Source: Anaeromyxobacter sp.
GTDB lineage: Bacteria > Myxococcota > Myxococcia > Myxococcales > Anaeromyxobacteraceae
Length of the DNA: 64,000 bases
Direction: 5' to 3'
Assembly: GCA_049840735.1 (NCBI GenBank)
Contig: JASGJN010000023.1
Span: 32,001-96,000, forward strand
Below the pieces are notes generated by a model. The model did no database searches. It was not told the origin of the DNA and saw only the letters and a program-made list of their open reading frames with translations. A program made the translations under genes and the position numbers. Every line of letters starts with the position of its first letter. The stretch's first letter is position 1. Shown piece by piece: positions 1 to 64,000 of this stretch.

Positions 1-43
1 AAGTGGTCCGCCCCGCGCGACGCACCAGCGGTAAACTGACCGG

Positions 44-742
44 ATGCCCACCTCCGAGCGCCCCTGGATCGTCTCTCCCCACGAACCCATCGTGAAGCAC
101 GAGGCCAACCTCTGGACGGTGCAGGGGAGGCTGGGCAAGGGGCCCATCACCCGGCGGATGTCCATCGTCCGGCGGCGCGACGGCTCGCTGGTGTTCTACC
201 ACCCGGTCCCGCTCGACGAAGGCGCGCTGGCCGAGGTGCTGGCCTGGGGGCGTCCGGCCGAGCTGGTGGTGGCCCACGCCGAGCACGGCGTGGACGCGAC
301 GCCGTTCGCGAAGAAGCTGGGCGTGAAGATCCACGGCCCGCGGGCAGACGAGGCGCGGCTGCGCGAGCGCTTCGACCTGGCCGGCTTCCTCGAGGACCTC
401 CCGGCGGATCCGGACGTGTCCTTCGAGTCGGTCCCCGGCAGCAAGTTCGGTGAGCCCGTCGAGCTGGTGCGGAGCGGCGAGCGGGTGAGCCTGGTCTTCT
501 CCGACGCCATCCAGGCGCACGGGGACACGGCCCCGCTCCCCTTCCGCCTGCTCGGCTTCCGCGGCGGGCCGCGCGTGGTGCCGCTGTTCCGGCTCCTCTT
601 CACGAGCGACCGCGCCGCGCTCAAGGCCTACCTGGCGCGGCTGGCCGAGACCCCCGGCCTCGCGCGGCTGGTCCCCTGCCACGGCTTCATCGAGGAGCGG
701 GACGCCGCGGGCGCGCTGAGGCGGGCGGCGGCGGCGCTGTAG
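44..742 (+). CDS. DUF4336-like / metallo-beta-lactamase-fold hypothetical protein
   Basis: 232-aa ORF with strong GC3 bias; 'RMSIVR...GSLV', 'HAEHG', 'FSD' and 'LVPCHG' motifs typical of this MBL-like family. Confidence 0.6.
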   Translation: MPTSERPWIVSPHEPIVKHEANLWTVQGRLGKGPITRRMSIVRRRDGSLVFYHPVPLDEGALAEVLAWGRPAELVVAHAEHGVDATPFAKKLGVKIHGPRADEARLRERFDLAGFLEDLPADPDVSFESVPGSKFGEPVELVRSGERVSLVFSDAIQAHGDTAPLPFRLLGFRGGPRVVPLFRLLFTSDRAALKAYLARLAETPGLARLVPCHGFIEERDAAGALRRAAAAL

Positions 743-859
743 ACCGGGCGCGCTCGTCCCTGGGGGAGCAAGCTCGACACCGACGCGGAGGGATTCTCGA
801 AGGTCGGCTGCAGAACCCAGGTGCGGAGGCCGCCCGCCGGTGCTAGGGCATTGCCCCTC

Positions 860-2932
860 ATGCACGGCGCCACCGACTTCCTCGCCGCGCTCACCGTGGT
901 CCTGGGTGTCGCGGCCGTCACCACCGTCCTGTTCCAGAGGCTCCGCCAGCCGGTGGTGCTGGGCTACATCCTCGCCGGGCTGATCGTGGGGCCGCACGTC
1001 CCCATCCCGCTGGTCGCCGACGAGGCCATCGTCCGGACGCTCTCGGAGCTGGGCGTCATCCTGCTGATGTTCGCGCTGGGGCTGGAGTTCAGCCTGCGCA
1101 AGCTCCTCCAGGTCGGGCCGGTGGCGGGGATCACCGCGGTGGTGCAGTGCAGCCTGATGGTGTGGCTGGGGTTCGTGGCGGGTCGCCTGCTCGGCTGGAC
1201 GGCGCTGGAGAGCGTGTTCGCGGGCGCGCTCATCGCCATCTCCAGCACCACCATCATCGCCAAGGCGTTCGACGAGCTGGGCGTCCGGGGCCGGCTGCGC
1301 GACCTGGTGGTCGGCGTGCTGGTGGTGGAGGACCTGATCGCCATCCTGCTGATGGCCGTGCTGGCGGCGGTGGCCGGGGGCGCAGGCATCTCGGCCGGCG
1401 CCCTGGCCGCCACGCTGGGCCGGCTGGCGGGCTTCCTGGCCGCGCTGCTGGGGCTGGGGCTGCTGGTGGTGCCGCGCCTGGTGCGCTGGGTCCGGCGGCT
1501 GGACCGGCCTGAGACCATGCTCATCGCCGCCCTGGCGATCTGCTTCGGGGTGGCGCTGCTGGCCCACCACTTCGGCTACTCCGTGGCGCTGGGCGCCTTC
1601 CTGGCCGGCTCGCTGGTGGCCGAGTCGGGCGAGGAGAAGCACGTCGAGCACCTGGTCGCGCCGGTGCGCGACGTGTTCGCGGCGGTGTTCTTCGTGTCGG
1701 TCGGCATGCTCATCGACCCGGCCCTGCTGGTGCGCCACTGGGTGGCGGTGGCGGTCTTCACGCTGCTGGTGGTGCTCGGCAAGCTGGTGGGGGTCGCGGG
1801 GGGCGCGTTCCTGACCGGGCAGGGCGTGCGCACCTCGGTGCAGGCCGGCATGAGCCTGGCGCAGATCGGCGAGTTCTCGTTCATCATCGCAGGGCTGGGG
1901 GCGTCGCTGGGCGCCACCCGCGACTTCCTCTACCCGGTCGCGGTGGCCGTCTCGGCCGTCACCACGCTCACCACCCCCTGGCTGATCCGCGCCTCGGGCC
2001 CCGCGGCCTCGTGGGTGGACCGCCGGCTGCCCCGGCCGCTGCAGACCTTCGCCGCGCTCTACGGCTCCTGGCTGGAGCGGCTGCGCTCCGGGCCGCGCCG
2101 GGAGACCTTCGCGGCGCAGCTGCGCCGGGTGGTCCGGGCGCTGGTGATCGACGCGGCGGTGGTGGTCGTGATCGTGGTGGCGGCGGCCCTGGGGGCCGAG
2201 CGCGGCGCGCGGCTGCTCGAGCTCCGCTGGGGCCTGGACGGCGCCATCTCTCGCTGGGCGGTGGCCGCCGCGGCGGGGCTGGTCTCGCTCCCGTTCTGCG
2301 CCGGGCTGCTGCGCAACGCCCGCCGCCTGTCCGGCCTGATCGCCGACCAGGCGCTGCCGGCGGTCGCGCCAGGGGCGCTGGACCTGGCCGCGGCCCCCCG
2401 GCGCGCGCTCCGCGCCGCCGTGCAGCTGGCGCTGGTGCTGCTGGTGGCGGTGCCGGTGGTGGCGATCACCCAGCCCTTCGTCCCGGCCGGCTCGGTGGCC
2501 GCGGTCTTCGCCGTGGTGATCGGCGCGCTGGCGGTGGCCGCCTGGCGCGGCGCCGAGGGGCTGCACCAGCACGTGCGGGCCGGCGCGCAGGTGATGGTGG
2601 AGGCGCTGGCCAGGCAGGCGCGCGGCCCCGTCGAGGACGGCGCCGACGCGCTGGCGCAGGTGAAGCAGACGCTCCCGGGGCTGGGCGAGCCCATCGCAAT
2701 CCGGCTCCACCCTGGCACCCTCGCCGAGGGACGCACCCTGGCCCAGCTCGACCTCCGGGGTGTCACCGGCGCCACCGTGCTCGCCATCTGGCGCGCCGAG
2801 GGAGGGGTGATGGTACCCGACGCCCGCGAGGTGCTGCGGGCCGGCGACGTCCTGGCGGTGGCCGGCAGCGCCGAGGCGGTGGCGGCAGCGCGGTCGCTGG
2901 TGGCCGGGCCAGCGCCGCTCCGCGCGTCGTAG
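860..2932 (+). CDS. CPA2-family cation:proton antiporter with C-terminal TrkA-C (RCK_C) domain
   Basis: Many TM segments; GVILLMFALGLEFS, ISSTTII, EDLIAI, QIGEFSFIIA motifs; C-terminal GRTLAQLDLRGVTGATVLAI; ATG at 860 chosen. Confidence 0.9.
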   Translation: MHGATDFLAALTVVLGVAAVTTVLFQRLRQPVVLGYILAGLIVGPHVPIPLVADEAIVRTLSELGVILLMFALGLEFSLRKLLQVGPVAGITAVVQCSLMVWLGFVAGRLLGWTALESVFAGALIAISSTTIIAKAFDELGVRGRLRDLVVGVLVVEDLIAILLMAVLAAVAGGAGISAGALAATLGRLAGFLAALLGLGLLVVPRLVRWVRRLDRPETMLIAALAICFGVALLAHHFGYSVALGAFLAGSLVAESGEEKHVEHLVAPVRDVFAAVFFVSVGMLIDPALLVRHWVAVAVFTLLVVLGKLVGVAGGAFLTGQGVRTSVQAGMSLAQIGEFSFIIAGLGASLGATRDFLYPVAVAVSAVTTLTTPWLIRASGPAASWVDRRLPRPLQTFAALYGSWLERLRSGPRRETFAAQLRRVVRALVIDAAVVVVIVVAAALGAERGARLLELRWGLDGAISRWAVAAAAGLVSLPFCAGLLRNARRLSGLIADQALPAVAPGALDLAAAPRRALRAAVQLALVLLVAVPVVAITQPFVPAGSVAAVFAVVIGALAVAAWRGAEGLHQHVRAGAQVMVEALARQARGPVEDGADALAQVKQTLPGLGEPIAIRLHPGTLAEGRTLAQLDLRGVTGATVLAIWRAEGGVMVPDAREVLRAGDVLAVAGSAEAVAAARSLVAGPAPLRAS

Positions 2933-2953
2933 GCCGGCGCCGCCCGGCCGGGC

Positions 2954-4384
2954 TCACCACACCCCGGCGCCCACCTCCACCACGAAGCGCAGGTCGTGGA
3001 TGTGGTCGAACCCGGAGCCGCGCACGCCCATGCGCAGGCCCGCGAACTGGTAGCCGAGCGTGAGGATGCGCCAGGGCCCGGAGACGGTGACGCGGAACTT
3101 CATGCCGGACTCGAGCGCGAACTCGCGGGCGCGCTGGGCGCCGCCGAGGTCCCAGGAGATGCCGGCCGCGGTGTATGGGCTCGCGAACTGGGCGGCCGAG
3201 GTGGTGACCAGCGCCTCCAGCGACGCGTACTGCTGGTAGGTCCAGGTCACGCGCGGCACGATGAAGACCTCGCGCAGGTCGAGCCCGCGGAACAGCAGCG
3301 CCACGCCCATGGCCCGGTCCCAGCGCAGGGCCACGCTGGGCACCAGGCTGCCGGTCCCGGAGGGCGGCTGGGTCAGCGCGTCCAGGGCGGCGACCTGGAT
3401 CTGCCGGGGGGCGTGCCCCAGCCCGAAGCCGTTGAGGCGCATGGAGGCCTCGAGCTCCGCGGGGGCGGGCGCGTTCGGGCAGGCCGCCACCGGGCGCGAA
3501 GGGCGCAGCGTGTAGCGCGCCAGCACCTCGTCGCCCGGCGCGACCGAGGGCGGCCGCGGGCCGGCGCAGGCCGGGCCGCCGTGCTCGGGCGCCACGCGGA
3601 AGCGCGGCGGGCGCTGCTTGGTCATGGTGGAGGTGTAGCCGGGGCTGATGAGCGCCCCTGAGCCGAACACGTCGCGGACGCCCCAGGCGTCGTGGATGCG
3701 GAGGTTCACGTCGTAACCCGGCGTGAACTGCCCGTCGGCGTTCCGGTCGGGCGCGGTGGCGTGCTTGCCCTCCTCGACCAGCAGGGTGAGCGGGTAGCGG
3801 GTGTCGTCGCCCACCACCAGCTCATTGGAGTACCAGTCCACTCCGTGCGCGAAGCCGACCACCCGCTCGACGCGCACCTGCCAGCAGTCGCCCTCCTGCT
3901 CCACCGCCAGGTGGACGTCGGCGAACTCGATGTCGTGCGGGTGGGAGCCGCCGCCGATGTCCTCGCGGTAGTAGAAGAAGTAGCGGAGCACCACCCGCGA
4001 GGCCCGCTCGCCCAGGCGCGGGTCCTGCTCCGCCGGCTCCTGGACGCGCTCCGTGCCGTGGAGCTGCAGCCGGTCCACCGCCCAGTAGACCACCGGCGCC
4101 GAGGAGGGCGCGTCGCAGGGGTGCGGGTCCGGCGGCACGTTTCCGCCGGCGCGGAGCAGCGGCTCGTCCGGCGTGAACCAGAGCACCGGCGCCGCCAGCT
4201 CGGCCAGCTCCGGCGCGCTGAGGGAGGGCTTGGCGCCCCGCCAGAGCACGTTGGGCGCGGCGTCGCCGCAGCTGCAGGCGGCCAGGGCGGGATCCGCGGC
4301 GGCACCCCGGACAGGCGCAGCCGCCAGGCTCAGCGCGAGCAGGGCCCCCACCGCCGGGGCGTCGCAGCGGCGCACACAGGCCAT
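2954..4384 (-). CDS. Secreted hypothetical protein: NPP1/Vps62-like N-domain plus beta-strand-rich C-domain
   Basis: Signal-like N-terminus; APVLWF, YFFYY, HPHDIEF, GKHA motifs; C-terminus of alternating strands ending in W. Confidence 0.6.
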   Translation of the reverse strand: MACVRRCDAPAVGALLALSLAAAPVRGAAADPALAACSCGDAAPNVLWRGAKPSLSAPELAELAAPVLWFTPDEPLLRAGGNVPPDPHPCDAPSSAPVVYWAVDRLQLHGTERVQEPAEQDPRLGERASRVVLRYFFYYREDIGGGSHPHDIEFADVHLAVEQEGDCWQVRVERVVGFAHGVDWYSNELVVGDDTRYPLTLLVEEGKHATAPDRNADGQFTPGYDVNLRIHDAWGVRDVFGSGALISPGYTSTMTKQRPPRFRVAPEHGGPACAGPRPPSVAPGDEVLARYTLRPSRPVAACPNAPAPAELEASMRLNGFGLGHAPRQIQVAALDALTQPPSGTGSLVPSVALRWDRAMGVALLFRGLDLREVFIVPRVTWTYQQYASLEALVTTSAAQFASPYTAAGISWDLGGAQRAREFALESGMKFRVTVSGPWRILTLGYQFAGLRMGVRGSGFDHIHDLRFVVEVGAGVW

Positions 4385-4565
4385 CGCCAGGAAGGTGCGG
4401 CGGCTGCGTGCCCGCGGCACCGAAGAGCCCCGCGGAGCTTCAGGGGCAGGGTGGAGGAGCTCCCGCCGCTTTCAAAAAGCCGAAGGATCTCCTTCGAACT
4501 TCGTCATGACCTGCGGAGCAGGTTCCCGCTAGAACTGGGGTCAAACCTGGGAGGAGCGACACCTG

Positions 4566-5525
4566 ATGGAACACGGCTGGCTGGAGTGGGGCGCGTTCGG
4601 CGCGCTGGTGCTGGGCATGCTCGCGCTCGACCTGGGCGTATTCCACCGCAAGGACCACGTGGTCGGCGCGAAGGAGGCGCTGGCCTGGTCCGGCGTGTGG
4701 GTGGCGCTGGCGCTGGCCTTCGGCGGCTACGTCTGGTTCCGCCACGGCTCCGGGTCGGGGCTCGAGTTCCTGACCGGCTACGTGATCGAGAAGTCGCTCT
4801 CGGTGGACAACATCTTCGTCTTCGTCGTGATCTTCGGCGCCCTGGGGATCCCGGCGCTCTACCAGCACCGGGTGCTGTTCTGGGGCATCCTCACCGCGCT
4901 GGTGCTGCGCGGGGCCATGATCGCCGCGGGCACGGCGCTGCTCCACCGGTTCCACTGGATCATCTACGTCTTCGGCGGCTTCCTGCTGCTCACCGGCGTG
5001 AAGCTGCTCCTGCAGCGCGAGGCGGCCCCGCACCCGGAGAAGAGCGGGGCCTTCCGCCTCCTCCGCCGCCTGGTCCCGGCCACGCCGCGCTTCGACGGGC
5101 ACCACTTCTTCACGCTCGAGCACGGCAAGCGGCTCGCCACCCCGCTCTTTTTCGCGCTGGTGCTGATCGAGTTCAGCGACGTCATCTTCGCGGTGGACTC
5201 CATCCCGGCCATCTTCGCGGTGACCGACGACCCGTTCATCGTCTTCACGTCCAACATCTTCGCCATCCTGGGGCTGCGATCGCTCTACTTCCTGCTGGCC
5301 GGCGTGGTCGAGAAGTTCATCTACCTGAAGCCCTCGCTGGCCTTCGTGCTGATGTTCGTGGGCCTGAAGATGGCGGCCATCGACGCGGTGAAGATCCACC
5401 CGGCGGTCTCGCTGCTGGTGGTGCTGTCGATCCTGGCCGTGGGGGCCGTGGCCTCGCTGCTGAAGGCGCGCCGCGCCGGGCCGCCGCCGCAGGCGGGGAG
5501 GGCGCTGCCCGAGGGCGAGGGCTGA
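4566..5525 (+). CDS. TerC/Alx family membrane protein
   Basis: EFLTGYVIEKSLSVDNIFVF, QHRVLFWG, DVIFAVDSIPA, FTSNIFAILGLR motifs; [10 protein letters not shown]. Confidence 0.93.
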   Translation: MEHGWLEWGAFGALVLGMLALDLGVFHRKDHVVGAKEALAWSGVWVALALAFGGYVWFRHGSGSGLEFLTGYVIEKSLSVDNIFVFVVIFGALGIPALYQHRVLFWGILTALVLRGAMIAAGTALLHRFHWIIYVFGGFLLLTGVKLLLQREAAPHPEKSGAFRLLRRLVPATPRFDGHHFFTLEHGKRLATPLFFALVLIEFSDVIFAVDSIPAIFAVTDDPFIVFTSNIFAILGLRSLYFLLAGVVEKFIYLKPSLAFVLMFVGLKMAAIDAVKIHPAVSLLVVLSILAVGAVASLLKARRAGPPPQAGRALPEGEG

Positions 5526-5598
5526 GCCACCGGGTTGCGCTCCGCCCCCCCTCCCGCCGTGCGGGCGTGACCCGCGCCGGACCCGCCCGCCCTCCGCG

Positions 5599-6078
5599 TC
5601 AGCGCGCGCGCTTCGAGGCGCCGCGCCGGGGCGGGCTGCGCCGCGCGGTCCCCCCCGCCTTGCGCGCGGCTCGCGGCCTCGAGGCCGGGCGCCGCGGCCG
5701 GCGGTCCGCCTCGGCCCCCGGCTCGCCCTCCCAGATCACGGCCTCGACGTTGTTGCCGTCGGGGTCGAACACGAAGGCCGCGAAGGCGGCGTACCCCTCG
5801 CGCGGCCCGGGCCGGCCGTTGTCCTTCCCGCCCGCGGCCAGCGCGGCGGCGTGGAACCCCTCCACCGCCTTCCTCGAGCGCGCGTGGAACGCGAGGTGCG
5901 TGGGCTCGCCCACCTCGCCGCCGGTGACCCAGAAGTCGTGCCGGCCGTCCTCGTCCTTGAAGCCGAACGAGTCGCCGTAGGCCATGTCGCAGACGTAGCC
6001 GAGCGGCTTCAGGAGCCGCTCGTAGAAGCGCCTGCTCTTCCTTGAGTCGCCGCAGCGCAGGCTGACATGCTCAATCAT
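5599..6078 (-). CDS. VOC (glyoxalase/bleomycin resistance) family protein
   Basis: MIEHVSL...SRRFYE...HLAF...GGKDNGRPGPR...FVFDPDGNNVEAV; ATGA overlap with the upstream MarR stop. Confidence 0.88.
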   Translation of the reverse strand: MIEHVSLRCGDSRKSRRFYERLLKPLGYVCDMAYGDSFGFKDEDGRHDFWVTGGEVGEPTHLAFHARSRKAVEGFHAAALAAGGKDNGRPGPREGYAAFAAFVFDPDGNNVEAVIWEGEPGAEADRRPRRPASRPRAARKAGGTARRSPPRRGASKRAR

Positions 6079-6635
6079 CGATGGGCCCTCGCGTTCGCCC
6101 CTGGTGCAGGATGCGGTGCCCGGGCCGGGTACGCCATCAGCCCACGGCGGCGTCCCCCCCCCAGCACCTCGCGGAGGTGCGCGACCAGGTCGTCCACCTG
6201 CCGCTTGAGCGACAGCGCCTTCTCCGGCGGGTAGCGGCTGGAGGTGAGCAGGTCGAGCGGAATGCAGGCGCAGGTGCTCCGCAGCGCCCGGCCCGCCTCG
6301 GTGAGCGCGATCACCACGACACGCTCGTCCTCCGGGCTGCGGGTGCGCCGCAGGTAGCCGAGCATCTCGAGCCGCTTGAGGAGCGGCGTGAGGGTGTTCG
6401 AGCTCAGGAGCGCCCGCTCGCCCACGTGCGAGACCGAGCAGGGCGCGTCCTCCCAGAGGATGAGCAGCACGACGTACTGCGGATACGTGAGCCCCATCGG
6501 CTCGAGCAGCGGCTGGTAGAGCCGGGTCACCAGCCGCGAGGCCGCGTACAGCGGGAAGCAGAGCTGCTGGTCCAGCCGGAGGAGGTCCAGCGGAGCCGGA
6601 GCGCTCCGCGCCTTGGGGGCCTTGCGTGCCGTCAT
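6075..6635 (-). CDS. ohrR: OhrR-type MarR family transcriptional regulator
   Basis: LDQQLCFPLYAASR (redox Cys), LTYPQYVVLLILWE, TLTPLLKRLE, DERVV; in the ohr operon. Confidence 0.9.
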   Translation of the reverse strand: MTARKAPKARSAPAPLDLLRLDQQLCFPLYAASRLVTRLYQPLLEPMGLTYPQYVVLLILWEDAPCSVSHVGERALLSSNTLTPLLKRLEMLGYLRRTRSPEDERVVVIALTEAGRALRSTCACIPLDLLTSSRYPPEKALSLKRQVDDLVAHLREVLGGGRRRGLMAYPARAPHPAPGANARAHR

Positions 6636-7108
6636 CGGCGCCATTCTGGCGCCCCGCCGGGCGCCGCGCCAGGCCTGGCGCGCCGGGCGGAGCGCCAGGC
6701 GGTCCAGGCGCCGGTGGACCAGAGGGCCCAGGCCACCAGCACGGGCTGGAAGAAGAGCCGGACCAGCCGGGCGCGATCGGTGTCCAGGCCGAAGGCCGAC
6801 ACGCCCCGGACATACTGCGAGACGTTGCCCGGGAAGATCAGCACGAAGAAGGCGGCGGTGGCCCACCCCGCCTGGACGCGCCGGCGCGGGAAGAAGGCGA
6901 GCGCCGCGCCCAGGGCCAGCTCCACGACGCCGGAGAGGATCACGACCAGGTCCGGATCGAGCGGTAGCCAGGTGGGCACCTGCGCCTGGAACTCGGCCCG
7001 GGCCCAGGCCAGGTGCGAGGTGCCGGCGAAGAGCAGCGCGGCGCCGAGCAGGATGCGGGCCCCGTGCTGGAGGAGGGTGGCCGGGGGTGCAGCGGTGTGC
7101 GAAGGCAT
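6632..7108 (-). CDS. DoxX-like membrane protein
   Basis: AGTSHL, SGVVELALG, IFPGN, RLFFQP motifs; 4 TM segments. Confidence 0.85.
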   Translation of the reverse strand: MPSHTAAPPATLLQHGARILLGAALLFAGTSHLAWARAEFQAQVPTWLPLDPDLVVILSGVVELALGAALAFFPRRRVQAGWATAAFFVLIFPGNVSQYVRGVSAFGLDTDRARLVRLFFQPVLVAWALWSTGAWTAWRSARRARPGAAPGGAPEWRR

Positions 7109-7126
7109 GGCGCTTCTCCCTGGGGC

Positions 7127-7562
7127 CTACGCCGCGGCCGCGGCCGCGGTCACCACCAGCTCGACCGGCACGTTGCCGCGGATGGCGTTGGAGTATGGGC
7201 AGATGGCGTGGGCGGCGGCCACCAGCGCCTCCGCCTCGGCGCGGGGCAGCCCGGCGATCCCGACCGAGAGCTTCACCGAGAGCGCGAAGCCGCCCTGGCC
7301 GCTGGGGCCGATCGCGACGCTGGCGTCGACCCGGGTGCCCTCGAGCTTCTGCTTCCGCTGCCCTGCCACGAAGGCCAGCGCGGAGTCGAAGCAGGCCGCG
7401 TAGCCGGCCGCGAAGAGCTGCTCGGGGTTGGTGAGCGGGAAGCCGGGGCCGCCCAGCTCGCGGGGGATGGCCAGCTCCAGAATCGAGCACCTGGTCGGAC
7501 GAGGTGACGTGGCCGTTGCGGCCGCCGGTGGCGGTGGCGTGGGCGGTGTACAGGGTCTTCAT
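7127..7562 (-). CDS. ohr: Organic hydroperoxide resistance protein Ohr (apparent +1 frameshift at ~7481)
   Basis: MKTLYTAHATATGGRNG in one frame; NPEQLFAAGYAACF and ICPYSNAIRGN in the next; removing one base at GAATCG (7480-7485) joins them as VLDLELAIPRELGG. Confidence 0.9.
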
Positions 7563-7581
7563 GGCGGATGTTCCTTGGTGA

Positions 7582-7628
7582 GCGATTAAAGCGCGTGCGA
7601 TCTAATCGCGTACGGAGACATCTGTCAA
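7582..7628 (-). promoter_or_regulatory. ohr promoter (-35 TTGACA) overlapped by tandem OhrR-box-like inverted repeats
   Basis: Minus-strand TTGACA at 7628-7623; GCGATT-A-AAGCGC (7582-7594) and GCGATC-T-AATCGC (7597-7609) cover the -10 region just upstream of ohr. Confidence 0.65.
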
Positions 7629-7800
7629 GCGGTGGCCCGGTCCCGGTGAGCAGCAGGAACCGGGCGCGGGCAGACATGGGGGCTTGCGCCGAGTCCGGCG
7701 GGTTCCCTGCGACCATCACCTCATGGGGGCTCGGCAGCCCTCGGCTCGAAGGACGCGAGCGAACCCGCAGGGTCGCCCCGTCAGCCGCACGCGCCGTCCC

Positions 7801-8970
7801 TCAGACCGCCAGCTCGTACACGCGCCGCACGCCCTCGCTGTCGAGCTTCACGAAGTTGCCCACCGTGCGGGCGTCACCGTCGGTGCACTTGCGGGCCATC
7901 TCGTCCAGGCGGTCGACGCCGATGTCGAGGCCGGAGAGCCGGGTGGCGAGGCCGAGCGAGTGGTACCAGGCCTCCAGGCGCGCGATGCCGGCGCGGCCGG
8001 TGGCCTCGGCGTCCCAGTGCTCGTTGTCCACGTTCCACACCCGCACCGCCCACTGCGCGAACCGCTGCGGGTCGGTGGAGAGGGTGTGCTTGAGCCAGGC
8101 CGGGAAGACCACCGCCAGCCCCGCGCCGTGGGCCACGTCGTAGATGCCGGACAGCTCGTGCTCGATGTCGTGGGAGGCCCAGTCACCCACCCGGCCGGTG
8201 TTGAGCAGGTTGTTGTGGGCGATGGTGCCGGCCCACATGAACTCCGACCAGGCGTCGTAGTCGCGCGGGCGCGCCATGAGCTCCACCGCCTTGCGCGCCA
8301 CGGTCTTCATGGTCGCCTCCAGCAGCCGGTCGGTGAACTCGACGTGCCGCACGGTGGTGAAGTACCGCTCCATCAGGTGGGCCATGATGTCGGCGGCGCC
8401 GCAGGCCACCTGGAAGGGCGGCAGGGTGAAGGCCAGCTGCGGGTCCAGGATGGAGAAGCGCGGGTAGAGCAGCTCGGAGTTGACCGCGCGCTTGAGCTGC
8501 CCCTCCTCCTTCGTGATCACCGTGCCGGTGCTGGACTCGCTGCCGGCGGCCGGGATGGTGAGCACGGTGCCGATGGGGAGCGCGGCCTTCGGCGCGCCCT
8601 TGCCCAGGTAGAAGTCCCAGACGTCGCCGTCGATCGCCGCCCCCATGGCGATGGCCTTGGCAGAGTCGATGACGCTGCCGCCGCCGACGGCCAGCACGAA
8701 GCCGAGCCCGTGCGCCTTGCACAGCCGCACGCCCTCGTGCACCAGGGAGAGCCGCGGGTTGGGCAGCACGCCGCCCAGCTCGACCGGCTCCACCCCGGCG
8801 GCGCGCAGCGAGGCCACCACCCGGTCGTAGAGCCCGGAGCGCTTGATGCTGCCGCCGCCGTAGTGCAGGAGCACCTTGCGGCCGTGCTGCGCGGTCAGCT
8901 CGCCCACGCGGGCGTCGGCGCCCCGGCCGAAGACGATGCGGGTCGGATTGCAGAACTCGAAGTCGTTCAT
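7801..8970 (-). CDS. Iron-containing alcohol dehydrogenase (BdhA/YqhD-like butanol dehydrogenase)
   Basis: NPTRIVFG, YGGGSIKRSG, AVGGGSVIDSAK, TIPAAGSE, WASHDIEHELS, HGAGLA. Confidence 0.93.
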   Translation of the reverse strand: MNDFEFCNPTRIVFGRGADARVGELTAQHGRKVLLHYGGGSIKRSGLYDRVVASLRAAGVEPVELGGVLPNPRLSLVHEGVRLCKAHGLGFVLAVGGGSVIDSAKAIAMGAAIDGDVWDFYLGKGAPKAALPIGTVLTIPAAGSESSTGTVITKEEGQLKRAVNSELLYPRFSILDPQLAFTLPPFQVACGAADIMAHLMERYFTTVRHVEFTDRLLEATMKTVARKAVELMARPRDYDAWSEFMWAGTIAHNNLLNTGRVGDWASHDIEHELSGIYDVAHGAGLAVVFPAWLKHTLSTDPQRFAQWAVRVWNVDNEHWDAEATGRAGIARLEAWYHSLGLATRLSGLDIGVDRLDEMARKCTDGDARTVGNFVKLDSEGVRRVYELAV

Positions 8971-9091
8971 GTGCGGTCTCCGGGGTCCGCGCGGGGGCGG
9001 GCGTGAGGCGGGGCGTGACGTGGCCCCGCAGCATACCACCGGGGCGTGAGGGCGCTGGGGCAAACGTTGGCGCGAGCTGGGCCCCGGCCGC

Positions 9092-10876
9092 TCAGGGCGC
9101 GGCGGCCCGGGCCAGCGCCTCGCGCAGCTCGGCCACCGAGTAGGGCTTCTGCAGGAAGCCGGCGAAGCGCCCGCCGCGCTCGCGCCCCAGCGACGACTGC
9201 TCGTCGAAGCCGCTGGAGAGGATCACGCGCAGGCCGGGGGCGATGGCCAGCAGCGCGTCCAGCGTGGCCAGCCCGTCCATGCCCGGCATGGAGAGGTCGA
9301 GCAGCACCAGCCGCACCTCGCCAGGGCGGGCCCGGATCAGCGCCACCGCCTCCTGGCCGCCGGAGGCCGCGAGCACCGGCATGCCCAGCCGCCGCACCAT
9401 CGACTCGGCGGCACGCCGCACCAGCTCCTCGTCGTCCACCACCAGCACGGTCCCGGCGGCCGGCGGCGGACGGAGCGGCGCGGGGGTGAGGTGGGGCGCC
9501 GCCTCGGCGGGCGCGGTCGCGCCGGGCCGCACCGGAAAGAGCACCTTCACCCGGGTGCCGCGCCCGGGCGTGCTGTCCACGAACAGCGCGCCGCCGTGGC
9601 CGCGAACGATGCCCAGCAGCGCGGGCATGCCCAGCCCGCGCCCCACCGCCTTGGTGCTGAAGAACGGATCGAAGATCCGCGCCAGCGTGGCCTGGTCCAT
9701 GCCGCAGCCGTCGTCGGCGACCTCCAGCGCGACGTACGCCTCGGCCGGCCGCGCGTCGGCGACGCGGTTCCCCTCCAGCGCCCCGGGGCCGCCGGCCCGG
9801 CGCCCGGTGGTGATGGTGATGGTGCCGGGGCGCGCGCCGATGGCGTCGGCGGCGTTGGTGATGAGGTTCATCACCACCTGCTGGAGCTGCCCGACGTCCG
9901 CCTCGATGGGCGGGAGCCCCTCCGCCAGGTGCACGGCGATGGCGCAGGTGTGCGGGACGCTGGCCCGCAGCATGTGGGCGTTCTCCCGGACCAGCGCGCC
10001 CAGCTCCAGCGGGCGCACCACGAACCGGCCCTTGCCGGAGTAGGCCAGCAGCTGCCGGGTCAGGTCGGTGGCCCGCCGCGCCGCCCGCACCGCCTGCCGC
10101 AGCGGCTCGCGCGCCGGCGCGTCGGGCGTGAGGTCGCCCATGGCCAGGTCGAGGTTGCCCTGCATGGCCTGGAGCAGGTTGTTGAAGTCGTGGGCCACGC
10201 CGCCGGCCAGGATGCCCAGGCTCTCCAGCTTCTGCGCGTGGAGCAGCCGCCGCTCCAGCTCCAGCCGCTCGGCGTCGGCGCGGCGCGCCTCCTCGGCGGA
10301 GCGCTCCAGCGCCAGCGCCTGCGCGCGGCTGGCCTGGAAGAGCCGGGCGTTCTCGGTCGCCAGCGCCGCCAGGTTGGCCAGCGTCCGGCAGAGGTCCACC
10401 TCGTCCGGCCCGAGGGCGCGCGGCTCGATGGGCTCCGAGACGATCAGCACCCCCACCGCCTTGTCGCCGGCGAGCATGGGGCAGTAGAGGATGGTGCGGA
10501 GGTGGCGCTGGTCGGCGACGGCCCGCTCGGCCTCGGTCCACGCCTCGGCCTCGACGTCCGGCACCAGCAGCGGCGCGCGGGCCTGGAGCGACCGGCCGAC
10601 GTGCGGGTGGTCGGCCAGCGGCGCGACGCGGAGCTGGTCCGGGAAGCCCGGCGGCAGCGGCGGCGTGGTGGCCTCCAGCCGCAGCGTGGCGCCGTCGAGC
10701 AGGTAGACCGCGGCCGTGTCGAAGCCGGCCAGGCGGCACACGCCGTCGGTGGTGTGCTGGAGGATGCGGTCCAGCTCGAGCGTGGCGGCCAGCGCGCCGC
10801 TCACGTCCACCAGCGCGGCCAGGCCGGCTGCGCGCCGCTCCAGCGCCGAGAGGCTCTCCTGCCTGGCCTCGATCAT
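9092..10876 (-). CDS. Hybrid sensor histidine kinase (GAF-HisKA-HATPase-REC)
   Basis: GAF region; [14 protein letters not shown]-box; NLITNA, DDGCGM, FDPFFSTK; receiver VLVVDDE...LLDLSMPGMDG...KPY. Confidence 0.92.
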   Translation of the reverse strand: MIEARQESLSALERRAAGLAALVDVSGALAATLELDRILQHTTDGVCRLAGFDTAAVYLLDGATLRLEATTPPLPPGFPDQLRVAPLADHPHVGRSLQARAPLLVPDVEAEAWTEAERAVADQRHLRTILYCPMLAGDKAVGVLIVSEPIEPRALGPDEVDLCRTLANLAALATENARLFQASRAQALALERSAEEARRADAERLELERRLLHAQKLESLGILAGGVAHDFNNLLQAMQGNLDLAMGDLTPDAPAREPLRQAVRAARRATDLTRQLLAYSGKGRFVVRPLELGALVRENAHMLRASVPHTCAIAVHLAEGLPPIEADVGQLQQVVMNLITNAADAIGARPGTITITTGRRAGGPGALEGNRVADARPAEAYVALEVADDGCGMDQATLARIFDPFFSTKAVGRGLGMPALLGIVRGHGGALFVDSTPGRGTRVKVLFPVRPGATAPAEAAPHLTPAPLRPPPAAGTVLVVDDEELVRRAAESMVRRLGMPVLAASGGQEAVALIRARPGEVRLVLLDLSMPGMDGLATLDALLAIAPGLRVILSSGFDEQSSLGRERGGRFAGFLQKPYSVAELREALARAAAP

Positions 10877-11126
10877 CCCCGACCCTCGCGCGCGCACGCT
10901 GGGTACGCACGCGCGGAGCCTCGCACAGGCCTCCAGGAGCGGCAAGCGAGGCGCTGGGGCGTCTCGCCATGACGGGCCTGGCGCGCCCGCGACCCGGTCC
11001 CGGCACGGCACGGAGGGGCGGGTCGCCGCGCCCAGGTGATCTGTCCTAAGCTGGATGCAGGGGTCCTCCGCCGGCCGGGCCGGCCGCTCCCCGAGCCGCC
11101 GCCAGGGCGCGAGACCAGGAGACGTC

Positions 11127-11642
11127 ATGGAGCGCAGCGAGTGGATCGGGAAGCTCGAGCTGGTGCATGACGCCCTCCGGAGCGGCGCCGCGGTCCCGGA
11201 GGCGGAGCGCGCCTGGTACCGCCGCGCGCGGCAGGAGCTGCTGGCCGCGGCCGTCGCCGAGCAGAACGCGCCGGTGATCGGCGACGAGCGCCCGCGCAAG
11301 GCGCTGCGGCTGGAGCGGGCGGTGCCGGTGCGGCTGGGCGGCGACGGGCTGGCGCTGGACTGGATGACCACCGACCTGGGCATCGGCGGGTTCGCGGTGG
11401 CGACCTCCGCCCCGCTCGACCCGGACCGCGTCACCTGGGCCGAGCTGGACCTGCCCACCGGGCGCGTCGGGGCGCGGGTGCGGGTGGTGGGCGCGGTGGC
11501 CAGCGGCCCGCGCATGCGCGTCTCGTTCGCCTTCGAGGACCCGTCGCAGGCCGCCGCCGCCGCGCTGGGCGACTACGTGCTGGACGAGCTGCTCCCGCAG
11601 ATCGTCTTCTGGGACCAGGTGCTGGAGAAGGTCCGCTACTGA
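11127..11642 (+). CDS. PilZ domain-containing protein
   Basis: RKALR (RxxxR) and DLGIGG (DxSxxG-like) motifs after an N-terminal helical segment; AGGAG RBS. Confidence 0.7.
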   Translation: MERSEWIGKLELVHDALRSGAAVPEAERAWYRRARQELLAAAVAEQNAPVIGDERPRKALRLERAVPVRLGGDGLALDWMTTDLGIGGFAVATSAPLDPDRVTWAELDLPTGRVGARVRVVGAVASGPRMRVSFAFEDPSQAAAAALGDYVLDELLPQIVFWDQVLEKVRY

Positions 11643-11807
11643 GCGCCGCCTCGACGTCCGCGCCCTCGCGACGCGGGGCCCCGGCCAGCCCGCCCTGGGG
11701 CTCTGCGACCAAGGTCCAATCGTGACCGCCAGCGGCTCGCGGTAGCGGGTCGGGGCCAGGCTGCGCGGCGCCTGCCGCTCCACCCACCCTGGCCAGGAGG
11801 CGATCAC

Positions 11808-12398
11808 ATGCGCCGCTCCCTCTCGTCCGCTCTCCGCCTGGCCGCGCTCGGCCTGGTCCTCGCCTGCGCCAGCGCCGGCGTCCCCTACAAGACGGCCGAC
11901 CTGCCGCCCCAGGCACCCCCGGCGCAGGAGGAGAACCAGGCGCTGGGCGAGGTCGTGCTGACCATGAACGGCAACGCCCGCGGCCTGGCCTGGGGGCGCT
12001 GGCGCGTGTACGGCGCCGCCGCCGACCTGACCTACGTCGGCGAGAACACCTGGGGCGGCGAGCTCCTGGGCCGGCCGGTCCGGCTCACCGTCGCCAACGG
12101 CAAGATCACCGGCGCCGGCGTGAACCTGACCCTGGAGCAGTCGGGGAGCGACGTGACGCTGGGCGGGACCGTCTTCCAGCGCACCGTCCGGATCACCTAC
12201 GCGCCCGACGCCATCCGCGGCAAGACCGCCAGCGCCGGACCGGGCTTCGAGCTGCGGCGCGAGTCTCCCGACCGCTGGGCCGGCAACTGGGGCCCCGGCA
12301 ACATGCTCTTCGTGAACATGAAGGGCGCGGCGGGCAGCTACCCGCAGAGCCTCGAGGCGCCGCAGTTCCACCTGATCATGCTGGGGCTGCTGCTGTAG
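11808..12398 (+). CDS. Putative lipoprotein
   Basis: AGGAGG RBS; signal peptide with VLAC lipobox; beta-rich body. Confidence 0.75.
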   Translation: MRRSLSSALRLAALGLVLACASAGVPYKTADLPPQAPPAQEENQALGEVVLTMNGNARGLAWGRWRVYGAAADLTYVGENTWGGELLGRPVRLTVANGKITGAGVNLTLEQSGSDVTLGGTVFQRTVRITYAPDAIRGKTASAGPGFELRRESPDRWAGNWGPGNMLFVNMKGAAGSYPQSLEAPQFHLIMLGLLL

Positions 12399-12404
12399 CC
12401 GGGC

Positions 12405-13519
12405 TCACCCGCCGACCAGCCCGGTGGGCGGCGCGGCCGCGGCGGCGGAGGCCGGCGCGTCCCCGGAGGCGCCCAGCTCGCCCACCCAGCTGGAGAGCAG
12501 GGTCCAGGTGACGGCCAGCAGCACCGGGCCGACGAACAGCCCCACCACGCCGAAGGCGAACAGGCCGCCGATGACGCCGGCCATGATGAGCAGGAGCGGG
12601 AGGTCGGCGCCCTTCCTGATCAGCACCGGCCGGAGCACGTTGTCGAGCAGCCCCGCCACCACCGCGAAGACCAGCAGGAGGGTCCCGCGCACCGGCGCGC
12701 CGGTGGAGAAGAGCCAGATGGCGGTGGGCGCCAGCACCAGCATCGGGCCCAGCTGCGCGATGCAGAGCACGAAGGCGACCGCCGTCAGCACGCTCGCGTG
12801 CGGCACCTGCGCCACCGCGAGCCCCACGCCGGCGAGGAGCGTCTGCGCCAGGGCGGTGACCACGATGCCGAGCGCCACGGCGCGGATGGCCTTGGCCGCC
12901 AGCACGCCCACCTTCTCGCCCTGGTCCCCCGCCAGCCGGCGCAGGAAGCGGAGCACGCCGCGCGCGGCCGCCTCGCCGGACGACCACAGGATGGCGGAGA
13001 TCACCACCGTCAGCAGCAGCTGCACCACCGCCGCGCCCAGGCCGCCGGCGCTGGCGGCGATCCAGCGGGTGGCCTCGGCCACGTGCGGCGCCAGGCGCGC
13101 GGCCAGGCCGGCCGGATCGCCGGACAGGTCGGCCCATGCGGTCGAATCCGGTTCCCGACCAGCGGCAGCCCCTCCACCCAGGCCGGCGGCGGCGGCAGCC
13201 CGTTCACCGCGACCTCGCGGGCCGCGTTGGCCACGCCGTCGATGTTCTCGGCGATGGTGGAGAGCCCCAGCCAGATGGGGGCGATCACCACGGCGGCCAG
13301 GAGCACCACCAGCGTCGCCACCGCCAGCCCGCGGCGGCCGCCGAGGCGCCGCTGCACGCCCAGCAGCATGGGCCAGGTGGCGACGGTGATCATGGTCGCC
13401 CAGACCGTGGCCGCGACGAAGGGGAGGAGCACCCAGGTGCTGGCGGCGAACAGGAGGACGATGGACGCCACGCCCAGCGTGATGCGGGCGAGATCCTGCG
13501 AAGGCGGTCGGGCGAGCAC
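12405..13519 (-). CDS. AI-2E family transporter (YdiK-like; apparent -1 frameshift at ~13145)
   Basis: N-half (QDLARITL, WATMITVATWP, PPPPAWVEGLPLVG) and C-half (AIRAVALGIVVTAL, LDNVLRPVLIRKGADLP, GLFVGPV) lie in different frames; adding C to GATTCG gives ATC TCG ACC GCA TGG; start approximate. Confidence 0.85.
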
Positions 13520-13673
13520 GGGAACCCTCCTGGACAGCGGGTGGCCGGATTCTACCGCCACCCGTCACCGCCGGTGGCGGCGACGGGGGTGATGGGGCCA
13601 AGGGCGTATCCTGCCCCGCGGCTCCCCGGCAGCCGGGCGCGAGGACGGCCCCGCTCCAGGCAGGGCGCCTTGC

Positions 13674-13856
13674 TCAGGCGGCGTGCTCGCTGGGCAGCGC
13701 GGCCGGGTCCAGCTCCGGCAGCTCGACCAGCGCAGCCCAGCGCCGCTCCTCGGCGTCCTGCAGCGCGTGCCCGCAGCGCATGAACAGCCCGAGCAGCCCG
13801 GAGAACAGCACCGAGCCCACCAGCCAGGCCAGGGCGGCCAGAAGCAACCCGCTCAT
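13674..13856 (-). CDS. Small single-TM membrane protein (60 aa)
   Basis: GGGAGG RBS before ATG; hydrophobic N-terminal helix; typical codon usage. Confidence 0.55.
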   Translation of the reverse strand: MSGLLLAALAWLVGSVLFSGLLGLFMRCGHALQDAEERRWAALVELPELDPAALPSEHAA

Positions 13857-13987
13857 CGACGCCTCCCGTGTTCGGCCTGCCCATCATCGGCGGAATCGGG
13901 CGGGGCGATCCAGAAAGCGTCCTTCGACTTGGCGCCCGGCGTGCGGGCGCCGCGCTGGGGAGGACCGGCCGCACGCTGCCCGGCCGC

Positions 13988-15763
13988 CTACGGCGCCACG
14001 GGCGTGAGCACCGCCGCGTGGAGGCGCCCGCCCTCGTCGCGGCCGCCCACCACCAGCCGGCCGTCGGAGGCCAGCCCCGTCACCCACTCGAAGAGGAAGC
14101 CGGGGTCGGGGGAGACCAGGCCGTGCAGGTCCTGGAGGTGGCCGCCGCGCCAGCGCATGGCGTGGGTGAAGCCGCTGCGCCGGAGCGCCGTGCCGAAGCC
14201 GCTGCCGGCCCCGTCCACCAGCGAGAAGGAGAGGGAGTAGTCGTCCTCCTCGGGGTCCACGCGGGTGAGCTGCCGGGTGGTGAGGTCGAGCAGGTAGCCC
14301 TGGCTGCGCTTGCCAGCGCCCTCGCAGCTGCCGGCCACCCACCCGGTGCCGGAGAGGCCGAGGGCGTCGGCGCGAGGCGGGAGGCCGAGGTCCTGCGCCA
14401 CGCCGTCCACGAAGCGGACCGCCAGCTCGCCGCTGGCGCCGACCAGCCGCCCCGCGTCGTCGATGGCGCTGGCGGAGCTGCTCTCCGGCGACCCGGGCAG
14501 GCCCGTGAGCAGGGCCAGGCCGTCGCCGGAGGCGACGAAGCCGCGGCTGGGGCTGCCGTCGCCGGGGAGCGTGAAGCCCACCACCGTGCCGCCTGAGTCC
14601 ACGGCGGTCGGGACGGCCGGGCCGCCGGTGTCCACCGGCGTGAGCGCGCCGTCCTGGTAGCGGTAGACCAGGTTGTCCGCGTCCCGGATGACCACCAGGC
14701 CGGCGCCGTTGACCGCGTCCGCGTAGGCCGGCCGGTCGGTGGGCGGCAGCAGGGCCAGCTCACCGGTGCCGGCGCGGTAGAAGAACGGGTGCGCCTGCCC
14801 GTCGTCGGGCACGACGTAGCCGACCACGTCCCCCCCGGCGTTCATGTCCGTCGCGACCACCTGGCCGTCGCTGGAGACGATCTCGGTCACGGTGTACTCC
14901 GGCGCCGGCGCGAACCCGGCCTCGACGCTGGTGTCGGCCGCCAGCGCGACCGTGCAGGGATCGGTGCCGGTGCAGCCGCCGCTCCAGCCGGCGAAGACCG
15001 AGCCCTGGGCTGGAGCGGCGATGAGGGTCACCTGCGTCCCCTGGTCGAACGGGGCCGAGCAGGTGTCCCCGCAGTCGATGCCGGCGGGCGCGCTGGTGAC
15101 CGTGCCGCTCCCCGCGCCGCTCCGGGCGACGGTGAGGGTGTGGCGCGCGGGCGGGGGAGGGGGCTCGAAGCGCGCCGAGACCACCACGTCCACGTCCAGC
15201 GTCACCTGGCAGGGGTCGGTGCCGGAGCAGGCGCCGCCCCAGCCGGCGAAGGTGGACCCATCGGCGGCCGTCGCGGTGAGGGTCACCTCCGTCCCCTCGT
15301 CGAACGGGGCCGCGCAGGCCGTGCCGCAGTCGAGGCCGCCCGGCGCGCTGCGCACCGTCCCGGCCCCGTCTCCCTGGGAGAGGACGGTGAGGACGTGCTG
15401 GCCCGGCGGCGGCGCCGGCGCGGCCGCGAAGTGGGCGGTGACGGTGGTCTCGGCGGAGATGGTCAGGGCGCAGGCCTCGGTGCCGGTGCAGGCCCCCTCC
15501 CAGCCCGACAGCACCTGCCCCTCGGCCGGCTGGGCCAGCAGCGTGAGCTGCCCGCCGGGCGACACCGCCAGCTCGCAGCTCGCGTCGCACCGCTGCGTGA
15601 CGGCGCCGTCCACCGCGACGCTGCCTGACCCATCGACGACCAGGTGGACCGGGATGGTCCCGGGCGGCGGGCCGCTCCCGCCCACCTCTCCGGGCGGGCT
15701 CCCGGATCCGCAGCCCGCAGCCACCAGCAGCCCCAGCACCCCGGCCCAGCGCGCGTGACGCAT
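13988..15763 (-). CDS. Lipoprotein with three InlB B-repeat-like domains and a HAF-repeat-like beta-propeller
   Basis: VAAGC lipobox; 3x 'G.GTV.S.P.G.DCG..C.A.F..GT.VTL.A...GS.FAGW.G.C.GT..C.V' repeats; C-terminal N..G.VVG/HPF/HAM repeats. Confidence 0.8.
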   Translation of the reverse strand: MRHARWAGVLGLLVAAGCGSGSPPGEVGGSGPPPGTIPVHLVVDGSGSVAVDGAVTQRCDASCELAVSPGGQLTLLAQPAEGQVLSGWEGACTGTEACALTISAETTVTAHFAAAPAPPPGQHVLTVLSQGDGAGTVRSAPGGLDCGTACAAPFDEGTEVTLTATAADGSTFAGWGGACSGTDPCQVTLDVDVVVSARFEPPPPPARHTLTVARSGAGSGTVTSAPAGIDCGDTCSAPFDQGTQVTLIAAPAQGSVFAGWSGGCTGTDPCTVALAADTSVEAGFAPAPEYTVTEIVSSDGQVVATDMNAGGDVVGYVVPDDGQAHPFFYRAGTGELALLPPTDRPAYADAVNGAGLVVIRDADNLVYRYQDGALTPVDTGGPAVPTAVDSGGTVVGFTLPGDGSPSRGFVASGDGLALLTGLPGSPESSSASAIDDAGRLVGASGELAVRFVDGVAQDLGLPPRADALGLSGTGWVAGSCEGAGKRSQGYLLDLTTRQLTRVDPEEDDYSLSFSLVDGAGSGFGTALRRSGFTHAMRWRGGHLQDLHGLVSPDPGFLFEWVTGLASDGRLVVGGRDEGGRLHAAVLTPVAP

Positions 15764-15895
15764 CGTGAACCCCCCGGCCAAGGTAAGGCGGGGCCGGGGC
15801 GCAGCGCCAGGGACGGGGGACGCGGCGGTCGGAGGGGGGGCGGGCGGGGGAGGGGCTGGGCGCCCCTGCCACCGGACCCGGACCCGGATCCGCCG

Positions 15896-17047
15896 CTACG
15901 GCACCGTCAGCGCGACCGGCGTGTCCGCCCCGCCCACGACGGTGGCCGGCTGGGTGGCCCCGGTGACCACGCTCTCCGAGCCGTCGTCGGCCAGCGTGCG
16001 GCGCTGGGCCCCGACGCTGTAGGCCCCCGCCGGCAGGGACGCGAACCCGAACGTCTCCGCGCCGGCGGCCACCAGGCCCGGCGTGGTGCGGATCACGAAC
16101 GCGGCAGGCGTCCCGCCGGCGTCCAGCACCTGCCAGAGCACGACGGTGTCCGCGTCCGCCTCGCCGGCCGCGGGGGCCACCGTGCCGGCGATCCCGCCCA
16201 CCGCGGGCGCGGCGGTGAAGGCGGCGTCGCGGGTCACCACCGGGGCGGCCTCGGTCAGCGTGATCGCGCCGCTGGCCGCGGCCAGGTAGCTCACCTCGCC
16301 CACCACCGGCTGGGCCACCACGTTCACCGCGACGCCCAGCGGCACCAGGTCGAGCGCGTAGCGCCCCTCGCCGTCGGTGGAGGTGGCGCGCAGCACGGCC
16401 GGGGCGCCGCCGGCGTCGTGCACCTGGGCCATGACGGTCACTCCGGGCAGCGGCGCGCCGCCGGCGCCGTCGACCAGCTGCCCATGGATGGTGCCGGTGA
16501 CCGTGCGGTCCACGGCGCGGATCACCGGGCGCAGGATGTACTTGCCGCTCTTGCCGGCCTCGTGGACGAACACCGACCGGTGCGCGTCGAAGTCGATGAA
16601 GATGTCGGCGGTGGTGCCGGGCGCCACGTCCACGTCCACGGTGAGCTTGATGCCGGACTGCTGGCCGGAGGGGACCTTCAGCGGCTCCGGCGTGCCGTCC
16701 GCCAGCACCACCGAGTTGTCCGGGCCCAGCACCAGCCGCAGCTGGCCGTAGTGGCCGGCCGGCAGCGTCACGCCGTCCGCGAGCGTGGCCACCACGCCGC
16801 CGGTGAGCGAGAGCAGGTCGATGACGCGGTGGGGCTCCGACAGCGTGACCCAGCCGTCGGCCGTGGCGATCTCCACGGCCCGGACGTCCACGTTCACCTG
16901 CTGGTACTCGCTGGTGGGCGCGTCCACCAGGTGCACGCTGAGCCGCCCCGTGCCTCCGCCGGCGCCGGCGCCGCCGCTCCCGCTCCCGCAGGCCCCCGCC
17001 GCCAGGGCCATGGCCAGCGCCGCCGCACGCTCGATCATCCGCGTCAT
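15896..17047 (-). CDS. DUF4382 domain lipoprotein with C-terminal beta-sandwich domains
   Basis: AAGAC lipobox; LVDAP, LPAGHYGQLRLVL, LKVPSGQQSGIKL, DFDAHRS, YILRPVIR. Confidence 0.85.
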   Translation of the reverse strand: MTRMIERAAALAMALAAGACGSGSGGAGAGGGTGRLSVHLVDAPTSEYQQVNVDVRAVEIATADGWVTLSEPHRVIDLLSLTGGVVATLADGVTLPAGHYGQLRLVLGPDNSVVLADGTPEPLKVPSGQQSGIKLTVDVDVAPGTTADIFIDFDAHRSVFVHEAGKSGKYILRPVIRAVDRTVTGTIHGQLVDGAGGAPLPGVTVMAQVHDAGGAPAVLRATSTDGEGRYALDLVPLGVAVNVVAQPVVGEVSYLAAASGAITLTEAAPVVTRDAAFTAAPAVGGIAGTVAPAAGEADADTVVLWQVLDAGGTPAAFVIRTTPGLVAAGAETFGFASLPAGAYSVGAQRRTLADDGSESVVTGATQPATVVGGADTPVALTVP

Positions 17048-17273
17048 GTCTTCCCTCGATGCTGCCGGCCGCGACCTGCGCCGGCGGATCCGTCGGGCGC
17101 ACCGTGCGCCCTCCCTCCAGACGTGCAGGCGCGCCTGCGGTTGCGTCCGGGACGGGGCGGACCCGCACCGGGGGTGTATGTTTGCCCCGGCGAGGGGCAC
17201 CGCCCCGCCGGCGGGTGCGGCGGGGTGGCGCTCGACGCCCCCGGTGGCCGCCCGTTTCGGCTACAGTGCGGCC

Positions 17274-18932
17274 GTGCGCTTCGCCGATCTGCCCATCCAC
17301 CCCGCCCTCCGTGCCACCATCGACGCCCGCGGCTACGAGGAGCCGACCGCGGTCCAGGCCGCGGTGCTGGGGCCCGAGCTCCGAGGGCGCGACCTGCTGG
17401 TCTCCTCCCGGACCGGCTCCGGCAAGACCATCGCCTTCGGCATGGTGCTGGCCGACACGCTGATCGCCGAGGCGCCGACGTTCGGGCCGGCCGGGCCGCC
17501 CGCCGCGCTGGTGGTGGCGCCCACCCGCGAGCTGGCGCTGCAGGTGCAGCGCGAGCTCTCCTGGCTGCTGGCCGAGGCGGGGGCGCGCGTGGTGGCCTGC
17601 GTGGGCGGCATGGACCCGCGGCGCGAGGCGCGGCTGCTGGCCGCCGGCACGCACGTGGTGGTGGGCACGCCGGGGCGCCTGCGCGACCACCTCGACCGCC
17701 GCAACCTCGACCTCTCCGCGCTGGGCGTGCTGGTGCTGGACGAGGCGGACGAGATGCTGGACATGGGCTTCCGCGAGGAGCTGGAGGCGCTGCTCTCCGG
17801 CGCCCCGGCCGAGCGGCGCACGCTCCTCTTCTCGGCCACGCTGCCCAAGCCCATCCTCGAGCTGGCCAAGCGCTACACCCGCGAGCCGGCCCGGGTGGCC
17901 GCCACGCCGGCGGAGGCCCACGCCGACATCACCTACCGCGCCCACCTGGTCTCGCCGCGCGAGCGCGAGCACGCGGTCGTGAACGTGCTGCGCCTGCTCG
18001 AGCCGCGCAGCGCGCTGGTCTTCTGCAGCACGCGCGAGGGGGCGCACCACACCGGCGCCAGCCTGGAGGAGCGCGGCTTCGAGGCGGTGGCCATCTCCGG
18101 CGAGCTGACCCAGGCCGAGCGGCTGCGGGCGCTCAAGTCGCTGCGCGACGGCCGCGCGCGCGTGCTGGTGGCCACCGACGTGGCCGCCCGCGGCCTGGAC
18201 CTGCCCGGCATCGAGCTGGTGCTCCACGCCGACCCGCCCCGCGACCCGGCCGCGCTGCAGCACCGCAGCGGCCGGACCGGCCGCGCCGGCCGCAAGGGGC
18301 TGGCGGTGGTGCTGGCCGGGCCGTCCGAGCGCTACAAGCTCGAGTCGATGCTGCGCGCCGCGAAGATCCAGGCGGAGTGGCGCCCGGTGCCCACCGCCGA
18401 CGAGATCCGGGCCCGCGACGAGGAGCGGCTGGCCGCGGAGGTGGCGGCGCTGGCGGGCGAGGCCACCGAGGAGGAGCTGGCGGTGGCGCGGCGGCTGCTG
18501 GAGGAGCGCGCCCCGCTGCTGCTGGCCGCGGCCCTGGTGCGGCGGGAGCGGGCGCGCCTGCCCGCGCCGGAGGAGCTGCCCGAGACCGCCCGCGCCGCGC
18601 GCGAGGTGCCGGCCCACCGGGGCCCGCGCCCCGACGCCGCCACGCGCCGGGCCGCCAAGCAGGACGGGGTCTGGTTCCGGATCACGCTGGGGCGGGAGAA
18701 GAACGCCGACCCGCGCTGGATCCTCCCGCTGCTCTGCCGCCGCGGCGAGATCACCCGCGACGAGATCGGCAAGATCATCATCCTGCCCGGCGAGACCCGC
18801 TTCGAGATCACCAAGGCCGCCTCGGTGAAGTTCTCGAAGAACGCCCGCCGCCCCGACCCGCGCGCCCCCGGCGTGCGGATCGAGCCGCTGCGCGTCGGCG
18901 GCGACAAGCCGCCGGCGCGGTCGCGGAGCTGA
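17274..18932 (+). CDS. DEAD-box RNA helicase with DbpA-type C-terminal RNA-binding domain
   Basis: TGSGKT, PTRELA, TPGR, DEAD, SAT, ARGLD, HRSGRTGRAG; GTG start at 17274. Confidence 0.95.
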   Translation: MRFADLPIHPALRATIDARGYEEPTAVQAAVLGPELRGRDLLVSSRTGSGKTIAFGMVLADTLIAEAPTFGPAGPPAALVVAPTRELALQVQRELSWLLAEAGARVVACVGGMDPRREARLLAAGTHVVVGTPGRLRDHLDRRNLDLSALGVLVLDEADEMLDMGFREELEALLSGAPAERRTLLFSATLPKPILELAKRYTREPARVAATPAEAHADITYRAHLVSPREREHAVVNVLRLLEPRSALVFCSTREGAHHTGASLEERGFEAVAISGELTQAERLRALKSLRDGRARVLVATDVAARGLDLPGIELVLHADPPRDPAALQHRSGRTGRAGRKGLAVVLAGPSERYKLESMLRAAKIQAEWRPVPTADEIRARDEERLAAEVAALAGEATEEELAVARRLLEERAPLLLAAALVRRERARLPAPEELPETARAAREVPAHRGPRPDAATRRAAKQDGVWFRITLGREKNADPRWILPLLCRRGEITRDEIGKIIILPGETRFEITKAASVKFSKNARRPDPRAPGVRIEPLRVGGDKPPARSRS

Positions 18933-18974
18933 CGGGCCCGCCCGCCCCGGGGCCGGGGCGGGCGGAAGCCGGCA

Positions 18975-20846
18975 TCACTGGACCGTGAACGTCACCTCGG
19001 TCGCGCTCGCGAACGAGTAGAGGAACCCGGACACGGTGGCGCCGGTGACGTTCGGGACCATCTGGACGTTCGGGTCCGCCGAGAACGGGCCCGAGAACGA
19101 GAGCACCGAGCCGGTGTAGGCGCCGGGGCTGAGCGGGCTGCCCTCGTCCAGCAGCGAGGTCGGCGCGAAGGTCCGGTCGGTGCCCCAGTAGAAGGCGGCG
19201 TCGGCGTCGCTCGAGAGCGTGGCCCAGTAGAGCGGCGCGTAGCCGGGGTGGCCGGCGGTGGCGCTGTCGGTCCAGCGCGCGGTGAGGCCGCTGCCGCCCA
19301 CCGTGGCGCCGTCGGCCGGCGACTCCCAGGCCAGCTCGCCCACCACCTCCACCCAGCCGGCGCCGTCCACCGCGCCGTCGCCGTTCACGTCCACGGCGAG
19401 GTCGTACCGCTCGCCCGGCGTGAGCGCGGCCTGGAGCGTGTAGAAGCCGGTCTCCGCAGCGGCCAGCGGCAGCACGTGGGGCTGGCCGTCGGGGCCGGTG
19501 AGCGTGACCACCGCCGTGTCGGTCGGGACCGGGTCCAGGAGGTCGCCGTCAGGCCCGGGCAGCCCCTCCTCCACCGACACGAACCCGCCCGCCGCGTCGA
19601 GGACGCCGACCACGTGGTAGGCGAGCTGGCTCAGGACGCCGACCCGGATCACCAGCCGGTCCTCCGGCGTGCCCACCACCGCGGCGAGGCCGGCCGGGTC
19701 GCCCGCCACCGAGGCGCTCAGCCCCGCGCCGCCGGAGCAGGAGCGGGAGACCAGGCCGGTGAGCGGGAGGTCCGCCACCTTCCCGAACTCGATGTACTTG
19801 GCCCCGGGCATGCCGGTGAGGGAGCCGTCCACGTCGATGCCGGTCTGGTAGGCGACGATCTCCGAGCTGCCGTCGCGGAGCGCCACCAGCTGGAAGTCGC
19901 CGTTCGCGTCGCTGTAGGTGGCGGTGCCGGGGAAGGCCTCGACGCGGGCGTTGGGCAGCGGCTTGCCGTCCACGGCCGAGACCACCTTGCCGTAGAGGTC
20001 GGCGCAGTCGTTCCCCTCCGGCGCCGCGCCGTACCAGGAGAAGTGGCGGATGGCGGCGCGCAGCACGGGGGTGACGCCGTCCACGCTGGATCGGGACACC
20101 GTGCCCTCGACGAAGTCCTGCCACGCGCCGCTGTCCGGGCCGTAGGCGTAGCAGTGGATCACGGTGCCCAGCGGGTACTGCGCGCGGAGGCTGGGCGGGA
20201 TGGGCAGCTCCACCACCGCGCTGGCCGAGGACTTCAGATTGACGCGGCGGCCGCCCGGCTCGTAGAGGCTGAACTCGGCGAAGGTGACCGGGACCAGGAC
20301 GCTGCCGTTGTCACCCGCCGTGACGAGCTGGCCGGGCAGGACCGAGCGCTCCCGGGTCGGGTCCACCGGCGTGATGGTCACCTCCAGCCCGGTGGCCGTG
20401 GTGTCGAGGCTGTCCGGCGAGAGGATCAGGGCGTACGGGCCGGCCTCGGTCAGCTCGGAGAGCGTCGCCGCCTGGGCCGGATCGTAGGCCTGCCGCGCGC
20501 CCTCGCGCTTCAGGGCCACCAGCGCGGCCTCCGCGTCCTCGCCGGACCGGGCGAGGCCATAGGTGGGCGCGTAGCCGTCCAGCGTGAGCGTGAGCTTGAC
20601 CGCGCCGGCGGGCACGCCGGTGAGGGTGAACTCGCCGGCGTCGTCGGTGGTGGTGGTGCGGGCGCCGGCCGCGACGGCCACGCCGGCGAGCCGGCCGCCG
20701 GTGCCGGCGTCGGTGACCACGCCGAAGACCGTGTTGGGGGTGGTCGTGGGCGGGGTCGAGCTCCCGCCGCCACCACCGCCGCAGGCGGCGAGCAGCGCGA
20801 GGGAGAGGAGGGCGGCGGTGCGGGCGAGCGGGCTGCGATGCGTCAT
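18975..20846 (-). CDS. Surface lipoprotein with carboxypeptidase-regulatory-like domains and a ZU5-like HFS motif
   Basis: LLAAC lipobox plus Gly/Thr linker; G.V.D...G..LAGV.V and TDDAGEFTL repeats; AAIRHFSWY. Confidence 0.8.
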   Translation of the reverse strand: MTHRSPLARTAALLSLALLAACGGGGGGSSTPPTTTPNTVFGVVTDAGTGGRLAGVAVAAGARTTTTDDAGEFTLTGVPAGAVKLTLTLDGYAPTYGLARSGEDAEAALVALKREGARQAYDPAQAATLSELTEAGPYALILSPDSLDTTATGLEVTITPVDPTRERSVLPGQLVTAGDNGSVLVPVTFAEFSLYEPGGRRVNLKSSASAVVELPIPPSLRAQYPLGTVIHCYAYGPDSGAWQDFVEGTVSRSSVDGVTPVLRAAIRHFSWYGAAPEGNDCADLYGKVVSAVDGKPLPNARVEAFPGTATYSDANGDFQLVALRDGSSEIVAYQTGIDVDGSLTGMPGAKYIEFGKVADLPLTGLVSRSCSGGAGLSASVAGDPAGLAAVVGTPEDRLVIRVGVLSQLAYHVVGVLDAAGGFVSVEEGLPGPDGDLLDPVPTDTAVVTLTGPDGQPHVLPLAAAETGFYTLQAALTPGERYDLAVDVNGDGAVDGAGWVEVVGELAWESPADGATVGGSGLTARWTDSATAGHPGYAPLYWATLSSDADAAFYWGTDRTFAPTSLLDEGSPLSPGAYTGSVLSFSGPFSADPNVQMVPNVTGATVSGFLYSFASATEVTFTVQ

Positions 20847-22024
20847 CGGTGCTCCTGGGTGCGCGTCCCGGTGGCGCGCGGGGGTGGTCCGGGGACGACG
20901 GCCACGTCGAAGCTGAGGCCGTCGATGGGGAAGGCGCGGCGGACCTCGAGCCGGTCCGGGTCGAGGTCGAGCAGGTGCCCGTCGGTGCCGCCGGAGACGA
21001 CGTAGGCGGTCCGGCCGTCGGGCGAGAGCGCGGCGTGGGTGGGGTTGGGGTAGCGGCGCCCCTGCCCCTGCAGCGGCGCGGTCCGGGCGGTGCCCAGGGC
21101 GGGATCGAGGCGCGAGACGGCGTCGGAGTAGTGGCCCATCACCAGCACCTCGCCGCCGGGCAGCGGCGTGAGGCCCATGGGGCCGGGCGCCACCGTGAGC
21201 GGGGCCCCGGCGCCGGCAGGGCCGACCGGCGTGATGGTGTCGGCCTCGAAGTTGGACACCAGCGCGCGGCCGTCCGCCGCGAGCAGGGCCCCGGGGTCAG
21301 AGCCCACCAGGACGTCGCCGCGGGGCTCCAGCGAGGCCGCGTCCAGCCGGCGGATCACCGCCGGCGCGGTCGAGGGCGGGGTGGGGCGGAGCGCGACCAG
21401 CACCTCGTCCCCCGCGCGCGCCAGGGCCACCGCCTCGCGGGCCTCGCCCGCGGGCGCGAGCGGGATCCGGCGCAGGACGGCGCCTGAGGCCAGGTCCAGC
21501 TCGGCCAGCACGCCGCTCCGGACGTGCGCCACCAGCAGGCGCCGGCCGTCGGCGGACACCAGCAGCGCGAAGGGACGCTCGCCCGCGTAGCGCGGGAGCG
21601 GGCCGCCCGGCGCGCCATGGCAGTCGGCGCAGCTGGTGCGGGTGAAGGCCCCCTGGGTGAAGTGGCCCTCAATCCTCGTCCCGTCGTCGCGCGCCTCCGG
21701 GACCGGGCCGGTGAGGAAGGTGCGGCGGACGGTGGCGGTGGCCGGGTCGAGCTCCGCCACGGCCTGCGAGCCGGTCAGGACCACCAGCAGCGTCCCGGAC
21801 GGCGTGGCGAGGAGCTGGTGCGGGAGCATCCCCACCGGGATGCGCCGCACGGTCTCGCCGCTGGCCGGATCGATGACGGCCACGCTGCCGGTGGCGGTCT
21901 GGCTCACGTAGAGGTGGTGCGGCGCGGAGGAGCCCTCGCCTTCGCAGGCGGTGCCGGCCAGCATCGCCCCCGCCAGGGCGCCCGCGAGCGCCACGCCGAT
22001 GCCGCGACCACGATCCACGCGCAC
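20843..22024 (-). CDS. YncE/YVTN-like beta-propeller lipoprotein containing a CxxCH heme-c motif
   Basis: LAGTAC lipobox; LYVSQ..GSVAVID..IPVG..P blades; CADCH insertion; 4-nt overlap with downstream gene. Confidence 0.75.
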   Translation of the reverse strand: MRVDRGRGIGVALAGALAGAMLAGTACEGEGSSAPHHLYVSQTATGSVAVIDPASGETVRRIPVGMLPHQLLATPSGTLLVVLTGSQAVAELDPATATVRRTFLTGPVPEARDDGTRIEGHFTQGAFTRTSCADCHGAPGGPLPRYAGERPFALLVSADGRRLLVAHVRSGVLAELDLASGAVLRRIPLAPAGEAREAVALARAGDEVLVALRPTPPSTAPAVIRRLDAASLEPRGDVLVGSDPGALLAADGRALVSNFEADTITPVGPAGAGAPLTVAPGPMGLTPLPGGEVLVMGHYSDAVSRLDPALGTARTAPLQGQGRRYPNPTHAALSPDGRTAYVVSGGTDGHLLDLDPDRLEVRRAFPIDGLSFDVAVVPGPPPRATGTRTQEHR

Positions 22025-22182
22025 ACTCCCGTCCCGTCCGGCACGCGCCGGTCCGCTTCCCAACCGTCGATGGGGTGAGCCCTTTCTTGTCGGGGCATGT
22101 GTGGAATTCTTCTCCTGCTTGGGTGCAGGGCGGCCGTGCAGCCAGTCGCCGGCCGCGCCGGGAGCGGCTAGATTCGCGGACC

Positions 22183-22608
22183 ATGTGGACCGTCGCGCCG
22201 CGCACCCTGGGGCAGGCCCTCGCCGCCGACGCGCTCTACCTGGCGGCGGTGGGGCTGTTCCTGGGCCTGCAGCGGCTGGGGCTGCGCCTGCGCCGCGAGG
22301 AGCACCAGGCCTGGTGGGCCGGCACCGGCCGCGACCTGCTCAACGTGGCCGGGCTGCTGGCCATCGGCGGCGCGTTGCACCTGCTGGGCCTGTCCTGGCC
22401 GGCCGCGCTGCTGGTGGGCGGAACGCAGACGCTGCTGCTGTTCGGGGTGGCGGTGTTCCTGGCCACGCAGACCAGCACGCGCCATCCGCTGGTCTGGTCG
22501 CTCCTGGCCGGGCTGCTCCTGTCGGTGCCGGTGCTGGGCTGGCGCGAGGAGGTGGTGGCCGGGTTCGGCGGGGTGGCGCTGGCGCTGTTCGGGGCGGCGG
22601 GGGGGTGA
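22183..22608 (+). CDS. Small integral membrane hypothetical protein
   Basis: About 4 hydrophobic segments, GC3 bias; start uncertain. Confidence 0.65.
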   Translation: MWTVAPRTLGQALAADALYLAAVGLFLGLQRLGLRLRREEHQAWWAGTGRDLLNVAGLLAIGGALHLLGLSWPAALLVGGTQTLLLFGVAVFLATQTSTRHPLVWSLLAGLLLSVPVLGWREEVVAGFGGVALALFGAAGG

Positions 22609-22623
22609 GCCGGGTCCATCCCT

Positions 22624-22673
22624 GGGCTTCGACTCCGCGAGCCCTGTGGGCTCGCTACGCTCAGCCCGAACGG
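22624..22673 (+). repeat. Structured REP-like element, copy 1
   Basis: GGGC-TTCGACTCC-GCGAGCCC-TGT-GGGCTCGC-TACGCTCA-GCCC-GAACGG. Confidence 0.85.
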
Positions 22674-22732
22674 ACCGACGAACCAGAGGCCCGAAGCCTG
22701 AGGCCCGCTCGCTCCCGCCGCGCCAAGACGAA

Positions 22733-22760
22733 GAGGCCGCCGGGTCTCCCCGGCGGCCTC
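22733..22760 (-). terminator. Intrinsic terminator downstream of groEL
   Basis: GAGGCCGCCGGG / CCCGGCGGCCTC 12-bp stem followed on the minus strand by TTCGTCTT. Confidence 0.7.
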
Positions 22761-22799
22761 CGATGACTCAGCGGTTCCGGCCTCGCGGCCGGAGCGGGA

Positions 22800-24494
<1,695 letters not shown>

Positions 24495-24791
24495 CTAGCC
24501 CTCGATCACGCCGAGGATGTCGTCCTCGCGCATGATCAGGTGCTCCTCGCCGTCGATCTTGATCTCGGTCCCGGCGTACTTGGAGAAGAGGATCCGGTCA
24601 CCGGCCTTCACGTCGAGCGGGCGGACCTTGCCGTCCTCCTGGACCTTGCCGTTGCCGACGGCGATCACCTTGCCCTCGATCGGCTTCTCCTTGGCGGTGT
24701 CCGGGATGATGATGCCGCCCTTCGTCTTCTCCTCCTCCTGCACGCGCTTCACGATGATGCGGTCCTGCAGGGGGCGGATCTTGGTGCTCAT
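24495..24791 (-). CDS. groES: Co-chaperonin GroES
   Basis: [33 protein letters not shown]. Confidence 0.99.
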
Positions 24792-24862
24792 ACGTTCCTC
24801 CTCGCGGTGTCTGTCCCGCCCGACGCGGTGCGGCCGGGACGGTCGTAAGGTCGATGTGCCGG

Positions 24863-24889
24863 CTGGCAGTCAGATGGTCCGACTGCCAG
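24863..24889. promoter_or_regulatory. CIRCE-like (HrcA) operator in the groES leader
   Basis: Perfect inverted repeat CTGGCAGTC-N9-GACTGCCAG; consensus CIRCE is TTAGCACTC-N9-GAGTGCTAA. Confidence 0.8.
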
Positions 24890-24899
24890 CGGCGGGCGT

Positions 24900-24927
24900 A
24901 TCCTAACCACCGACCCAGGGCTGTCAA
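24900..24927 (-). promoter_or_regulatory. Sigma70-type promoter of groES-groEL
   Basis: Minus-strand TTGACA-16nt-TAGGAT directly upstream of the CIRCE. Confidence 0.7.
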
Positions 24928-24980
24928 GCGAGCCCGTCCGTGTTGTACCTCTCCGGAAACAGGCGGTTTTTTCGAAATCA

Positions 24981-25041
24981 CTGGCAGTCGACCCGATCGA
25001 GTGCTCACGCGCGGTTGGCACTCGCCTGTCCGCTCTGCTGA
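24981..25041. promoter_or_regulatory. Two additional CIRCE-like elements
   Basis: CTGGCAGTC-N9-GAGTGCTCA (24981-25007) and TTGGCACTC-N9-CTCTGCTGA (25015-25041). Confidence 0.65.
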
Positions 25042-25183
25042 CGGTGCGGGTCGTCGGTAAAAACCCCTTGTCCTACAGGGGCTTGTCTCTCTGGAAGGCC
25101 GGGCGTTACCGTTCTGGGTAGGAGCGCCGTCCGCTGGGAGGGCGGGGGGCGCCCGCCAGGCCGGCCGAGGAGGGTCAGACCGC

Positions 25184-25804
25184 GTGAGCGATGACGGGAT
25201 CCTGATCGGGAAGAGCGCGCACGAGTGGTTCCGCGAGATGGTGGGCGACGCCCTGTCGCACCGGAACCTGAAGGTCCAGGAGACGACCGAGTTCTACCTG
25301 GTCAACCTGCTGGCCAGCTTCCTCGAGTCGGAGCGGCTGTTCGTGGAGGAGCCGGACGGCACGGTCCGGGCGGAGCCGCTGGCGGTGATCCTCATGAACG
25401 CGCTCCGCTCCGAGCGGGCGGTCCGGACCCGCGAGCTGCGGCGGCTGGGCGACACCTCGCTGTTCGTCTCCGGGTTCTTCGGCGACTCGCTGGCCGGGTC
25501 GCTGGTCGACGTCGACTACTACATCGCCATGGGCGAGCGCGCCTACGGCACCCTGGCCAGCACCGAGCGCCGCCAGGGCGAGCTCTTCGGCGAGCTGGCG
25601 GAGCGCTTCCCCACCTTCGTGGACCTGTTCGCCGAGATCGCCGAGCTCTCCAACCTCCGCTCCAACCGCGGCCTGCTGAAGCTCTACGAGCGGTTCCTCA
25701 CCACCCGCTCGCAGCGCGTGGCCGAGCTGCTGCGCGAGCGCGGCGTGGCCCTCTTCGCCGGTCCTGGCGCGCCGCCCCGGGGGCCGGGAGGCCTCAAGCA
25801 TTGA
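25184..25804 (+). CDS. Conserved hypothetical protein divergent from groES
   Basis: 206-aa ORF, strong codon bias; YLVNLL, LRRLGDTSLFVSGFF, VDVDYYIAMG.AY motifs. Confidence 0.85.
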   Translation: MSDDGILIGKSAHEWFREMVGDALSHRNLKVQETTEFYLVNLLASFLESERLFVEEPDGTVRAEPLAVILMNALRSERAVRTRELRRLGDTSLFVSGFFGDSLAGSLVDVDYYIAMGERAYGTLASTERRQGELFGELAERFPTFVDLFAEIAELSNLRSNRGLLKLYERFLTTRSQRVAELLRERGVALFAGPGAPPRGPGGLKH

Positions 25805-26484
25805 GCGCCAGCCCGCCGCGCCGCGCCGCCGAGACGACGCTGGGCTTCCTGCAGGACGAGCTGGAGGCCATCTACGGCGTCGAGGCGCCGCGCGTGCACG
25901 AGTTCCTGCTCGGGCGCGAGGCGGCCCGCGCCGCCGGCCGCGTGCCGCGCGCGCCGGAGGAGCTCTTGGTGCTGGAGGAGGAGGACGGCGTGGCGCTGGG
26001 GCTCTACCTCGACGACGAGGTGCTGGCCGCCGCGGCGGTGGCCAATCCCCACGACCGCCGCCCGCGCCTGACCGCCCGCGGCGCGCTCCGCCCGCTGGCC
26101 TGCGCCGCCGAGGGCGTCTCGCACTTCGTCTACCTGTCCACCCGCGCCGCCGAGGGGCGGCCGGTCTCGCTGCTGGAGCTGGAGGTCCAGGCCGAGGTGG
26201 ACAAGTTCGTGCTGCTGGTGCTCCACCTGTGGCGGCGCGGCCTGCGCCGCATGAGCCCGGCGCTGCGCCGCCGGCTCTTCGAGCGCGTCCGCTACCACGC
26301 CCACCTCGAGGCCGACGAGCTGCACCGCTACCGCGAGGCCAACCGGCTGGGCGGCGCTTACGCCAGGTTCCTGGAGGGGCGCTACGTCTCGGAGGCCGAT
26401 CTGGACGGCCTGCTGCGCGAGCTGCGGTGGAGCTACCGGCTGGGCGCGGGGGAGAAGCTGGGGTACCTCGGTAGCCACCATTAG
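25801..26484 (+). CDS. Conserved hypothetical protein coupled to the upstream gene
   Basis: TTG start overlapping the upstream TGA; EGVSHFVYL, LLELEVQAEVDKF, RYREAN motifs. Confidence 0.8.
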   Translation: MSASPPRRAAETTLGFLQDELEAIYGVEAPRVHEFLLGREAARAAGRVPRAPEELLVLEEEDGVALGLYLDDEVLAAAAVANPHDRRPRLTARGALRPLACAAEGVSHFVYLSTRAAEGRPVSLLELEVQAEVDKFVLLVLHLWRRGLRRMSPALRRRLFERVRYHAHLEADELHRYREANRLGGAYARFLEGRYVSEADLDGLLRELRWSYRLGAGEKLGYLGSHH

Positions 26485-26619
26485 TGCGGGGGCTGCGCCC
26501 CCGCCCCGCCGGCGAAGCCGTCGGGGCCCCACCCCTGCTGCGCTGGGTCCCGCCGGGGCCCCCGCCCCCTTTGCAGAAAAGCAGAGGGCGCGCCGTTGCG
26601 GGCGCGCCCTCGGAGCTGT

Positions 26620-26666
26620 CCGCTCGGCCTGAGCGTAGCGCCGCGCCAGCGGCGCGGAGTCGAAGG
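26620..26666 (-). repeat. Structured REP-like element, copy 2
   Basis: GGCC-TGAGCGTA-GCGCCGC..GCGGCGC-GGAGTCGAA-GGCC on + strand (reverse orientation). Confidence 0.8.
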
Positions 26667-26686
26667 CCAGGCGTTGGCGGCTCGAC

Positions 26687-26953
26687 CTACCGCAGCGTGC
26701 GGGTCTGGCCGGCGGGCAGCGTGGCCTTCTCGGAGTCGTACTTGCCGGCCAGCGCCTCGCGGACCGAGCGGTCGAAGCGGACCTTGCCGGTGGCGATCTC
26801 GCGGAGCGAGAGGACGGGCGGCTTGTTCTTGGTGTCGGGCTGCAGCGGGCGGGCGCCGGCCATCAGCTGGCGGGTCCGCTTGGTCGCGAGCAGCACCAGC
26901 GCGAAGCGGTTGTCCACGAGCGGGAGGCAGTCTTCGACGGTGACGCGGGCCAT
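26687..26953 (-). CDS. rpoZ: RNA polymerase omega subunit
   Basis: [28 protein letters not shown]...[12 protein letters not shown]. Confidence 0.97.
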
Positions 26954-27040
26954 CGGGCAACTCCTGACAGTTACGGACGAAATGCAAAAGCGCCGGAGGA
27001 CCGGCGGAGGGCGGAACATAATGCGGGCCGGGCGGCCCGG

Positions 27041-27595
27041 TCAACCACCGTTTGGCCCGGGCGGCCCCCCGCCGGGCTGGCCGGCGCGAAGTGCGGCCAG
27101 GTGTGCCTCCAGCTCGGCGCCGGCCTCGGCGGGCAGCACCAGCACCTCCCCGCGCGGCCCCAGCGCGAAGACGGTGCCGTCCGCGCCGTTGGTCTGCCCC
27201 AGGGCGAGCCGCTGCAGCTGGCCGCCGGGGCCGGTGAGCGTGAGCTGCAGCCGGGGATGGTCCAGGCCGTACCAGGCCAGGTTCCCCTTCCCAGGCGCGG
27301 CCAGCTCGACGCGGTTCCGGAGCGCCGCCAGCACGTCCAGCAGCGCCGGCACGTGCCCCGCGGACCCCGGCGGCGCACCCTCCCAGCCTTCGCCGGTCCG
27401 GCGCAGTCGCAGCGTGCCCTCCGCCCCCTGCGCGTCGAGCGCCACGGCCGCCGCCGGGTCGAAGGCCCACACCGTCGCGCCGCGCGCCGGCAGCCCGGCC
27501 CCGGCCTGCCAGCGCACCGCGAAGGCCACGATGGCCGCCACCGCGGCCACCACCGCCAGCCCCAGCGCCAGGCCCAGCTTCGCTCCCGTCCGCAT
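27041..27595 (-). CDS. DUF4340-like membrane-anchored periplasmic protein
   Basis: N-terminal [12 protein letters not shown]...LGQTN..GTVFA pattern. Confidence 0.6.
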
Positions 27596-27703
27596 CCGGC
27601 GACCATGCCACGCGCCGGCGCGCCGGGCGAGCGGCACCGCGGGGCGCGGTCCTTGCCGGCGCCCCGCCCCGGGGGCAGACTCGCCCGCGGTCCCGGAGGT
27701 CAC

Positions 27704-28866
<1,163 letters not shown>

Positions 28867-28870
<4 letters not shown>

Positions 28871-31536
28871 CCCGCCAGCGCCTCGCCCACCTTGGCCAGC
28901 AGCTGCTCGCGGTCGAAGGGCTTGGGCAGGAAGCCCTCCTGCACGCCGGAGAGGATGTCCTCCTGCGTGCCGGGGATGGCGGTGTAGCCGGACATGTAGA
29001 GGACCCGCAGCCCGGGCACGCGCGCCCGCAGCATGCGGCACAGGTCGCGGCCGTTCAGGCCGGGCATGACCACGTCGGTGAGCAAGAGGTCGATGGCGGC
29101 CTCGCCGTGGGCCGCCGCCACCCGCAGCGCGTCCAGCCCGTCCTCGGCCGGCAGCACGCGGTAGCCGGCGCCGGCCAGGTAGCGCTCGATCAGCCGGCGG
29201 ATGCCGGGCTCGTCCTCGGCCAGGAGCACCGTCCGCTCCCCCGCCACGGACGGCGCGGGCGCGGGCGCCGGCGTGGCGGGCGTGGCGAGGGGGCTGGCCA
29301 GCTCGGCGCCGGCGCCGCCCAGGTCGGCCGGGAAGAGGACGCGGAACGAGGTGCCCTGGCCGCTCGCGCTGCGGACCGCGATGTCGCCGCCGTGCTGCTT
29401 CACCACGCCCAGCACCGTGGCCAGCCCCAGCCCGGTGCCGCGCCCCTGCGCCTTGGTGGTGAAGAACGGCTCGAAGACGCGCTCCAGCACCTCGGGCGCC
29501 ATGCCGTGCCCGGTGTCGGAGACCACCAGCTCGACGAAGGGGCCGGCGCCCAGCCCGGCCGGCGCCGCCTCCGGCGAGAGGTCGAGGTTGCGGGTGGCGA
29601 AGGTGAGGACGCCGCCGTGGGGCATGGCGTCCCGCGCGTTGGCCGCCAGGTTGAGCAGCACCTGCTGCAGCTGCCCCGGATCCCCGCGCAGCGCCCAGAG
29701 GTCGTTGGCCAGCTCCAGCCGGATGGTCACGTCCTCGCCGATGAGCCGGCGCATGATGGCGTGGAAGCCGGTGATCTCGGCGTTCAGGTCGAGGGCGTTG
29801 CGGACCAGCGGCTGGCGCCGCCCGAAGGCCAGCAGCTGGCGCACCAGGTCGCTGGCCCGCCGCGCGGCGTCCACGGCCTCGCCCAGCTGCGCGGTGACCC
29901 GGTGCTCGGGGCCGAGCTGCTCCAGCGCGTCGAGCGTGTTGCCGAGGATGGGCGTGAGCAGGTTGTTGAAGTCGTGGGCCACGCCGCCCGCCAGCCGCCC
30001 CAGCGACTCCAGCCGCTGGCCGTCCTCGACCCGCCGCCGCAGCGCCTCGCGCTCCGCCTCGGCGCGCTTCTGGTCCGAGACGTCGATGATGAGGCCGCGG
30101 AACCCGGCCGGCTTGCCGTCGCGCAGGATGGGGGCGGAGTAGATCATCACCGGCAGCGTGGTGCCGTCCCGGCGGCGCATCCGGTACTCCTGGCCGGCCC
30201 CGAGCTGGCCGCCGCTGGCCAGCTGGCCCACGCGCTCCTTGGCGCCGGCCAGCTCCTCGGGGGGCAGGAAGTCGGTGACCCGCATGCCGGGCGGGATCTC
30301 GTCGTAGCCGAACGTGGCGTAGGCCTGGCGGTTGACCCAGGTGATGACCCCGCGCCGGTCCGCCTCGTACACCACCTGCGGCAGCAGGTCGGTCAGCTCG
30401 CGGAAGCGCCGCTCGCTCCGGCGCAGCGCGCGGATGAAGACCAGCAGGGCCAGCGAGAAGATGGTCAGGCCGGTCATGGTGGCGCAGCCGGCCAGGATCC
30501 AGGGCCAGTAGCGGTCCCAGGCGCCCTCGGGCGGGTTGAGGATCCGGACCGCCCGGCCGTCCACGGTGCTGGGGACGTGCAGCCCCAGCCGCTCCGCCAC
30601 CGGCGCGTCCACGACCAGGTAGGCCATCGCCCCGGCGTCGGTCGGCGGCGAGCCGCCTGCCAGCAGCTGGATGAGGAGCTCGGCGGCGCGGTGCCCCTGC
30701 TCCCGCCCGCCCAGCACGGCGCCGCCCACCACGCCATGGGCCAGCTGGAAGTCCCACAGCGCGTACACCGGGGCGCGGCTGACGGCGGAGACCCGCTCCG
30801 CCACCCGCTCGTAGCTGCGGACCTCGCCCAGCCGGTCGCGGTTGAAGGAGCCGAGCACCAGCGCGTCCTTTAGCGGGTCCAGCGTCGCCGCGAAGGTCTC
30901 CAGCTCGGCGAAGGACATGGCGCCGAGCGTCGCGATCTCGATGTGCGGGTGGAGCCCGTTCAGGCGCACCACGTCCGGCCGCACCCCGGCGCTGGTCTCG
31001 GTCTCGTCGAGGGCCACGTGGACGCGCCGCAGCCGCGGCTGGAGCGCCCGCGCCAGCGTCACGGTGCCGGGCAGGTCCACCCGCTCCAGCACGCCGGAGA
31101 GCCGCCGCCCGTCGGCGATGTGGGGCGGGGCGGGCAGGTTCACGCCGCAGTAGGCCACCGGCACCCGGCCGAACAGGTCCGGGTGCTGGAGCACGAAGGT
31201 CAGGGCGGCGTCGTCGGTGGTGAGCACGCCCACGATCCGCTCGTTCTGCAGCCGCCCCTTGATGCGGGCCACGTCGAGGGCGTCGGCCTCCGGGCCGAAG
31301 AACCGCTTGCGGTCCAGGTTCAGCACCACCGGCTGCGCCTCCGGCCAGCGGGCGCGCAGGGCGGCCAGCGCGCCGTCGGTCTCGCCGTCGGTCCAGGTGA
31401 AGCCGCGGTGGTAGCTGTTGAGGATCAGGATCCCCGGCGCAGGCTCCTCCGCGCGCGCCGCCGGCGCGGTCCACGCCAGCGCGAGCGCGAGCGCGGTCGC
31501 GAGGGCAGGGGCTGGCGTTCGCGCGGAGTGAACCAT
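28867..31536 (-). CDS. Hybrid sensor histidine kinase (periplasmic ABC-substrate-binding-like sensor, PAS, HisKA, HATPase, REC)
   Basis: [12 protein letters not shown] sensor start; [36 protein letters not shown]. Confidence 0.92.
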
Positions 31537-31657
31537 CGGACCTGGGGTTCATCCTACCCCGCCGCGGGGCCAGGTGCGACACCGCGCCTGGTCACCTGAC
31601 CGCGGCTCACCACGCGCCGGGTCGGGCTCGGGCTTGCGGGTGCGTCCTGCGCCCACC

Positions 31658-32932
31658 TCACGGATCGCGGCCGTAGGCTCGGACGCCTGCGGCGAACCCG
31701 GCCGCGCCCACGGCCAGCAGCACCGCGCAGGGCGCCAAGAGCTGCGCGGGCGTGAAGCCGCGCCAGAGCGCCCCCTCGAGCGCCAGGATGCCCCAGCGGA
31801 CCGGGCTCACCACCGCCACGGTCTGCATCCACGCGGGCATGGCGAAGAGGGGCATCATGCCGCCGCCGATCATGGAGAGCGGGAGCATGACGGCCCAGCC
31901 CAGGCCCCCGGCCGACTGCTCGGTGCGGCCCAGCGTGGCCACCAGGATCATGATCCCCACGAAGCAGGCGGCCAGGCAGAGCGCCGACAGGGCCAGCAGC
32001 GTCCAGCTGGACGGGACCACGCCGAAGAAGAGGCGGCCCACCGCGAAGAGCAGCGCCTCCACGCCGGCGATGGTGAGGAAGCAGGCCAGCGCCTTGCCCA
32101 GCAGCACGTGGACCCGCCCGATGGGCGCGGTCTGGAGCCGGAGCAGCGTGCCGCGGGTGCGCTCGGTGACCAGCGAGAGCGCGAAGGTGAGGGCGGAGCC
32201 GATCACGCCCCAGATGACGCCCTGCGGGAACGTCAGGTCGAAGGCGCTGCGCGGCGCCTCCCCCTGCGCCTGCACGGCGCGGCGGGTGATGGAGACCGGC
32301 TTCCAGCCGCCGCCCTTCCCCTGCGGCTTCGCCGAGGGGCGCTCCAGGTAGGTCTTCACGTCCTCCAGGAACGCGCGGTTGGCGTCGCGCTCCTCGCCGG
32401 GCGGCGCCTGGTCGAGGTCGGAGAGCGCCTGGTCCACCAGCTTCCGCGACTGGTCGCGGTCGCCCAGGGCGTCCTGCATGCCCTGCATGGCGGCGCCGGT
32501 CAGGATGCCCTCCAGCATGGCCGCCTCGGCGGTCCGGCTGGGATCCACCGCCAGCTCGAGCTGGCGCGGCGCGCCGTAGAAGAGCCGCGCGTCGGCCGCG
32601 CCGTAGCCGGCCGGGATGATCACCGCGGCGGTCCGCTTGCCGGCCCGGACCAGCGCCTCGGCCTCCGCGCGCGGGGCGGCGCTGAGCTCCAGATCGGCGG
32701 AGGCGCGCAGCCGCTCCACCAGCCGGGCGGCGCCCGGCGAGCCGTCCTCGTCCACCACCACCACCGGGATGTGGCCCTTCTCGCCGGGGCCGCCGAACAG
32801 CATCCCGAAGAAGAGCGCCACCAGCACCGGCCAGCCCAGGGCGAAGAACAGGGCGCCGCGGTTGCGCGAGAGCAGGCGCAGGTCCTTGCGCGCCAGGGCC
32901 CAGACGGCCCGCGGGGTCGAGGGGGTGGCCAT
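31658..32932 (-). CDS. ABC-2 transporter permease
   Basis: KDLRLL..NR.ALFF; VVDEDGS; ERTRGTLLRL.TAPI; GKAL; PAWMQ..SPVRW. Confidence 0.9.
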   Translation of the reverse strand: MATPSTPRAVWALARKDLRLLSRNRGALFFALGWPVLVALFFGMLFGGPGEKGHIPVVVVDEDGSPGAARLVERLRASADLELSAAPRAEAEALVRAGKRTAAVIIPAGYGAADARLFYGAPRQLELAVDPSRTAEAAMLEGILTGAAMQGMQDALGDRDQSRKLVDQALSDLDQAPPGEERDANRAFLEDVKTYLERPSAKPQGKGGGWKPVSITRRAVQAQGEAPRSAFDLTFPQGVIWGVIGSALTFALSLVTERTRGTLLRLQTAPIGRVHVLLGKALACFLTIAGVEALLFAVGRLFFGVVPSSWTLLALSALCLAACFVGIMILVATLGRTEQSAGGLGWAVMLPLSMIGGGMMPLFAMPAWMQTVAVVSPVRWGILALEGALWRGFTPAQLLAPCAVLLAVGAAGFAAGVRAYGRDP

Positions 32933-33777
32933 CAGTCCCGGAGCCTCCGTCCGGTGAGGTGCAGGAAGACGCGCTCGAGGTCTGCGCGCTCCACGTGGAA
33001 GTCCTCCACCGGCCCCTGCCGCGCCAGGGTGGCCAGCGCCGCGACCGGATTGGCCGTGGTGACCCGCTGCTCGGCGCCGCCCACCAGCGCCACCAGCGTG
33101 GGGTCGCCGCCGTGCGCGCGGATCAGCTCGGGCACCGTGCCGAGCGCCAGCACGCGCCCGTGGTCCACCACCGCTACGCGGTCGCAGATGCGCGCCGCCT
33201 CCTCCATGTAGTGCGTGGTGTAGACCACCGTCCGGCCGGCGGCGCGCAGCGCCTGGATGCGCTCCAGGATGGCGTTGCGCGACTGCGGATTGACGCCGAC
33301 GGTGGGCTCGTCGAGCAGCACCAGCTCCGGGTCGTGCACCAGCGCGGCGGCCAGGTTGAGCCGGCGCTTCATGCCGCCGGAGAGGACCGCCACCGGATCG
33401 CGGCGCCGGTCCTCCAGCTGCGCGAAGTCGAGCGCCCAGGCCACGCGCTCGCGCAGCGCGGCCCCGGTGAGCCCCTGCACCTCGGCGAAGAAGCGCAGGT
33501 TCTCCTCCACGCCCAGCGTCTCGTAGAGCGCCAGCGCCTGCGGCGCCACGCCGAGCCGGGCGCGCACGGCCGGGTCGCGCGGCGAGCCCAGCCCGTCGAA
33601 GGTGACCTGGCCCTCGTCCGGCTCGAGCAGCCCGACCGCGAGGTGGACGGTGGTGGACTTGCCGGCGCCGTTGGGGCCCAGCAGGCCGAGGATCTCGCCG
33701 CGCCGCACCTCGAGCGAGAGGCCGTCCACGGCCACCCGCTCGCCGAACCGCTTGCGGACGCTGGTCAGGGTGAGCAC
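32932..33777 (-). CDS. ABC transporter ATP-binding protein
   Basis: GPNGAGKST, LSGGMKRR, LLDEPT, TTHYMEEA; GTG start. Confidence 0.93.
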   Translation of the reverse strand: MLTLTSVRKRFGERVAVDGLSLEVRRGEILGLLGPNGAGKSTTVHLAVGLLEPDEGQVTFDGLGSPRDPAVRARLGVAPQALALYETLGVEENLRFFAEVQGLTGAALRERVAWALDFAQLEDRRRDPVAVLSGGMKRRLNLAAALVHDPELVLLDEPTVGVNPQSRNAILERIQALRAAGRTVVYTTHYMEEAARICDRVAVVDHGRVLALGTVPELIRAHGGDPTLVALVGGAEQRVTTANPVAALATLARQGPVEDFHVERADLERVFLHLTGRRLRD

Positions 33778-33947
33778 CGGCGCATGGTAGCGGCGCGGGT
33801 GCGGAGCGCGAAGCGCGCTGTCGCCGCGGTGGCGGGTCAGGCGCCCGTGGGTCGGTCCGCCCCCGGGTGATGCGGCGCGCGCCCCGCATGGAGCCCGGAG
33901 GGGAGCGCAATCGCCCGGAATCGCGGAGGGCCCGGCCGGGTGCCGCG

Positions 33948-33963
33948 GGGAACGCGGCTTGCA
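33948..33963 (+). promoter_or_regulatory. Sigma54 (-24/-12) promoter candidate
   Basis: GGGAACGCGGCTTGCA vs consensus TGGCACG-N4-TTGCW, with exact GG-N10-GC spacing. Confidence 0.6.
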
Positions 33964-33993
33964 GCGAATGGGGGTATCCACGCAGCGGGCAGG

Positions 33994-35169
33994 TCAGCGC
34001 AGGCAACCAGCGGAGGGCGGGCCATGGGCAACGAGCGCGGAGCGGGCTGGCTCTCGGCCGACTCGGTCACCATCGGCGTGGCGCTGCTGATCCTGATCGC
34101 GATCGTGATCTGAGCGATCGCCTCCTGGGCTTCGACTGCGCGAGCCCTGCGGGCTCGCTACGCTCAGCCCGAACGGATCCGTGCCGGTTCGCTGGAGCGG
34201 ATTCCGGGTCCGTGTGCCGGGGCGGACAGCGGCCCGTTCGCCCTGAGCGTAGCCGCGGCAGCGCCGCGGCGGAGTCGAAGGGCAGGGATTCGACTTCCCC
34301 CAGAACGACCCTGCGCCGTGGGTGTCCTTGCGCAGGTCCATGCCGGGGTCGAGCTTCACGAACGAGCACATCTCGTTGAGCCGCGAGTAGATGCGGTCGC
34401 CCACGCGCTGGGCCAGCGTCATCGACTCGGCCTCGCGCTGGAACTCGGGCGAGCGCGTGTTCACCGAACGTCCAGGCTGCTCGGGGCGGACGGTGGGCTC
34501 GAGGAAGTAGTTGGTGGCGAAGAGCGTGGCCAGCCCGGAGTTGAAGCGCCGGCTGATCAGCTCGTCGAGCATGGAGCGCTCCCACTCGGTGCCGCGCTCC
34601 TTGCCCAGCTCGTCGATGGCCAGCACCGGGACCGACAAGAGCGGCCGCAGGATGTCCATGTGGCTGCGGTTGGCGTCGAAGCCGGCCTTGATCTCCGAGA
34701 GCAGCAGCATGAACTCGACGTACCGGCCGGCCACGCCCTTCTCCAGGGCCAGCCAGCGGAGCGAGGCCACCAGCAGGTGGGTCTTGCCGGCGCCGGGCTT
34801 GCCGTAGAGCAGGAAGCCCTTGGTGGGCGCGTCCTTGCGGAACTTCCGGGCGAAGTCCTCGGCCACCATCTTGGCGCGGGTGTGGTCGGGCGACCAGCCC
34901 TTGAAGGTCTCGAAGGAGGCGCGGGCCACCGCGGCCGGGATGCCGATCTGGTTGAAGACGGCGATGCGCTCGTCGAGGTGCCGGCAGGAGCAGACCTGCG
35001 CCACCATGGCGCCGCCGGACGGGACCAGCGTGTAGCCGGTCTCGCCGCAGCGCGGGCAGGCGGCCTGACAGGCGCAGCGCCGGGCGCGGGCGGTCGCGCC
35101 GAGCACCTGCTCGACGGCGTAGCCGCTGCCGCCGCACTCGGCGCAGGCGCTGTCGGGGGTCGGGCTCAT
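33994..35169 (-). CDS. DnaC/DnaI/IstB-like AAA+ ATPase with N-terminal Cys-rich Zn-binding region (true end probably ~34290)
   Basis: CAECGGSG..CAC, CPRCGETG..CSC; GKPGAGKTHL; LAIDELG; RFN..TLFATN; RIYSRLNEMC; tail after FWGK runs through repeats. Confidence 0.85.
   Translation of the reverse strand: MSPTPDSACAECGGSGYAVEQVLGATARARRCACQAACPRCGETGYTLVPSGGAMVAQVCSCRHLDERIAVFNQIGIPAAVARASFETFKGWSPDHTRAKMVAEDFARKFRKDAPTKGFLLYGKPGAGKTHLLVASLRWLALEKGVAGRYVEFMLLLSEIKAGFDANRSHMDILRPLLSVPVLAIDELGKERGTEWERSMLDELISRRFNSGLATLFATNYFLEPTVRPEQPGRSVNTRSPEFQREAESMTLAQRVGDRIYSRLNEMCSFVKLDPGMDLRKDTHGAGSFWGKSNPCPSTPPRRCRGYAQGERAAVRPGTRTRNPLQRTGTDPFGLSVASPQGSRSRSPGGDRSDHDRDQDQQRHADGDRVGREPARSALVAHGPPSAGCLR
34024..34113 (+). 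CDS. Unannotated 29-aa membrane peptide MGNERGAGWLSADSVTIGVALLILIAIVI
   Basis: GGAGG RBS 8 nt upstream; nearly all codons end in G/C; one hydrophobic helix; below the ORF-track cutoff. Confidence 0.6.
   Translation: MGNERGAGWLSADSVTIGVALLILIAIVI
34127..34282. repeat. Inverted pair of structured REP-like elements (copies 3-4)
   Basis: 34127-34176 forward, 34234-34282 reverse; tails CGAACGG/CCGTTCG face each other. Confidence 0.85.
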
Positions 35170-35182
35170 GAGGCGCGGGAGT

Positions 35183-35851
35183 CTACACCGAACCGCGCAG
35201 GCAGGTCAGGCCGGCCCGGCGGGCCAGGTCGGACAGGTGGGCCCGCAGGGCCTCCCGGTGGGCGCGCCTGCTCTCCCCGCGCCGGCGCGCGCCGGTCAGG
35301 GCGCGAAGCTGCGGACCCAGCGCCGCGCGCTCGGCCCGCGGCAGCGCGCCGACCCAGCCCGCCAGGAGCCGCGCGTCGGCGGCGGCCAGCGCGCGCTCCA
35401 GCTGCTCGAGCGGCGAGCCGGGCAGCGCGGTGGCGCCCTCCAGCACCCGCTGCGCGGCCACGTAGCTGCCCGCCAGCGCCTCCGGCGCGGTCTGCGCGGC
35501 CCCGGCCAGCAGCCGCAGCGCGTGCCCCAGCCGCTCGCGGGCCGCGCCCGCCTCGCCCGGCGGCGCCGGCGACTCGCCCACGCGCGCGCTGCGGTAGGCG
35601 CGCCACTCGTCCTCGACCGCCAGCCGCACCGCGCGCAGCGACCGCGGCGGTCCGCGCCGCGCCGCGGCCAGCTCCTCCGCGCCGCGCTTCATGCCGCGGC
35701 ACACCACCGCCACCGGCAGGCCGCGCCGCTCCCACCCGGCCACCAGCTCCTGGTCGAGCGGCGAGAGCAGGAGCCCCGTCCCGCGCAGCGCCAGGAAGTA
35801 CTCGGCCACCACCGCCTGGTAGTGGACGCTGTCGTGGGGGAGGTCGGACAC
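35183..35851 (-). CDS. Hypothetical protein with a DnaD-like (DDBH2) N-terminal motif
   Basis: EYF..LRG..LLLSPLDQELVAGWERRGLPVAVVCRGM; 13 bp upstream of the ATPase. Confidence 0.65.
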   Translation of the reverse strand: MSDLPHDSVHYQAVVAEYFLALRGTGLLLSPLDQELVAGWERRGLPVAVVCRGMKRGAEELAAARRGPPRSLRAVRLAVEDEWRAYRSARVGESPAPPGEAGAARERLGHALRLLAGAAQTAPEALAGSYVAAQRVLEGATALPGSPLEQLERALAAADARLLAGWVGALPRAERAALGPQLRALTGARRRGESRRAHREALRAHLSDLARRAGLTCLRGSV

Positions 35852-35921
35852 GGGCGAGACTGTAGCGCGGGGGTCTGATCGGGCCTCAGGCTTCAGGCCT
35901 CAGGAGAGGCGGCCCCGCCGA

Positions 35922-36980
35922 TCACGGCGCGCTGGCCCGCAGGCTCTCCAGCACCTCGCCGGCCGTCTGCGGGCGGCGGGCCGGGTCCTTCTCCAGCAGC
36001 CGCGCCGTCAGCACCGCCAGCCCCGGGTCCACGCCCGGGTTGACCAGCGCCAGCGGAGGTGGGCGCACGTGCAGGATCTCGCGCCAGAGCGCCACCGGAT
36101 CGCGCGCGACGAAGGGCGGCGTGCCGGAGAGCAGCTCGTAGAGGATCACGCCCAGGCTGTAGAGGTCGCTGCGCCCGTCCACCGGGTGGCCCTGCGCCTG
36201 CTCCGGCGACATGTAGCGGTAGGTGCCGACGATGCGGCCGGTCTGGGTGAGCACCTCGTCCGGCGCGTCGCCCTCCGAGGCCTTCACCAGGCCGAAGTCC
36301 ATGATGCGCGCCCGGCGCAGGTCGTCGACCATGATGTTGGACGGCTTCAGATCGCGGTGCACCAGCCCGCGGCCGTGCAGGTAGCCGAGCGCGTCCACCA
36401 CCTGCGACAGCGCGGTGCGCAGCCTCGCGATGCGCGCCGGGCGGTTGAGCGCCTCCAGCGCCTCCGCGGCCAGGTGCAGCGGCTCGGCCGGCCCGGCGTC
36501 GGGGTCGTCCCCGGTCCCGGGCGCGGCGGCGAAGCGGACCTCCTCGGTCTCCGGCTCGTCCATCATGGCGGCGAGCGCGCGGATGGCCTCCGGCCCGGGC
36601 TCGCCGGTGCTGCCGGAGAGGTCCGGGCCGGTGGGCGCCTCGTCGGGCGGGAGCGCCACCGGGGCCGTCTCGTCCAGCGCCGGGGAGAGATAGGCGCGCA
36701 GGTCCAGCCCCTCCACCAGCTCCATGGCCAGGTAGGAGTAGCCCTCGGCCACGCCCGCCTCCAGCACGTGGACCACGTAAGGGTGGTCGAGCGTCCGCAG
36801 CACCTCGTACTCGCGCGCCAGCCGCCGGGCCGCGGTCGCTTCCATGGCGGGGGCGGGCCCCAGCACCTTCACGGCCGCCAGCGCGCCGGTCACCTGGTGG
36901 CGCGCGCGGTAGACGGTCCCGATCCCCCCGCGACCGATGACGGAGAGGATGGTGAAGGGACCGACGCGCTGAGGAGGCAC
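35922..36980 (-). CDS. Hanks-type Ser/Thr protein kinase
   Basis: GRGGIGTVY, AVKVL, HRDLKPSN, DFG, GTYRYMSPE, SDLYSLG. Confidence 0.93.
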   Translation of the reverse strand: MPPQRVGPFTILSVIGRGGIGTVYRARHQVTGALAAVKVLGPAPAMEATAARRLAREYEVLRTLDHPYVVHVLEAGVAEGYSYLAMELVEGLDLRAYLSPALDETAPVALPPDEAPTGPDLSGSTGEPGPEAIRALAAMMDEPETEEVRFAAAPGTGDDPDAGPAEPLHLAAEALEALNRPARIARLRTALSQVVDALGYLHGRGLVHRDLKPSNIMVDDLRRARIMDFGLVKASEGDAPDEVLTQTGRIVGTYRYMSPEQAQGHPVDGRSDLYSLGVILYELLSGTPPFVARDPVALWREILHVRPPPLALVNPGVDPGLAVLTARLLEKDPARRPQTAGEVLESLRASAP

Positions 36981-37115
36981 GGGAAACGAGGATACGGGGC
37001 CCGGCGTGAGGGGTCAAACCTGCGAACCGCGTCCGCTTTTGCCTCGGCCGCCCCGCTCGCGGGTTCGCCCCGATCGGGCGCTCCGCCGGGCGCCGGCGTG
37101 CTATAAGCCCGCGCG

Positions 37116-37871
37116 ATGGCAGGCCCAGGGAACCCGCACGAAGACCTCGAGGCGCGCGTCAAGTCGCGCCCGCTGCCGAGGCACGTGGCCATCATCATGG
37201 ACGGCAACGGCCGCTGGGCCGAGCTGCGCGGCCGGACCCGCGTCGAGGGGCACCGCGAGGGCTCCGAGTCGGTGCGGGCGGTCACGCGCACCGCCCGCCG
37301 CGTGGGGCTCAAGGCGCTCACCCTGTACGCGTTCAGCGCCGAGAACTGGGGCCGCCCCAGCCTCGAGGTGAAGGCGCTGATGGACCTGCTCTCCGAGTAC
37401 CTCGACTCGGAGCGGCAGGAGATGATGGAGAACGGCATCCGGCTCAACGCCATCGGCGAGCTGGACCGGCTGCCGCGCGGCGTGGCCGACCGGCTGGCGC
37501 GCGGGCGCGCCGAGACGGCGCGCAACGGCGAGATGGTGCTCACCCTGGCGCTCTCCTACGGCGGGCGGCAGGAGCTGGTGGCGGCGGCCCGGGCCGCAGC
37601 CGCGGCGCGGGGGCCGGCGCTGGACGCGGGGGACCTCGAGGCCAGGCTCTGGACGGCCGGGCTGCCCGAGCTGGACCTGCTGATCCGCACCAGCGGCGAG
37701 CGGCGCATCTCCAACTTCCTGCTCTGGCAGGCCGCGTACGCCGAGCTGCACTTCTCCGACGTGCTGTGGCCCGACTTCCGCGACCGGGAGCTGCTGCTCG
37801 CCCTGGAGGACTTCCAGGGGCGGCAGCGCCGCTTCGGCCTCACCGGCGCGCAGGTCACCGGGCCGCGCTGA
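37116..37871 (+). CDS. uppS: Undecaprenyl diphosphate synthase
   Basis: HVAIIMDGNGRWA, YAFSAENW, IRTSGERRISNFLLWQ. Confidence 0.97.
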   Translation: MAGPGNPHEDLEARVKSRPLPRHVAIIMDGNGRWAELRGRTRVEGHREGSESVRAVTRTARRVGLKALTLYAFSAENWGRPSLEVKALMDLLSEYLDSERQEMMENGIRLNAIGELDRLPRGVADRLARGRAETARNGEMVLTLALSYGGRQELVAAARAAAAARGPALDAGDLEARLWTAGLPELDLLIRTSGERRISNFLLWQAAYAELHFSDVLWPDFRDRELLLALEDFQGRQRRFGLTGAQVTGPR

Positions 37872-37880
37872 GAGGGACCT

Positions 37881-38718
37881 TTGGGCGCACTCGACCCCAA
37901 GAACCGCAGCAACCTGGCGCTCCGCGTCGTCTCCGGCCTGGTGCTCTTCCCGCTGGCCGTCTGGCTGACGATTCGAGGGCGGGCTGCCCTTCGCCATTCT
38001 GGCCGGCGTGGCCGGCGCCATCGCCGCCAGCGAGCTCATCCTCATGTTCAGCGCGCCCGGGCCGGGCGAGGTGCTGGGCGTCGGGGTGGCCGGGGCCATC
38101 CCGCTGGTGGCGGCCTTCGCCGAGCGCGGCGTGCTCCTGCCGGGCTGGGCGCCGCTGGCGCTGGCCTGCGCCACGGTGGTGCTGCTGGGGGTGGTGCTCT
38201 TCCGCGACGCGCCGCTGGAGCAGGCGCCGCGCTCCATCGCCGGCGTGTCGCTGGCGTGGCTCTACTGCGGCCTCCTGCTGGCCACGCTGGTGGGGCTGCG
38301 CTCCTACGGCGTGGGCTGGGTGATCCTGGCCTTCGTGGCCACCTGGGCCAACGACACCTTCGCCTACTTCGCCGGCCACGCCTTCGGCCGCCACAAGCTG
38401 TTCGAGCGCATCTCGCCCAAGAAGACCTGGGAGGGCTTCGCGGGCGGCGCGGCCGGCTCGGTGGTGGGCGCGCTGGTGACGCGGCTGCTCTTCCCGGAGC
38501 TGGCGGTCATCTCGGTGCCGGCGGCGGTGGTGATCGGCGCCGGCGCGGCGGTGCTCGGCCCCATGGGCGACCTGGCCGAGTCGATGGTGAAGCGCGCGGC
38601 GGGCGTGAAGGACTCCGGCAAGATCATCCCCGGCCACGGCGGCCTGCTGGACCGGATCGACGCGCTGCTCTTCGTCTCGCCCTGGGTCTACCTCTGCGCT
38701 GCCCACCTGGCCCGCTGA
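37881..38718 (+). CDS. cdsA: Phosphatidate cytidylyltransferase (apparent +1 frameshift at ~37972)
   Basis: NLALRVVSG N-terminus in one frame; WANDTFAYFAG, ISPKKTWEG, KDSGKIIPGHGGLLDRID in another; GATTCGAG->GATCGAG restores a continuous frame. Confidence 0.92.
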
Positions 38719-38761
38719 CCCGGGGCGGCGCCGCGGGCCCGCCCGTGCTAGGAATCCACCC

Positions 38762-39934
<1,173 letters not shown>

Positions 39935-39943
39935 GTCAAGCGG

Positions 39944-41617
39944 ATGCCGCCCGCGCTCGTCCAAGGGGTCGCCATCATCGTCCTGCTGGGCGGGCTCATC
40001 TTCGTCCACGAGCTGGGCCACTTCCTGGCCGCCAAGCTCATGGGCGTGAAGGTGCTCCGCTTCTCCATCGGCTTCGGCTCGCGGCTCTTCGGCTGGAAGC
40101 GCGGGGAGACCGAGTACTGGCTCTCGGTGCTGCCGCTGGGCGGCTACGTGAAGATGCTGGGCCAGGACGACCCGCACGCCGAGATCGCGCCGGAGGACCG
40201 CGGGCGCAGCTTCTGGGAGCAGCGCCCCTGGCGGCGGCTGGTGATCCTGCTGGCGGGGCCGGGCATGAACCTGCTCCTGCCCATCGCGCTGCTCACCGCC
40301 ATCTACTACGCGCAGAACGGGGAGCCGACGGAGGGGGCCACCATCGGCACGGTCCAGTCCGGCTCGCCGGCCGAGCAGGCGGGCCTCTTGCCGGGCGATC
40401 GGATCGTCTCCATCACGGCGCCGGACGGCACGGTGCGCGAGGTCCGCGAGTTCGACCACCTGTACAAGGTGGTCGGGCCCTGGCCGGCGCAGCAGCTGGT
40501 CTTCCAGATCGATCGCCCGGGGAAGGCGCTCCTCTCGATCCCGGTCACGCCGCGGACCGTGGAGCAGGAGGGGTTCCTCGAGAAGATCACGCGCGGCGTG
40601 GTCGGCATCACGCCCTACTACCCGGCCGCGCGCGTCGCGCCGGGGACGCCCGGCGCCGCGGGGCCGCTGCGCCCGTTCGACCTGGTGGTCGCCGCCGGCG
40701 GGCGGCCGGTGAAGAACGGCGTCGAGCTGGAGCGGCGGGTGGCCGAGGCGGCCTGCGCCCCGCTGGATCTCGAGGTGGTGCGCGACGCCGCCGTGTCGCT
40801 GCCCGGCGCGGCGGTGCGCTCGCTGGAGCGGGTGGCCCTGCCGGCGGTGCCCACCTGCGCCGGCGGCCGGCCCACCTTCCTGCTCACCGATCCCTACCTG
40901 CGGGCCTTCGTGGGCGGGGTCACGCCAGGCTCGTCGGCCGATCGGGCCGGGCTGCACCGCGGCGATCTCATCACGGCCGTGAACGGCAAGCCGGTCCGGA
41001 GCTGGTTCGATCTCCTGGCCCTGCAGCTGAACATCGGCGAGACGGCGACGCTGGCGCTGGGCGACGGACGGACGGTCCAGCTGGTCGTGCAGACCATGAC
41101 CGTGGTGGACGAGCTCTCGCTCCGGGAGGTCGCCCAGCCGGACACCGGCTTCTGGGTGGATCCGAGCTTCGACGTGAAGCCGCGCAGCCTGCGCGCCGCC
41201 GAGCTGCCGCTGATGGAGCCCCTGTCCGAGGCCGTGGTCGACGCCTGGAACAAGCTGGTGCAGCTGACCGGGATCACCTTCCGGTCCATCGTCGGGCTCT
41301 TCACGCGCGAGGTCAGCACCAAGCACCTCGGCAGCGTCCTCTCGCTTGCGAGCATGGCGGCGCAGGCGGCGGAGCAGGGCCTCTCGGAGTTCCTGGGGAC
41401 CATGGCCATCATCAGCATCAACCTGGGGCTCATGAACCTGCTGCCGGTCCCCGGCCTCGACGGCGGCAACATCGCCCAGTCGCTGTTCGAGTCCATCACC
41501 CGCCGGCCGCTCTCGCCGCGGGCCCGCAGCTACGCCCAGGTGGTCGGCTTCGTCCTGGTGGTCGCGCTGATGATCCTGGCCCTCAGCAACGACGTCATGC
41601 GCAAGCTGGGCCGCTAG
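39944..41617 (+). CDS. rseP: RIP metalloprotease RseP (M50, PDZ domains)
   Basis: HELGH, FSIGFG, LGGYVKM, AGPGMN, NLLPVPGLDGG; follows dxr. Confidence 0.95.
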   Translation: MPPALVQGVAIIVLLGGLIFVHELGHFLAAKLMGVKVLRFSIGFGSRLFGWKRGETEYWLSVLPLGGYVKMLGQDDPHAEIAPEDRGRSFWEQRPWRRLVILLAGPGMNLLLPIALLTAIYYAQNGEPTEGATIGTVQSGSPAEQAGLLPGDRIVSITAPDGTVREVREFDHLYKVVGPWPAQQLVFQIDRPGKALLSIPVTPRTVEQEGFLEKITRGVVGITPYYPAARVAPGTPGAAGPLRPFDLVVAAGGRPVKNGVELERRVAEAACAPLDLEVVRDAAVSLPGAAVRSLERVALPAVPTCAGGRPTFLLTDPYLRAFVGGVTPGSSADRAGLHRGDLITAVNGKPVRSWFDLLALQLNIGETATLALGDGRTVQLVVQTMTVVDELSLREVAQPDTGFWVDPSFDVKPRSLRAAELPLMEPLSEAVVDAWNKLVQLTGITFRSIVGLFTREVSTKHLGSVLSLASMAAQAAEQGLSEFLGTMAIISINLGLMNLLPVPGLDGGNIAQSLFESITRRPLSPRARSYAQVVGFVLVVALMILALSNDVMRKLGR

Positions 41618-41633
41618 CGCGCCCGAGGTCTCC

Positions 41634-42398
41634 GTGCTCGTCGCCGCCCTCGACACCGCCACCCTGACCCTCTCCTGCGCGCTGGTCGACCTCGCGCCGG
41701 GGCGCGCGCCGCAGGTGCGCTGCGAGCGGACCGAGCGCGCCGGCGCCAAGGTCACGCCGGGCGCGCCGCCGGCCGGCCACGGCGGGCGGCTCCCCGGGGC
41801 GCTCTCCGACCTGCTCGCCGCCGAGGGGCTGAAGCTCTCCGACGTCGAGGGCTACGCCATCGGCATCGGCCCGGGCTCCTTCACCGGGCTGCGCATCGGG
41901 CTGGCCACGTGGAAGGGGCTGGCCTACGCCGGCAAGCGCCCCATCGCCGGCGCCTCCAGCCTGGCCGCCATGGCGCTGGCCGCGGTCCCAGCCGCGCCGG
42001 CCGGCGCGCTGCTGGTGCCGCTGCTCGACGCGCGCAAGGGCGAGGTCTACGCCGGCTTCTACCGCGTCGAGGGCGAGGCGGTGGTCCCGGTCGCGCCGGA
42101 GGCGGCGCTCCCGCCGGCGGCGCTGGCCGACCACCTGGCGCCGCTCTCCGGCCAGGCGCTGGCCTTCGGCGAGGGGTTCGAGGTCTACCAGGCGGCGCTG
42201 GCCGGCGTCTCGCGGCTCGCCACGCCGGTGGAGGTCCCGGGCGCGGCCGCGGTGGCGGCGCTGGCCGCGGGCCGCCTGCTGGGCGCGGCCTACGATGCCC
42301 AGGCCGTCTTCGCGCTCGAGCCGCACTACGTCCGCAAGAGCGAGGCCGAGGTGAAGTTCCCGCACGGCCTGGGGCCGGGGGCGGATCCGAAGCCCTGA
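41634..42398 (+). CDS. tsaB: tRNA threonylcarbamoyladenosine biosynthesis protein TsaB
   Basis: ALDTAT, GPGSFTGLRIG, DARKGEVY, LEPHYVR. Confidence 0.93.
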   Translation: MLVAALDTATLTLSCALVDLAPGRAPQVRCERTERAGAKVTPGAPPAGHGGRLPGALSDLLAAEGLKLSDVEGYAIGIGPGSFTGLRIGLATWKGLAYAGKRPIAGASSLAAMALAAVPAAPAGALLVPLLDARKGEVYAGFYRVEGEAVVPVAPEAALPPAALADHLAPLSGQALAFGEGFEVYQAALAGVSRLATPVEVPGAAAVAALAAGRLLGAAYDAQAVFALEPHYVRKSEAEVKFPHGLGPGADPKP

Positions 42399-42423
42399 CG
42401 AGGCGCCGACGCCCAACCGGTTT

Positions 42424-42472
42424 CCGTTCGCCCTGAGCGTAGCGCCCGCGTAGCGGGCGCGGAGTCGAAGGG
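42424..42472 (-). repeat. Structured REP-like element, copy 5
   Basis: CCGTTC-GCCC-TGAGCGTA-GCGCCCGC-GTA-GCGGGCGC-GGAGTCGAA-GGGC. Confidence 0.85.
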
Positions 42473-42515
42473 CAGGCGGCCTCGAGGGCGGAACGGCGCA
42501 GCACGGAGGTCTCGC

Positions 42516-43415
42516 ATGCACGTCTTCCTCACCGGCGCGACCGGCCTCATCGGCCAGGCGGCCGCCCGCGCGCTGCTGGGCCGCGGCGACGTGGTCACCG
42601 CGCTCTCCCGCTCCCCCTCGGCGCCGCGCACGCTCCCGCCCGGCGTGCGGATCCTCCAGGGCGATCCGGCCGTGGCCGGCCCCTGGGAGGAGGAGCTGGC
42701 GCGCTGCGACGCCTGCGTGCACCTGGCCGGCGAGCCGGTGGCGGAGGGGCGCTGGACCGCGGAGAAGAAGCTGCGCATCCGCGAGAGCCGGGTCCGCTCC
42801 ACCGAGCGGGTGGCGGCGGTGATCGCCGCCGGCGGCCCCGCGGTGCTGGTCTCGGGCAGCGCGGTGGGGTTCTACGGCTCGCGCGGCGACGAGGTGCTGG
42901 ACGAGGCCGCCGCGCCGGGCGACGGGTTCCTGTCCGAGGTCTGCCAGGCCTGGGAGGCCGCCGCCGCGCCGGCCCGGGTCCAGGCCCGCGTGGTCTTCCT
43001 GCGCACCGGCATCGTGCTCTCGCGCCACGGCGGCGCGCTGCCCGAGCTGGTCCGGCCGTTCAAGCTGTTCGCCGGCGGGCCGCTGGGGCGCGGGCTGTTC
43101 TGGCAGCCCTGGATCCACCTGGCCGACGAGCTGGGGCTCTTGCTCTTCGCGCTGGACGAGGCGCGGGTGGAGGGGCCGCTCAACGCCGCCGCCCCGGAGC
43201 CGGCGCTGAACCGCGACCTGGCCGCCGCGCTGGGGCGCGTGCTCCATCGCCCGGCGCTGCTCGCCGCGCCCGCCGCGGCGGTGAAGCTCCTGGCCGGCGA
43301 GCTGGCGTCGGTGGTGCTGGCCAGCCAGCGGGTGGTGCCGCGGAAGGCGCTGGAGCTGGGGTACCGGTTCAAGTTCCCGGCGCTGGAGCCGGCGCTGCGG
43401 GAGCTGCTGGGGTAG
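42516..43415 (+). CDS. TIGR01777 family NAD-dependent epimerase-like oxidoreductase
   Basis: TGATGLIG, HLAGEPV..RWT..K..IRESR, SAVGFYG, WIHLAD, SQRVVP..ELGYRF. Confidence 0.92.
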   Translation: MHVFLTGATGLIGQAAARALLGRGDVVTALSRSPSAPRTLPPGVRILQGDPAVAGPWEEELARCDACVHLAGEPVAEGRWTAEKKLRIRESRVRSTERVAAVIAAGGPAVLVSGSAVGFYGSRGDEVLDEAAAPGDGFLSEVCQAWEAAAAPARVQARVVFLRTGIVLSRHGGALPELVRPFKLFAGGPLGRGLFWQPWIHLADELGLLLFALDEARVEGPLNAAAPEPALNRDLAAALGRVLHRPALLAAPAAAVKLLAGELASVVLASQRVVPRKALELGYRFKFPALEPALRELLG

Positions 43416-43430
43416 GCGGCCCACAGCCCT

Positions 43431-43540
43431 GGGCTTCGACTCCGCGAGCCCTGCGGGCTCGCTACGCTCAGCCCGAACGGGATCGAAAGGCCCGTTCGCC
43501 CTGAGCGTAGCCGCGGCGAAGCCGCGGCGGAGTCGAAGGG
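43431..43540. repeat. Inverted pair of structured REP-like elements (copies 6-7)
   Basis: 43431-43480 forward, 43492-43540 reverse, 11-bp spacer. Confidence 0.85.
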
Positions 43541-43594
43541 CAGGGACGCTTCCGCTGTTGCCCGTCCCCCGCCGTGCCATTACCCTCCCGCGCC

Positions 43595-44624
43595 ATGTCC
43601 CGCCCCATCTCGCTCGCCGTGCTCGGCGCCACCGGCCTGGCCGGCCGCGCCGTCCTCGAGGTCCTGGCCCAATCCGAGCTCGAATCCCAGCGAGCTGCGC
43701 CTGCTGGCCTCGTCCCGCTCCGCCGGCACCAAGGTGGAGGTGGACGGCGAGGAGCTGCCGGTGGCGGCGGTGGGGGAGGGGGCCTTCCGCGGCGCGGACG
43801 TGGCCATCTTCTGCGCGCCGCCCGAGGTGGCCCGCGCCTGGGCGCCCAAGGCCCGCGCCGAGGGCTGCCGCGTCATCGACGCCTCGATGGCCTTCCGCGA
43901 GGACGAGCACGTGCCGCTGGTGGTGCCGGCGCTCAACGGCGCCGCGCTGGACGCCGGCGCCTCGCTGGTGGCGCTGCCGGCCGGCGCGGTGGCGGCGGTG
44001 GCCACGGCCCTGGCGCCGCTCCACGCCGCCGCCGCCGTGGAGCGGGTGGCGGTCACCACGCTCGAGCCGGTGGCCTCCGCCGGCCGCGCCGCCGTGGATC
44101 AGCTGGAGCGCGAGGTGGCCGACCTCATGAACGGGCGCGAGCCGGAGACCGGCGCCGCGCTGCCGCACCGGCTGGCCTTCAACGTGGTGCCGCAGGTGGG
44201 CACGTTCGGTCCGGACGGCCGGACCGCCGCCGAGGGCGCGCTGCCCGGCGAGCTGCGCCGGGTGCTGGGCGCGCCGGGCCTGGCCGCCTCGGCCACGGCC
44301 GTGCGCGTGCCGGTCTTCTACGGGCTGACGGCGGTGATCGGGGTCACCCTGGCCCGGCCGCTGGCGCCCGACGAGGCGCGGACGCTCTTGCGCGCCGCGC
44401 CGGGCGTGAAGGTCCTGGACGCGCCGGGGGACGGCATCTACCCCATGCCCATGCTCACCGTGAACGACGACGCCGTGCTGGTGGGGCGCGTGCGGGCCGA
44501 TCCATCCCACCCGCGCGGCCTGGAGCTGGTGCTGGTCACCGACGAGCTGCGCCAGGGCGTGGCGGTCAACGCGGTCCGGGTGGCCGAGCGGCTCTCGGAG
44601 CTGCCGGCGCTGGTGCGCGCCTGA
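43595..44624 (+). CDS. Aspartate-semialdehyde dehydrogenase-like (Usg-type) protein (apparent +1 frameshift at ~43683)
   Basis: AVLGATGLAG N-terminus; VPLVVP.LN, LAFNVVPQ, AVRVPVFYG, VGRVR; CGAATC->CGATC joins the frames; catalytic Cys and His absent. Confidence 0.85.
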
Positions 44625-44804
44625 GCGGTTGATCCCGCCGCGGGCGCCCTGCCAAATTGTCAGCGGGCGCGAGCCGGCCGGCGCGCGCCTTGCCAAAATG
44701 GCGCCCCGGGGCGTCTGGCGACCCGCCAGGTCCGCGCAAGCTCCCGTCCTCCCTCGCGTCCGCATGCTTGCCAGGGTGGCGCTCCGATTGCAGAATCCGC
44801 CCAC

Positions 44805-45719
44805 ATGCGACGCGCCCTTCTCTCCGCCCTCCTCGCCGTCCCCGGCCTCGCGCTCGGGCAGTCGGTGCCGGCCACCGCCGGCGTGCTCGACACGCTGCCG
44901 GAGTTCATCAACATCGAGGCCTGCAACAGCTCCTCGGAGACCATCGGGGCGAGTTGGAAGATCGTCCCAACGGTCACCTTCGCGACGGACGGGACGTACC
45001 GGATCTACGCCTCGAACAAGGCCCCGCCGAGCAGCGGTGACAACGCCCACTTCTGCCCCGAGTCGGACAACACGAACGAGGGCACCTTCGCCCGGCAGAT
45101 CGGGCAGTCGTTCGATGCGCCCCAGGTCAGCTACAGCCAGCGCCAGCTCAAGGCGCAGGACCTGATGGTCGCCGCCGGCCTGTCCACGGCCTGCACCCAG
45201 ACCAGCGACGTGGTCATCAACGTCTGCGCCCACTGGTACACCTCGGCCAACAGCCGCGGTGGCTATGCCAGCGGCACCGTCACGCTCCAGCTCACGCGGC
45301 CGGCCACGCCGGTCATCAACTCGGTGACCGGCGGCAATCACAAGCTCCACGTCAGCCTGTCCGCCGGCCCCTCGGGCGCCGCCGAGACCACCAAGTACCG
45401 CGTGACCGTCGCGCCGGTGAACCCAGCGGACGACACCGCCACCCACGGCGCCGTCGAGTCCACCTCGCCGGTGGTGGTCAGTGGCCTCCTCAACGACGTG
45501 CAGTACACCGTCACCGCCTACGCGCTGAGCGTGGCCGCCAACCCCAGCGAGGCCGCCGCCACCGGGACCGGCACCCCCGTCCCCGTGGACGACTTCTGGG
45601 ACCACTACGGCAACGCAGGCGGGGCCGAGCAGGGTGGCTGCAGCGCCGGCTCCGGCGGCCTGCTGGCCCTGCTGGCGCCGCTCGCGGCGCTGATCCTGCT
45701 CCGCCGGAGGAACGCGTGA
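44805..45719 (+). CDS. MYXO-CTERM-anchored surface protein with FN3-like domain (MXAN_2561-like)
   Basis: Signal peptide; FN3-like VSGLLNDVQYTV; C-terminal GGC-SAG + TM + RRR sorting signal. Confidence 0.8.
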   Translation: MRRALLSALLAVPGLALGQSVPATAGVLDTLPEFINIEACNSSSETIGASWKIVPTVTFATDGTYRIYASNKAPPSSGDNAHFCPESDNTNEGTFARQIGQSFDAPQVSYSQRQLKAQDLMVAAGLSTACTQTSDVVINVCAHWYTSANSRGGYASGTVTLQLTRPATPVINSVTGGNHKLHVSLSAGPSGAAETTKYRVTVAPVNPADDTATHGAVESTSPVVVSGLLNDVQYTVTAYALSVAANPSEAAATGTGTPVPVDDFWDHYGNAGGAEQGGCSAGSGGLLALLAPLAALILLRRRNA

Positions 45720-46438
45720 AGCACCTGACCCTGGCCGCGCTCGTCGCGGCGCTGCTCCTCCCCGCCGCCGCCCTCGCGCAGTCCACGCACGGCGAGGCCG
45801 GCACCTACGCCTCGCCCAAGGCCGGCTCCTTCGAGCTGGGCATGGGCAAGTACCTGCCCGCCATCGACTCCGAGTTCAACGGCAGCGCGCAGCCGTACCG
45901 GGACGTCTTCGGGACCGACGGCGGCTGGGCCTTCCGCGCCGCCGTCTCCTGGGCCGTCCACGCCAGCCGGATCGGCGTGGCCGAGGTGGGCGTGAAGAGC
46001 GGCTTCTTCCGCGACAGCGGCTACGGCCTGGACCAGTCCGGCAACCCCACCGGCGACAAGACGACGTTCAACGTCGTGCCCACCAGCCTCATCGCCACCT
46101 ACCGCTTCGACGGCGTGCCCGAGCGGCTCCACGTGCCGCTGGCGCCGTACCTGCGCTTCGGGCTGGAGCGCTACAACTGGTGGGTCACCGATGGTGACAA
46201 CAACTGGTCCAAGGAAGGCGCCACCAACGGCTGGTCCGGGACGCTCGGCCTGGCGCTGCTGCTGGACTGGTTCGACCAGCAGTCCGCGCGCGACCTGGAC
46301 CGCGAGGCCGGCATCAACCACACCTACCTGTTCGCCGACTGGTCGTTCGGGAAGGTGGACGACTTCGGCTCCAGCAAGAGCTGGGACCTGACGAACGACA
46401 AGGGCGCGTTCCAGTTCGGGTTGATGCTGGCGTTCTGA
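45716..46438 (+). CDS. Outer-membrane beta-barrel protein (MXAN_2562-like)
   Basis: Signal peptide; amphipathic strands; terminal F (FGLMLAF); GTGA overlap with the upstream gene. Confidence 0.8.
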   Translation: MKHLTLAALVAALLLPAAALAQSTHGEAGTYASPKAGSFELGMGKYLPAIDSEFNGSAQPYRDVFGTDGGWAFRAAVSWAVHASRIGVAEVGVKSGFFRDSGYGLDQSGNPTGDKTTFNVVPTSLIATYRFDGVPERLHVPLAPYLRFGLERYNWWVTDGDNNWSKEGATNGWSGTLGLALLLDWFDQQSARDLDREAGINHTYLFADWSFGKVDDFGSSKSWDLTNDKGAFQFGLMLAF

Positions 46439-46443
46439 GGCTG

Positions 46444-46665
46444 TCCTTCGACTTCGCGCCCGCTGCGCGGGCGCTACGCTCAGGACGAACGGGGCCGGAA
46501 CCCCATTCGCCCTTGAGCGTGGCCGCTGCAACGCCGCGGCTGGGCGAGGCCCGCAAGTACGTGCCGGCCCGCCGCATGGTCGAAGGGCTCATGGAGCGCC
46601 GAACGGGTTCACTGTCCGTTCGGCCTGAGCCCTTCGGCAAGCTCAGGGCAGGCGGAGTCGAAGGC
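46444..46665. repeat. Cluster of three structured REP-like elements (copies 8-10)
   Basis: 46444-46492 forward; 46506-46588 reverse variant with long insert; 46616-46665 reverse variant with nested CCTTCGGCAAGCTCAGGG; between convergent genes. Confidence 0.75.
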
Positions 46666-46688
46666 CAGGGACTCGCTCCGCCCCTCGC

Positions 46689-47501
<813 letters not shown>

Positions 47502-47678
47502 GCCCTACGTTTACCGCGGCGCGCCCGGCCGCGCGGCAGGGGATCGCCGGGCAATCCCCCTGAGGCCGATTGCCCTTGGGACGCTGTGTCCCAGGTTGCT
47601 GATCCCCCACCCAAGCGGGCGAAACGCCCCTCGATCGCGGGCTCGACGGCGGGTCGCTCCCGATGGACATTCGAGCCG

Positions 47679-48317
47679 ATGCAGCTCTTCTACACGACCT
47701 TCGAGGCGGCCAAGATCCTCGGCGTCTCGCTCCCCACGGTGGTCAACTGGATCAAGGCCCGGCGCATCAAGGCGCACCGGACGCCGGGCGGCCACCGCCG
47801 CATCAGCCGCGAGGACCTCGCGACCTTCATGCACCGGCAGGGCATGCCGGTGCCGCCGGAGCTGACCGGCGCCGCCCCCGCCCGGCACAAGGTGCTGGTG
47901 GTGGGCGAGCCCGGTCCCGCGCGGGAGGGGACCGCGCGCCAGCTGGCCTCCTCCGGCTTCGCCGTCGAGCAGTCCTCGCCCGGCTTCGCGGCCGGGGCCG
48001 CCGCCGCCCGCTACGAGCCGGACGTGGTGCTACTGCACGCGCCGGGGCCGGACGGCGGCGACGTGCTGCGCGGGTTCCGCAGCGACCGCGAGCTCAACGG
48101 CGTGCCGGTGGTGGCCATCGGCGCCGCCGAGTGGATGGAGGACCTGGTGCACGCGGGCTGCGCCGAGGCGCTGCCCCGGCCCCCGGCGGAGGGGCAGCTT
48201 CCGGAGGCGATCACGCGGGCCGTCACGGCCGCGGAGGGGCGCAAGCGCAAGGCCCGTCCCGCGGCGGCGGCCGGCTCCACCCGCAGGCGCAGGGCCACCC
48301 ACACCTCGCCGGAGTAG
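47679..48317 (+). CDS. Excisionase/MerR-like HTH regulator fused to an atypical receiver domain
   Basis: YTTFEAAKILGVSLPTVVNWI...RTPGGHRRI; REC-like C-domain lacking the conserved Asp residues. Confidence 0.85.
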   Translation: MQLFYTTFEAAKILGVSLPTVVNWIKARRIKAHRTPGGHRRISREDLATFMHRQGMPVPPELTGAAPARHKVLVVGEPGPAREGTARQLASSGFAVEQSSPGFAAGAAAARYEPDVVLLHAPGPDGGDVLRGFRSDRELNGVPVVAIGAAEWMEDLVHAGCAEALPRPPAEGQLPEAITRAVTAAEGRKRKARPAAAAGSTRRRRATHTSPE

Positions 48318-48385
48318 CGCCCGCCGTGCGGGCGGACCAGCAGGCGCAGCCCTGCTAGACTCTGCGAGGAGGCTCCTCGGCGCAC

Positions 48386-49990
48386 ATGTGCCGCGCCCGC
48401 TCGCTCGCGCTCGCCCTGGCGACCCTGGCCCTGACGCCAGGGCCTGCCCGCGGCGCGACCGGCGCGCCGGCGGTGCACGTGGACCCCGAGGCCATGGCCG
48501 AGGCTCGCCGCGGCGGGCCCGAGGCGGGCCAGGCGCGGGCCATGGCGGCCTACCTCGAGGCGCGCGCCTGCGAGCGCGAAGGGGACGCGCGCGGCGCGGC
48601 CACGGCGCTGCAGGAGGCCGTCACCTTCGACCCCGCCAGCGCCGAGCTGCGCGCCGCGCTGGCCCGCGCGCTGGGGCGGCTGGGGCGGCACGACCAGGCC
48701 GCGGCGCAGGCGCAGGCGGCGCTGGAGCGGCAGCCGGCCCGGGCCGTGGCGGCGCAGGCGCGGGTGGCGCTGGCGCGCGCGGCCATCGCCCGCGGCGACG
48801 CCGAGGCGGCCACCGCCGAGCTGCGGCTGGCGGCGCAGCTCGCGGCCGGGGCCGCGGCGCCGGGCGAGCGGGTCGAGCCCGAGCCGTGGCGGCTGCTGGC
48901 GCTCATCCACCTGGGCGCGGGCGAGGACGCCGCCGCGCTGCGCACGCTGGAGGACCTGCTGGCCCGCGCCCCGCAGGCCACCGGCGAGGTGCGCGAGGTG
49001 GGACGGCGGCTGCTGGAGGCGGGGGAGCTGGGGCGCGCCGAGGCGTTCCTGCGCCGCGCCACGCAGGCCGCGCCGGAGGACCCCGAGGGCTGGCGGCTGC
49101 TGGCGGCGCTGCACGAGCGGACCGGGCGCGAGCAGGAGGCGGCCGCCGATCTCGAGAAGCTGCTGCGCGCCTGGCCGGAGGACGCCGGGGCGCTGCGCGC
49201 GATGGGAGGGCTGGCGCTGCGGGCGGGCCAGGTGGAGGCGGCCCGCGGCTGGCTGGGGCGCTACGTCGAGGCCGCCCCTTCGCGCCCGGCCGCCGCGCTG
49301 GAGGTGGTGCGGCTCTGGCTGGGCGCCGGCCGCGCCGGCGAGGCGCTGGCGCTGGCCCGCGCGGCCAGCGCCGCCGAGGGCGCGCCGGACCCGGCGCTGC
49401 AGCTGGCCGAGGGGCTGGCGCTGCAGGGGCTGGGGCGCCACACCGAGGCGGCGCGGGTGCTGGCCGCCGTGCCGCCCGGCAGCCCCGCCTGGCCGGCCGC
49501 GCGCCAGGCCCAGGTGGACGCGCTCTCGCGGGCCGGGCGCCACGGCGAGGCCACCCGCGCCGCCGCCGAGGGGCTGCGCCGGCAGCCCGGCCACGTCGGG
49601 CTGCTGCTGGTGCAGGCGGAGGCGCTGGAGCGGGCCGGCCGCGGGATCGAGGCGGCGGCAGGGCTGGGGCGCGCCGCCACCGCGCTGGAGGCCAGCGCCG
49701 ACGTCGAGGGGGCGGTGGCGCTCCAGGCCGCGCGCGGCCGGCTGCTCTGCCGGGCCGGCCGGCCTCACCAGGCGGTGAGCGCGCTCCGCTCCGCCGCGGC
49801 GCTCCACCCGGACGCGCCGCCGCTGCTGCTGGGCCTGGCCGAGGCGCTGGAGCAGGTGGGCGAGCTCGAGGCGGCCCGGGCCGAGCTGCGGGCCCTGCTG
49901 GCGCTCCAGCCCGAGCACGCCGAGGCGCAGGCGCGGCTGCGGGCCTCCCTGGAGCGGCAACCGCGGGCCGCAGCCCCCCGGGTTCCTTGA
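48386..49990 (+). CDS. Secreted tetratricopeptide-repeat protein
   Basis: Signal peptide; repeated A...P....W/L..L helical TPR pattern. Confidence 0.75.
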   Translation: MCRARSLALALATLALTPGPARGATGAPAVHVDPEAMAEARRGGPEAGQARAMAAYLEARACEREGDARGAATALQEAVTFDPASAELRAALARALGRLGRHDQAAAQAQAALERQPARAVAAQARVALARAAIARGDAEAATAELRLAAQLAAGAAAPGERVEPEPWRLLALIHLGAGEDAAALRTLEDLLARAPQATGEVREVGRRLLEAGELGRAEAFLRRATQAAPEDPEGWRLLAALHERTGREQEAAADLEKLLRAWPEDAGALRAMGGLALRAGQVEAARGWLGRYVEAAPSRPAAALEVVRLWLGAGRAGEALALARAASAAEGAPDPALQLAEGLALQGLGRHTEAARVLAAVPPGSPAWPAARQAQVDALSRAGRHGEATRAAAEGLRRQPGHVGLLLVQAEALERAGRGIEAAAGLGRAATALEASADVEGAVALQAARGRLLCRAGRPHQAVSALRSAAALHPDAPPLLLGLAEALEQVGELEAARAELRALLALQPEHAEAQARLRASLERQPRAAAPRVP

Positions 49991-50022
49991 CGCCCCCTCC
50001 CACCGCCGGTACGGTCCGGCCG

Positions 50023-50898
50023 ATGCCCGTCCCGTCGTTCCCGACCGAGGCCGAGGCGCGGCACGAGGAGGGGTTCCTCAACTCGGCCGACCATCTCCGG
50101 CTCTACTGGCAGCGCTTCACGCCGCCCAGCGCGCGCGCCACCGTGGCCGTGGTGCACGGCGGCGGCGACCACGGCGGCCGCTATCCCGGCATCACCCGGG
50201 CGCTGGTGCGGGGCGGCTTCCAGGTGGCGCTGGTGGACCTGCGCGGCCACGGCCAGTCCGACGGCCGGCGCTGGCACGTGGACGCCTTCTCCGACTACCT
50301 GGCCGACCTGGACGCCTTCGTGGCCAAGCTGTCGCAGGACGGGGTGGCCGGCGACCGGCTCTTCGTGGTGGCGCACAGCATGGGCGGCCTCATCGCCGGC
50401 ACCTGGGGGCTGACCCGCGTCGGCCGCCACGCCTCCGGGTTCGTGCTCTCCTCGCCCTATCTCGGGCTGGCCATGCGGCCCCCGGCGGCCAAGGTGCTGG
50501 CGGGCAAGATCCTGGGCAAGGCGCTGCCCTGGATGCCCATCAAGACCGGCCTGGACGTGCGGGACCTGACCTCCTGCCCCGAGCACCAGCGCTGGACCGA
50601 GCAGGACCCGCTCTACGGCCGCGCCACCACGCCACGCTGGTTCGACGAGGCCGGGAAGGCCCAGGCCGAGCTTTTACGGCGCGCAGGCGAATGGACCGCA
50701 CCCCTGCTGGTGCAGGTGGGCACCGCCGACACCATCGCCGACGCCGCGGCCGCGCGGGCCTTCGTCCAGACCGCCGGGGCGGAGGACAAGCAGGTCTCGG
50801 TGTACGAGGGCTTCCGACACGAGATCTACAACGAGCAGGACCGGGACCGTCCGATCGGGGACGCGGTTGCCTGGTTGTCCCACAGGTCTCCGACATGA
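50023..50898 (+). CDS. Alpha/beta hydrolase (lysophospholipase family)
   Basis: VVHGGGDH, DLRGHGQSDG, AHSMGG nucleophile, HEIYNE. Confidence 0.92.
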   Translation: MPVPSFPTEAEARHEEGFLNSADHLRLYWQRFTPPSARATVAVVHGGGDHGGRYPGITRALVRGGFQVALVDLRGHGQSDGRRWHVDAFSDYLADLDAFVAKLSQDGVAGDRLFVVAHSMGGLIAGTWGLTRVGRHASGFVLSSPYLGLAMRPPAAKVLAGKILGKALPWMPIKTGLDVRDLTSCPEHQRWTEQDPLYGRATTPRWFDEAGKAQAELLRRAGEWTAPLLVQVGTADTIADAAAARAFVQTAGAEDKQVSVYEGFRHEIYNEQDRDRPIGDAVAWLSHRSPT

Positions 50899-50902
50899 GC
50901 CG

Positions 50903-50932
50903 TTGACGCCCCCCGGAGGGCCCTTCTATCCT
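50903..50932 (+). promoter_or_regulatory. Sigma70-type promoter of the bactofilin operon
   Basis: TTGACG-18nt-TATCCT. Confidence 0.6.
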
Positions 50933-50997
50933 GCCCGGGATTTCACTCCACGCGGCGTGTGGCAGCGGGGATTCTCAGAAGTCCCGGAGGACATGGA

Positions 50998-51366
50998 ATG
51001 GCTGGTATCGAGAAGGTCCCGGCGCCCCGCGCCGGTGCGCACACGGTGATCGGGAGTTCGATCGTCATCGACGGCGAGATCTCGGGTGACGAGGACCTGG
51101 TCATCCAGGGCACGGTCAAGGGTCGCATCAGCCTGCGGGAGAGCCTCTTCGTCGAGTCCTCCGGCGTGATCGAGGCCGACATCGAGACCGCGAACGTCGA
51201 GGTTTCCGGTCAGGTGACCGGCAACATCGCGGCGAGCGACAAGGTGGAGCTCAAGGCGGACTGCAAGGTTGTCGGCGACATTCGCGCGCCGCGCATCCTG
51301 ATCGCCGACGGCGCCCTCTTCAAGGGCAACGTGGACATGGACGTCAAGGATACGAAGGGGAAGTGA
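50998..51366 (+). CDS. bacO: Bactofilin (BacO-like)
   Basis: TVIGSSIVIDGEISGDEDLVIQGTVKG...VGDIRAPRILIADGALFKGNVDM; GGAGG RBS. Confidence 0.88.
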   Translation: MAGIEKVPAPRAGAHTVIGSSIVIDGEISGDEDLVIQGTVKGRISLRESLFVESSGVIEADIETANVEVSGQVTGNIAASDKVELKADCKVVGDIRAPRILIADGALFKGNVDMDVKDTKGK

Positions 51367-51369
51367 CCC

Positions 51370-51931
51370 GTGGCGACCTCTGACGGCAGCACCATCATCG
51401 GCGAATCGATCCTCATCAGCGGCTCCCTCAACGGCGACGAGGACCTCACGGTCCGCGGCCGCGTCGAGGGGACGCTCACCCTCACCAAGACCCTGGTGGT
51501 CGAGCCCACCGGCATCGTCAAGGCCGAGGTGCAGGTCAAGAACTGCGTCATCGCGGGCGCGGTGGTCGGCAACGTCACCGCCACCGAGTCGGTCGAGATC
51601 ACCAAGGAAGGCCGCATGGTGGGCGACATCAACGCCCCGCGGGTGATCATCGTCGACGGCGCCAGCTTCCGCGGCCGCATCGACATGGGCGAGGTGGACG
51701 TGGACCTGGAGCGGCCCGTCCGCCAGGTGGCCCGCGCCGCGCCGCCCCCGCAGGCCCGCCCGGTGGCCCGGCCCCCGGCCCGCCCGGTGATGCCGGCGCC
51801 GCGTCCGGAGCCGAAGAAGGAGGAGCGGGTCCCGGTCGCCGCCGCGGTCGGCGCCCCCAAGCCTCCGGCGCCCCCCGCGCCCGTCGCCATGGGCGCGGTG
51901 AAGCGCAAGGTGATTCGTGAAGCGCAAGTAG
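51370..51931 (+). CDS. bacP: Bactofilin with Pro-rich tail (BacP-like; apparent +1 frameshift at ~51914)
   Basis: Bactofilin domain plus Pro/Arg tail; GATTCG->GATCG gives the basic end KRKVIVKRK-TAG (51929-51931) instead of read-through to 52017. Confidence 0.85.
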
Positions 51932-52061
51932 TCACGCCTGCCGTGGCCCCCTCCGCCGTGGTGCACCACCGCGGAGGGCGGCTCCGACCGGCCAGGCCTG
52001 GCGTGCGCCAGGGGTGAGGCCGCTGGCCCGCCCCTGGCGACCAGCCGGGCGGGAAGGTGAG

Positions 52062-52856
52062 ATGGACCTGGAGCCGCGCACCACGGCGCCCGCGCACGCG
52101 ACGGGCGCCGTCGAGTTCGTGCCGCTTTCTGCGATCGCGCCCGACACCACCTTCCGGCTGCGCGAAGAGGGCGACGTGGCGGCGCTGGCCGGCTCGATGG
52201 GCCGGCTGGGCCAGCTGGTCCCGGTGGAGCTGCGCCCGCTGCCCGACGCCCCCGAGGGCGGTCCCCGCTGGCAGGTGGTGGCCGGCTTCCGGCGCATGGC
52301 CGCGCTCCGCATGCTGATGCGCGGCCGGGTGCTGGCGCGCCTGCACGGCTCGCTGGGCGACGAGGACGCCTGGGCCATCGCCCTGGCGCAGCCGCTCCTG
52401 GCCGAGCCGCTGGACGGCGAGGCGCTGGAGGCGCTCCGGGCGCGGCTGGCCGCGGAGAACCTGGCGCCCTGGGCCGACGAGCTGGTGGACGAGGCGCTGG
52501 TCCGGGCCCCGGTGCCGGCGGCCGTGCGCGAGCGGTTCTTCGCGTATCTGAAGCGCGAGCCGGCTGCGGCGGAGGCTGAGGAGGCGGAGGCCGCCGAGGC
52601 CGCGCCCGAGGAGCAGCCTGCGGAGGAGCCCGCGGCGGAGGAGCCGGGGGAGCCCGAGGAGGCCGGGGACGTCGAGATGACCCCGGAGGAGCTGGCGGAG
52701 GACCTCTCCGCGCGGCTCTATGAGGTGAACGCGGATCTGGCCGTGGCGGCCGACGCCTGGGCGGAGCTCCCGCCCGAGGGTCGCCGGGCCATCCTGGAGC
52801 AGCTGCGCTGGATCGCCGGGCTGGCGGCCTGGGCGGAATCGGAGGAAGAGGGATGA
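52062..52856 (+). CDS. ParB/Srx-domain protein (PadC-like) with acidic linker
   Basis: FRLR...LAGSM.RLGQLVPV..R..WQVVAGFRR; directly downstream of the bactofilins. Confidence 0.8.
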   Translation: MDLEPRTTAPAHATGAVEFVPLSAIAPDTTFRLREEGDVAALAGSMGRLGQLVPVELRPLPDAPEGGPRWQVVAGFRRMAALRMLMRGRVLARLHGSLGDEDAWAIALAQPLLAEPLDGEALEALRARLAAENLAPWADELVDEALVRAPVPAAVRERFFAYLKREPAAAEAEEAEAAEAAPEEQPAEEPAAEEPGEPEEAGDVEMTPEELAEDLSARLYEVNADLAVAADAWAELPPEGRRAILEQLRWIAGLAAWAESEEEG

Positions 52857-53453
52857 CGGATTGGTCGGGGGCAGATCGGGCGCGGCTGCTGGACCTCCTG
52901 CGGTTGCTCTCCTTCGAGCGGCGCAAGGTGGTGCTGGCCTCGGGGCGCGAGAGCGACTTCTACATCGACTGCAAGCGCACCGCGCTCACCGCCGAGGGGC
53001 ACGTGCTCGTCGGCCGGCTGCTGCTGGAGCAGGTGCGCCAGCTCCCGCCGCCGGTGCGCGGCGTGGGCGGCCTCACGCTGGGCGCCGACCCCATCGCCAG
53101 CGCCGTGGCCACGGCCAGCTTCCTCGAGGTGGAGCGCGCGCGCGCCGCCGGGCAGGCCGAGCCGGCCGTCCACGACGCGTTCATCGTCCGCAAGGAGCCC
53201 AAGGGCCACGGCACCGGCCAGTGGATTCGAGGGGCGCAAGACCATCCCCGACGGCAGCCGGGTGGTGATCATCGAGGACGTGGTGACCACCGGCGGCAGC
53301 GCGCTCAAGGCCATCGCCCGCTGCCGCGAGGAGCAGCTGGTCCCGGTCGCCTGCCTGGCGCTGGTGGACCGCCTGGAGGGCGGGCGCGAGGCCATCGAGG
53401 CCGAGGGCGTGCCGCTCCACCCGCTCTTCACGCGGAAGGACTTCCTCCCGTGA
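52853..53453 (+). CDS. pyrE: Orotate phosphoribosyltransferase (apparent +1 frameshift at ~53226)
   Basis: LASGRESDFYIDCK, GGLTLGADP, VRKEPKGHG in one frame; IIEDVVTTGGS, LVDR in the next; GATTCGAG->GATCGAG gives WIEG. Confidence 0.93.
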
Positions 53454-54112
53454 CCCGCCGCCGGGCCGCTGCAGCGCTCGCCTTCGCCGTCCTGCTGGCC
53501 GGCGCCGGCGGGTGCTCGAAGTGGAAGAGCCTGGTGAAGTACGAGCCGCAGCCCGGACCGCGCGTGGGCGAGTGGTCCGACGTGCGCAAGGCCGTGACGC
53601 GGCGCGAGCAGCTCTACGACGGCTTCGACCACCGCGCCACCGCGACCGCCACCTACCTGAGCCCGGCGGTCCGCGTGGCCCGCACCAAGCGGCTCGCCGA
53701 GTGGCAGAGCTGGACCGACGCCGAGCTGGCGCGCGCGCTGACGGCGGAGAGGGCCGAGGCCGACCGGTACGAGGACTTCGTGGTGGCGTTCTACGCCGCC
53801 GATCCGAGGACCAACGACCTGGACGGCAAGCAGAGCGTCTGGCGCGTGGCGCTGGAGGTGGACGAGGGCGAGTTCCGCCCCGCCGAGATCCGGGCGCTCG
53901 ACATCGACGCCACGCTGCTCAACCTGTATCCGTACATCGGCAACTTCGACGTGGTGTACCGGGTCCGCTTCCCGCGCGCGCCCGGCGGCCCGCTGGGGGG
54001 GCGGATGGCGGTGCTGGAGATCGCCGGCGCGCTCGGCCAGATCAACCTGGACTTCGAGACCCCCGCCGCGGTCGCGCCGGAGTGGCCGCTGGAGCGGATC
54101 CCGGACCGGTGA
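53450..54112 (+). CDS. Putative lipoprotein
   Basis: GTG overlapping the pyrE stop; AGGC lipobox; codon bias. Confidence 0.75.
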   Translation: MTRRRAAAALAFAVLLAGAGGCSKWKSLVKYEPQPGPRVGEWSDVRKAVTRREQLYDGFDHRATATATYLSPAVRVARTKRLAEWQSWTDAELARALTAERAEADRYEDFVVAFYAADPRTNDLDGKQSVWRVALEVDEGEFRPAEIRALDIDATLLNLYPYIGNFDVVYRVRFPRAPGGPLGGRMAVLEIAGALGQINLDFETPAAVAPEWPLERIPDR

Positions 54113-54141
54113 TCAGGACGGGGTGACCGGGCCTCGACGCT

Positions 54142-54190
54142 CCGTTCGTCCTGAGCGTAGCGCCCGCGAAGCGGGCGCGGAGTCGAAGGA
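54142..54190 (-). repeat. Structured REP-like element, copy 11
   Basis: CCGTTC-GTCC-TGAGCGTA-GCGCCCGC-GAA-GCGGGCGC-GGAGTCGAA-GGAC; between convergent genes. Confidence 0.85.
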
Positions 54191-54199
54191 CAGGGACCG

Positions 54200-55801
54200 C
54201 TACTCCAGGTCCCCCCGCGTGATCACCGTGTCGCGCAGCCAGCGGTCGTCGGCGTGCGGGTGGTCGAGCAGGGCGTGCAGCCCGCGCGACTCCTTCCGCT
54301 GCCGCGCGCACTCCACGATGAGCAGCGCCACGTCGGCCAGGTTGCGCAGCTCGATCAGGTCCGGCGTGAGCCGGTACTGCCAGTAGTACTCGCGGATCTC
54401 GCCGCGCAGCAGCGAGAGCCGCTGGCGGGCCCGGTCCAGCCGCTTCATGGTCCGGACGATGCCGACGTAGTTCCACATCAGCCGGCGGACCTCGTCCCAG
54501 TTGTGCGCGACGACCACGCCCTCCTCCGGCGCCAGCGCGTCGCCCGGGTTCCAGTCCGGCACCTGCTCGGCCGCCCCGCGGTCCAGCTCCTCCACCGCCC
54601 GGCGCGCCGCGCGCGCCCCGAACACCAGCCCCTCCAGCAGCGAGTTGGAGGCCAGCCGGTTGGCGCCGTGCAGGCCGGTGTGGCTCACCTCGCCCACCGC
54701 GTAGAGCCGGGGCAGGGAGGTGCGGCCCTCCAGGTCGGTGACCACGCCGCCGCACTGGTAGTGCGCGGCCGGCACCACCGGGATGGGCTGGACCGCCATG
54801 TCCACGCCGAACTCCTTGCAGGTGGCGTAGATGTGCGGGAAGTGCTCGAGCAGGAAGCCCTTGGGCAGGTGCGTCATGTCGAGGAAGGCGCACTCGTCGC
54901 CGCGCCGCTTCATCTCGGCGTCGATGGAGCGGGCCACCACGTCGCGCGGCGCCAGCTCCTTGCGCGCGTCGTAGCGGGACATGAAGGCCTCGCCCGCGCC
55001 GTTGCGCAGGATGCCGCCCTCGCCGCGGCAGGCCTCCGAGACCAGGAAGCTCTTGGCTTGCGGGTGGAACAGGCAGGTGGGGTGGAACTGGAAGAACTCG
55101 AGGTTGGCCACCGCCGCGCCGGCCCGGTAGGCCATGGCCACGCCGTCGCCGGTCGCGACGTCCGGGTTGCTGGTGTAGAGGTAGACCTTGCCGGCGCCTC
55201 CGGTGGCCAGCACCGTGGCGCGGGCCGCGATGGTCATGACCTGGCCGGAGGCGCGGTCCAGCACGTAGGCGCCCAGCACGCGGTTGGGCCCGCCCAGCCC
55301 GGCCTTGCCGCTGGTGAGCAGATCGACCGCGACCTGGTCGTCGAGGATGCGGACGCCGCGCGCGTCGCACTCGGCCAGCAGCACGTGCTCCACCTCGCGC
55401 CCGGTGGTGTCCTTCACGTGCGCCACGCGCCGGCGGGAGTGGCCCCCCTCGCGCGTCAGGTGGAGCCGCTCGGCGCCGTCCTGGTCGAAGTCCACGCCCA
55501 GCTTCTGGAGCCAGCGGATCCGATCCGGCCCCTCGCGCACGGTGACCTCGACCGCGTCGCGCTTGCAGAGCCCGGCGCCGGCCACCAGCGTGTCCTGGAT
55601 GTGCAGCTCGGGGCGGTCGTCCGCCCCCAGCACCCCGGCGATGCCGCCCTGGGCGTAGAAGGTGGACCCCTCGGAGCGCTGCCGCTTGGTCAGGACCAGC
55701 ACCGAGCCGTGCGCCGCGGCCTCCAGCGCGAAGGTGAGGCCGGCGATGCCGCCGCCCAGCACCAGGAAGTCCACGTTCGTGCGGGGACCGAGGGCCGTCA
55801 T
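54200..55801 (-). CDS. nadB: L-aspartate oxidase
   Basis: GGGIAGL, AQGGIA, EGGHSRRR, QFHPT, AHYQCGG, HGANRLASNSLLE, ESRGLH. Confidence 0.96.
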   Translation of the reverse strand: MTALGPRTNVDFLVLGGGIAGLTFALEAAAHGSVLVLTKRQRSEGSTFYAQGGIAGVLGADDRPELHIQDTLVAGAGLCKRDAVEVTVREGPDRIRWLQKLGVDFDQDGAERLHLTREGGHSRRRVAHVKDTTGREVEHVLLAECDARGVRILDDQVAVDLLTSGKAGLGGPNRVLGAYVLDRASGQVMTIAARATVLATGGAGKVYLYTSNPDVATGDGVAMAYRAGAAVANLEFFQFHPTCLFHPQAKSFLVSEACRGEGGILRNGAGEAFMSRYDARKELAPRDVVARSIDAEMKRRGDECAFLDMTHLPKGFLLEHFPHIYATCKEFGVDMAVQPIPVVPAAHYQCGGVVTDLEGRTSLPRLYAVGEVSHTGLHGANRLASNSLLEGLVFGARAARRAVEELDRGAAEQVPDWNPGDALAPEEGVVVAHNWDEVRRLMWNYVGIVRTMKRLDRARQRLSLLRGEIREYYWQYRLTPDLIELRNLADVALLIVECARQRKESRGLHALLDHPHADDRWLRDTVITRGDLE

Positions 55802-55875
55802 GGAGGCTGGTGTAGCACACGGCCAGGGAAGAAAGTTGTCCGGTCCAGCGTACTGCTGGTAGGTTTTTCTGCTGG

Positions 55876-56502
55876 ATGCGTCCCCTCCGCGCCCTCGTCG
55901 CCGCGGCCCTGCTCGGGCCCATGCTCGCGCCAGCGGCGCGCGCCGGGGATCTCTACTCCTACGTGGACGGCGACGGGGTCCTCCACTTCTCCAACGCGCC
56001 GTCCGACGCGAAGTACCGCAAGGTCCGCCGCGCCACGCAGAGCTCCGCCGGCATCTACCGGCCGGACGGGCAGGCGACCTCCCGCCCGCTCCCCCGCGGC
56101 GAGACCGTGGCCCAGTTCCGGGCGCACGTGAAGGCCGCCGCCGCGAAGTACAACCTCCCCGAGGCGCTGCTGCTGGCGGTCATGTCGGTCGAGTCCAACT
56201 GCGACCCGCGCGCCGTCTCCGAGAAGGGGGCGATGGGGCTCATGCAGCTCATGCCCGGCACGGCGCGGGACATGTACGTGGAGGACGCCTACGAGCCGGC
56301 CCAGAACATCGACGGCGGCGCGCGCTACCTGCGCATCCTCGCGAACCAGTACCGCGGCGACATGATCCAGACGCTGGCCGCCTACAACGCCGGGCCGGAG
56401 GCGGTGCGCCGCGCCGGCGGGCAGGTGCCGAACATCCCCGAGACGCAGGCGTACGTCCGCAAGGTCATCGCGCTGTACGAGGCGTTCAAGGCGGGGCTGT
56501 AG
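55876..56502 (+). CDS. Lytic transglycosylase (SLT) with DUF4124-like N-domain
   Basis: YSYVDGDGVLHFSN; VES, GAMGLMQLMP, AAYNAG, ETQAYV. Confidence 0.92.
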   Translation: MRPLRALVAAALLGPMLAPAARAGDLYSYVDGDGVLHFSNAPSDAKYRKVRRATQSSAGIYRPDGQATSRPLPRGETVAQFRAHVKAAAAKYNLPEALLLAVMSVESNCDPRAVSEKGAMGLMQLMPGTARDMYVEDAYEPAQNIDGGARYLRILANQYRGDMIQTLAAYNAGPEAVRRAGGQVPNIPETQAYVRKVIALYEAFKAGL

Positions 56503-56504
56503 CC

Positions 56505-57731
56505 GTGGTCCGCCACGGCGCCGGCGACGACGGGCTCGGGCTCGACGACGCGATCGAGCAGCACCTGCGCCGCGGGGCCGAGCGGCTCGCGCGCGGGGAC
56601 GTGGACGGCGCCGCCGAGGCCCTCGAGCAGGCGCGCGCGCTGCGCCCCGACGACGTGCAGGTGATGGGGCTGGCCGGCCAGGTGGCCTACCGCCGCGGCG
56701 ACTGGGCCGTGGCCGTGGAGGCCTGGCAGACGCTGGTGGACGCGAACCCCGGCGAGCCGGCCGCGCGCGTGAACCTCGGGCTGGCGCTGCTGCGCGGCCG
56801 CCGCCACGCCGAGGCGGTGCGGCAGCTGGAGGTGGCGCTGGAGCTGGCGCCCGACCACCGCCGCGCCATGAACTACCTCGGGCTGGCGCTGCTCGAGTGC
56901 AACGACCCGCGCCGCGCCCGCACCTGGTTCGTGCGGGCCGGCAGCGACCAGATGGTGGCGCGCTGCGACGAGCGGCTGGGGCTGCCCAACCTGCGCCGCC
57001 GGCCGGCGCCGGACGACGCCGCCGCCGAGGCCCGCCCCGAGCCCATGCCCGGCCCCGGGCGCCCGGGCGAGGAGGTGGCCTTCGCCGAGCTGCCGCTGGC
57101 CGGGAGCCCGGCGCCGACCGCCTCGCTGGACGTGTGCGACGGGCTGCTGGTGGTGCGCGCCGGCGCGCGGGTCAGGCTCTCCGGGTGGGTGGCGACCGAG
57201 GGGCCGCTCTTGCCGGTGCCCGAGGTGCGCTGGAGCGCCGGCCTGCCCACCGAGGTGCCGTTCGGCGGCGGGGCCGACCAGCTGCACCGGCTGCAGGGCG
57301 AGGGGCTGCTGCGCGTCGCCCCTGGGCCCGGGAGCCGCTTCACGCTGACCGCCTTGGTAGGCGAGCCCGCCTGGCTTCGCGAGGCCGCCGTGGCCGCCCT
57401 GGACGGCCAGGTGGCGTTCGAGAATGGGCTGCTGCCCGGGGTGGGTGGGGTGGAGGTGGTGGAGGTGCGCGGCCCCGGCGCGGCGGTGATCCGGTCGCGC
57501 GGCGCGCCGGTGGTGCTGGCCGTGTCGCCGGGCGCGCCGGTGCAGGTGCAGGCCCGGGCGCTGCTGGCCTGGTCCGGCGCCCTGGCCGCCCGCGGCCTGC
57601 CGTCGCCCGCCCTCCGGGAGGCCCAGGGTGAGCGGGAAGAGGAGTGGCCGCCAGCCGTGGAGCTGTCCGGCGAGGGGCGGGTGGTGATCGATCCAGGCGC
57701 GCCGGGCGCGCCGGACGGAGGCGGCGCGTGA
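56505..57731 (+). CDS. TPR protein with AIM24-like C-terminal domain
   Basis: N-terminal TPRs (VNLGLA, NYLGLA); C-terminal LREAAV.A...FENG, V.GPG, LLAWSG pattern. Confidence 0.7.
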   Translation: MVRHGAGDDGLGLDDAIEQHLRRGAERLARGDVDGAAEALEQARALRPDDVQVMGLAGQVAYRRGDWAVAVEAWQTLVDANPGEPAARVNLGLALLRGRRHAEAVRQLEVALELAPDHRRAMNYLGLALLECNDPRRARTWFVRAGSDQMVARCDERLGLPNLRRRPAPDDAAAEARPEPMPGPGRPGEEVAFAELPLAGSPAPTASLDVCDGLLVVRAGARVRLSGWVATEGPLLPVPEVRWSAGLPTEVPFGGGADQLHRLQGEGLLRVAPGPGSRFTLTALVGEPAWLREAAVAALDGQVAFENGLLPGVGGVEVVEVRGPGAAVIRSRGAPVVLAVSPGAPVQVQARALLAWSGALAARGLPSPALREAQGEREEEWPPAVELSGEGRVVIDPGAPGAPDGGGA

Positions 57732-58336
57732 CCCAGCGTTCCCTGCGGCACGAGTTCCTGAACCTGCCCAACGCGATCACGCTGACGCGGATCGCGCTCA
57801 TCCCCGTGTTCCTGTGGTTCACGTTCAACGGGGCGCGGCTGGAGTCGTTCGTGGGCGCGCTGATCTACGCCGCCACCGGCGCCACCGACTTCCTCGACGG
57901 CTGGGTCGCGCGCCGGAACAACCTGGTCACCGTGATCGGCAAGTTCCTCGACCCGCTGGCCGACAAGCTGATCGTGATGGCCGCGCTGGTGACCCTGGTG
58001 CACCTCGGCCGCGTGGCGGCCTGGGTGGTGATCTTCATCATGGCCCGCGAGTTCATCGTCACCGGCCTGCGGACCATCGCCATGAGCGAGGGGATCGTGA
58101 TCGCCGCTGGGCAGGAGGGGAAGCACAAGACCGCCTTCCAGGTCGCCTCCATCACCTTCCTGATCCTGCACTACCGCTACCCCATCGACGCCGGCGCCTT
58201 CACGTTCGAGATGGACGCCAACCGGGTGGGGACCTGGCTGCTCTACATCTCGCTGTTCTTCTCGGTGACCTCGGCCGTCGGGTACTTCAGCGGCTTCATC
58301 AAGGCCGTGTACGCCCCCCCGGCGAAAGACGCTTGA
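57728..58336 (+). CDS. pgsA: CDP-diacylglycerol--glycerol-3-phosphate 3-phosphatidyltransferase
   Basis: NLPNAITLTRI, TDFLDGWVAR, GKFLDPLADK, REFIVTGLR, GKHKT. Confidence 0.95.
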   Translation: MTQRSLRHEFLNLPNAITLTRIALIPVFLWFTFNGARLESFVGALIYAATGATDFLDGWVARRNNLVTVIGKFLDPLADKLIVMAALVTLVHLGRVAAWVVIFIMAREFIVTGLRTIAMSEGIVIAAGQEGKHKTAFQVASITFLILHYRYPIDAGAFTFEMDANRVGTWLLYISLFFSVTSAVGYFSGFIKAVYAPPAKDA

Positions 58337-58362
58337 CACCCCCCCGGCTGGCCTTCTATAAA
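58333..58362 (+). promoter_or_regulatory. Sigma70 promoter of tRNA-Gly
   Basis: TTGACA-18nt-TATAAA; the -35 overlaps the pgsA stop codon. Confidence 0.8.
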
Positions 58363-58389
58363 CCGCGTCCTCGCAACGCGAGAAGCTTC

Positions 58390-58464
58390 GCGGGAATAGC
58401 TCAGCGGTAGAGCATCGCCTTGCCAAGGCGAGGGTCGACGGTTCAAATCCGTTTTCCCGCTCCA
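58390..58464 (+). tRNA. tRNA-Gly (GCC)
   Basis: Full cloverleaf GCGGGAA/TTCCCGC; anticodon loop TTGCCAA; GTTCAAATC T-loop; encoded CCA. Confidence 0.98.
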
Positions 58465-58469
58465 TCTTG

Positions 58470-58509
58470 CCCCCGGTTTCCACCTTGGAGACCGGGGGCT
58501 TCTTCTTTT
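58470..58509 (+). terminator. Intrinsic terminator after tRNA-Gly
   Basis: GCCCCCGGTTTCCA/TGGAGACCGGGGGC stem followed by TTCTTCTTTT. Confidence 0.85.
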
Positions 58510-58612
58510 CCGGCGCCGCGCACGCGGACCTGAGCCCAGGGCTCGGACTTGATTAGGGCCGATGTGGTCACCGCGGCCTGGGGGTCGGGACCGCGGGCCT
58601 CGGGTCGATAGG

Positions 58613-58685
58613 GGTGATCGGCATGCGCCGGAATCGGTGATCGGCTTGCTCCGGAATCGGTGATCGGCATGGGCCGGTGCACGCA
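58613..58685. mobile_element. Orphan IS21-family end (terminal CA with three 23-bp subterminal repeats)
   Basis: GGTGATCGGC at 58613, 58636 and 58659, ending ...CCGGTGCACGCA; multiple subterminal repeats plus a TG..CA end are typical of IS21. Confidence 0.7.
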
Positions 58686-58967
58686 CTCTTCCGCTGCTCG
58701 GGTGCGTTCGCCATCCGCCTGTCTCTGCAAGAGGGTTTCAGCCTCGGCTGAAAGGCTGGCGGGGCGTCTCCGCAATGTCTCCGCGCGCTCGACCGTCCGG
58801 CTGCCGGATGCCCACGGTCTGGGTGACCTCGCGCTACTCCCCGAGCGAGGTCAGCCGCTCGACCGCGTAGTTGCCGTGACCCTCCCTGCGCATGTCCATC
58901 GACTCGTCGCGGCACTCGCCGCAGCGCTAGCGCACAGTGCGTAGCGCTCGAGGACGAGCATCTTGCT

Positions 58968-59166
58968 TCACGACCGCTTCTTCCGACGCCGAGTCGCGGT
59001 CACCTCCTCTGCCGCCTCCCGCTTGCGGTAGCTCTCGCCCTCAATGCTGATGCATCCGCTCGTGGAAGCGGATGTGATCGCCGGCCCGCTCCAGGACGAC
59101 GCTCTTCAGGCTGTCGTAGAGGATCGCCCTCGGTAAGCCGCCGAGCGCGTTGAACCCTTCGGCCAT
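58968..59166 (-). pseudogene. IS21 relic: istA DDE-core fragment joined to the istB 3' end
   Basis: 59166-59053 reads [33 protein letters not shown] (IstA-like); 59051-58968 reads [13 protein letters not shown]...* (IstB C-terminus). Confidence 0.75.
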
Positions 59167-59214
59167 CTCCCACGGTGGGCCGGCTTGGGTTCGTTCGTCT
59201 CTGAACGGCTCGCT

Positions 59215-59724
59215 TCAGAAGGGGTCGTCGCCTTCCGGGAACCGACGTAGAACCCGGTCCACATCCTTCGCCACCTCCTCTGTGGAGGGGAGGTCGAATG
59301 CAGGCGGGACGGGGCTGACCAGGCGAAACCCAAGGGCCGCCCAGTCCGCGAAGCTCGGCGCCTGAACGAGGAACTCGTCTCGATCGAGTGCGCCGAAGCC
59401 CACGCGAACCACCGGCCAGCGCTCCGGTTCGGGAGCGGCGGACATGTCCAGCACGATGGCGTCGTCACCGCCGTCCGATCCTACGGCAAAGGTCTCAGGG
59501 AGCCAGCGCTGGATGCCGTATCCGGCATTCGACCCTGGTACCTCGGTGGCGGACCAGAGGCGCAAGCGATCGCCGCCCAGGTCGTGCACGCCTCGCTCTG
59601 CGCCGTCCGTTTCCAGCAGGAACTCGAGGTATCGGGGCGGCAAGTCTCTCCCGAGCCAGCGCCTGAGGTCTGCGATGGCCGCTTCGGTGGCCGGCGGGCG
59701 CTGAACCTGAAAATGTTCCTTCAC
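59215..59724 (-). CDS. SMI1/KNR4 (SUKH) family protein
   Basis: PPATEAAIADL...LPPRYLEFLLETDG, VGSDGG..IVLD, SFADW; AGGAGGAGG RBS; weaker GC3 bias. Confidence 0.8.
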   Translation of the reverse strand: MKEHFQVQRPPATEAAIADLRRWLGRDLPPRYLEFLLETDGAERGVHDLGGDRLRLWSATEVPGSNAGYGIQRWLPETFAVGSDGGDDAIVLDMSAAPEPERWPVVRVGFGALDRDEFLVQAPSFADWAALGFRLVSPVPPAFDLPSTEEVAKDVDRVLRRFPEGDDPF

Positions 59725-59778
59725 GGCGCACCTCCTCCTGCGCTTCTACCCGGACCTGGTCGAGGCGGCCAGCGCAGC

Positions 59779-61245
59779 TCAGTCGCCGCGCTCGCCGTCA
59801 CCGGGCAGCGGCGCGCGCCGCGCCAGCACCCGCTCCACCTCCCGCGCCAGCTCCGCCACGGAGGTGCCGGGGGCCTCGGGGTGGCGCCGGATCCTGGCGA
59901 AGACCCGCTCCAGGCGCTCGACGGTGGCGTCGTCGCGCCGCTCGGGCTCGGGGGCGGCGGCCGCGACCACGTCGGCGCCTCGCCGCGCGTGCGAACGCGC
60001 CGCGACGGCGGCGTGGTGCAGGGCGGCGCGCTCCAGCAGCACCCAGGGGAAGCTGGCCCCGTCGTGCGGTCCGATGACGAGGCGGGTGGTGCGCGAGGAG
60101 GTGAAGAGCGCGTCGAGGGCCCGCCGCATCGAGGCGACGGGGCCGGCCTCGTGGGCGCGGAGCCGCCGCCGGGAGAGGTTCCAGGCGGCGGCGCCGGCCC
60201 CCACCGCGGCGCCGATGGCGGCGCCTGCGCCCAGGCTCGCGCCGCCCGTCGCCGCGTCGGCGGCGAGGCCGGTGGCGGCGCCCGCCATGGCCGCGGCCAC
60301 CACCTGCTGCCGCGGCGAGAGGCCCAGCGTCGTCCAGGTGTCCTCGGCGAACAGATCCCGCAGCCAGACCGGCGCCGCGAGCGCGCCGGCCTCCACGGTC
60401 CCCGGGGCGAAGCCGTAGAGCTGCTCCACCGCTGCCCTGGCCTCGGCCTCGCGCCTGGAGAGGTGGCGGTGGAACCGCTCCTCGAGCTCGGCGCGCCGGG
60501 GCTCCAGCGGCTCGTCGCGGTCCACGCTGAGCTCCTCGGCGTGGGTGAGCTGGTCCACCAGGAGGCGCGCCACGATCGTGGCCGCCTGGGACCGGAGCGC
60601 GGACCGCCGGCGCCCCAGGGCGCGCTCCACCTCCGCGAGCGCCGGGCGCCAGGCCGGCCTGGCCAGCGCCACCGCCTCCAGCAGCGCCGCCCGCCCGGCG
60701 GGACCGGGCACGGTCAGATCGAGGGCTAGGCGGCTCGGGTACCGGTCGGCCAGCGCCGCGAGCCAGGCCGCGCAGTGATCCTCGCTGCCGCCGGCGCGAA
60801 CCACCAGCAGCACCCCGGGCGGCCCTGCCCAGGCCAGGAGGTCGGCGTCGGCGAGGTGGTTCGGGCGGAACGGACGGGAGCCGTCGACGACGTGAACCGG
60901 GCAGGCGCCAGCGGCGACGGCCTCGAGCGCGCTCCGCTCCGCGGCGAACTCCGCGCCCGCGTGAGCGGCAAGGAGATCGAGCGCCCGGGCCCGGCGCGCC
61001 TCCGGCGTGGCCAGCGCCGCGCCCATCCAGTGGAGGGCGCGCGCGGCGTCCTCCATCCCGGGCAAATCCACCACCTCCAGGAGCGGCGTCCCATCGGCGG
61101 GCAGCGGCCAGCGGCGCGGCGCGGCGGTGGTGAAGGGGGCCGCGCCGATGCCGGTCTCCGCCTGGACCAGGGCGGCGACTGCGCTCGAGGTCCCCTGGCC
61201 CGGGCGGCCCACGAACGCGAGCACGAGCGGCGCCGGCGCGTTCAC
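59779..61245 (-). CDS. GTPase/DUF3482 domain protein (degenerate Walker A)
   Basis: AFVGRPGQGTSS, TT, DLPGMEDA, VVDGSRP; C-terminal DAATGGASLGAGAAIG glycine zipper. Confidence 0.75.
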   Translation of the reverse strand: MNAPAPLVLAFVGRPGQGTSSAVAALVQAETGIGAAPFTTAAPRRWPLPADGTPLLEVVDLPGMEDAARALHWMGAALATPEARRARALDLLAAHAGAEFAAERSALEAVAAGACPVHVVDGSRPFRPNHLADADLLAWAGPPGVLLVVRAGGSEDHCAAWLAALADRYPSRLALDLTVPGPAGRAALLEAVALARPAWRPALAEVERALGRRRSALRSQAATIVARLLVDQLTHAEELSVDRDEPLEPRRAELEERFHRHLSRREAEARAAVEQLYGFAPGTVEAGALAAPVWLRDLFAEDTWTTLGLSPRQQVVAAAMAGAATGLAADAATGGASLGAGAAIGAAVGAGAAAWNLSRRRLRAHEAGPVASMRRALDALFTSSRTTRLVIGPHDGASFPWVLLERAALHHAAVAARSHARRGADVVAAAAPEPERRDDATVERLERVFARIRRHPEAPGTSVAELAREVERVLARRAPLPGDGERGD

Positions 61246-62708
61246 GGCTGGCCTCCGTCGACGGTGGGCGGGGCCGCGGCGTCGCCGGTCGGCTCCAGCC
61301 CTTCCAGCCCGAGGTAAGGGTCCTCCAGCCTGGCCAGGCGCGTGCGCCAGGCCGCCAGCTGGGCCGGGGAGGGCGGTGAGAGTGAGCCGCCCCTGGGCTC
61401 GCCGAGCAGGATCACGACCGGTGCCCTGGGCCCCATGACCTGCCGGGCTTCACGCAGGAAGCGGAGCGTGGCCGCGTCGGCGGGCTCATGGGCTTCGGCC
61501 AGGAAGACCAGCCCGGCGCGGGGAGCGCCGCCCAGGACCTCGGCCGCGCCGCCTTCCCACGCCGGTCCGCCGGCCGCGAGCACCGGCCGGGCTCCGGGCT
61601 CCGACGAGCCCCCGAGCCGCGCCTCGAGCGCCGCCTGCACGCGGCCGTCCAGGGCGGCCTCGCGCCAGCGCACCACCGTCCACCCTGCCACCTCGGCGCC
61701 GCTGCCGTCCACGGCGCCCAGGCGGCGCAGCACCGCGCGGGTCTCGGCGTCGCTGGGCGGCAGCGCGGCCAGCGCGCGGTGCCGGCGCCAGGACGCCAGG
61801 AGGAGCATGCCGGCCCGCGGCAGGAGCCCGTACACCAGGAGCGCCGCCAGGAGGAAGGGCCACCAGTCCCCGCGCAGCGCCGGCGCCAGCGCGGTGCCCT
61901 CGTAGCGGCCGTCCAGGTGCCAGTAGCGCGTGGCCTCCACCACCTGCAGCGACGGCACCGCCTCCGGGAACGCCCAGCCCCACGGCAGCGCGAGCCGCGA
62001 CACCACCGCGTGGAAGCGGGCCGGGGCGAGCGTGGAGAGCGTGGTGCTCCAGCAGAAGGCCACGTCGGTGAAGGTGATCAGGCGGAGCAGCGCCAGGGCC
62101 GCCGCGACGTTGAACGCCACTCCGAACGACTGTCCCAGCGCGAAGAGCTGCCACTGCTCCAGCCGCGCGTAGAGCCGGCGGCGCGCGCGGAGGCGCCGGC
62201 CCAGGGTCTGCCACTCGGTGAGGGCCGGGCCGCGGCGGAGGCCGAGCCTGGCGAGCCGCCGGACCAGCGAGGCGAGGAGCTCGCGGAGCGGGCCCGGCGC
62301 GGCCGACCGCGCCGGACGGGCCATCAGGGCCGCGGCCAGGGCGGTGAAGAGGAAGAGGAGCAGCTGGAGGAAGACGAAGCCGAGGAGGAAGCTCCAGACG
62401 TTGACCGGGTCCGGGCGCGAGAGCTCCACCAGCCCCGTCATCGCGCCCCAGCCGAGCGCCAGCCCGGACACCACCAGGATCAGGCGCGCCGAGCGGAGCG
62501 CAGCCTCCACGCGATCGCCGGGGTGGAGCCGGTTCGGCTCGGCCGACCGCAGCGCCGAGAGCCAGCGGCTCAACGCCTCCGCCGCCGGTAGCCCGGCGAG
62601 GCGGCCCTCGGCCGCGATCCGGGCGTCGCGCGCGGCGGCCGGGCCGCGCGGGGCGGCCTCGTCGCGGGCGAGCTGGGCTTCGAGGTCGACGAGGTCCGCG
62701 AGTCGCAT
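61242..62708 (-). CDS. DUF2868 domain membrane protein
   Basis: PVNVW..L..FVFLQ, FCWSTTL, WWPFL..LLVYGLLPR, EP..ATLRFL; GTGA overlap with the GTPase. Confidence 0.8.
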   Translation of the reverse strand: MRLADLVDLEAQLARDEAAPRGPAAARDARIAAEGRLAGLPAAEALSRWLSALRSAEPNRLHPGDRVEAALRSARLILVVSGLALGWGAMTGLVELSRPDPVNVWSFLLGFVFLQLLLFLFTALAAALMARPARSAAPGPLRELLASLVRRLARLGLRRGPALTEWQTLGRRLRARRRLYARLEQWQLFALGQSFGVAFNVAAALALLRLITFTDVAFCWSTTLSTLAPARFHAVVSRLALPWGWAFPEAVPSLQVVEATRYWHLDGRYEGTALAPALRGDWWPFLLAALLVYGLLPRAGMLLLASWRRHRALAALPPSDAETRAVLRRLGAVDGSGAEVAGWTVVRWREAALDGRVQAALEARLGGSSEPGARPVLAAGGPAWEGGAAEVLGGAPRAGLVFLAEAHEPADAATLRFLREARQVMGPRAPVVILLGEPRGGSLSPPSPAQLAAWRTRLARLEDPYLGLEGLEPTGDAAAPPTVDGGQP

Positions 62709-62916
62709 CGGGGCAAGTGGAGGAATGTCGTGAGCCTATCAGAGTGGACTTCACTGGGGGCCGGCGTTCACGCTGGGCGAGGTTGGGGGGGCGCACGGTC
62801 CCGTCCGGGCGCATCCCGGCCCGGTGCGGCACGCCTCGCCAGGGGGAGGTGCCGAGGGGCTCGCGCAGGCCTGGAACGGCGCTTCTCGGGGGAAGCAGCG
62901 CGGGCCGCCGCCTCGA

Positions 62917-63724
62917 TCACCCCACCAGCGCGGCCCTCATCGAGAGCGACGACATGTCGAACCCCTCGAATCGGGAAGCGCACCGGGTCCTCCGCGGTGC
63001 TCGCGCCGGCGACGTAGAGCAGGGGGAGGTAGTGGTCCGGCGTCGGCGCTGCCAGCCGGCCGTGCTCGGTGTCGAGGAGCCGGACGAGCTCGTCGCCGTC
63101 GTGGCGTGCGAGGGCCTGGGCGACCTCCTCGTCGAAGGCACGGGCCCAGTCCGGCGTGGCGGTCTCTCCGCGCTGCCAGGCGCCGAACGCGTGCCGGAGG
63201 TTGTGGACGAGGTTGCCGCTGCCGAGGATGAGGACGCCCTCGTCGCGCAGCGGCGCGAGCGCCCGGCCGATGGCGAGGTGCTCGCCAGGCGGGAGCCGCG
63301 CGTCGAGGCTGAGCTGCACCACCGGCAGGTCGGCGGCTGGCCGCAGGTGGACGAGCACGGACCAGGTGCCGTGGTCGAGCCCCCACTCCGCGCTGAGCGA
63401 CGCGCGCCGGCCCTCGAGGAGCCCGACGGTGCGGCGCGCGAGGGCAGGATCCCCCGGCGCCGGGTACTCGATGCGGTACAGCGCATCCGGGAACCCGCCG
63501 AAGTCGTGGATGGTCTCGGGCTGCTCGTCCCCGGTCGCGAAGGTGCCGTCTGCGTACCAGTGCGCGGAGATCGCCAGGATCGCCTTGGGGCGGGGCAGCG
63601 CGCGGCCGAGCTCGCGGAAGGCGCGGCTCCAGGCGTTGTCCTCGAGCGCGTTCATGGGGTTGCCGTGCCCCAGGAACAGGGCGGGCATGCGCTTCGTGTG
63701 CGTCGCGGTGGATGTGGTTGGCAT
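62917..63724 (-). CDS. ygiD: 4,5-DOPA extradiol dioxygenase (YgiD/LigB family; apparent +1 frameshift at ~62969)
   Basis: MPALFLGHGNPMNA, ISAHW, IHDFGGFP, WGLDHGTW, GSGNLVHNL, PTPDHYLPL; GATTCGAG->GATCGAG gives the end FPIEGFDMSSLSMRA. Confidence 0.88.
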
Positions 63725-63788
63725 GGTCTTCACTCCGCTGATCTAATGCCGGCCGGAATGGGCAACAATCGCCGTTCGTGAGAGACTC

Positions 63789-63806
63789 TGTTCCTCTTCT
63801 GCAACA
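63789..63806. promoter_or_regulatory. LysR-type T-N11-A box between divergent ygiD and LysR genes
   Basis: TGTTCC-TCTTCT-GCAACA dyad. Confidence 0.5.
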
Positions 63807-63832
63807 ACGCAGCGGGCGCCTGGAGGGCCGCG

Positions 63833-64000
63833 ATGGACCTGAACCACGTCGTCGTGTTCGAGGCGGTGGCCCGCACGGGCAGCTTCTCGGCCGCGGCGAA
63901 GGCGCTCGAGATGCCCAAGTCGTCCGTGAGCCGGGCCATCGCGCGCCTCGAGAACGAGCTCGGGGTCCAGCTCCTGTTCCGCACCACGCGCAAGGTCTCG
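63833..64000 (+). CDS. LysR family transcriptional regulator (truncated by window end)
   Basis: MDLNHVVVFEAVARTGSFSAAAKALEMPKSSVSRAIARLENELGVQLLFRTTRKVS. Confidence 0.93.
   Translation, partial: MDLNHVVVFEAVARTGSFSAAAKALEMPKSSVSRAIARLENELGVQLLFRTTRKVS

Follow-up and report, generated by a model that had tools for sequence, protein, structure and literature searches.

Seven genes in a 64,000-nucleotide stretch of an Anaeromyxobacter sp. assembly (the window) are each broken by a single-base indel at GATC read as GATTC or GAATC. Are these genes truly lost, are they decoded by a mechanism that skips a base, or are they intact in the cell and misread in the assembly? A first-pass annotation of the window had favoured the last option, proposing a modification at GATC that a long-read basecaller misreads. 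Genome-wide load, motif, homology, strand and repeat evidence agree with that proposal. We place a probability of roughly three in four on the joint reading that the GATC shifts are consensus errors of native-DNA long reads at probably m6A-methylated sites, written by a methyltransferase encoded on contig C16, and that the genes are likely intact.

Seven genes of the window are interrupted at GAATC or GATTC

Direct inspection of the sequence bore out the annotated frameshifts, with GAATC or GATTC present at all seven coordinates. The window as a whole holds 21 GAATC/GATTC words versus 289 GATC words. The interrupted genes are:

ohr, 7127-7562, minus strand; GAATC at 7480..7484, one extra base, context CCAG(A)ATC
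AI-2E family transporter gene, 12405-13519, minus strand; GAATC at 13144..13148, one base missing, exact position inferred
cdsA, 37881-38718, plus strand; GATTC at 37970..37974, one extra base
asd-like gene, 43595-44624, plus strand; GAATC at 43682..43686, one extra base
bactofilin gene bacP, 51370-51931, plus strand; GATTC at 51912..51916, one extra base near the 3' end
pyrE, 52853-53453, plus strand; GATTC at 53224..53228, one extra base
ygiD/LigB-family dioxygenase gene, 62917-63688, minus strand; GAATC at 62968..62972, one extra base near the 3' end

When set to be most permissive, a frameshift-aware, self-trained and motif-blind gene model called a shift no more than 8 nt away from six of the seven sites (7481, 13137, 37968, 43682, 53225 and 62971). 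The bacP break, which lies six codons before the stop, was not called. Two other calls of this model in the window were discarded: the one at 34362 is a false position, as the orthologue aligns through it unshifted, and the one at 6155 came without a supporting homologue.

Homologues revealed one extra base in cdsA against nine of nine relatives, in bacP against six of six (four of which read GTGATCGTG) and in pyrE against relatives that read GGATCGAGG. Alignment of the asd-like gene to its orthologue in the complete relative G006 crosses the site only with one base removed (148 vs 114-115 bits). For ohr and the AI-2E gene, where the comparison was made at the protein level and not with orthologue DNA, the flanking pieces lie in different frames and together fit one protein: the ohr 3' piece corresponds to Ohr residues 30-138 of 139, and the AI-2E pieces to Pfam positions 6-80 and 128-326. 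The AI-2E site had been annotated as the one repaired by adding a base, and the gene model agrees that a base is missing, not extra; its exact position is not fixed by a homologue. The ygiD 5' piece matches residues 15-251 of the 271 in E. coli YgiD; its short 3' piece matched no family, and the frame there is that of the gene model alone. DNA searches of the genus recovered homologues of ohr in 0 of 36 genomes, of the AI-2E gene in 8 and of ygiD in 29. The context at ohr, CCAG(A)ATC, is the one with the highest error rate genome-wide.

Frameshifts across the genome concentrate at GAWTC

The annotated reading hinged on indels being enriched at GATC genome-wide, and such enrichment was found: 446 of 985 insertion calls fall at GAATC or GATTC (GAWTC), with 7.6 expected. 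The Anaeromyxobacter assembly (G000; 6.67 Mb, GC-rich, not eroding, 94% complete) carries 164 frameshift calls per Mb as compared to 9 per Mb in G006, that is, 1091 calls in 6.67 Mb versus 15 in 1.6 Mb (penalty -25). Insertions prevailed over deletions (985 vs 315 calls), and GAWTC lay at 36-40% of all frameshift calls versus 0.23% of random 32-nt windows in intact genes. These shifts were spread over 24 of the 26 contigs. A G006 protein spanned 245 of 1310 calls, 175 of them at one of the error motifs; 315 of the 1091 calls at penalty -25 lay at none of the motifs. In total, a shift is present in 1019 of the 5153 genes called. Among the 1073 GAWTC words in called genes, 447 sit at a +1 shift and 626 do not. 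Whole-genome Markov k-mer counts showed no GATTC excess (observed/expected 1.01), and the GATTC signal emerges only after the frameshifts are located.

Sampling of 80-160 kb per assembly revealed a weak GAWTC signature in five other assemblies of the genus (14 sites, about 1 expected) and none in G006, G009, G033 and G037. G013, whose assembly is 74% complete, had one GAWTC site in 24 calls and no match to the C16 methylase gene.

The error motif is plain GATC, accompanied by GAGACCG and AGGCCAT

The first-pass annotation had read the motif as GATCG or GATCGAG. Genome-wide, plain GATC fits instead: only 73 of the 447 shifts are of the GATCGAG type and all four flanking bases occur, the commonest class being A before G (251 of 447). 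The error rate varied with the 5' dinucleotide, from 4.8% after CA down to 0 of 3855 after GG. The 447 shifts compare with 25966 intact GATC in genes (1.7%). Partial modification, invoked earlier to explain the intact copies, is not needed, because published nanopore work reports assembly errors at no more than a subset of the copies of a methylated motif (PMC12392509, in the text available). GANTC was also considered as the true motif and rejected, as orthologues read GATC; GACTC and GAGTC were not among the error motifs from the frameshift calls.

The annotation reported no frameshifts at other motifs in the window. Elsewhere in the genome, two further error motifs came to light, GAGACCG and AGGCCAT. 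The former is specific at each position, with GAGAACCG in 62 of 217 cases versus 0-2% for one-letter variants (excluding variants that rebuild a motif error), and was seen at one of 314 frameshift calls across eight other assemblies sampled. At AGGCCAT it is the C that is doubled, not the A (AGGCCAAT in 0 of 25). Neither motif showed a clear substitution footprint (GAA before ACCG, 15/729 vs 6/365).

Strand, essential-gene, repeat and substitution evidence point to consensus errors

The breaks were strand-symmetric, at 4.12% vs 3.51% in error-prone contexts (p = 0.17) and 0.40% vs 0.40% elsewhere. The coding strand carries both GAATC (259) and GATTC (187), with the codon phase varying, and coding and template strands show the same preference for context. 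Among the genes split at GAWTC are pheS (C20:273026) and pheT (C20:270602), each present at one locus (gene names read from G006 proteins), and cdsA, pyrE, ihfA and rplI are split as well; a cell that has lost phenylalanyl-tRNA synthetase is not viable. Sequences past the breaks showed no decay, with an identity of 0.696 before and 0.705 after (n = 87 of 94).

Between repeat copies, an error motif coincides with 40 of 117 indel columns (background 10.3%) and 46 of 240 substitutions (background 4.4%). All eight internal differences of a three-copy IS family lie at or adjoining GATC (five flagged by script, three by eye), and rRNA-like and IS repeats differ from copy to copy by the same changes. 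With respect to substitutions, ATT stood for ATC after G in 310 of 14461 cases (2.14%) versus 33 of 7265 (0.45%) in three low-error genomes (p = 3e-25), while the control, ATT for ATC after C, did not differ significantly (64/22879 vs 14/8332, p = 0.09). AAT before C amounted to 4.0% vs 1.28%. GAA/CAA/AAA before ATC was likewise raised in G000 (93/4546 vs 4/1806), but so was the base rate. The C>T/G>A excess at GATC matches the published nanopore R10 error signature: the available parts of the respective papers describe C2T/G2A errors at GATC in R10.4.1 assemblies (PMC11610603) and a minimal error motif RA/TY (PMC11610573). The platform was likely nanopore R10.

Because the breaks are strand-symmetric, pheS and pheT are split, IS copies disagree and the C>T/G>A excess is R10-like, we read the shifts as consensus errors, not as pseudogenes or recoding; that they are an artefact is almost certain. 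Real mutations, caused by a GATC-directed mutator that recently broke about a fifth of the genes, would account for the number of shifted genes, and the differences between IS copies might then be genuine. Such a mutator is hardly credible, however, in view of the split single-copy pheS and pheT along with cdsA, pyrE, ihfA and rplI, the undiminished identity after the breaks and a large GC-rich genome that is not eroding. Motif-directed recoding, whereby ribosomes, a polymerase or an editing enzyme would skip one base at GAWTC, has nothing beyond the motif itself to recommend it and seems next to impossible. The coding strand has GAATC as well as GATTC, in varying phases and with the same context preference on either strand; more than half of the GAWTC words in genes (626/1073) come without a +1 shift; the AI-2E site would have to gain a base rather than lose one; orthologues of cdsA, bacP and pyrE lack the extra base; and individual copies of rRNA-like and IS repeats differ by the same changes. 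Recoding had been ranked far behind misreading from the outset, and rightly so.

A solitary methyltransferase is the candidate GATC writer

A DNA modification is very probably what causes the artefact. The annotation had proposed a search for dnd/ssp, methyltransferase and dpd genes, which here yielded the methyltransferases and none of the others. Five methyltransferase-like genes are present, all with a motif IV of the form D/N-PP-Y/F/W. In the same assembly (94% complete), dndB, dndC and dndD were not found (no control genome passed the DndC or DndD cut-off), nor was an SspD-type gene; there were no candidates for the dpdA transglycosylase and no PF00145 matches (m5C methylases; the control matched in 9 of 14 genomes). 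In the MT-A70 search, no control genome matched. Two genes matching PF01507 (PAPS-reductase family) are cysD and cysH, not DndC/SspD. For Dnd phosphorothioation, Dpd and m5C, these searches brought up no genes in the assembly, and for adenine methylation a good candidate lies on C16.

This gene (G000:C16:48974-49831) is the sole PF01555 match (E = 1e-51). Its product shows the beta order, with DPPY near the N-terminus and the SAM-binding motif near the C-terminus; DPFSGSAT replaces DPFxGSGT, as in the homologue P0007. It scores 249 bits to the DpnA type versus 212 bits to CcrM, a modest margin. Orthologues occur in 34 of 36 genus genomes, and in ten of ten loci the gene is solitary, with neither a DpnM-like partner nor an endonuclease in the surrounding 1.5 kb or so (neighbours named by reading). 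The genome does not avoid GATC (observed/expected 0.96-1.05). Another methylase-like gene is also conserved in the genus, in 27 of 36 genomes. Strain-specific methylases are present as well; other methylase genes include one on C14 that is DrmMI-like or type IIG and two gamma-class genes on C22, one of them at C22:211448-213107.

Judging from the error motif and homology, the mark is probably m6A, and the C16 gene, of predicted GATC specificity, is fairly likely to be its writer; we lean towards an ordinary, genus-wide Dam-like m6A enzyme. Methylation of the A in GATC would shift the signal, and the caller would insert a second A on the strand bearing the mark, turning GATC into GAATC, which is GATTC on the other strand. 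Alternatively, the G before A could be swapped for A (GATC to AATC/GATT), or a neighbouring run could be lengthened or shortened. The wrong call would win the consensus at about 2-3% of sites. GATC would be methylated by the solitary DpnA-like beta-class enzyme, and GAGACCG and AGGCCAT by strain-specific enzymes, namely those of the C14 gene and the gamma-class gene at C22:211448-213107.

Because GATC is palindromic, an A doubled at m6A and a T doubled before a modified C look the same in the assembly, and likewise for GAGACCG. The same artefact might accordingly stem from another chemistry, be it m4C or m5C on the C, a phosphorothioate or a bulkier base, with the base 5' of the mark doubled (GATT-C, CGGTT-CTC, ATGGG-CCT). 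This single rule would cover all three motifs, including AGGCCAT/ATGGCCT; a misread methyl-C would yield C>T at GATC, the error load lies far above published GATC figures, and the assembly is 94% complete. We nevertheless consider it unlikely: PF00145, dndB/C/D and dpdA were not found, the PAPS-reductase-family genes are cysD and cysH, and the sole PF01555 gene encodes a DPPY motif and is similar to adenine methylases. In K. pneumoniae, the GATC mark is Dam m6A. There, too, C2T/G2A errors at GATC are described (PMC11610603, available text). Quite improbable is the narrower version in which a housekeeping solitary DpnA-like system, common to Anaeromyxobacter and several Myxococcota families and joined by a second conserved gamma-class gene, places m4C or a bulkier base on GATC; if true, it would explain an indel load far above reports for Dam-methylated GATC and amount to a global epigenetic mark of myxobacteria that has so far gone unstudied. 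Finally, a basecaller or polisher might be weak at a plain context in a cell without modification, in keeping with the strong flank dependence of the rate and with a modification that is inferred, not measured. This is very improbable given the specificity of GAGACCG at every position, its near-absence from calls elsewhere and the presence of strain-specific methylases; strain-specific, non-palindromic 7-mers resemble methyltransferase targets.

Implications and comparison with known systems

GATC misreads in long-read assemblies are a known artefact, and the present case is an ordinary one, useful as a quality flag and methylome hint. The 1019 of 5153 apparently broken genes should not be mistaken for lost genes, recoding or new short proteins, and protein databases built on this species-representative assembly hold truncated sequences. 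Even without raw signal, the errors point to a probable methylome of three motifs (GATC, GAGACCG, AGGCCAT), and the genus-conserved solitary C16 methyltransferase is a candidate Dam-like regulator. We found no publication on GATC methylation in Anaeromyxobacter or Myxococcus, nor a mention in the supplements of PMC4752239, in a search of the openly accessible literature.

Modification errors in R10.4.1 assemblies (Hammerhead, PMC11610603; Lohde et al. 2024, PMC11610573; PMC12392509; bioRxiv 10.64898/2026.01.14.699587), as far as the available texts go, show the same pile-up at short motifs including GATC, the same C2T/G2A changes and RA/TY ambiguity, a minority of motif copies hit, and strain-specific beside shared motifs. 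They are mainly substitutions and few in number, with six at GATC in a K. pneumoniae assembly (PMC12392509), whereas here +1 insertions dominate the visible errors and run to hundreds. A literature search excluding bioRxiv supplements found no published description of hundreds of GATC-to-GAATC insertions, and the accessible portions of PMC8495745 and PMC11649196 hold nothing bearing on indels at GATC.

Dnd and Dpd systems mark specific motifs and, if they acted at a fraction of the sites, could leave the same footprint, but dndB, dndC, dndD and dpdA were not found in the assembly. The Dnd phosphorothioation motif is G(ps)ATC. Over 255 residues, the C16 protein shares 47% identity with the beta-class methylase that belongs to a three-gene system of L. 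lactis pSRQ700, presumably the LlaDCHI plasmid; the two are about equally long and have DPPYxLSNGG, VSVxKGxWD, PNLxCRxFTHSTE and HPTQKP in common. In the excerpts available, LlaDCHI is a GATC system related to DpnII (PMC4190342) and DpnA is described as a single-strand methylase (PMC3812788). DpnII-type restriction-modification combines a Dam-like and a DpnA-like methylase with a GATC endonuclease in one operon, along with GATC avoidance, whereas the C16 locus is solitary, genus-conserved and free of avoidance. CcrM/M.HinfI (PDB 6PBD; S. meliloti homologue in L173) shares the beta-class fold, 44% identity and the habit of a conserved solitary enzyme with C16; however, its roughly 100-residue C-terminal part is absent from the C16 protein, which scores 233 versus an NCBIfam cut-off of 830. 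CcrM targets GANTC, and the error product GAWTC is a GANTC word by coincidence: orthologues show GATC as the true sequence.

Seven frameshifts in the window coincide with GATC

At all seven positions where the first-pass annotation had proposed a frameshift (in ohr, the AI-2E transporter gene, cdsA, the asd-like gene, bacP, pyrE and ygiD), the window sequence reads GAATC or GATTC (together GAWTC, the error form of GATC); the window holds 21 GAWTC and 289 GATC words. When set to its most permissive penalty, a self-trained gene model with built-in frameshift states and no knowledge of motifs found six of these sites to within 8 nt, missing bacP alone, among a total of eight shifts called across the window. 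Alignment revealed one surplus base in cdsA (against 9/9 orthologues), bacP (6/6), pyrE (orthologues) and asd (one orthologue). The flanking pieces of ohr and of AI-2E lie in different frames and match one family model or solved structure, and for ygiD the 5′ piece alone gave such a match. The AI-2E gene is one base short and the other six genes are one base too long.

The two further model calls in the window, at 6155 and 34362, found no support from homologues. The call at 6155 is weak and falls in a G run near the 3′ end of a gene that we read as MarR-like, for which a homologue is lacking. An IstB-like/DnaC ATPase gene (34356-35169, minus strand) reads through to 33994, without the stop codon that closes its orthologue in the complete relative G006 after ...FWG. 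A GAWTC word at 34287-34291, just beyond that stop position, is possibly an eighth motif error. Also called in the window were:

22558-22648, tRNA-Pro(CGG), called at 91 nt, an unusual length
58390-58464, tRNA-Gly(GCC)

Shifts are enriched at GATC genome-wide

All results derive from the sequences of the assembly (G000; 6.67 Mb, 26 contigs, 94.35% complete, ~73% G+C) and of its relatives. The window corresponds to C23:32001-96000 of this assembly, one protein of which has named Anaeromyxobacter homologues at 83-85% identity; the genus is assigned accordingly. At penalty -25, the model called 1091 shifts in G000 (164 per Mb) as compared to 15 in 1.6 Mb of G006 (9 per Mb).

Shift calls in G000 at penalty -25, by motif
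Motif; calls of 1091; background share
GAWTC; 414; 0.23%
Intact GATC; 225; 13.2%
Second motif (GAGACCG); 99; 1.2%
Third motif (AGGCCAT); 13; 0.8%
GATT/AATC; 25; 0.6%
No motif; 315; 84%

At penalty -18, GAWTC stood within 16 nt of 446 of 985 insertion calls (7.6 expected); tabulating frameshift contexts across the genome, as the first-pass annotation had suggested, thus revealed strong enrichment at GATC. Among the 1310 calls at this setting, 433 had a match within a set of 1336 G006 proteins. For 245 calls the alignment extended to both sides of the shift with ≥45% identity, and 175 of these carried a motif. Of the 26 contigs, 24 carried GAWTC shifts (0.7-3.3 per 100 GATC), and the remaining two are small. 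At C6:77194-98033 and C14:267781-269907, an 8.5-kb inverted near-duplicate (98%) and contig ends dense in errors hint at regions of low depth or at mis-joins.

The main error motif is plain GATC (447 GAWTC shifts in genes, where 25966 GATC are intact) rather than the longer GATCG or GATCGAG initially favored, the GATCGAG class comprising 73 of the 447 sites. In the A-doubled writing, the rate was set mostly by the two bases 5′ of the G (CA 4.8%, TC 2.2%, GA 2.2%), and GG preceding GATC gave 0 shifts in 3855. The first-pass annotation had found no other motif at a frameshift; genome-wide, two more emerged. Of 217 occurrences of GAGAACCG, the shifted form of GAGACCG, 62 coincided with a shift, with near-zero rates for one-letter variants unless the variant rebuilds a motif error; for AGGCCCAT, that of AGGCCAT, 12 of 98 did. 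Three palindromes are strongly under-represented in G000 (GTCGAC, 0.42; AGCGCT, 0.50; ACCGGT, 0.52) and a REP-like 8-mer, TACGCTCA, is over-represented 2.6-fold; none of the four emerged as an error motif in this assembly.

The shifts most likely reflect sequence read-out rather than biology

Recoding or true pseudogenization would be the biological alternatives to an artefact. On the coding strand, GAATC (259) and GATTC (187) are both present, at codon phases 0 and 2. Neighbouring bases affect the rate equally on either strand (coding versus template, 4.12% vs 3.51%, p = 0.17; 0.40% vs 0.40%). Together, this points to an origin in DNA read-out, and neither in translation nor in transcription. 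As to pseudogenes, orthologue identity was 0.696 before and 0.705 after the break (87 of 94 confirmed GAWTC sites with enough alignment). By our reading of the G006 proteins, pheS and pheT, each present at a single locus, are both split at GAWTC, as are ihfA, rplI, pyrE and hprK (twice); metK has intact paralogues. Repeat copies disagree at the motifs: in pairs of ≥98.5% identity (from 62 pairs), a motif underlay 40 of 117 indel columns (background 10.3%) and 46 of 240 substitutions (background 4.4%), columns that are not mutually independent. All 8 internal differences of a three-copy IS family lay at or beside GATC, as did 3/11, 3/25 and 0/1 variable columns in three further families. Codon usage is skewed as well, ATT replacing ATC after G in 310/14461 cases in G000 vs 33/7265 in G006 and two other genus assemblies, G033 and G009 (p = 3e-25), and after C in 64/22879 vs 14/8332 (p = 0.09). 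Read on the opposite strand (AAT before C), the comparison gave 271/6780 vs 33/2584. Strand symmetry, split pheS and pheT, discordant repeat copies and codon skew thus argue for an artefact over pseudogenes or recoding, and the explanation first offered is right in substance.

GAWTC also marked shift calls in other genus assemblies, sampled, G006 excepted, at a small 80-160 kb each: G003 (5/164), G008 (2/24), G011 (2/67), G013 (1/24) and G032 (4/10), with about 1 expected in all; G006 (0/26), G009 (0/10), G033 (0/3) and G037 (0/12) had none at their calls. GAGAACCG occurred once among the shift calls of these assemblies. Shift calls reached ~420 per Mb in G011 and ~1000 per Mb in G003:C2:300001-460000 (loci L111-L118), where the enriched words differ (TCGCA, GACGC).

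Candidate modification genes

A search for the proposed modification genes returned five that are methylase-like:

C16:48974-49831, beta class, DPPY
C22:713784-715664 (L094:247-2124), gamma-class-like, NPPF; genus-conserved (27/36 genomes, ~70% identity)
C22:211448-213107, gamma class; found with this query in 0/36 genus genomes
C14:89395-93444, DrmMI-like or type IIG, 1349 aa, part of a defence island and found at full length in 3/36 genus genomes
C13:279520-280336 (L092:978-1794), D12-class adenine methylase split across two frames, nearest PD-Lambda-5_B, in a low-GC island

The 94.35% complete assembly contains no PF00145 m5C methylase and no dndC, dndD, dndB or dpdA, its two PAPS-reductase-family genes being cysD and cysH; the Dnd, Dpd and m5C chemistries once considered for GATC hence lack their genes here. 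The defence island (C14:80001-99000, L171) further encodes a DruE-like helicase, a DpdE/DrmD-like SNF2 helicase, an HNH nuclease, GajA and a weak DrmC-like gene, alongside IS elements.

The simplest pairing would assign the shared motif to a gene that is likewise shared, and the two private motifs to private ones; the enrichment of GAWTC at shifts in other genus assemblies, and the single GAGAACCG seen there, support it. The C16 methylase gene is present in 34/36 genus genomes and, for some other families, in every member sampled. It was solitary in 10 loci, and no GATC avoidance was seen.

Comparison with known systems

The G000 shifts are a fresh instance of an already known sequencing artefact. 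For nanopore R10.4.1 assemblies, an excess of C2T and G2A errors at GATC has been reported that disappears with amplified DNA (PMC11610603). Across species, errors of this kind have RA/TY as their minimal common motif (PMC11610573), with which G(A)TC and GAG(A)CCG agree. Such errors are described at some copies only of a methylated motif (PMC12392509; bioRxiv 10.64898/2026.01.14.699587); intact GATC sites therefore do not imply the partial modification previously suggested. These papers deal mainly with substitutions in small numbers, whereas G000 carries hundreds of insertions, and our literature search found no paper describing hundreds of GATC-to-GAATC insertions. For G000, we infer both platform and chemistry. 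Because GATC is palindromic, a mark on A and one on C predict the same footprint; for AGGCCAT, a C mark is no worse a fit than an A mark.

Beyond the artefact, the points of interest are the likely methylome and, judged from sequence, a conserved solitary candidate methyltransferase. The C16 protein shares 44% identity with a CcrM homologue, whose C-terminal part it lacks, and 47% identity, as well as common motifs, with the beta-class methylase on Lactococcus lactis pSRQ700, which sits in a trio of Dam-like methylase, beta-class methylase and endonuclease. We take pSRQ700 to be the LlaDCHI plasmid. LlaDCHI is a DpnII-related GATC system (PMC4190342), and the target of the DpnII-system methylases is the adenine of GATC (PMC3812788).
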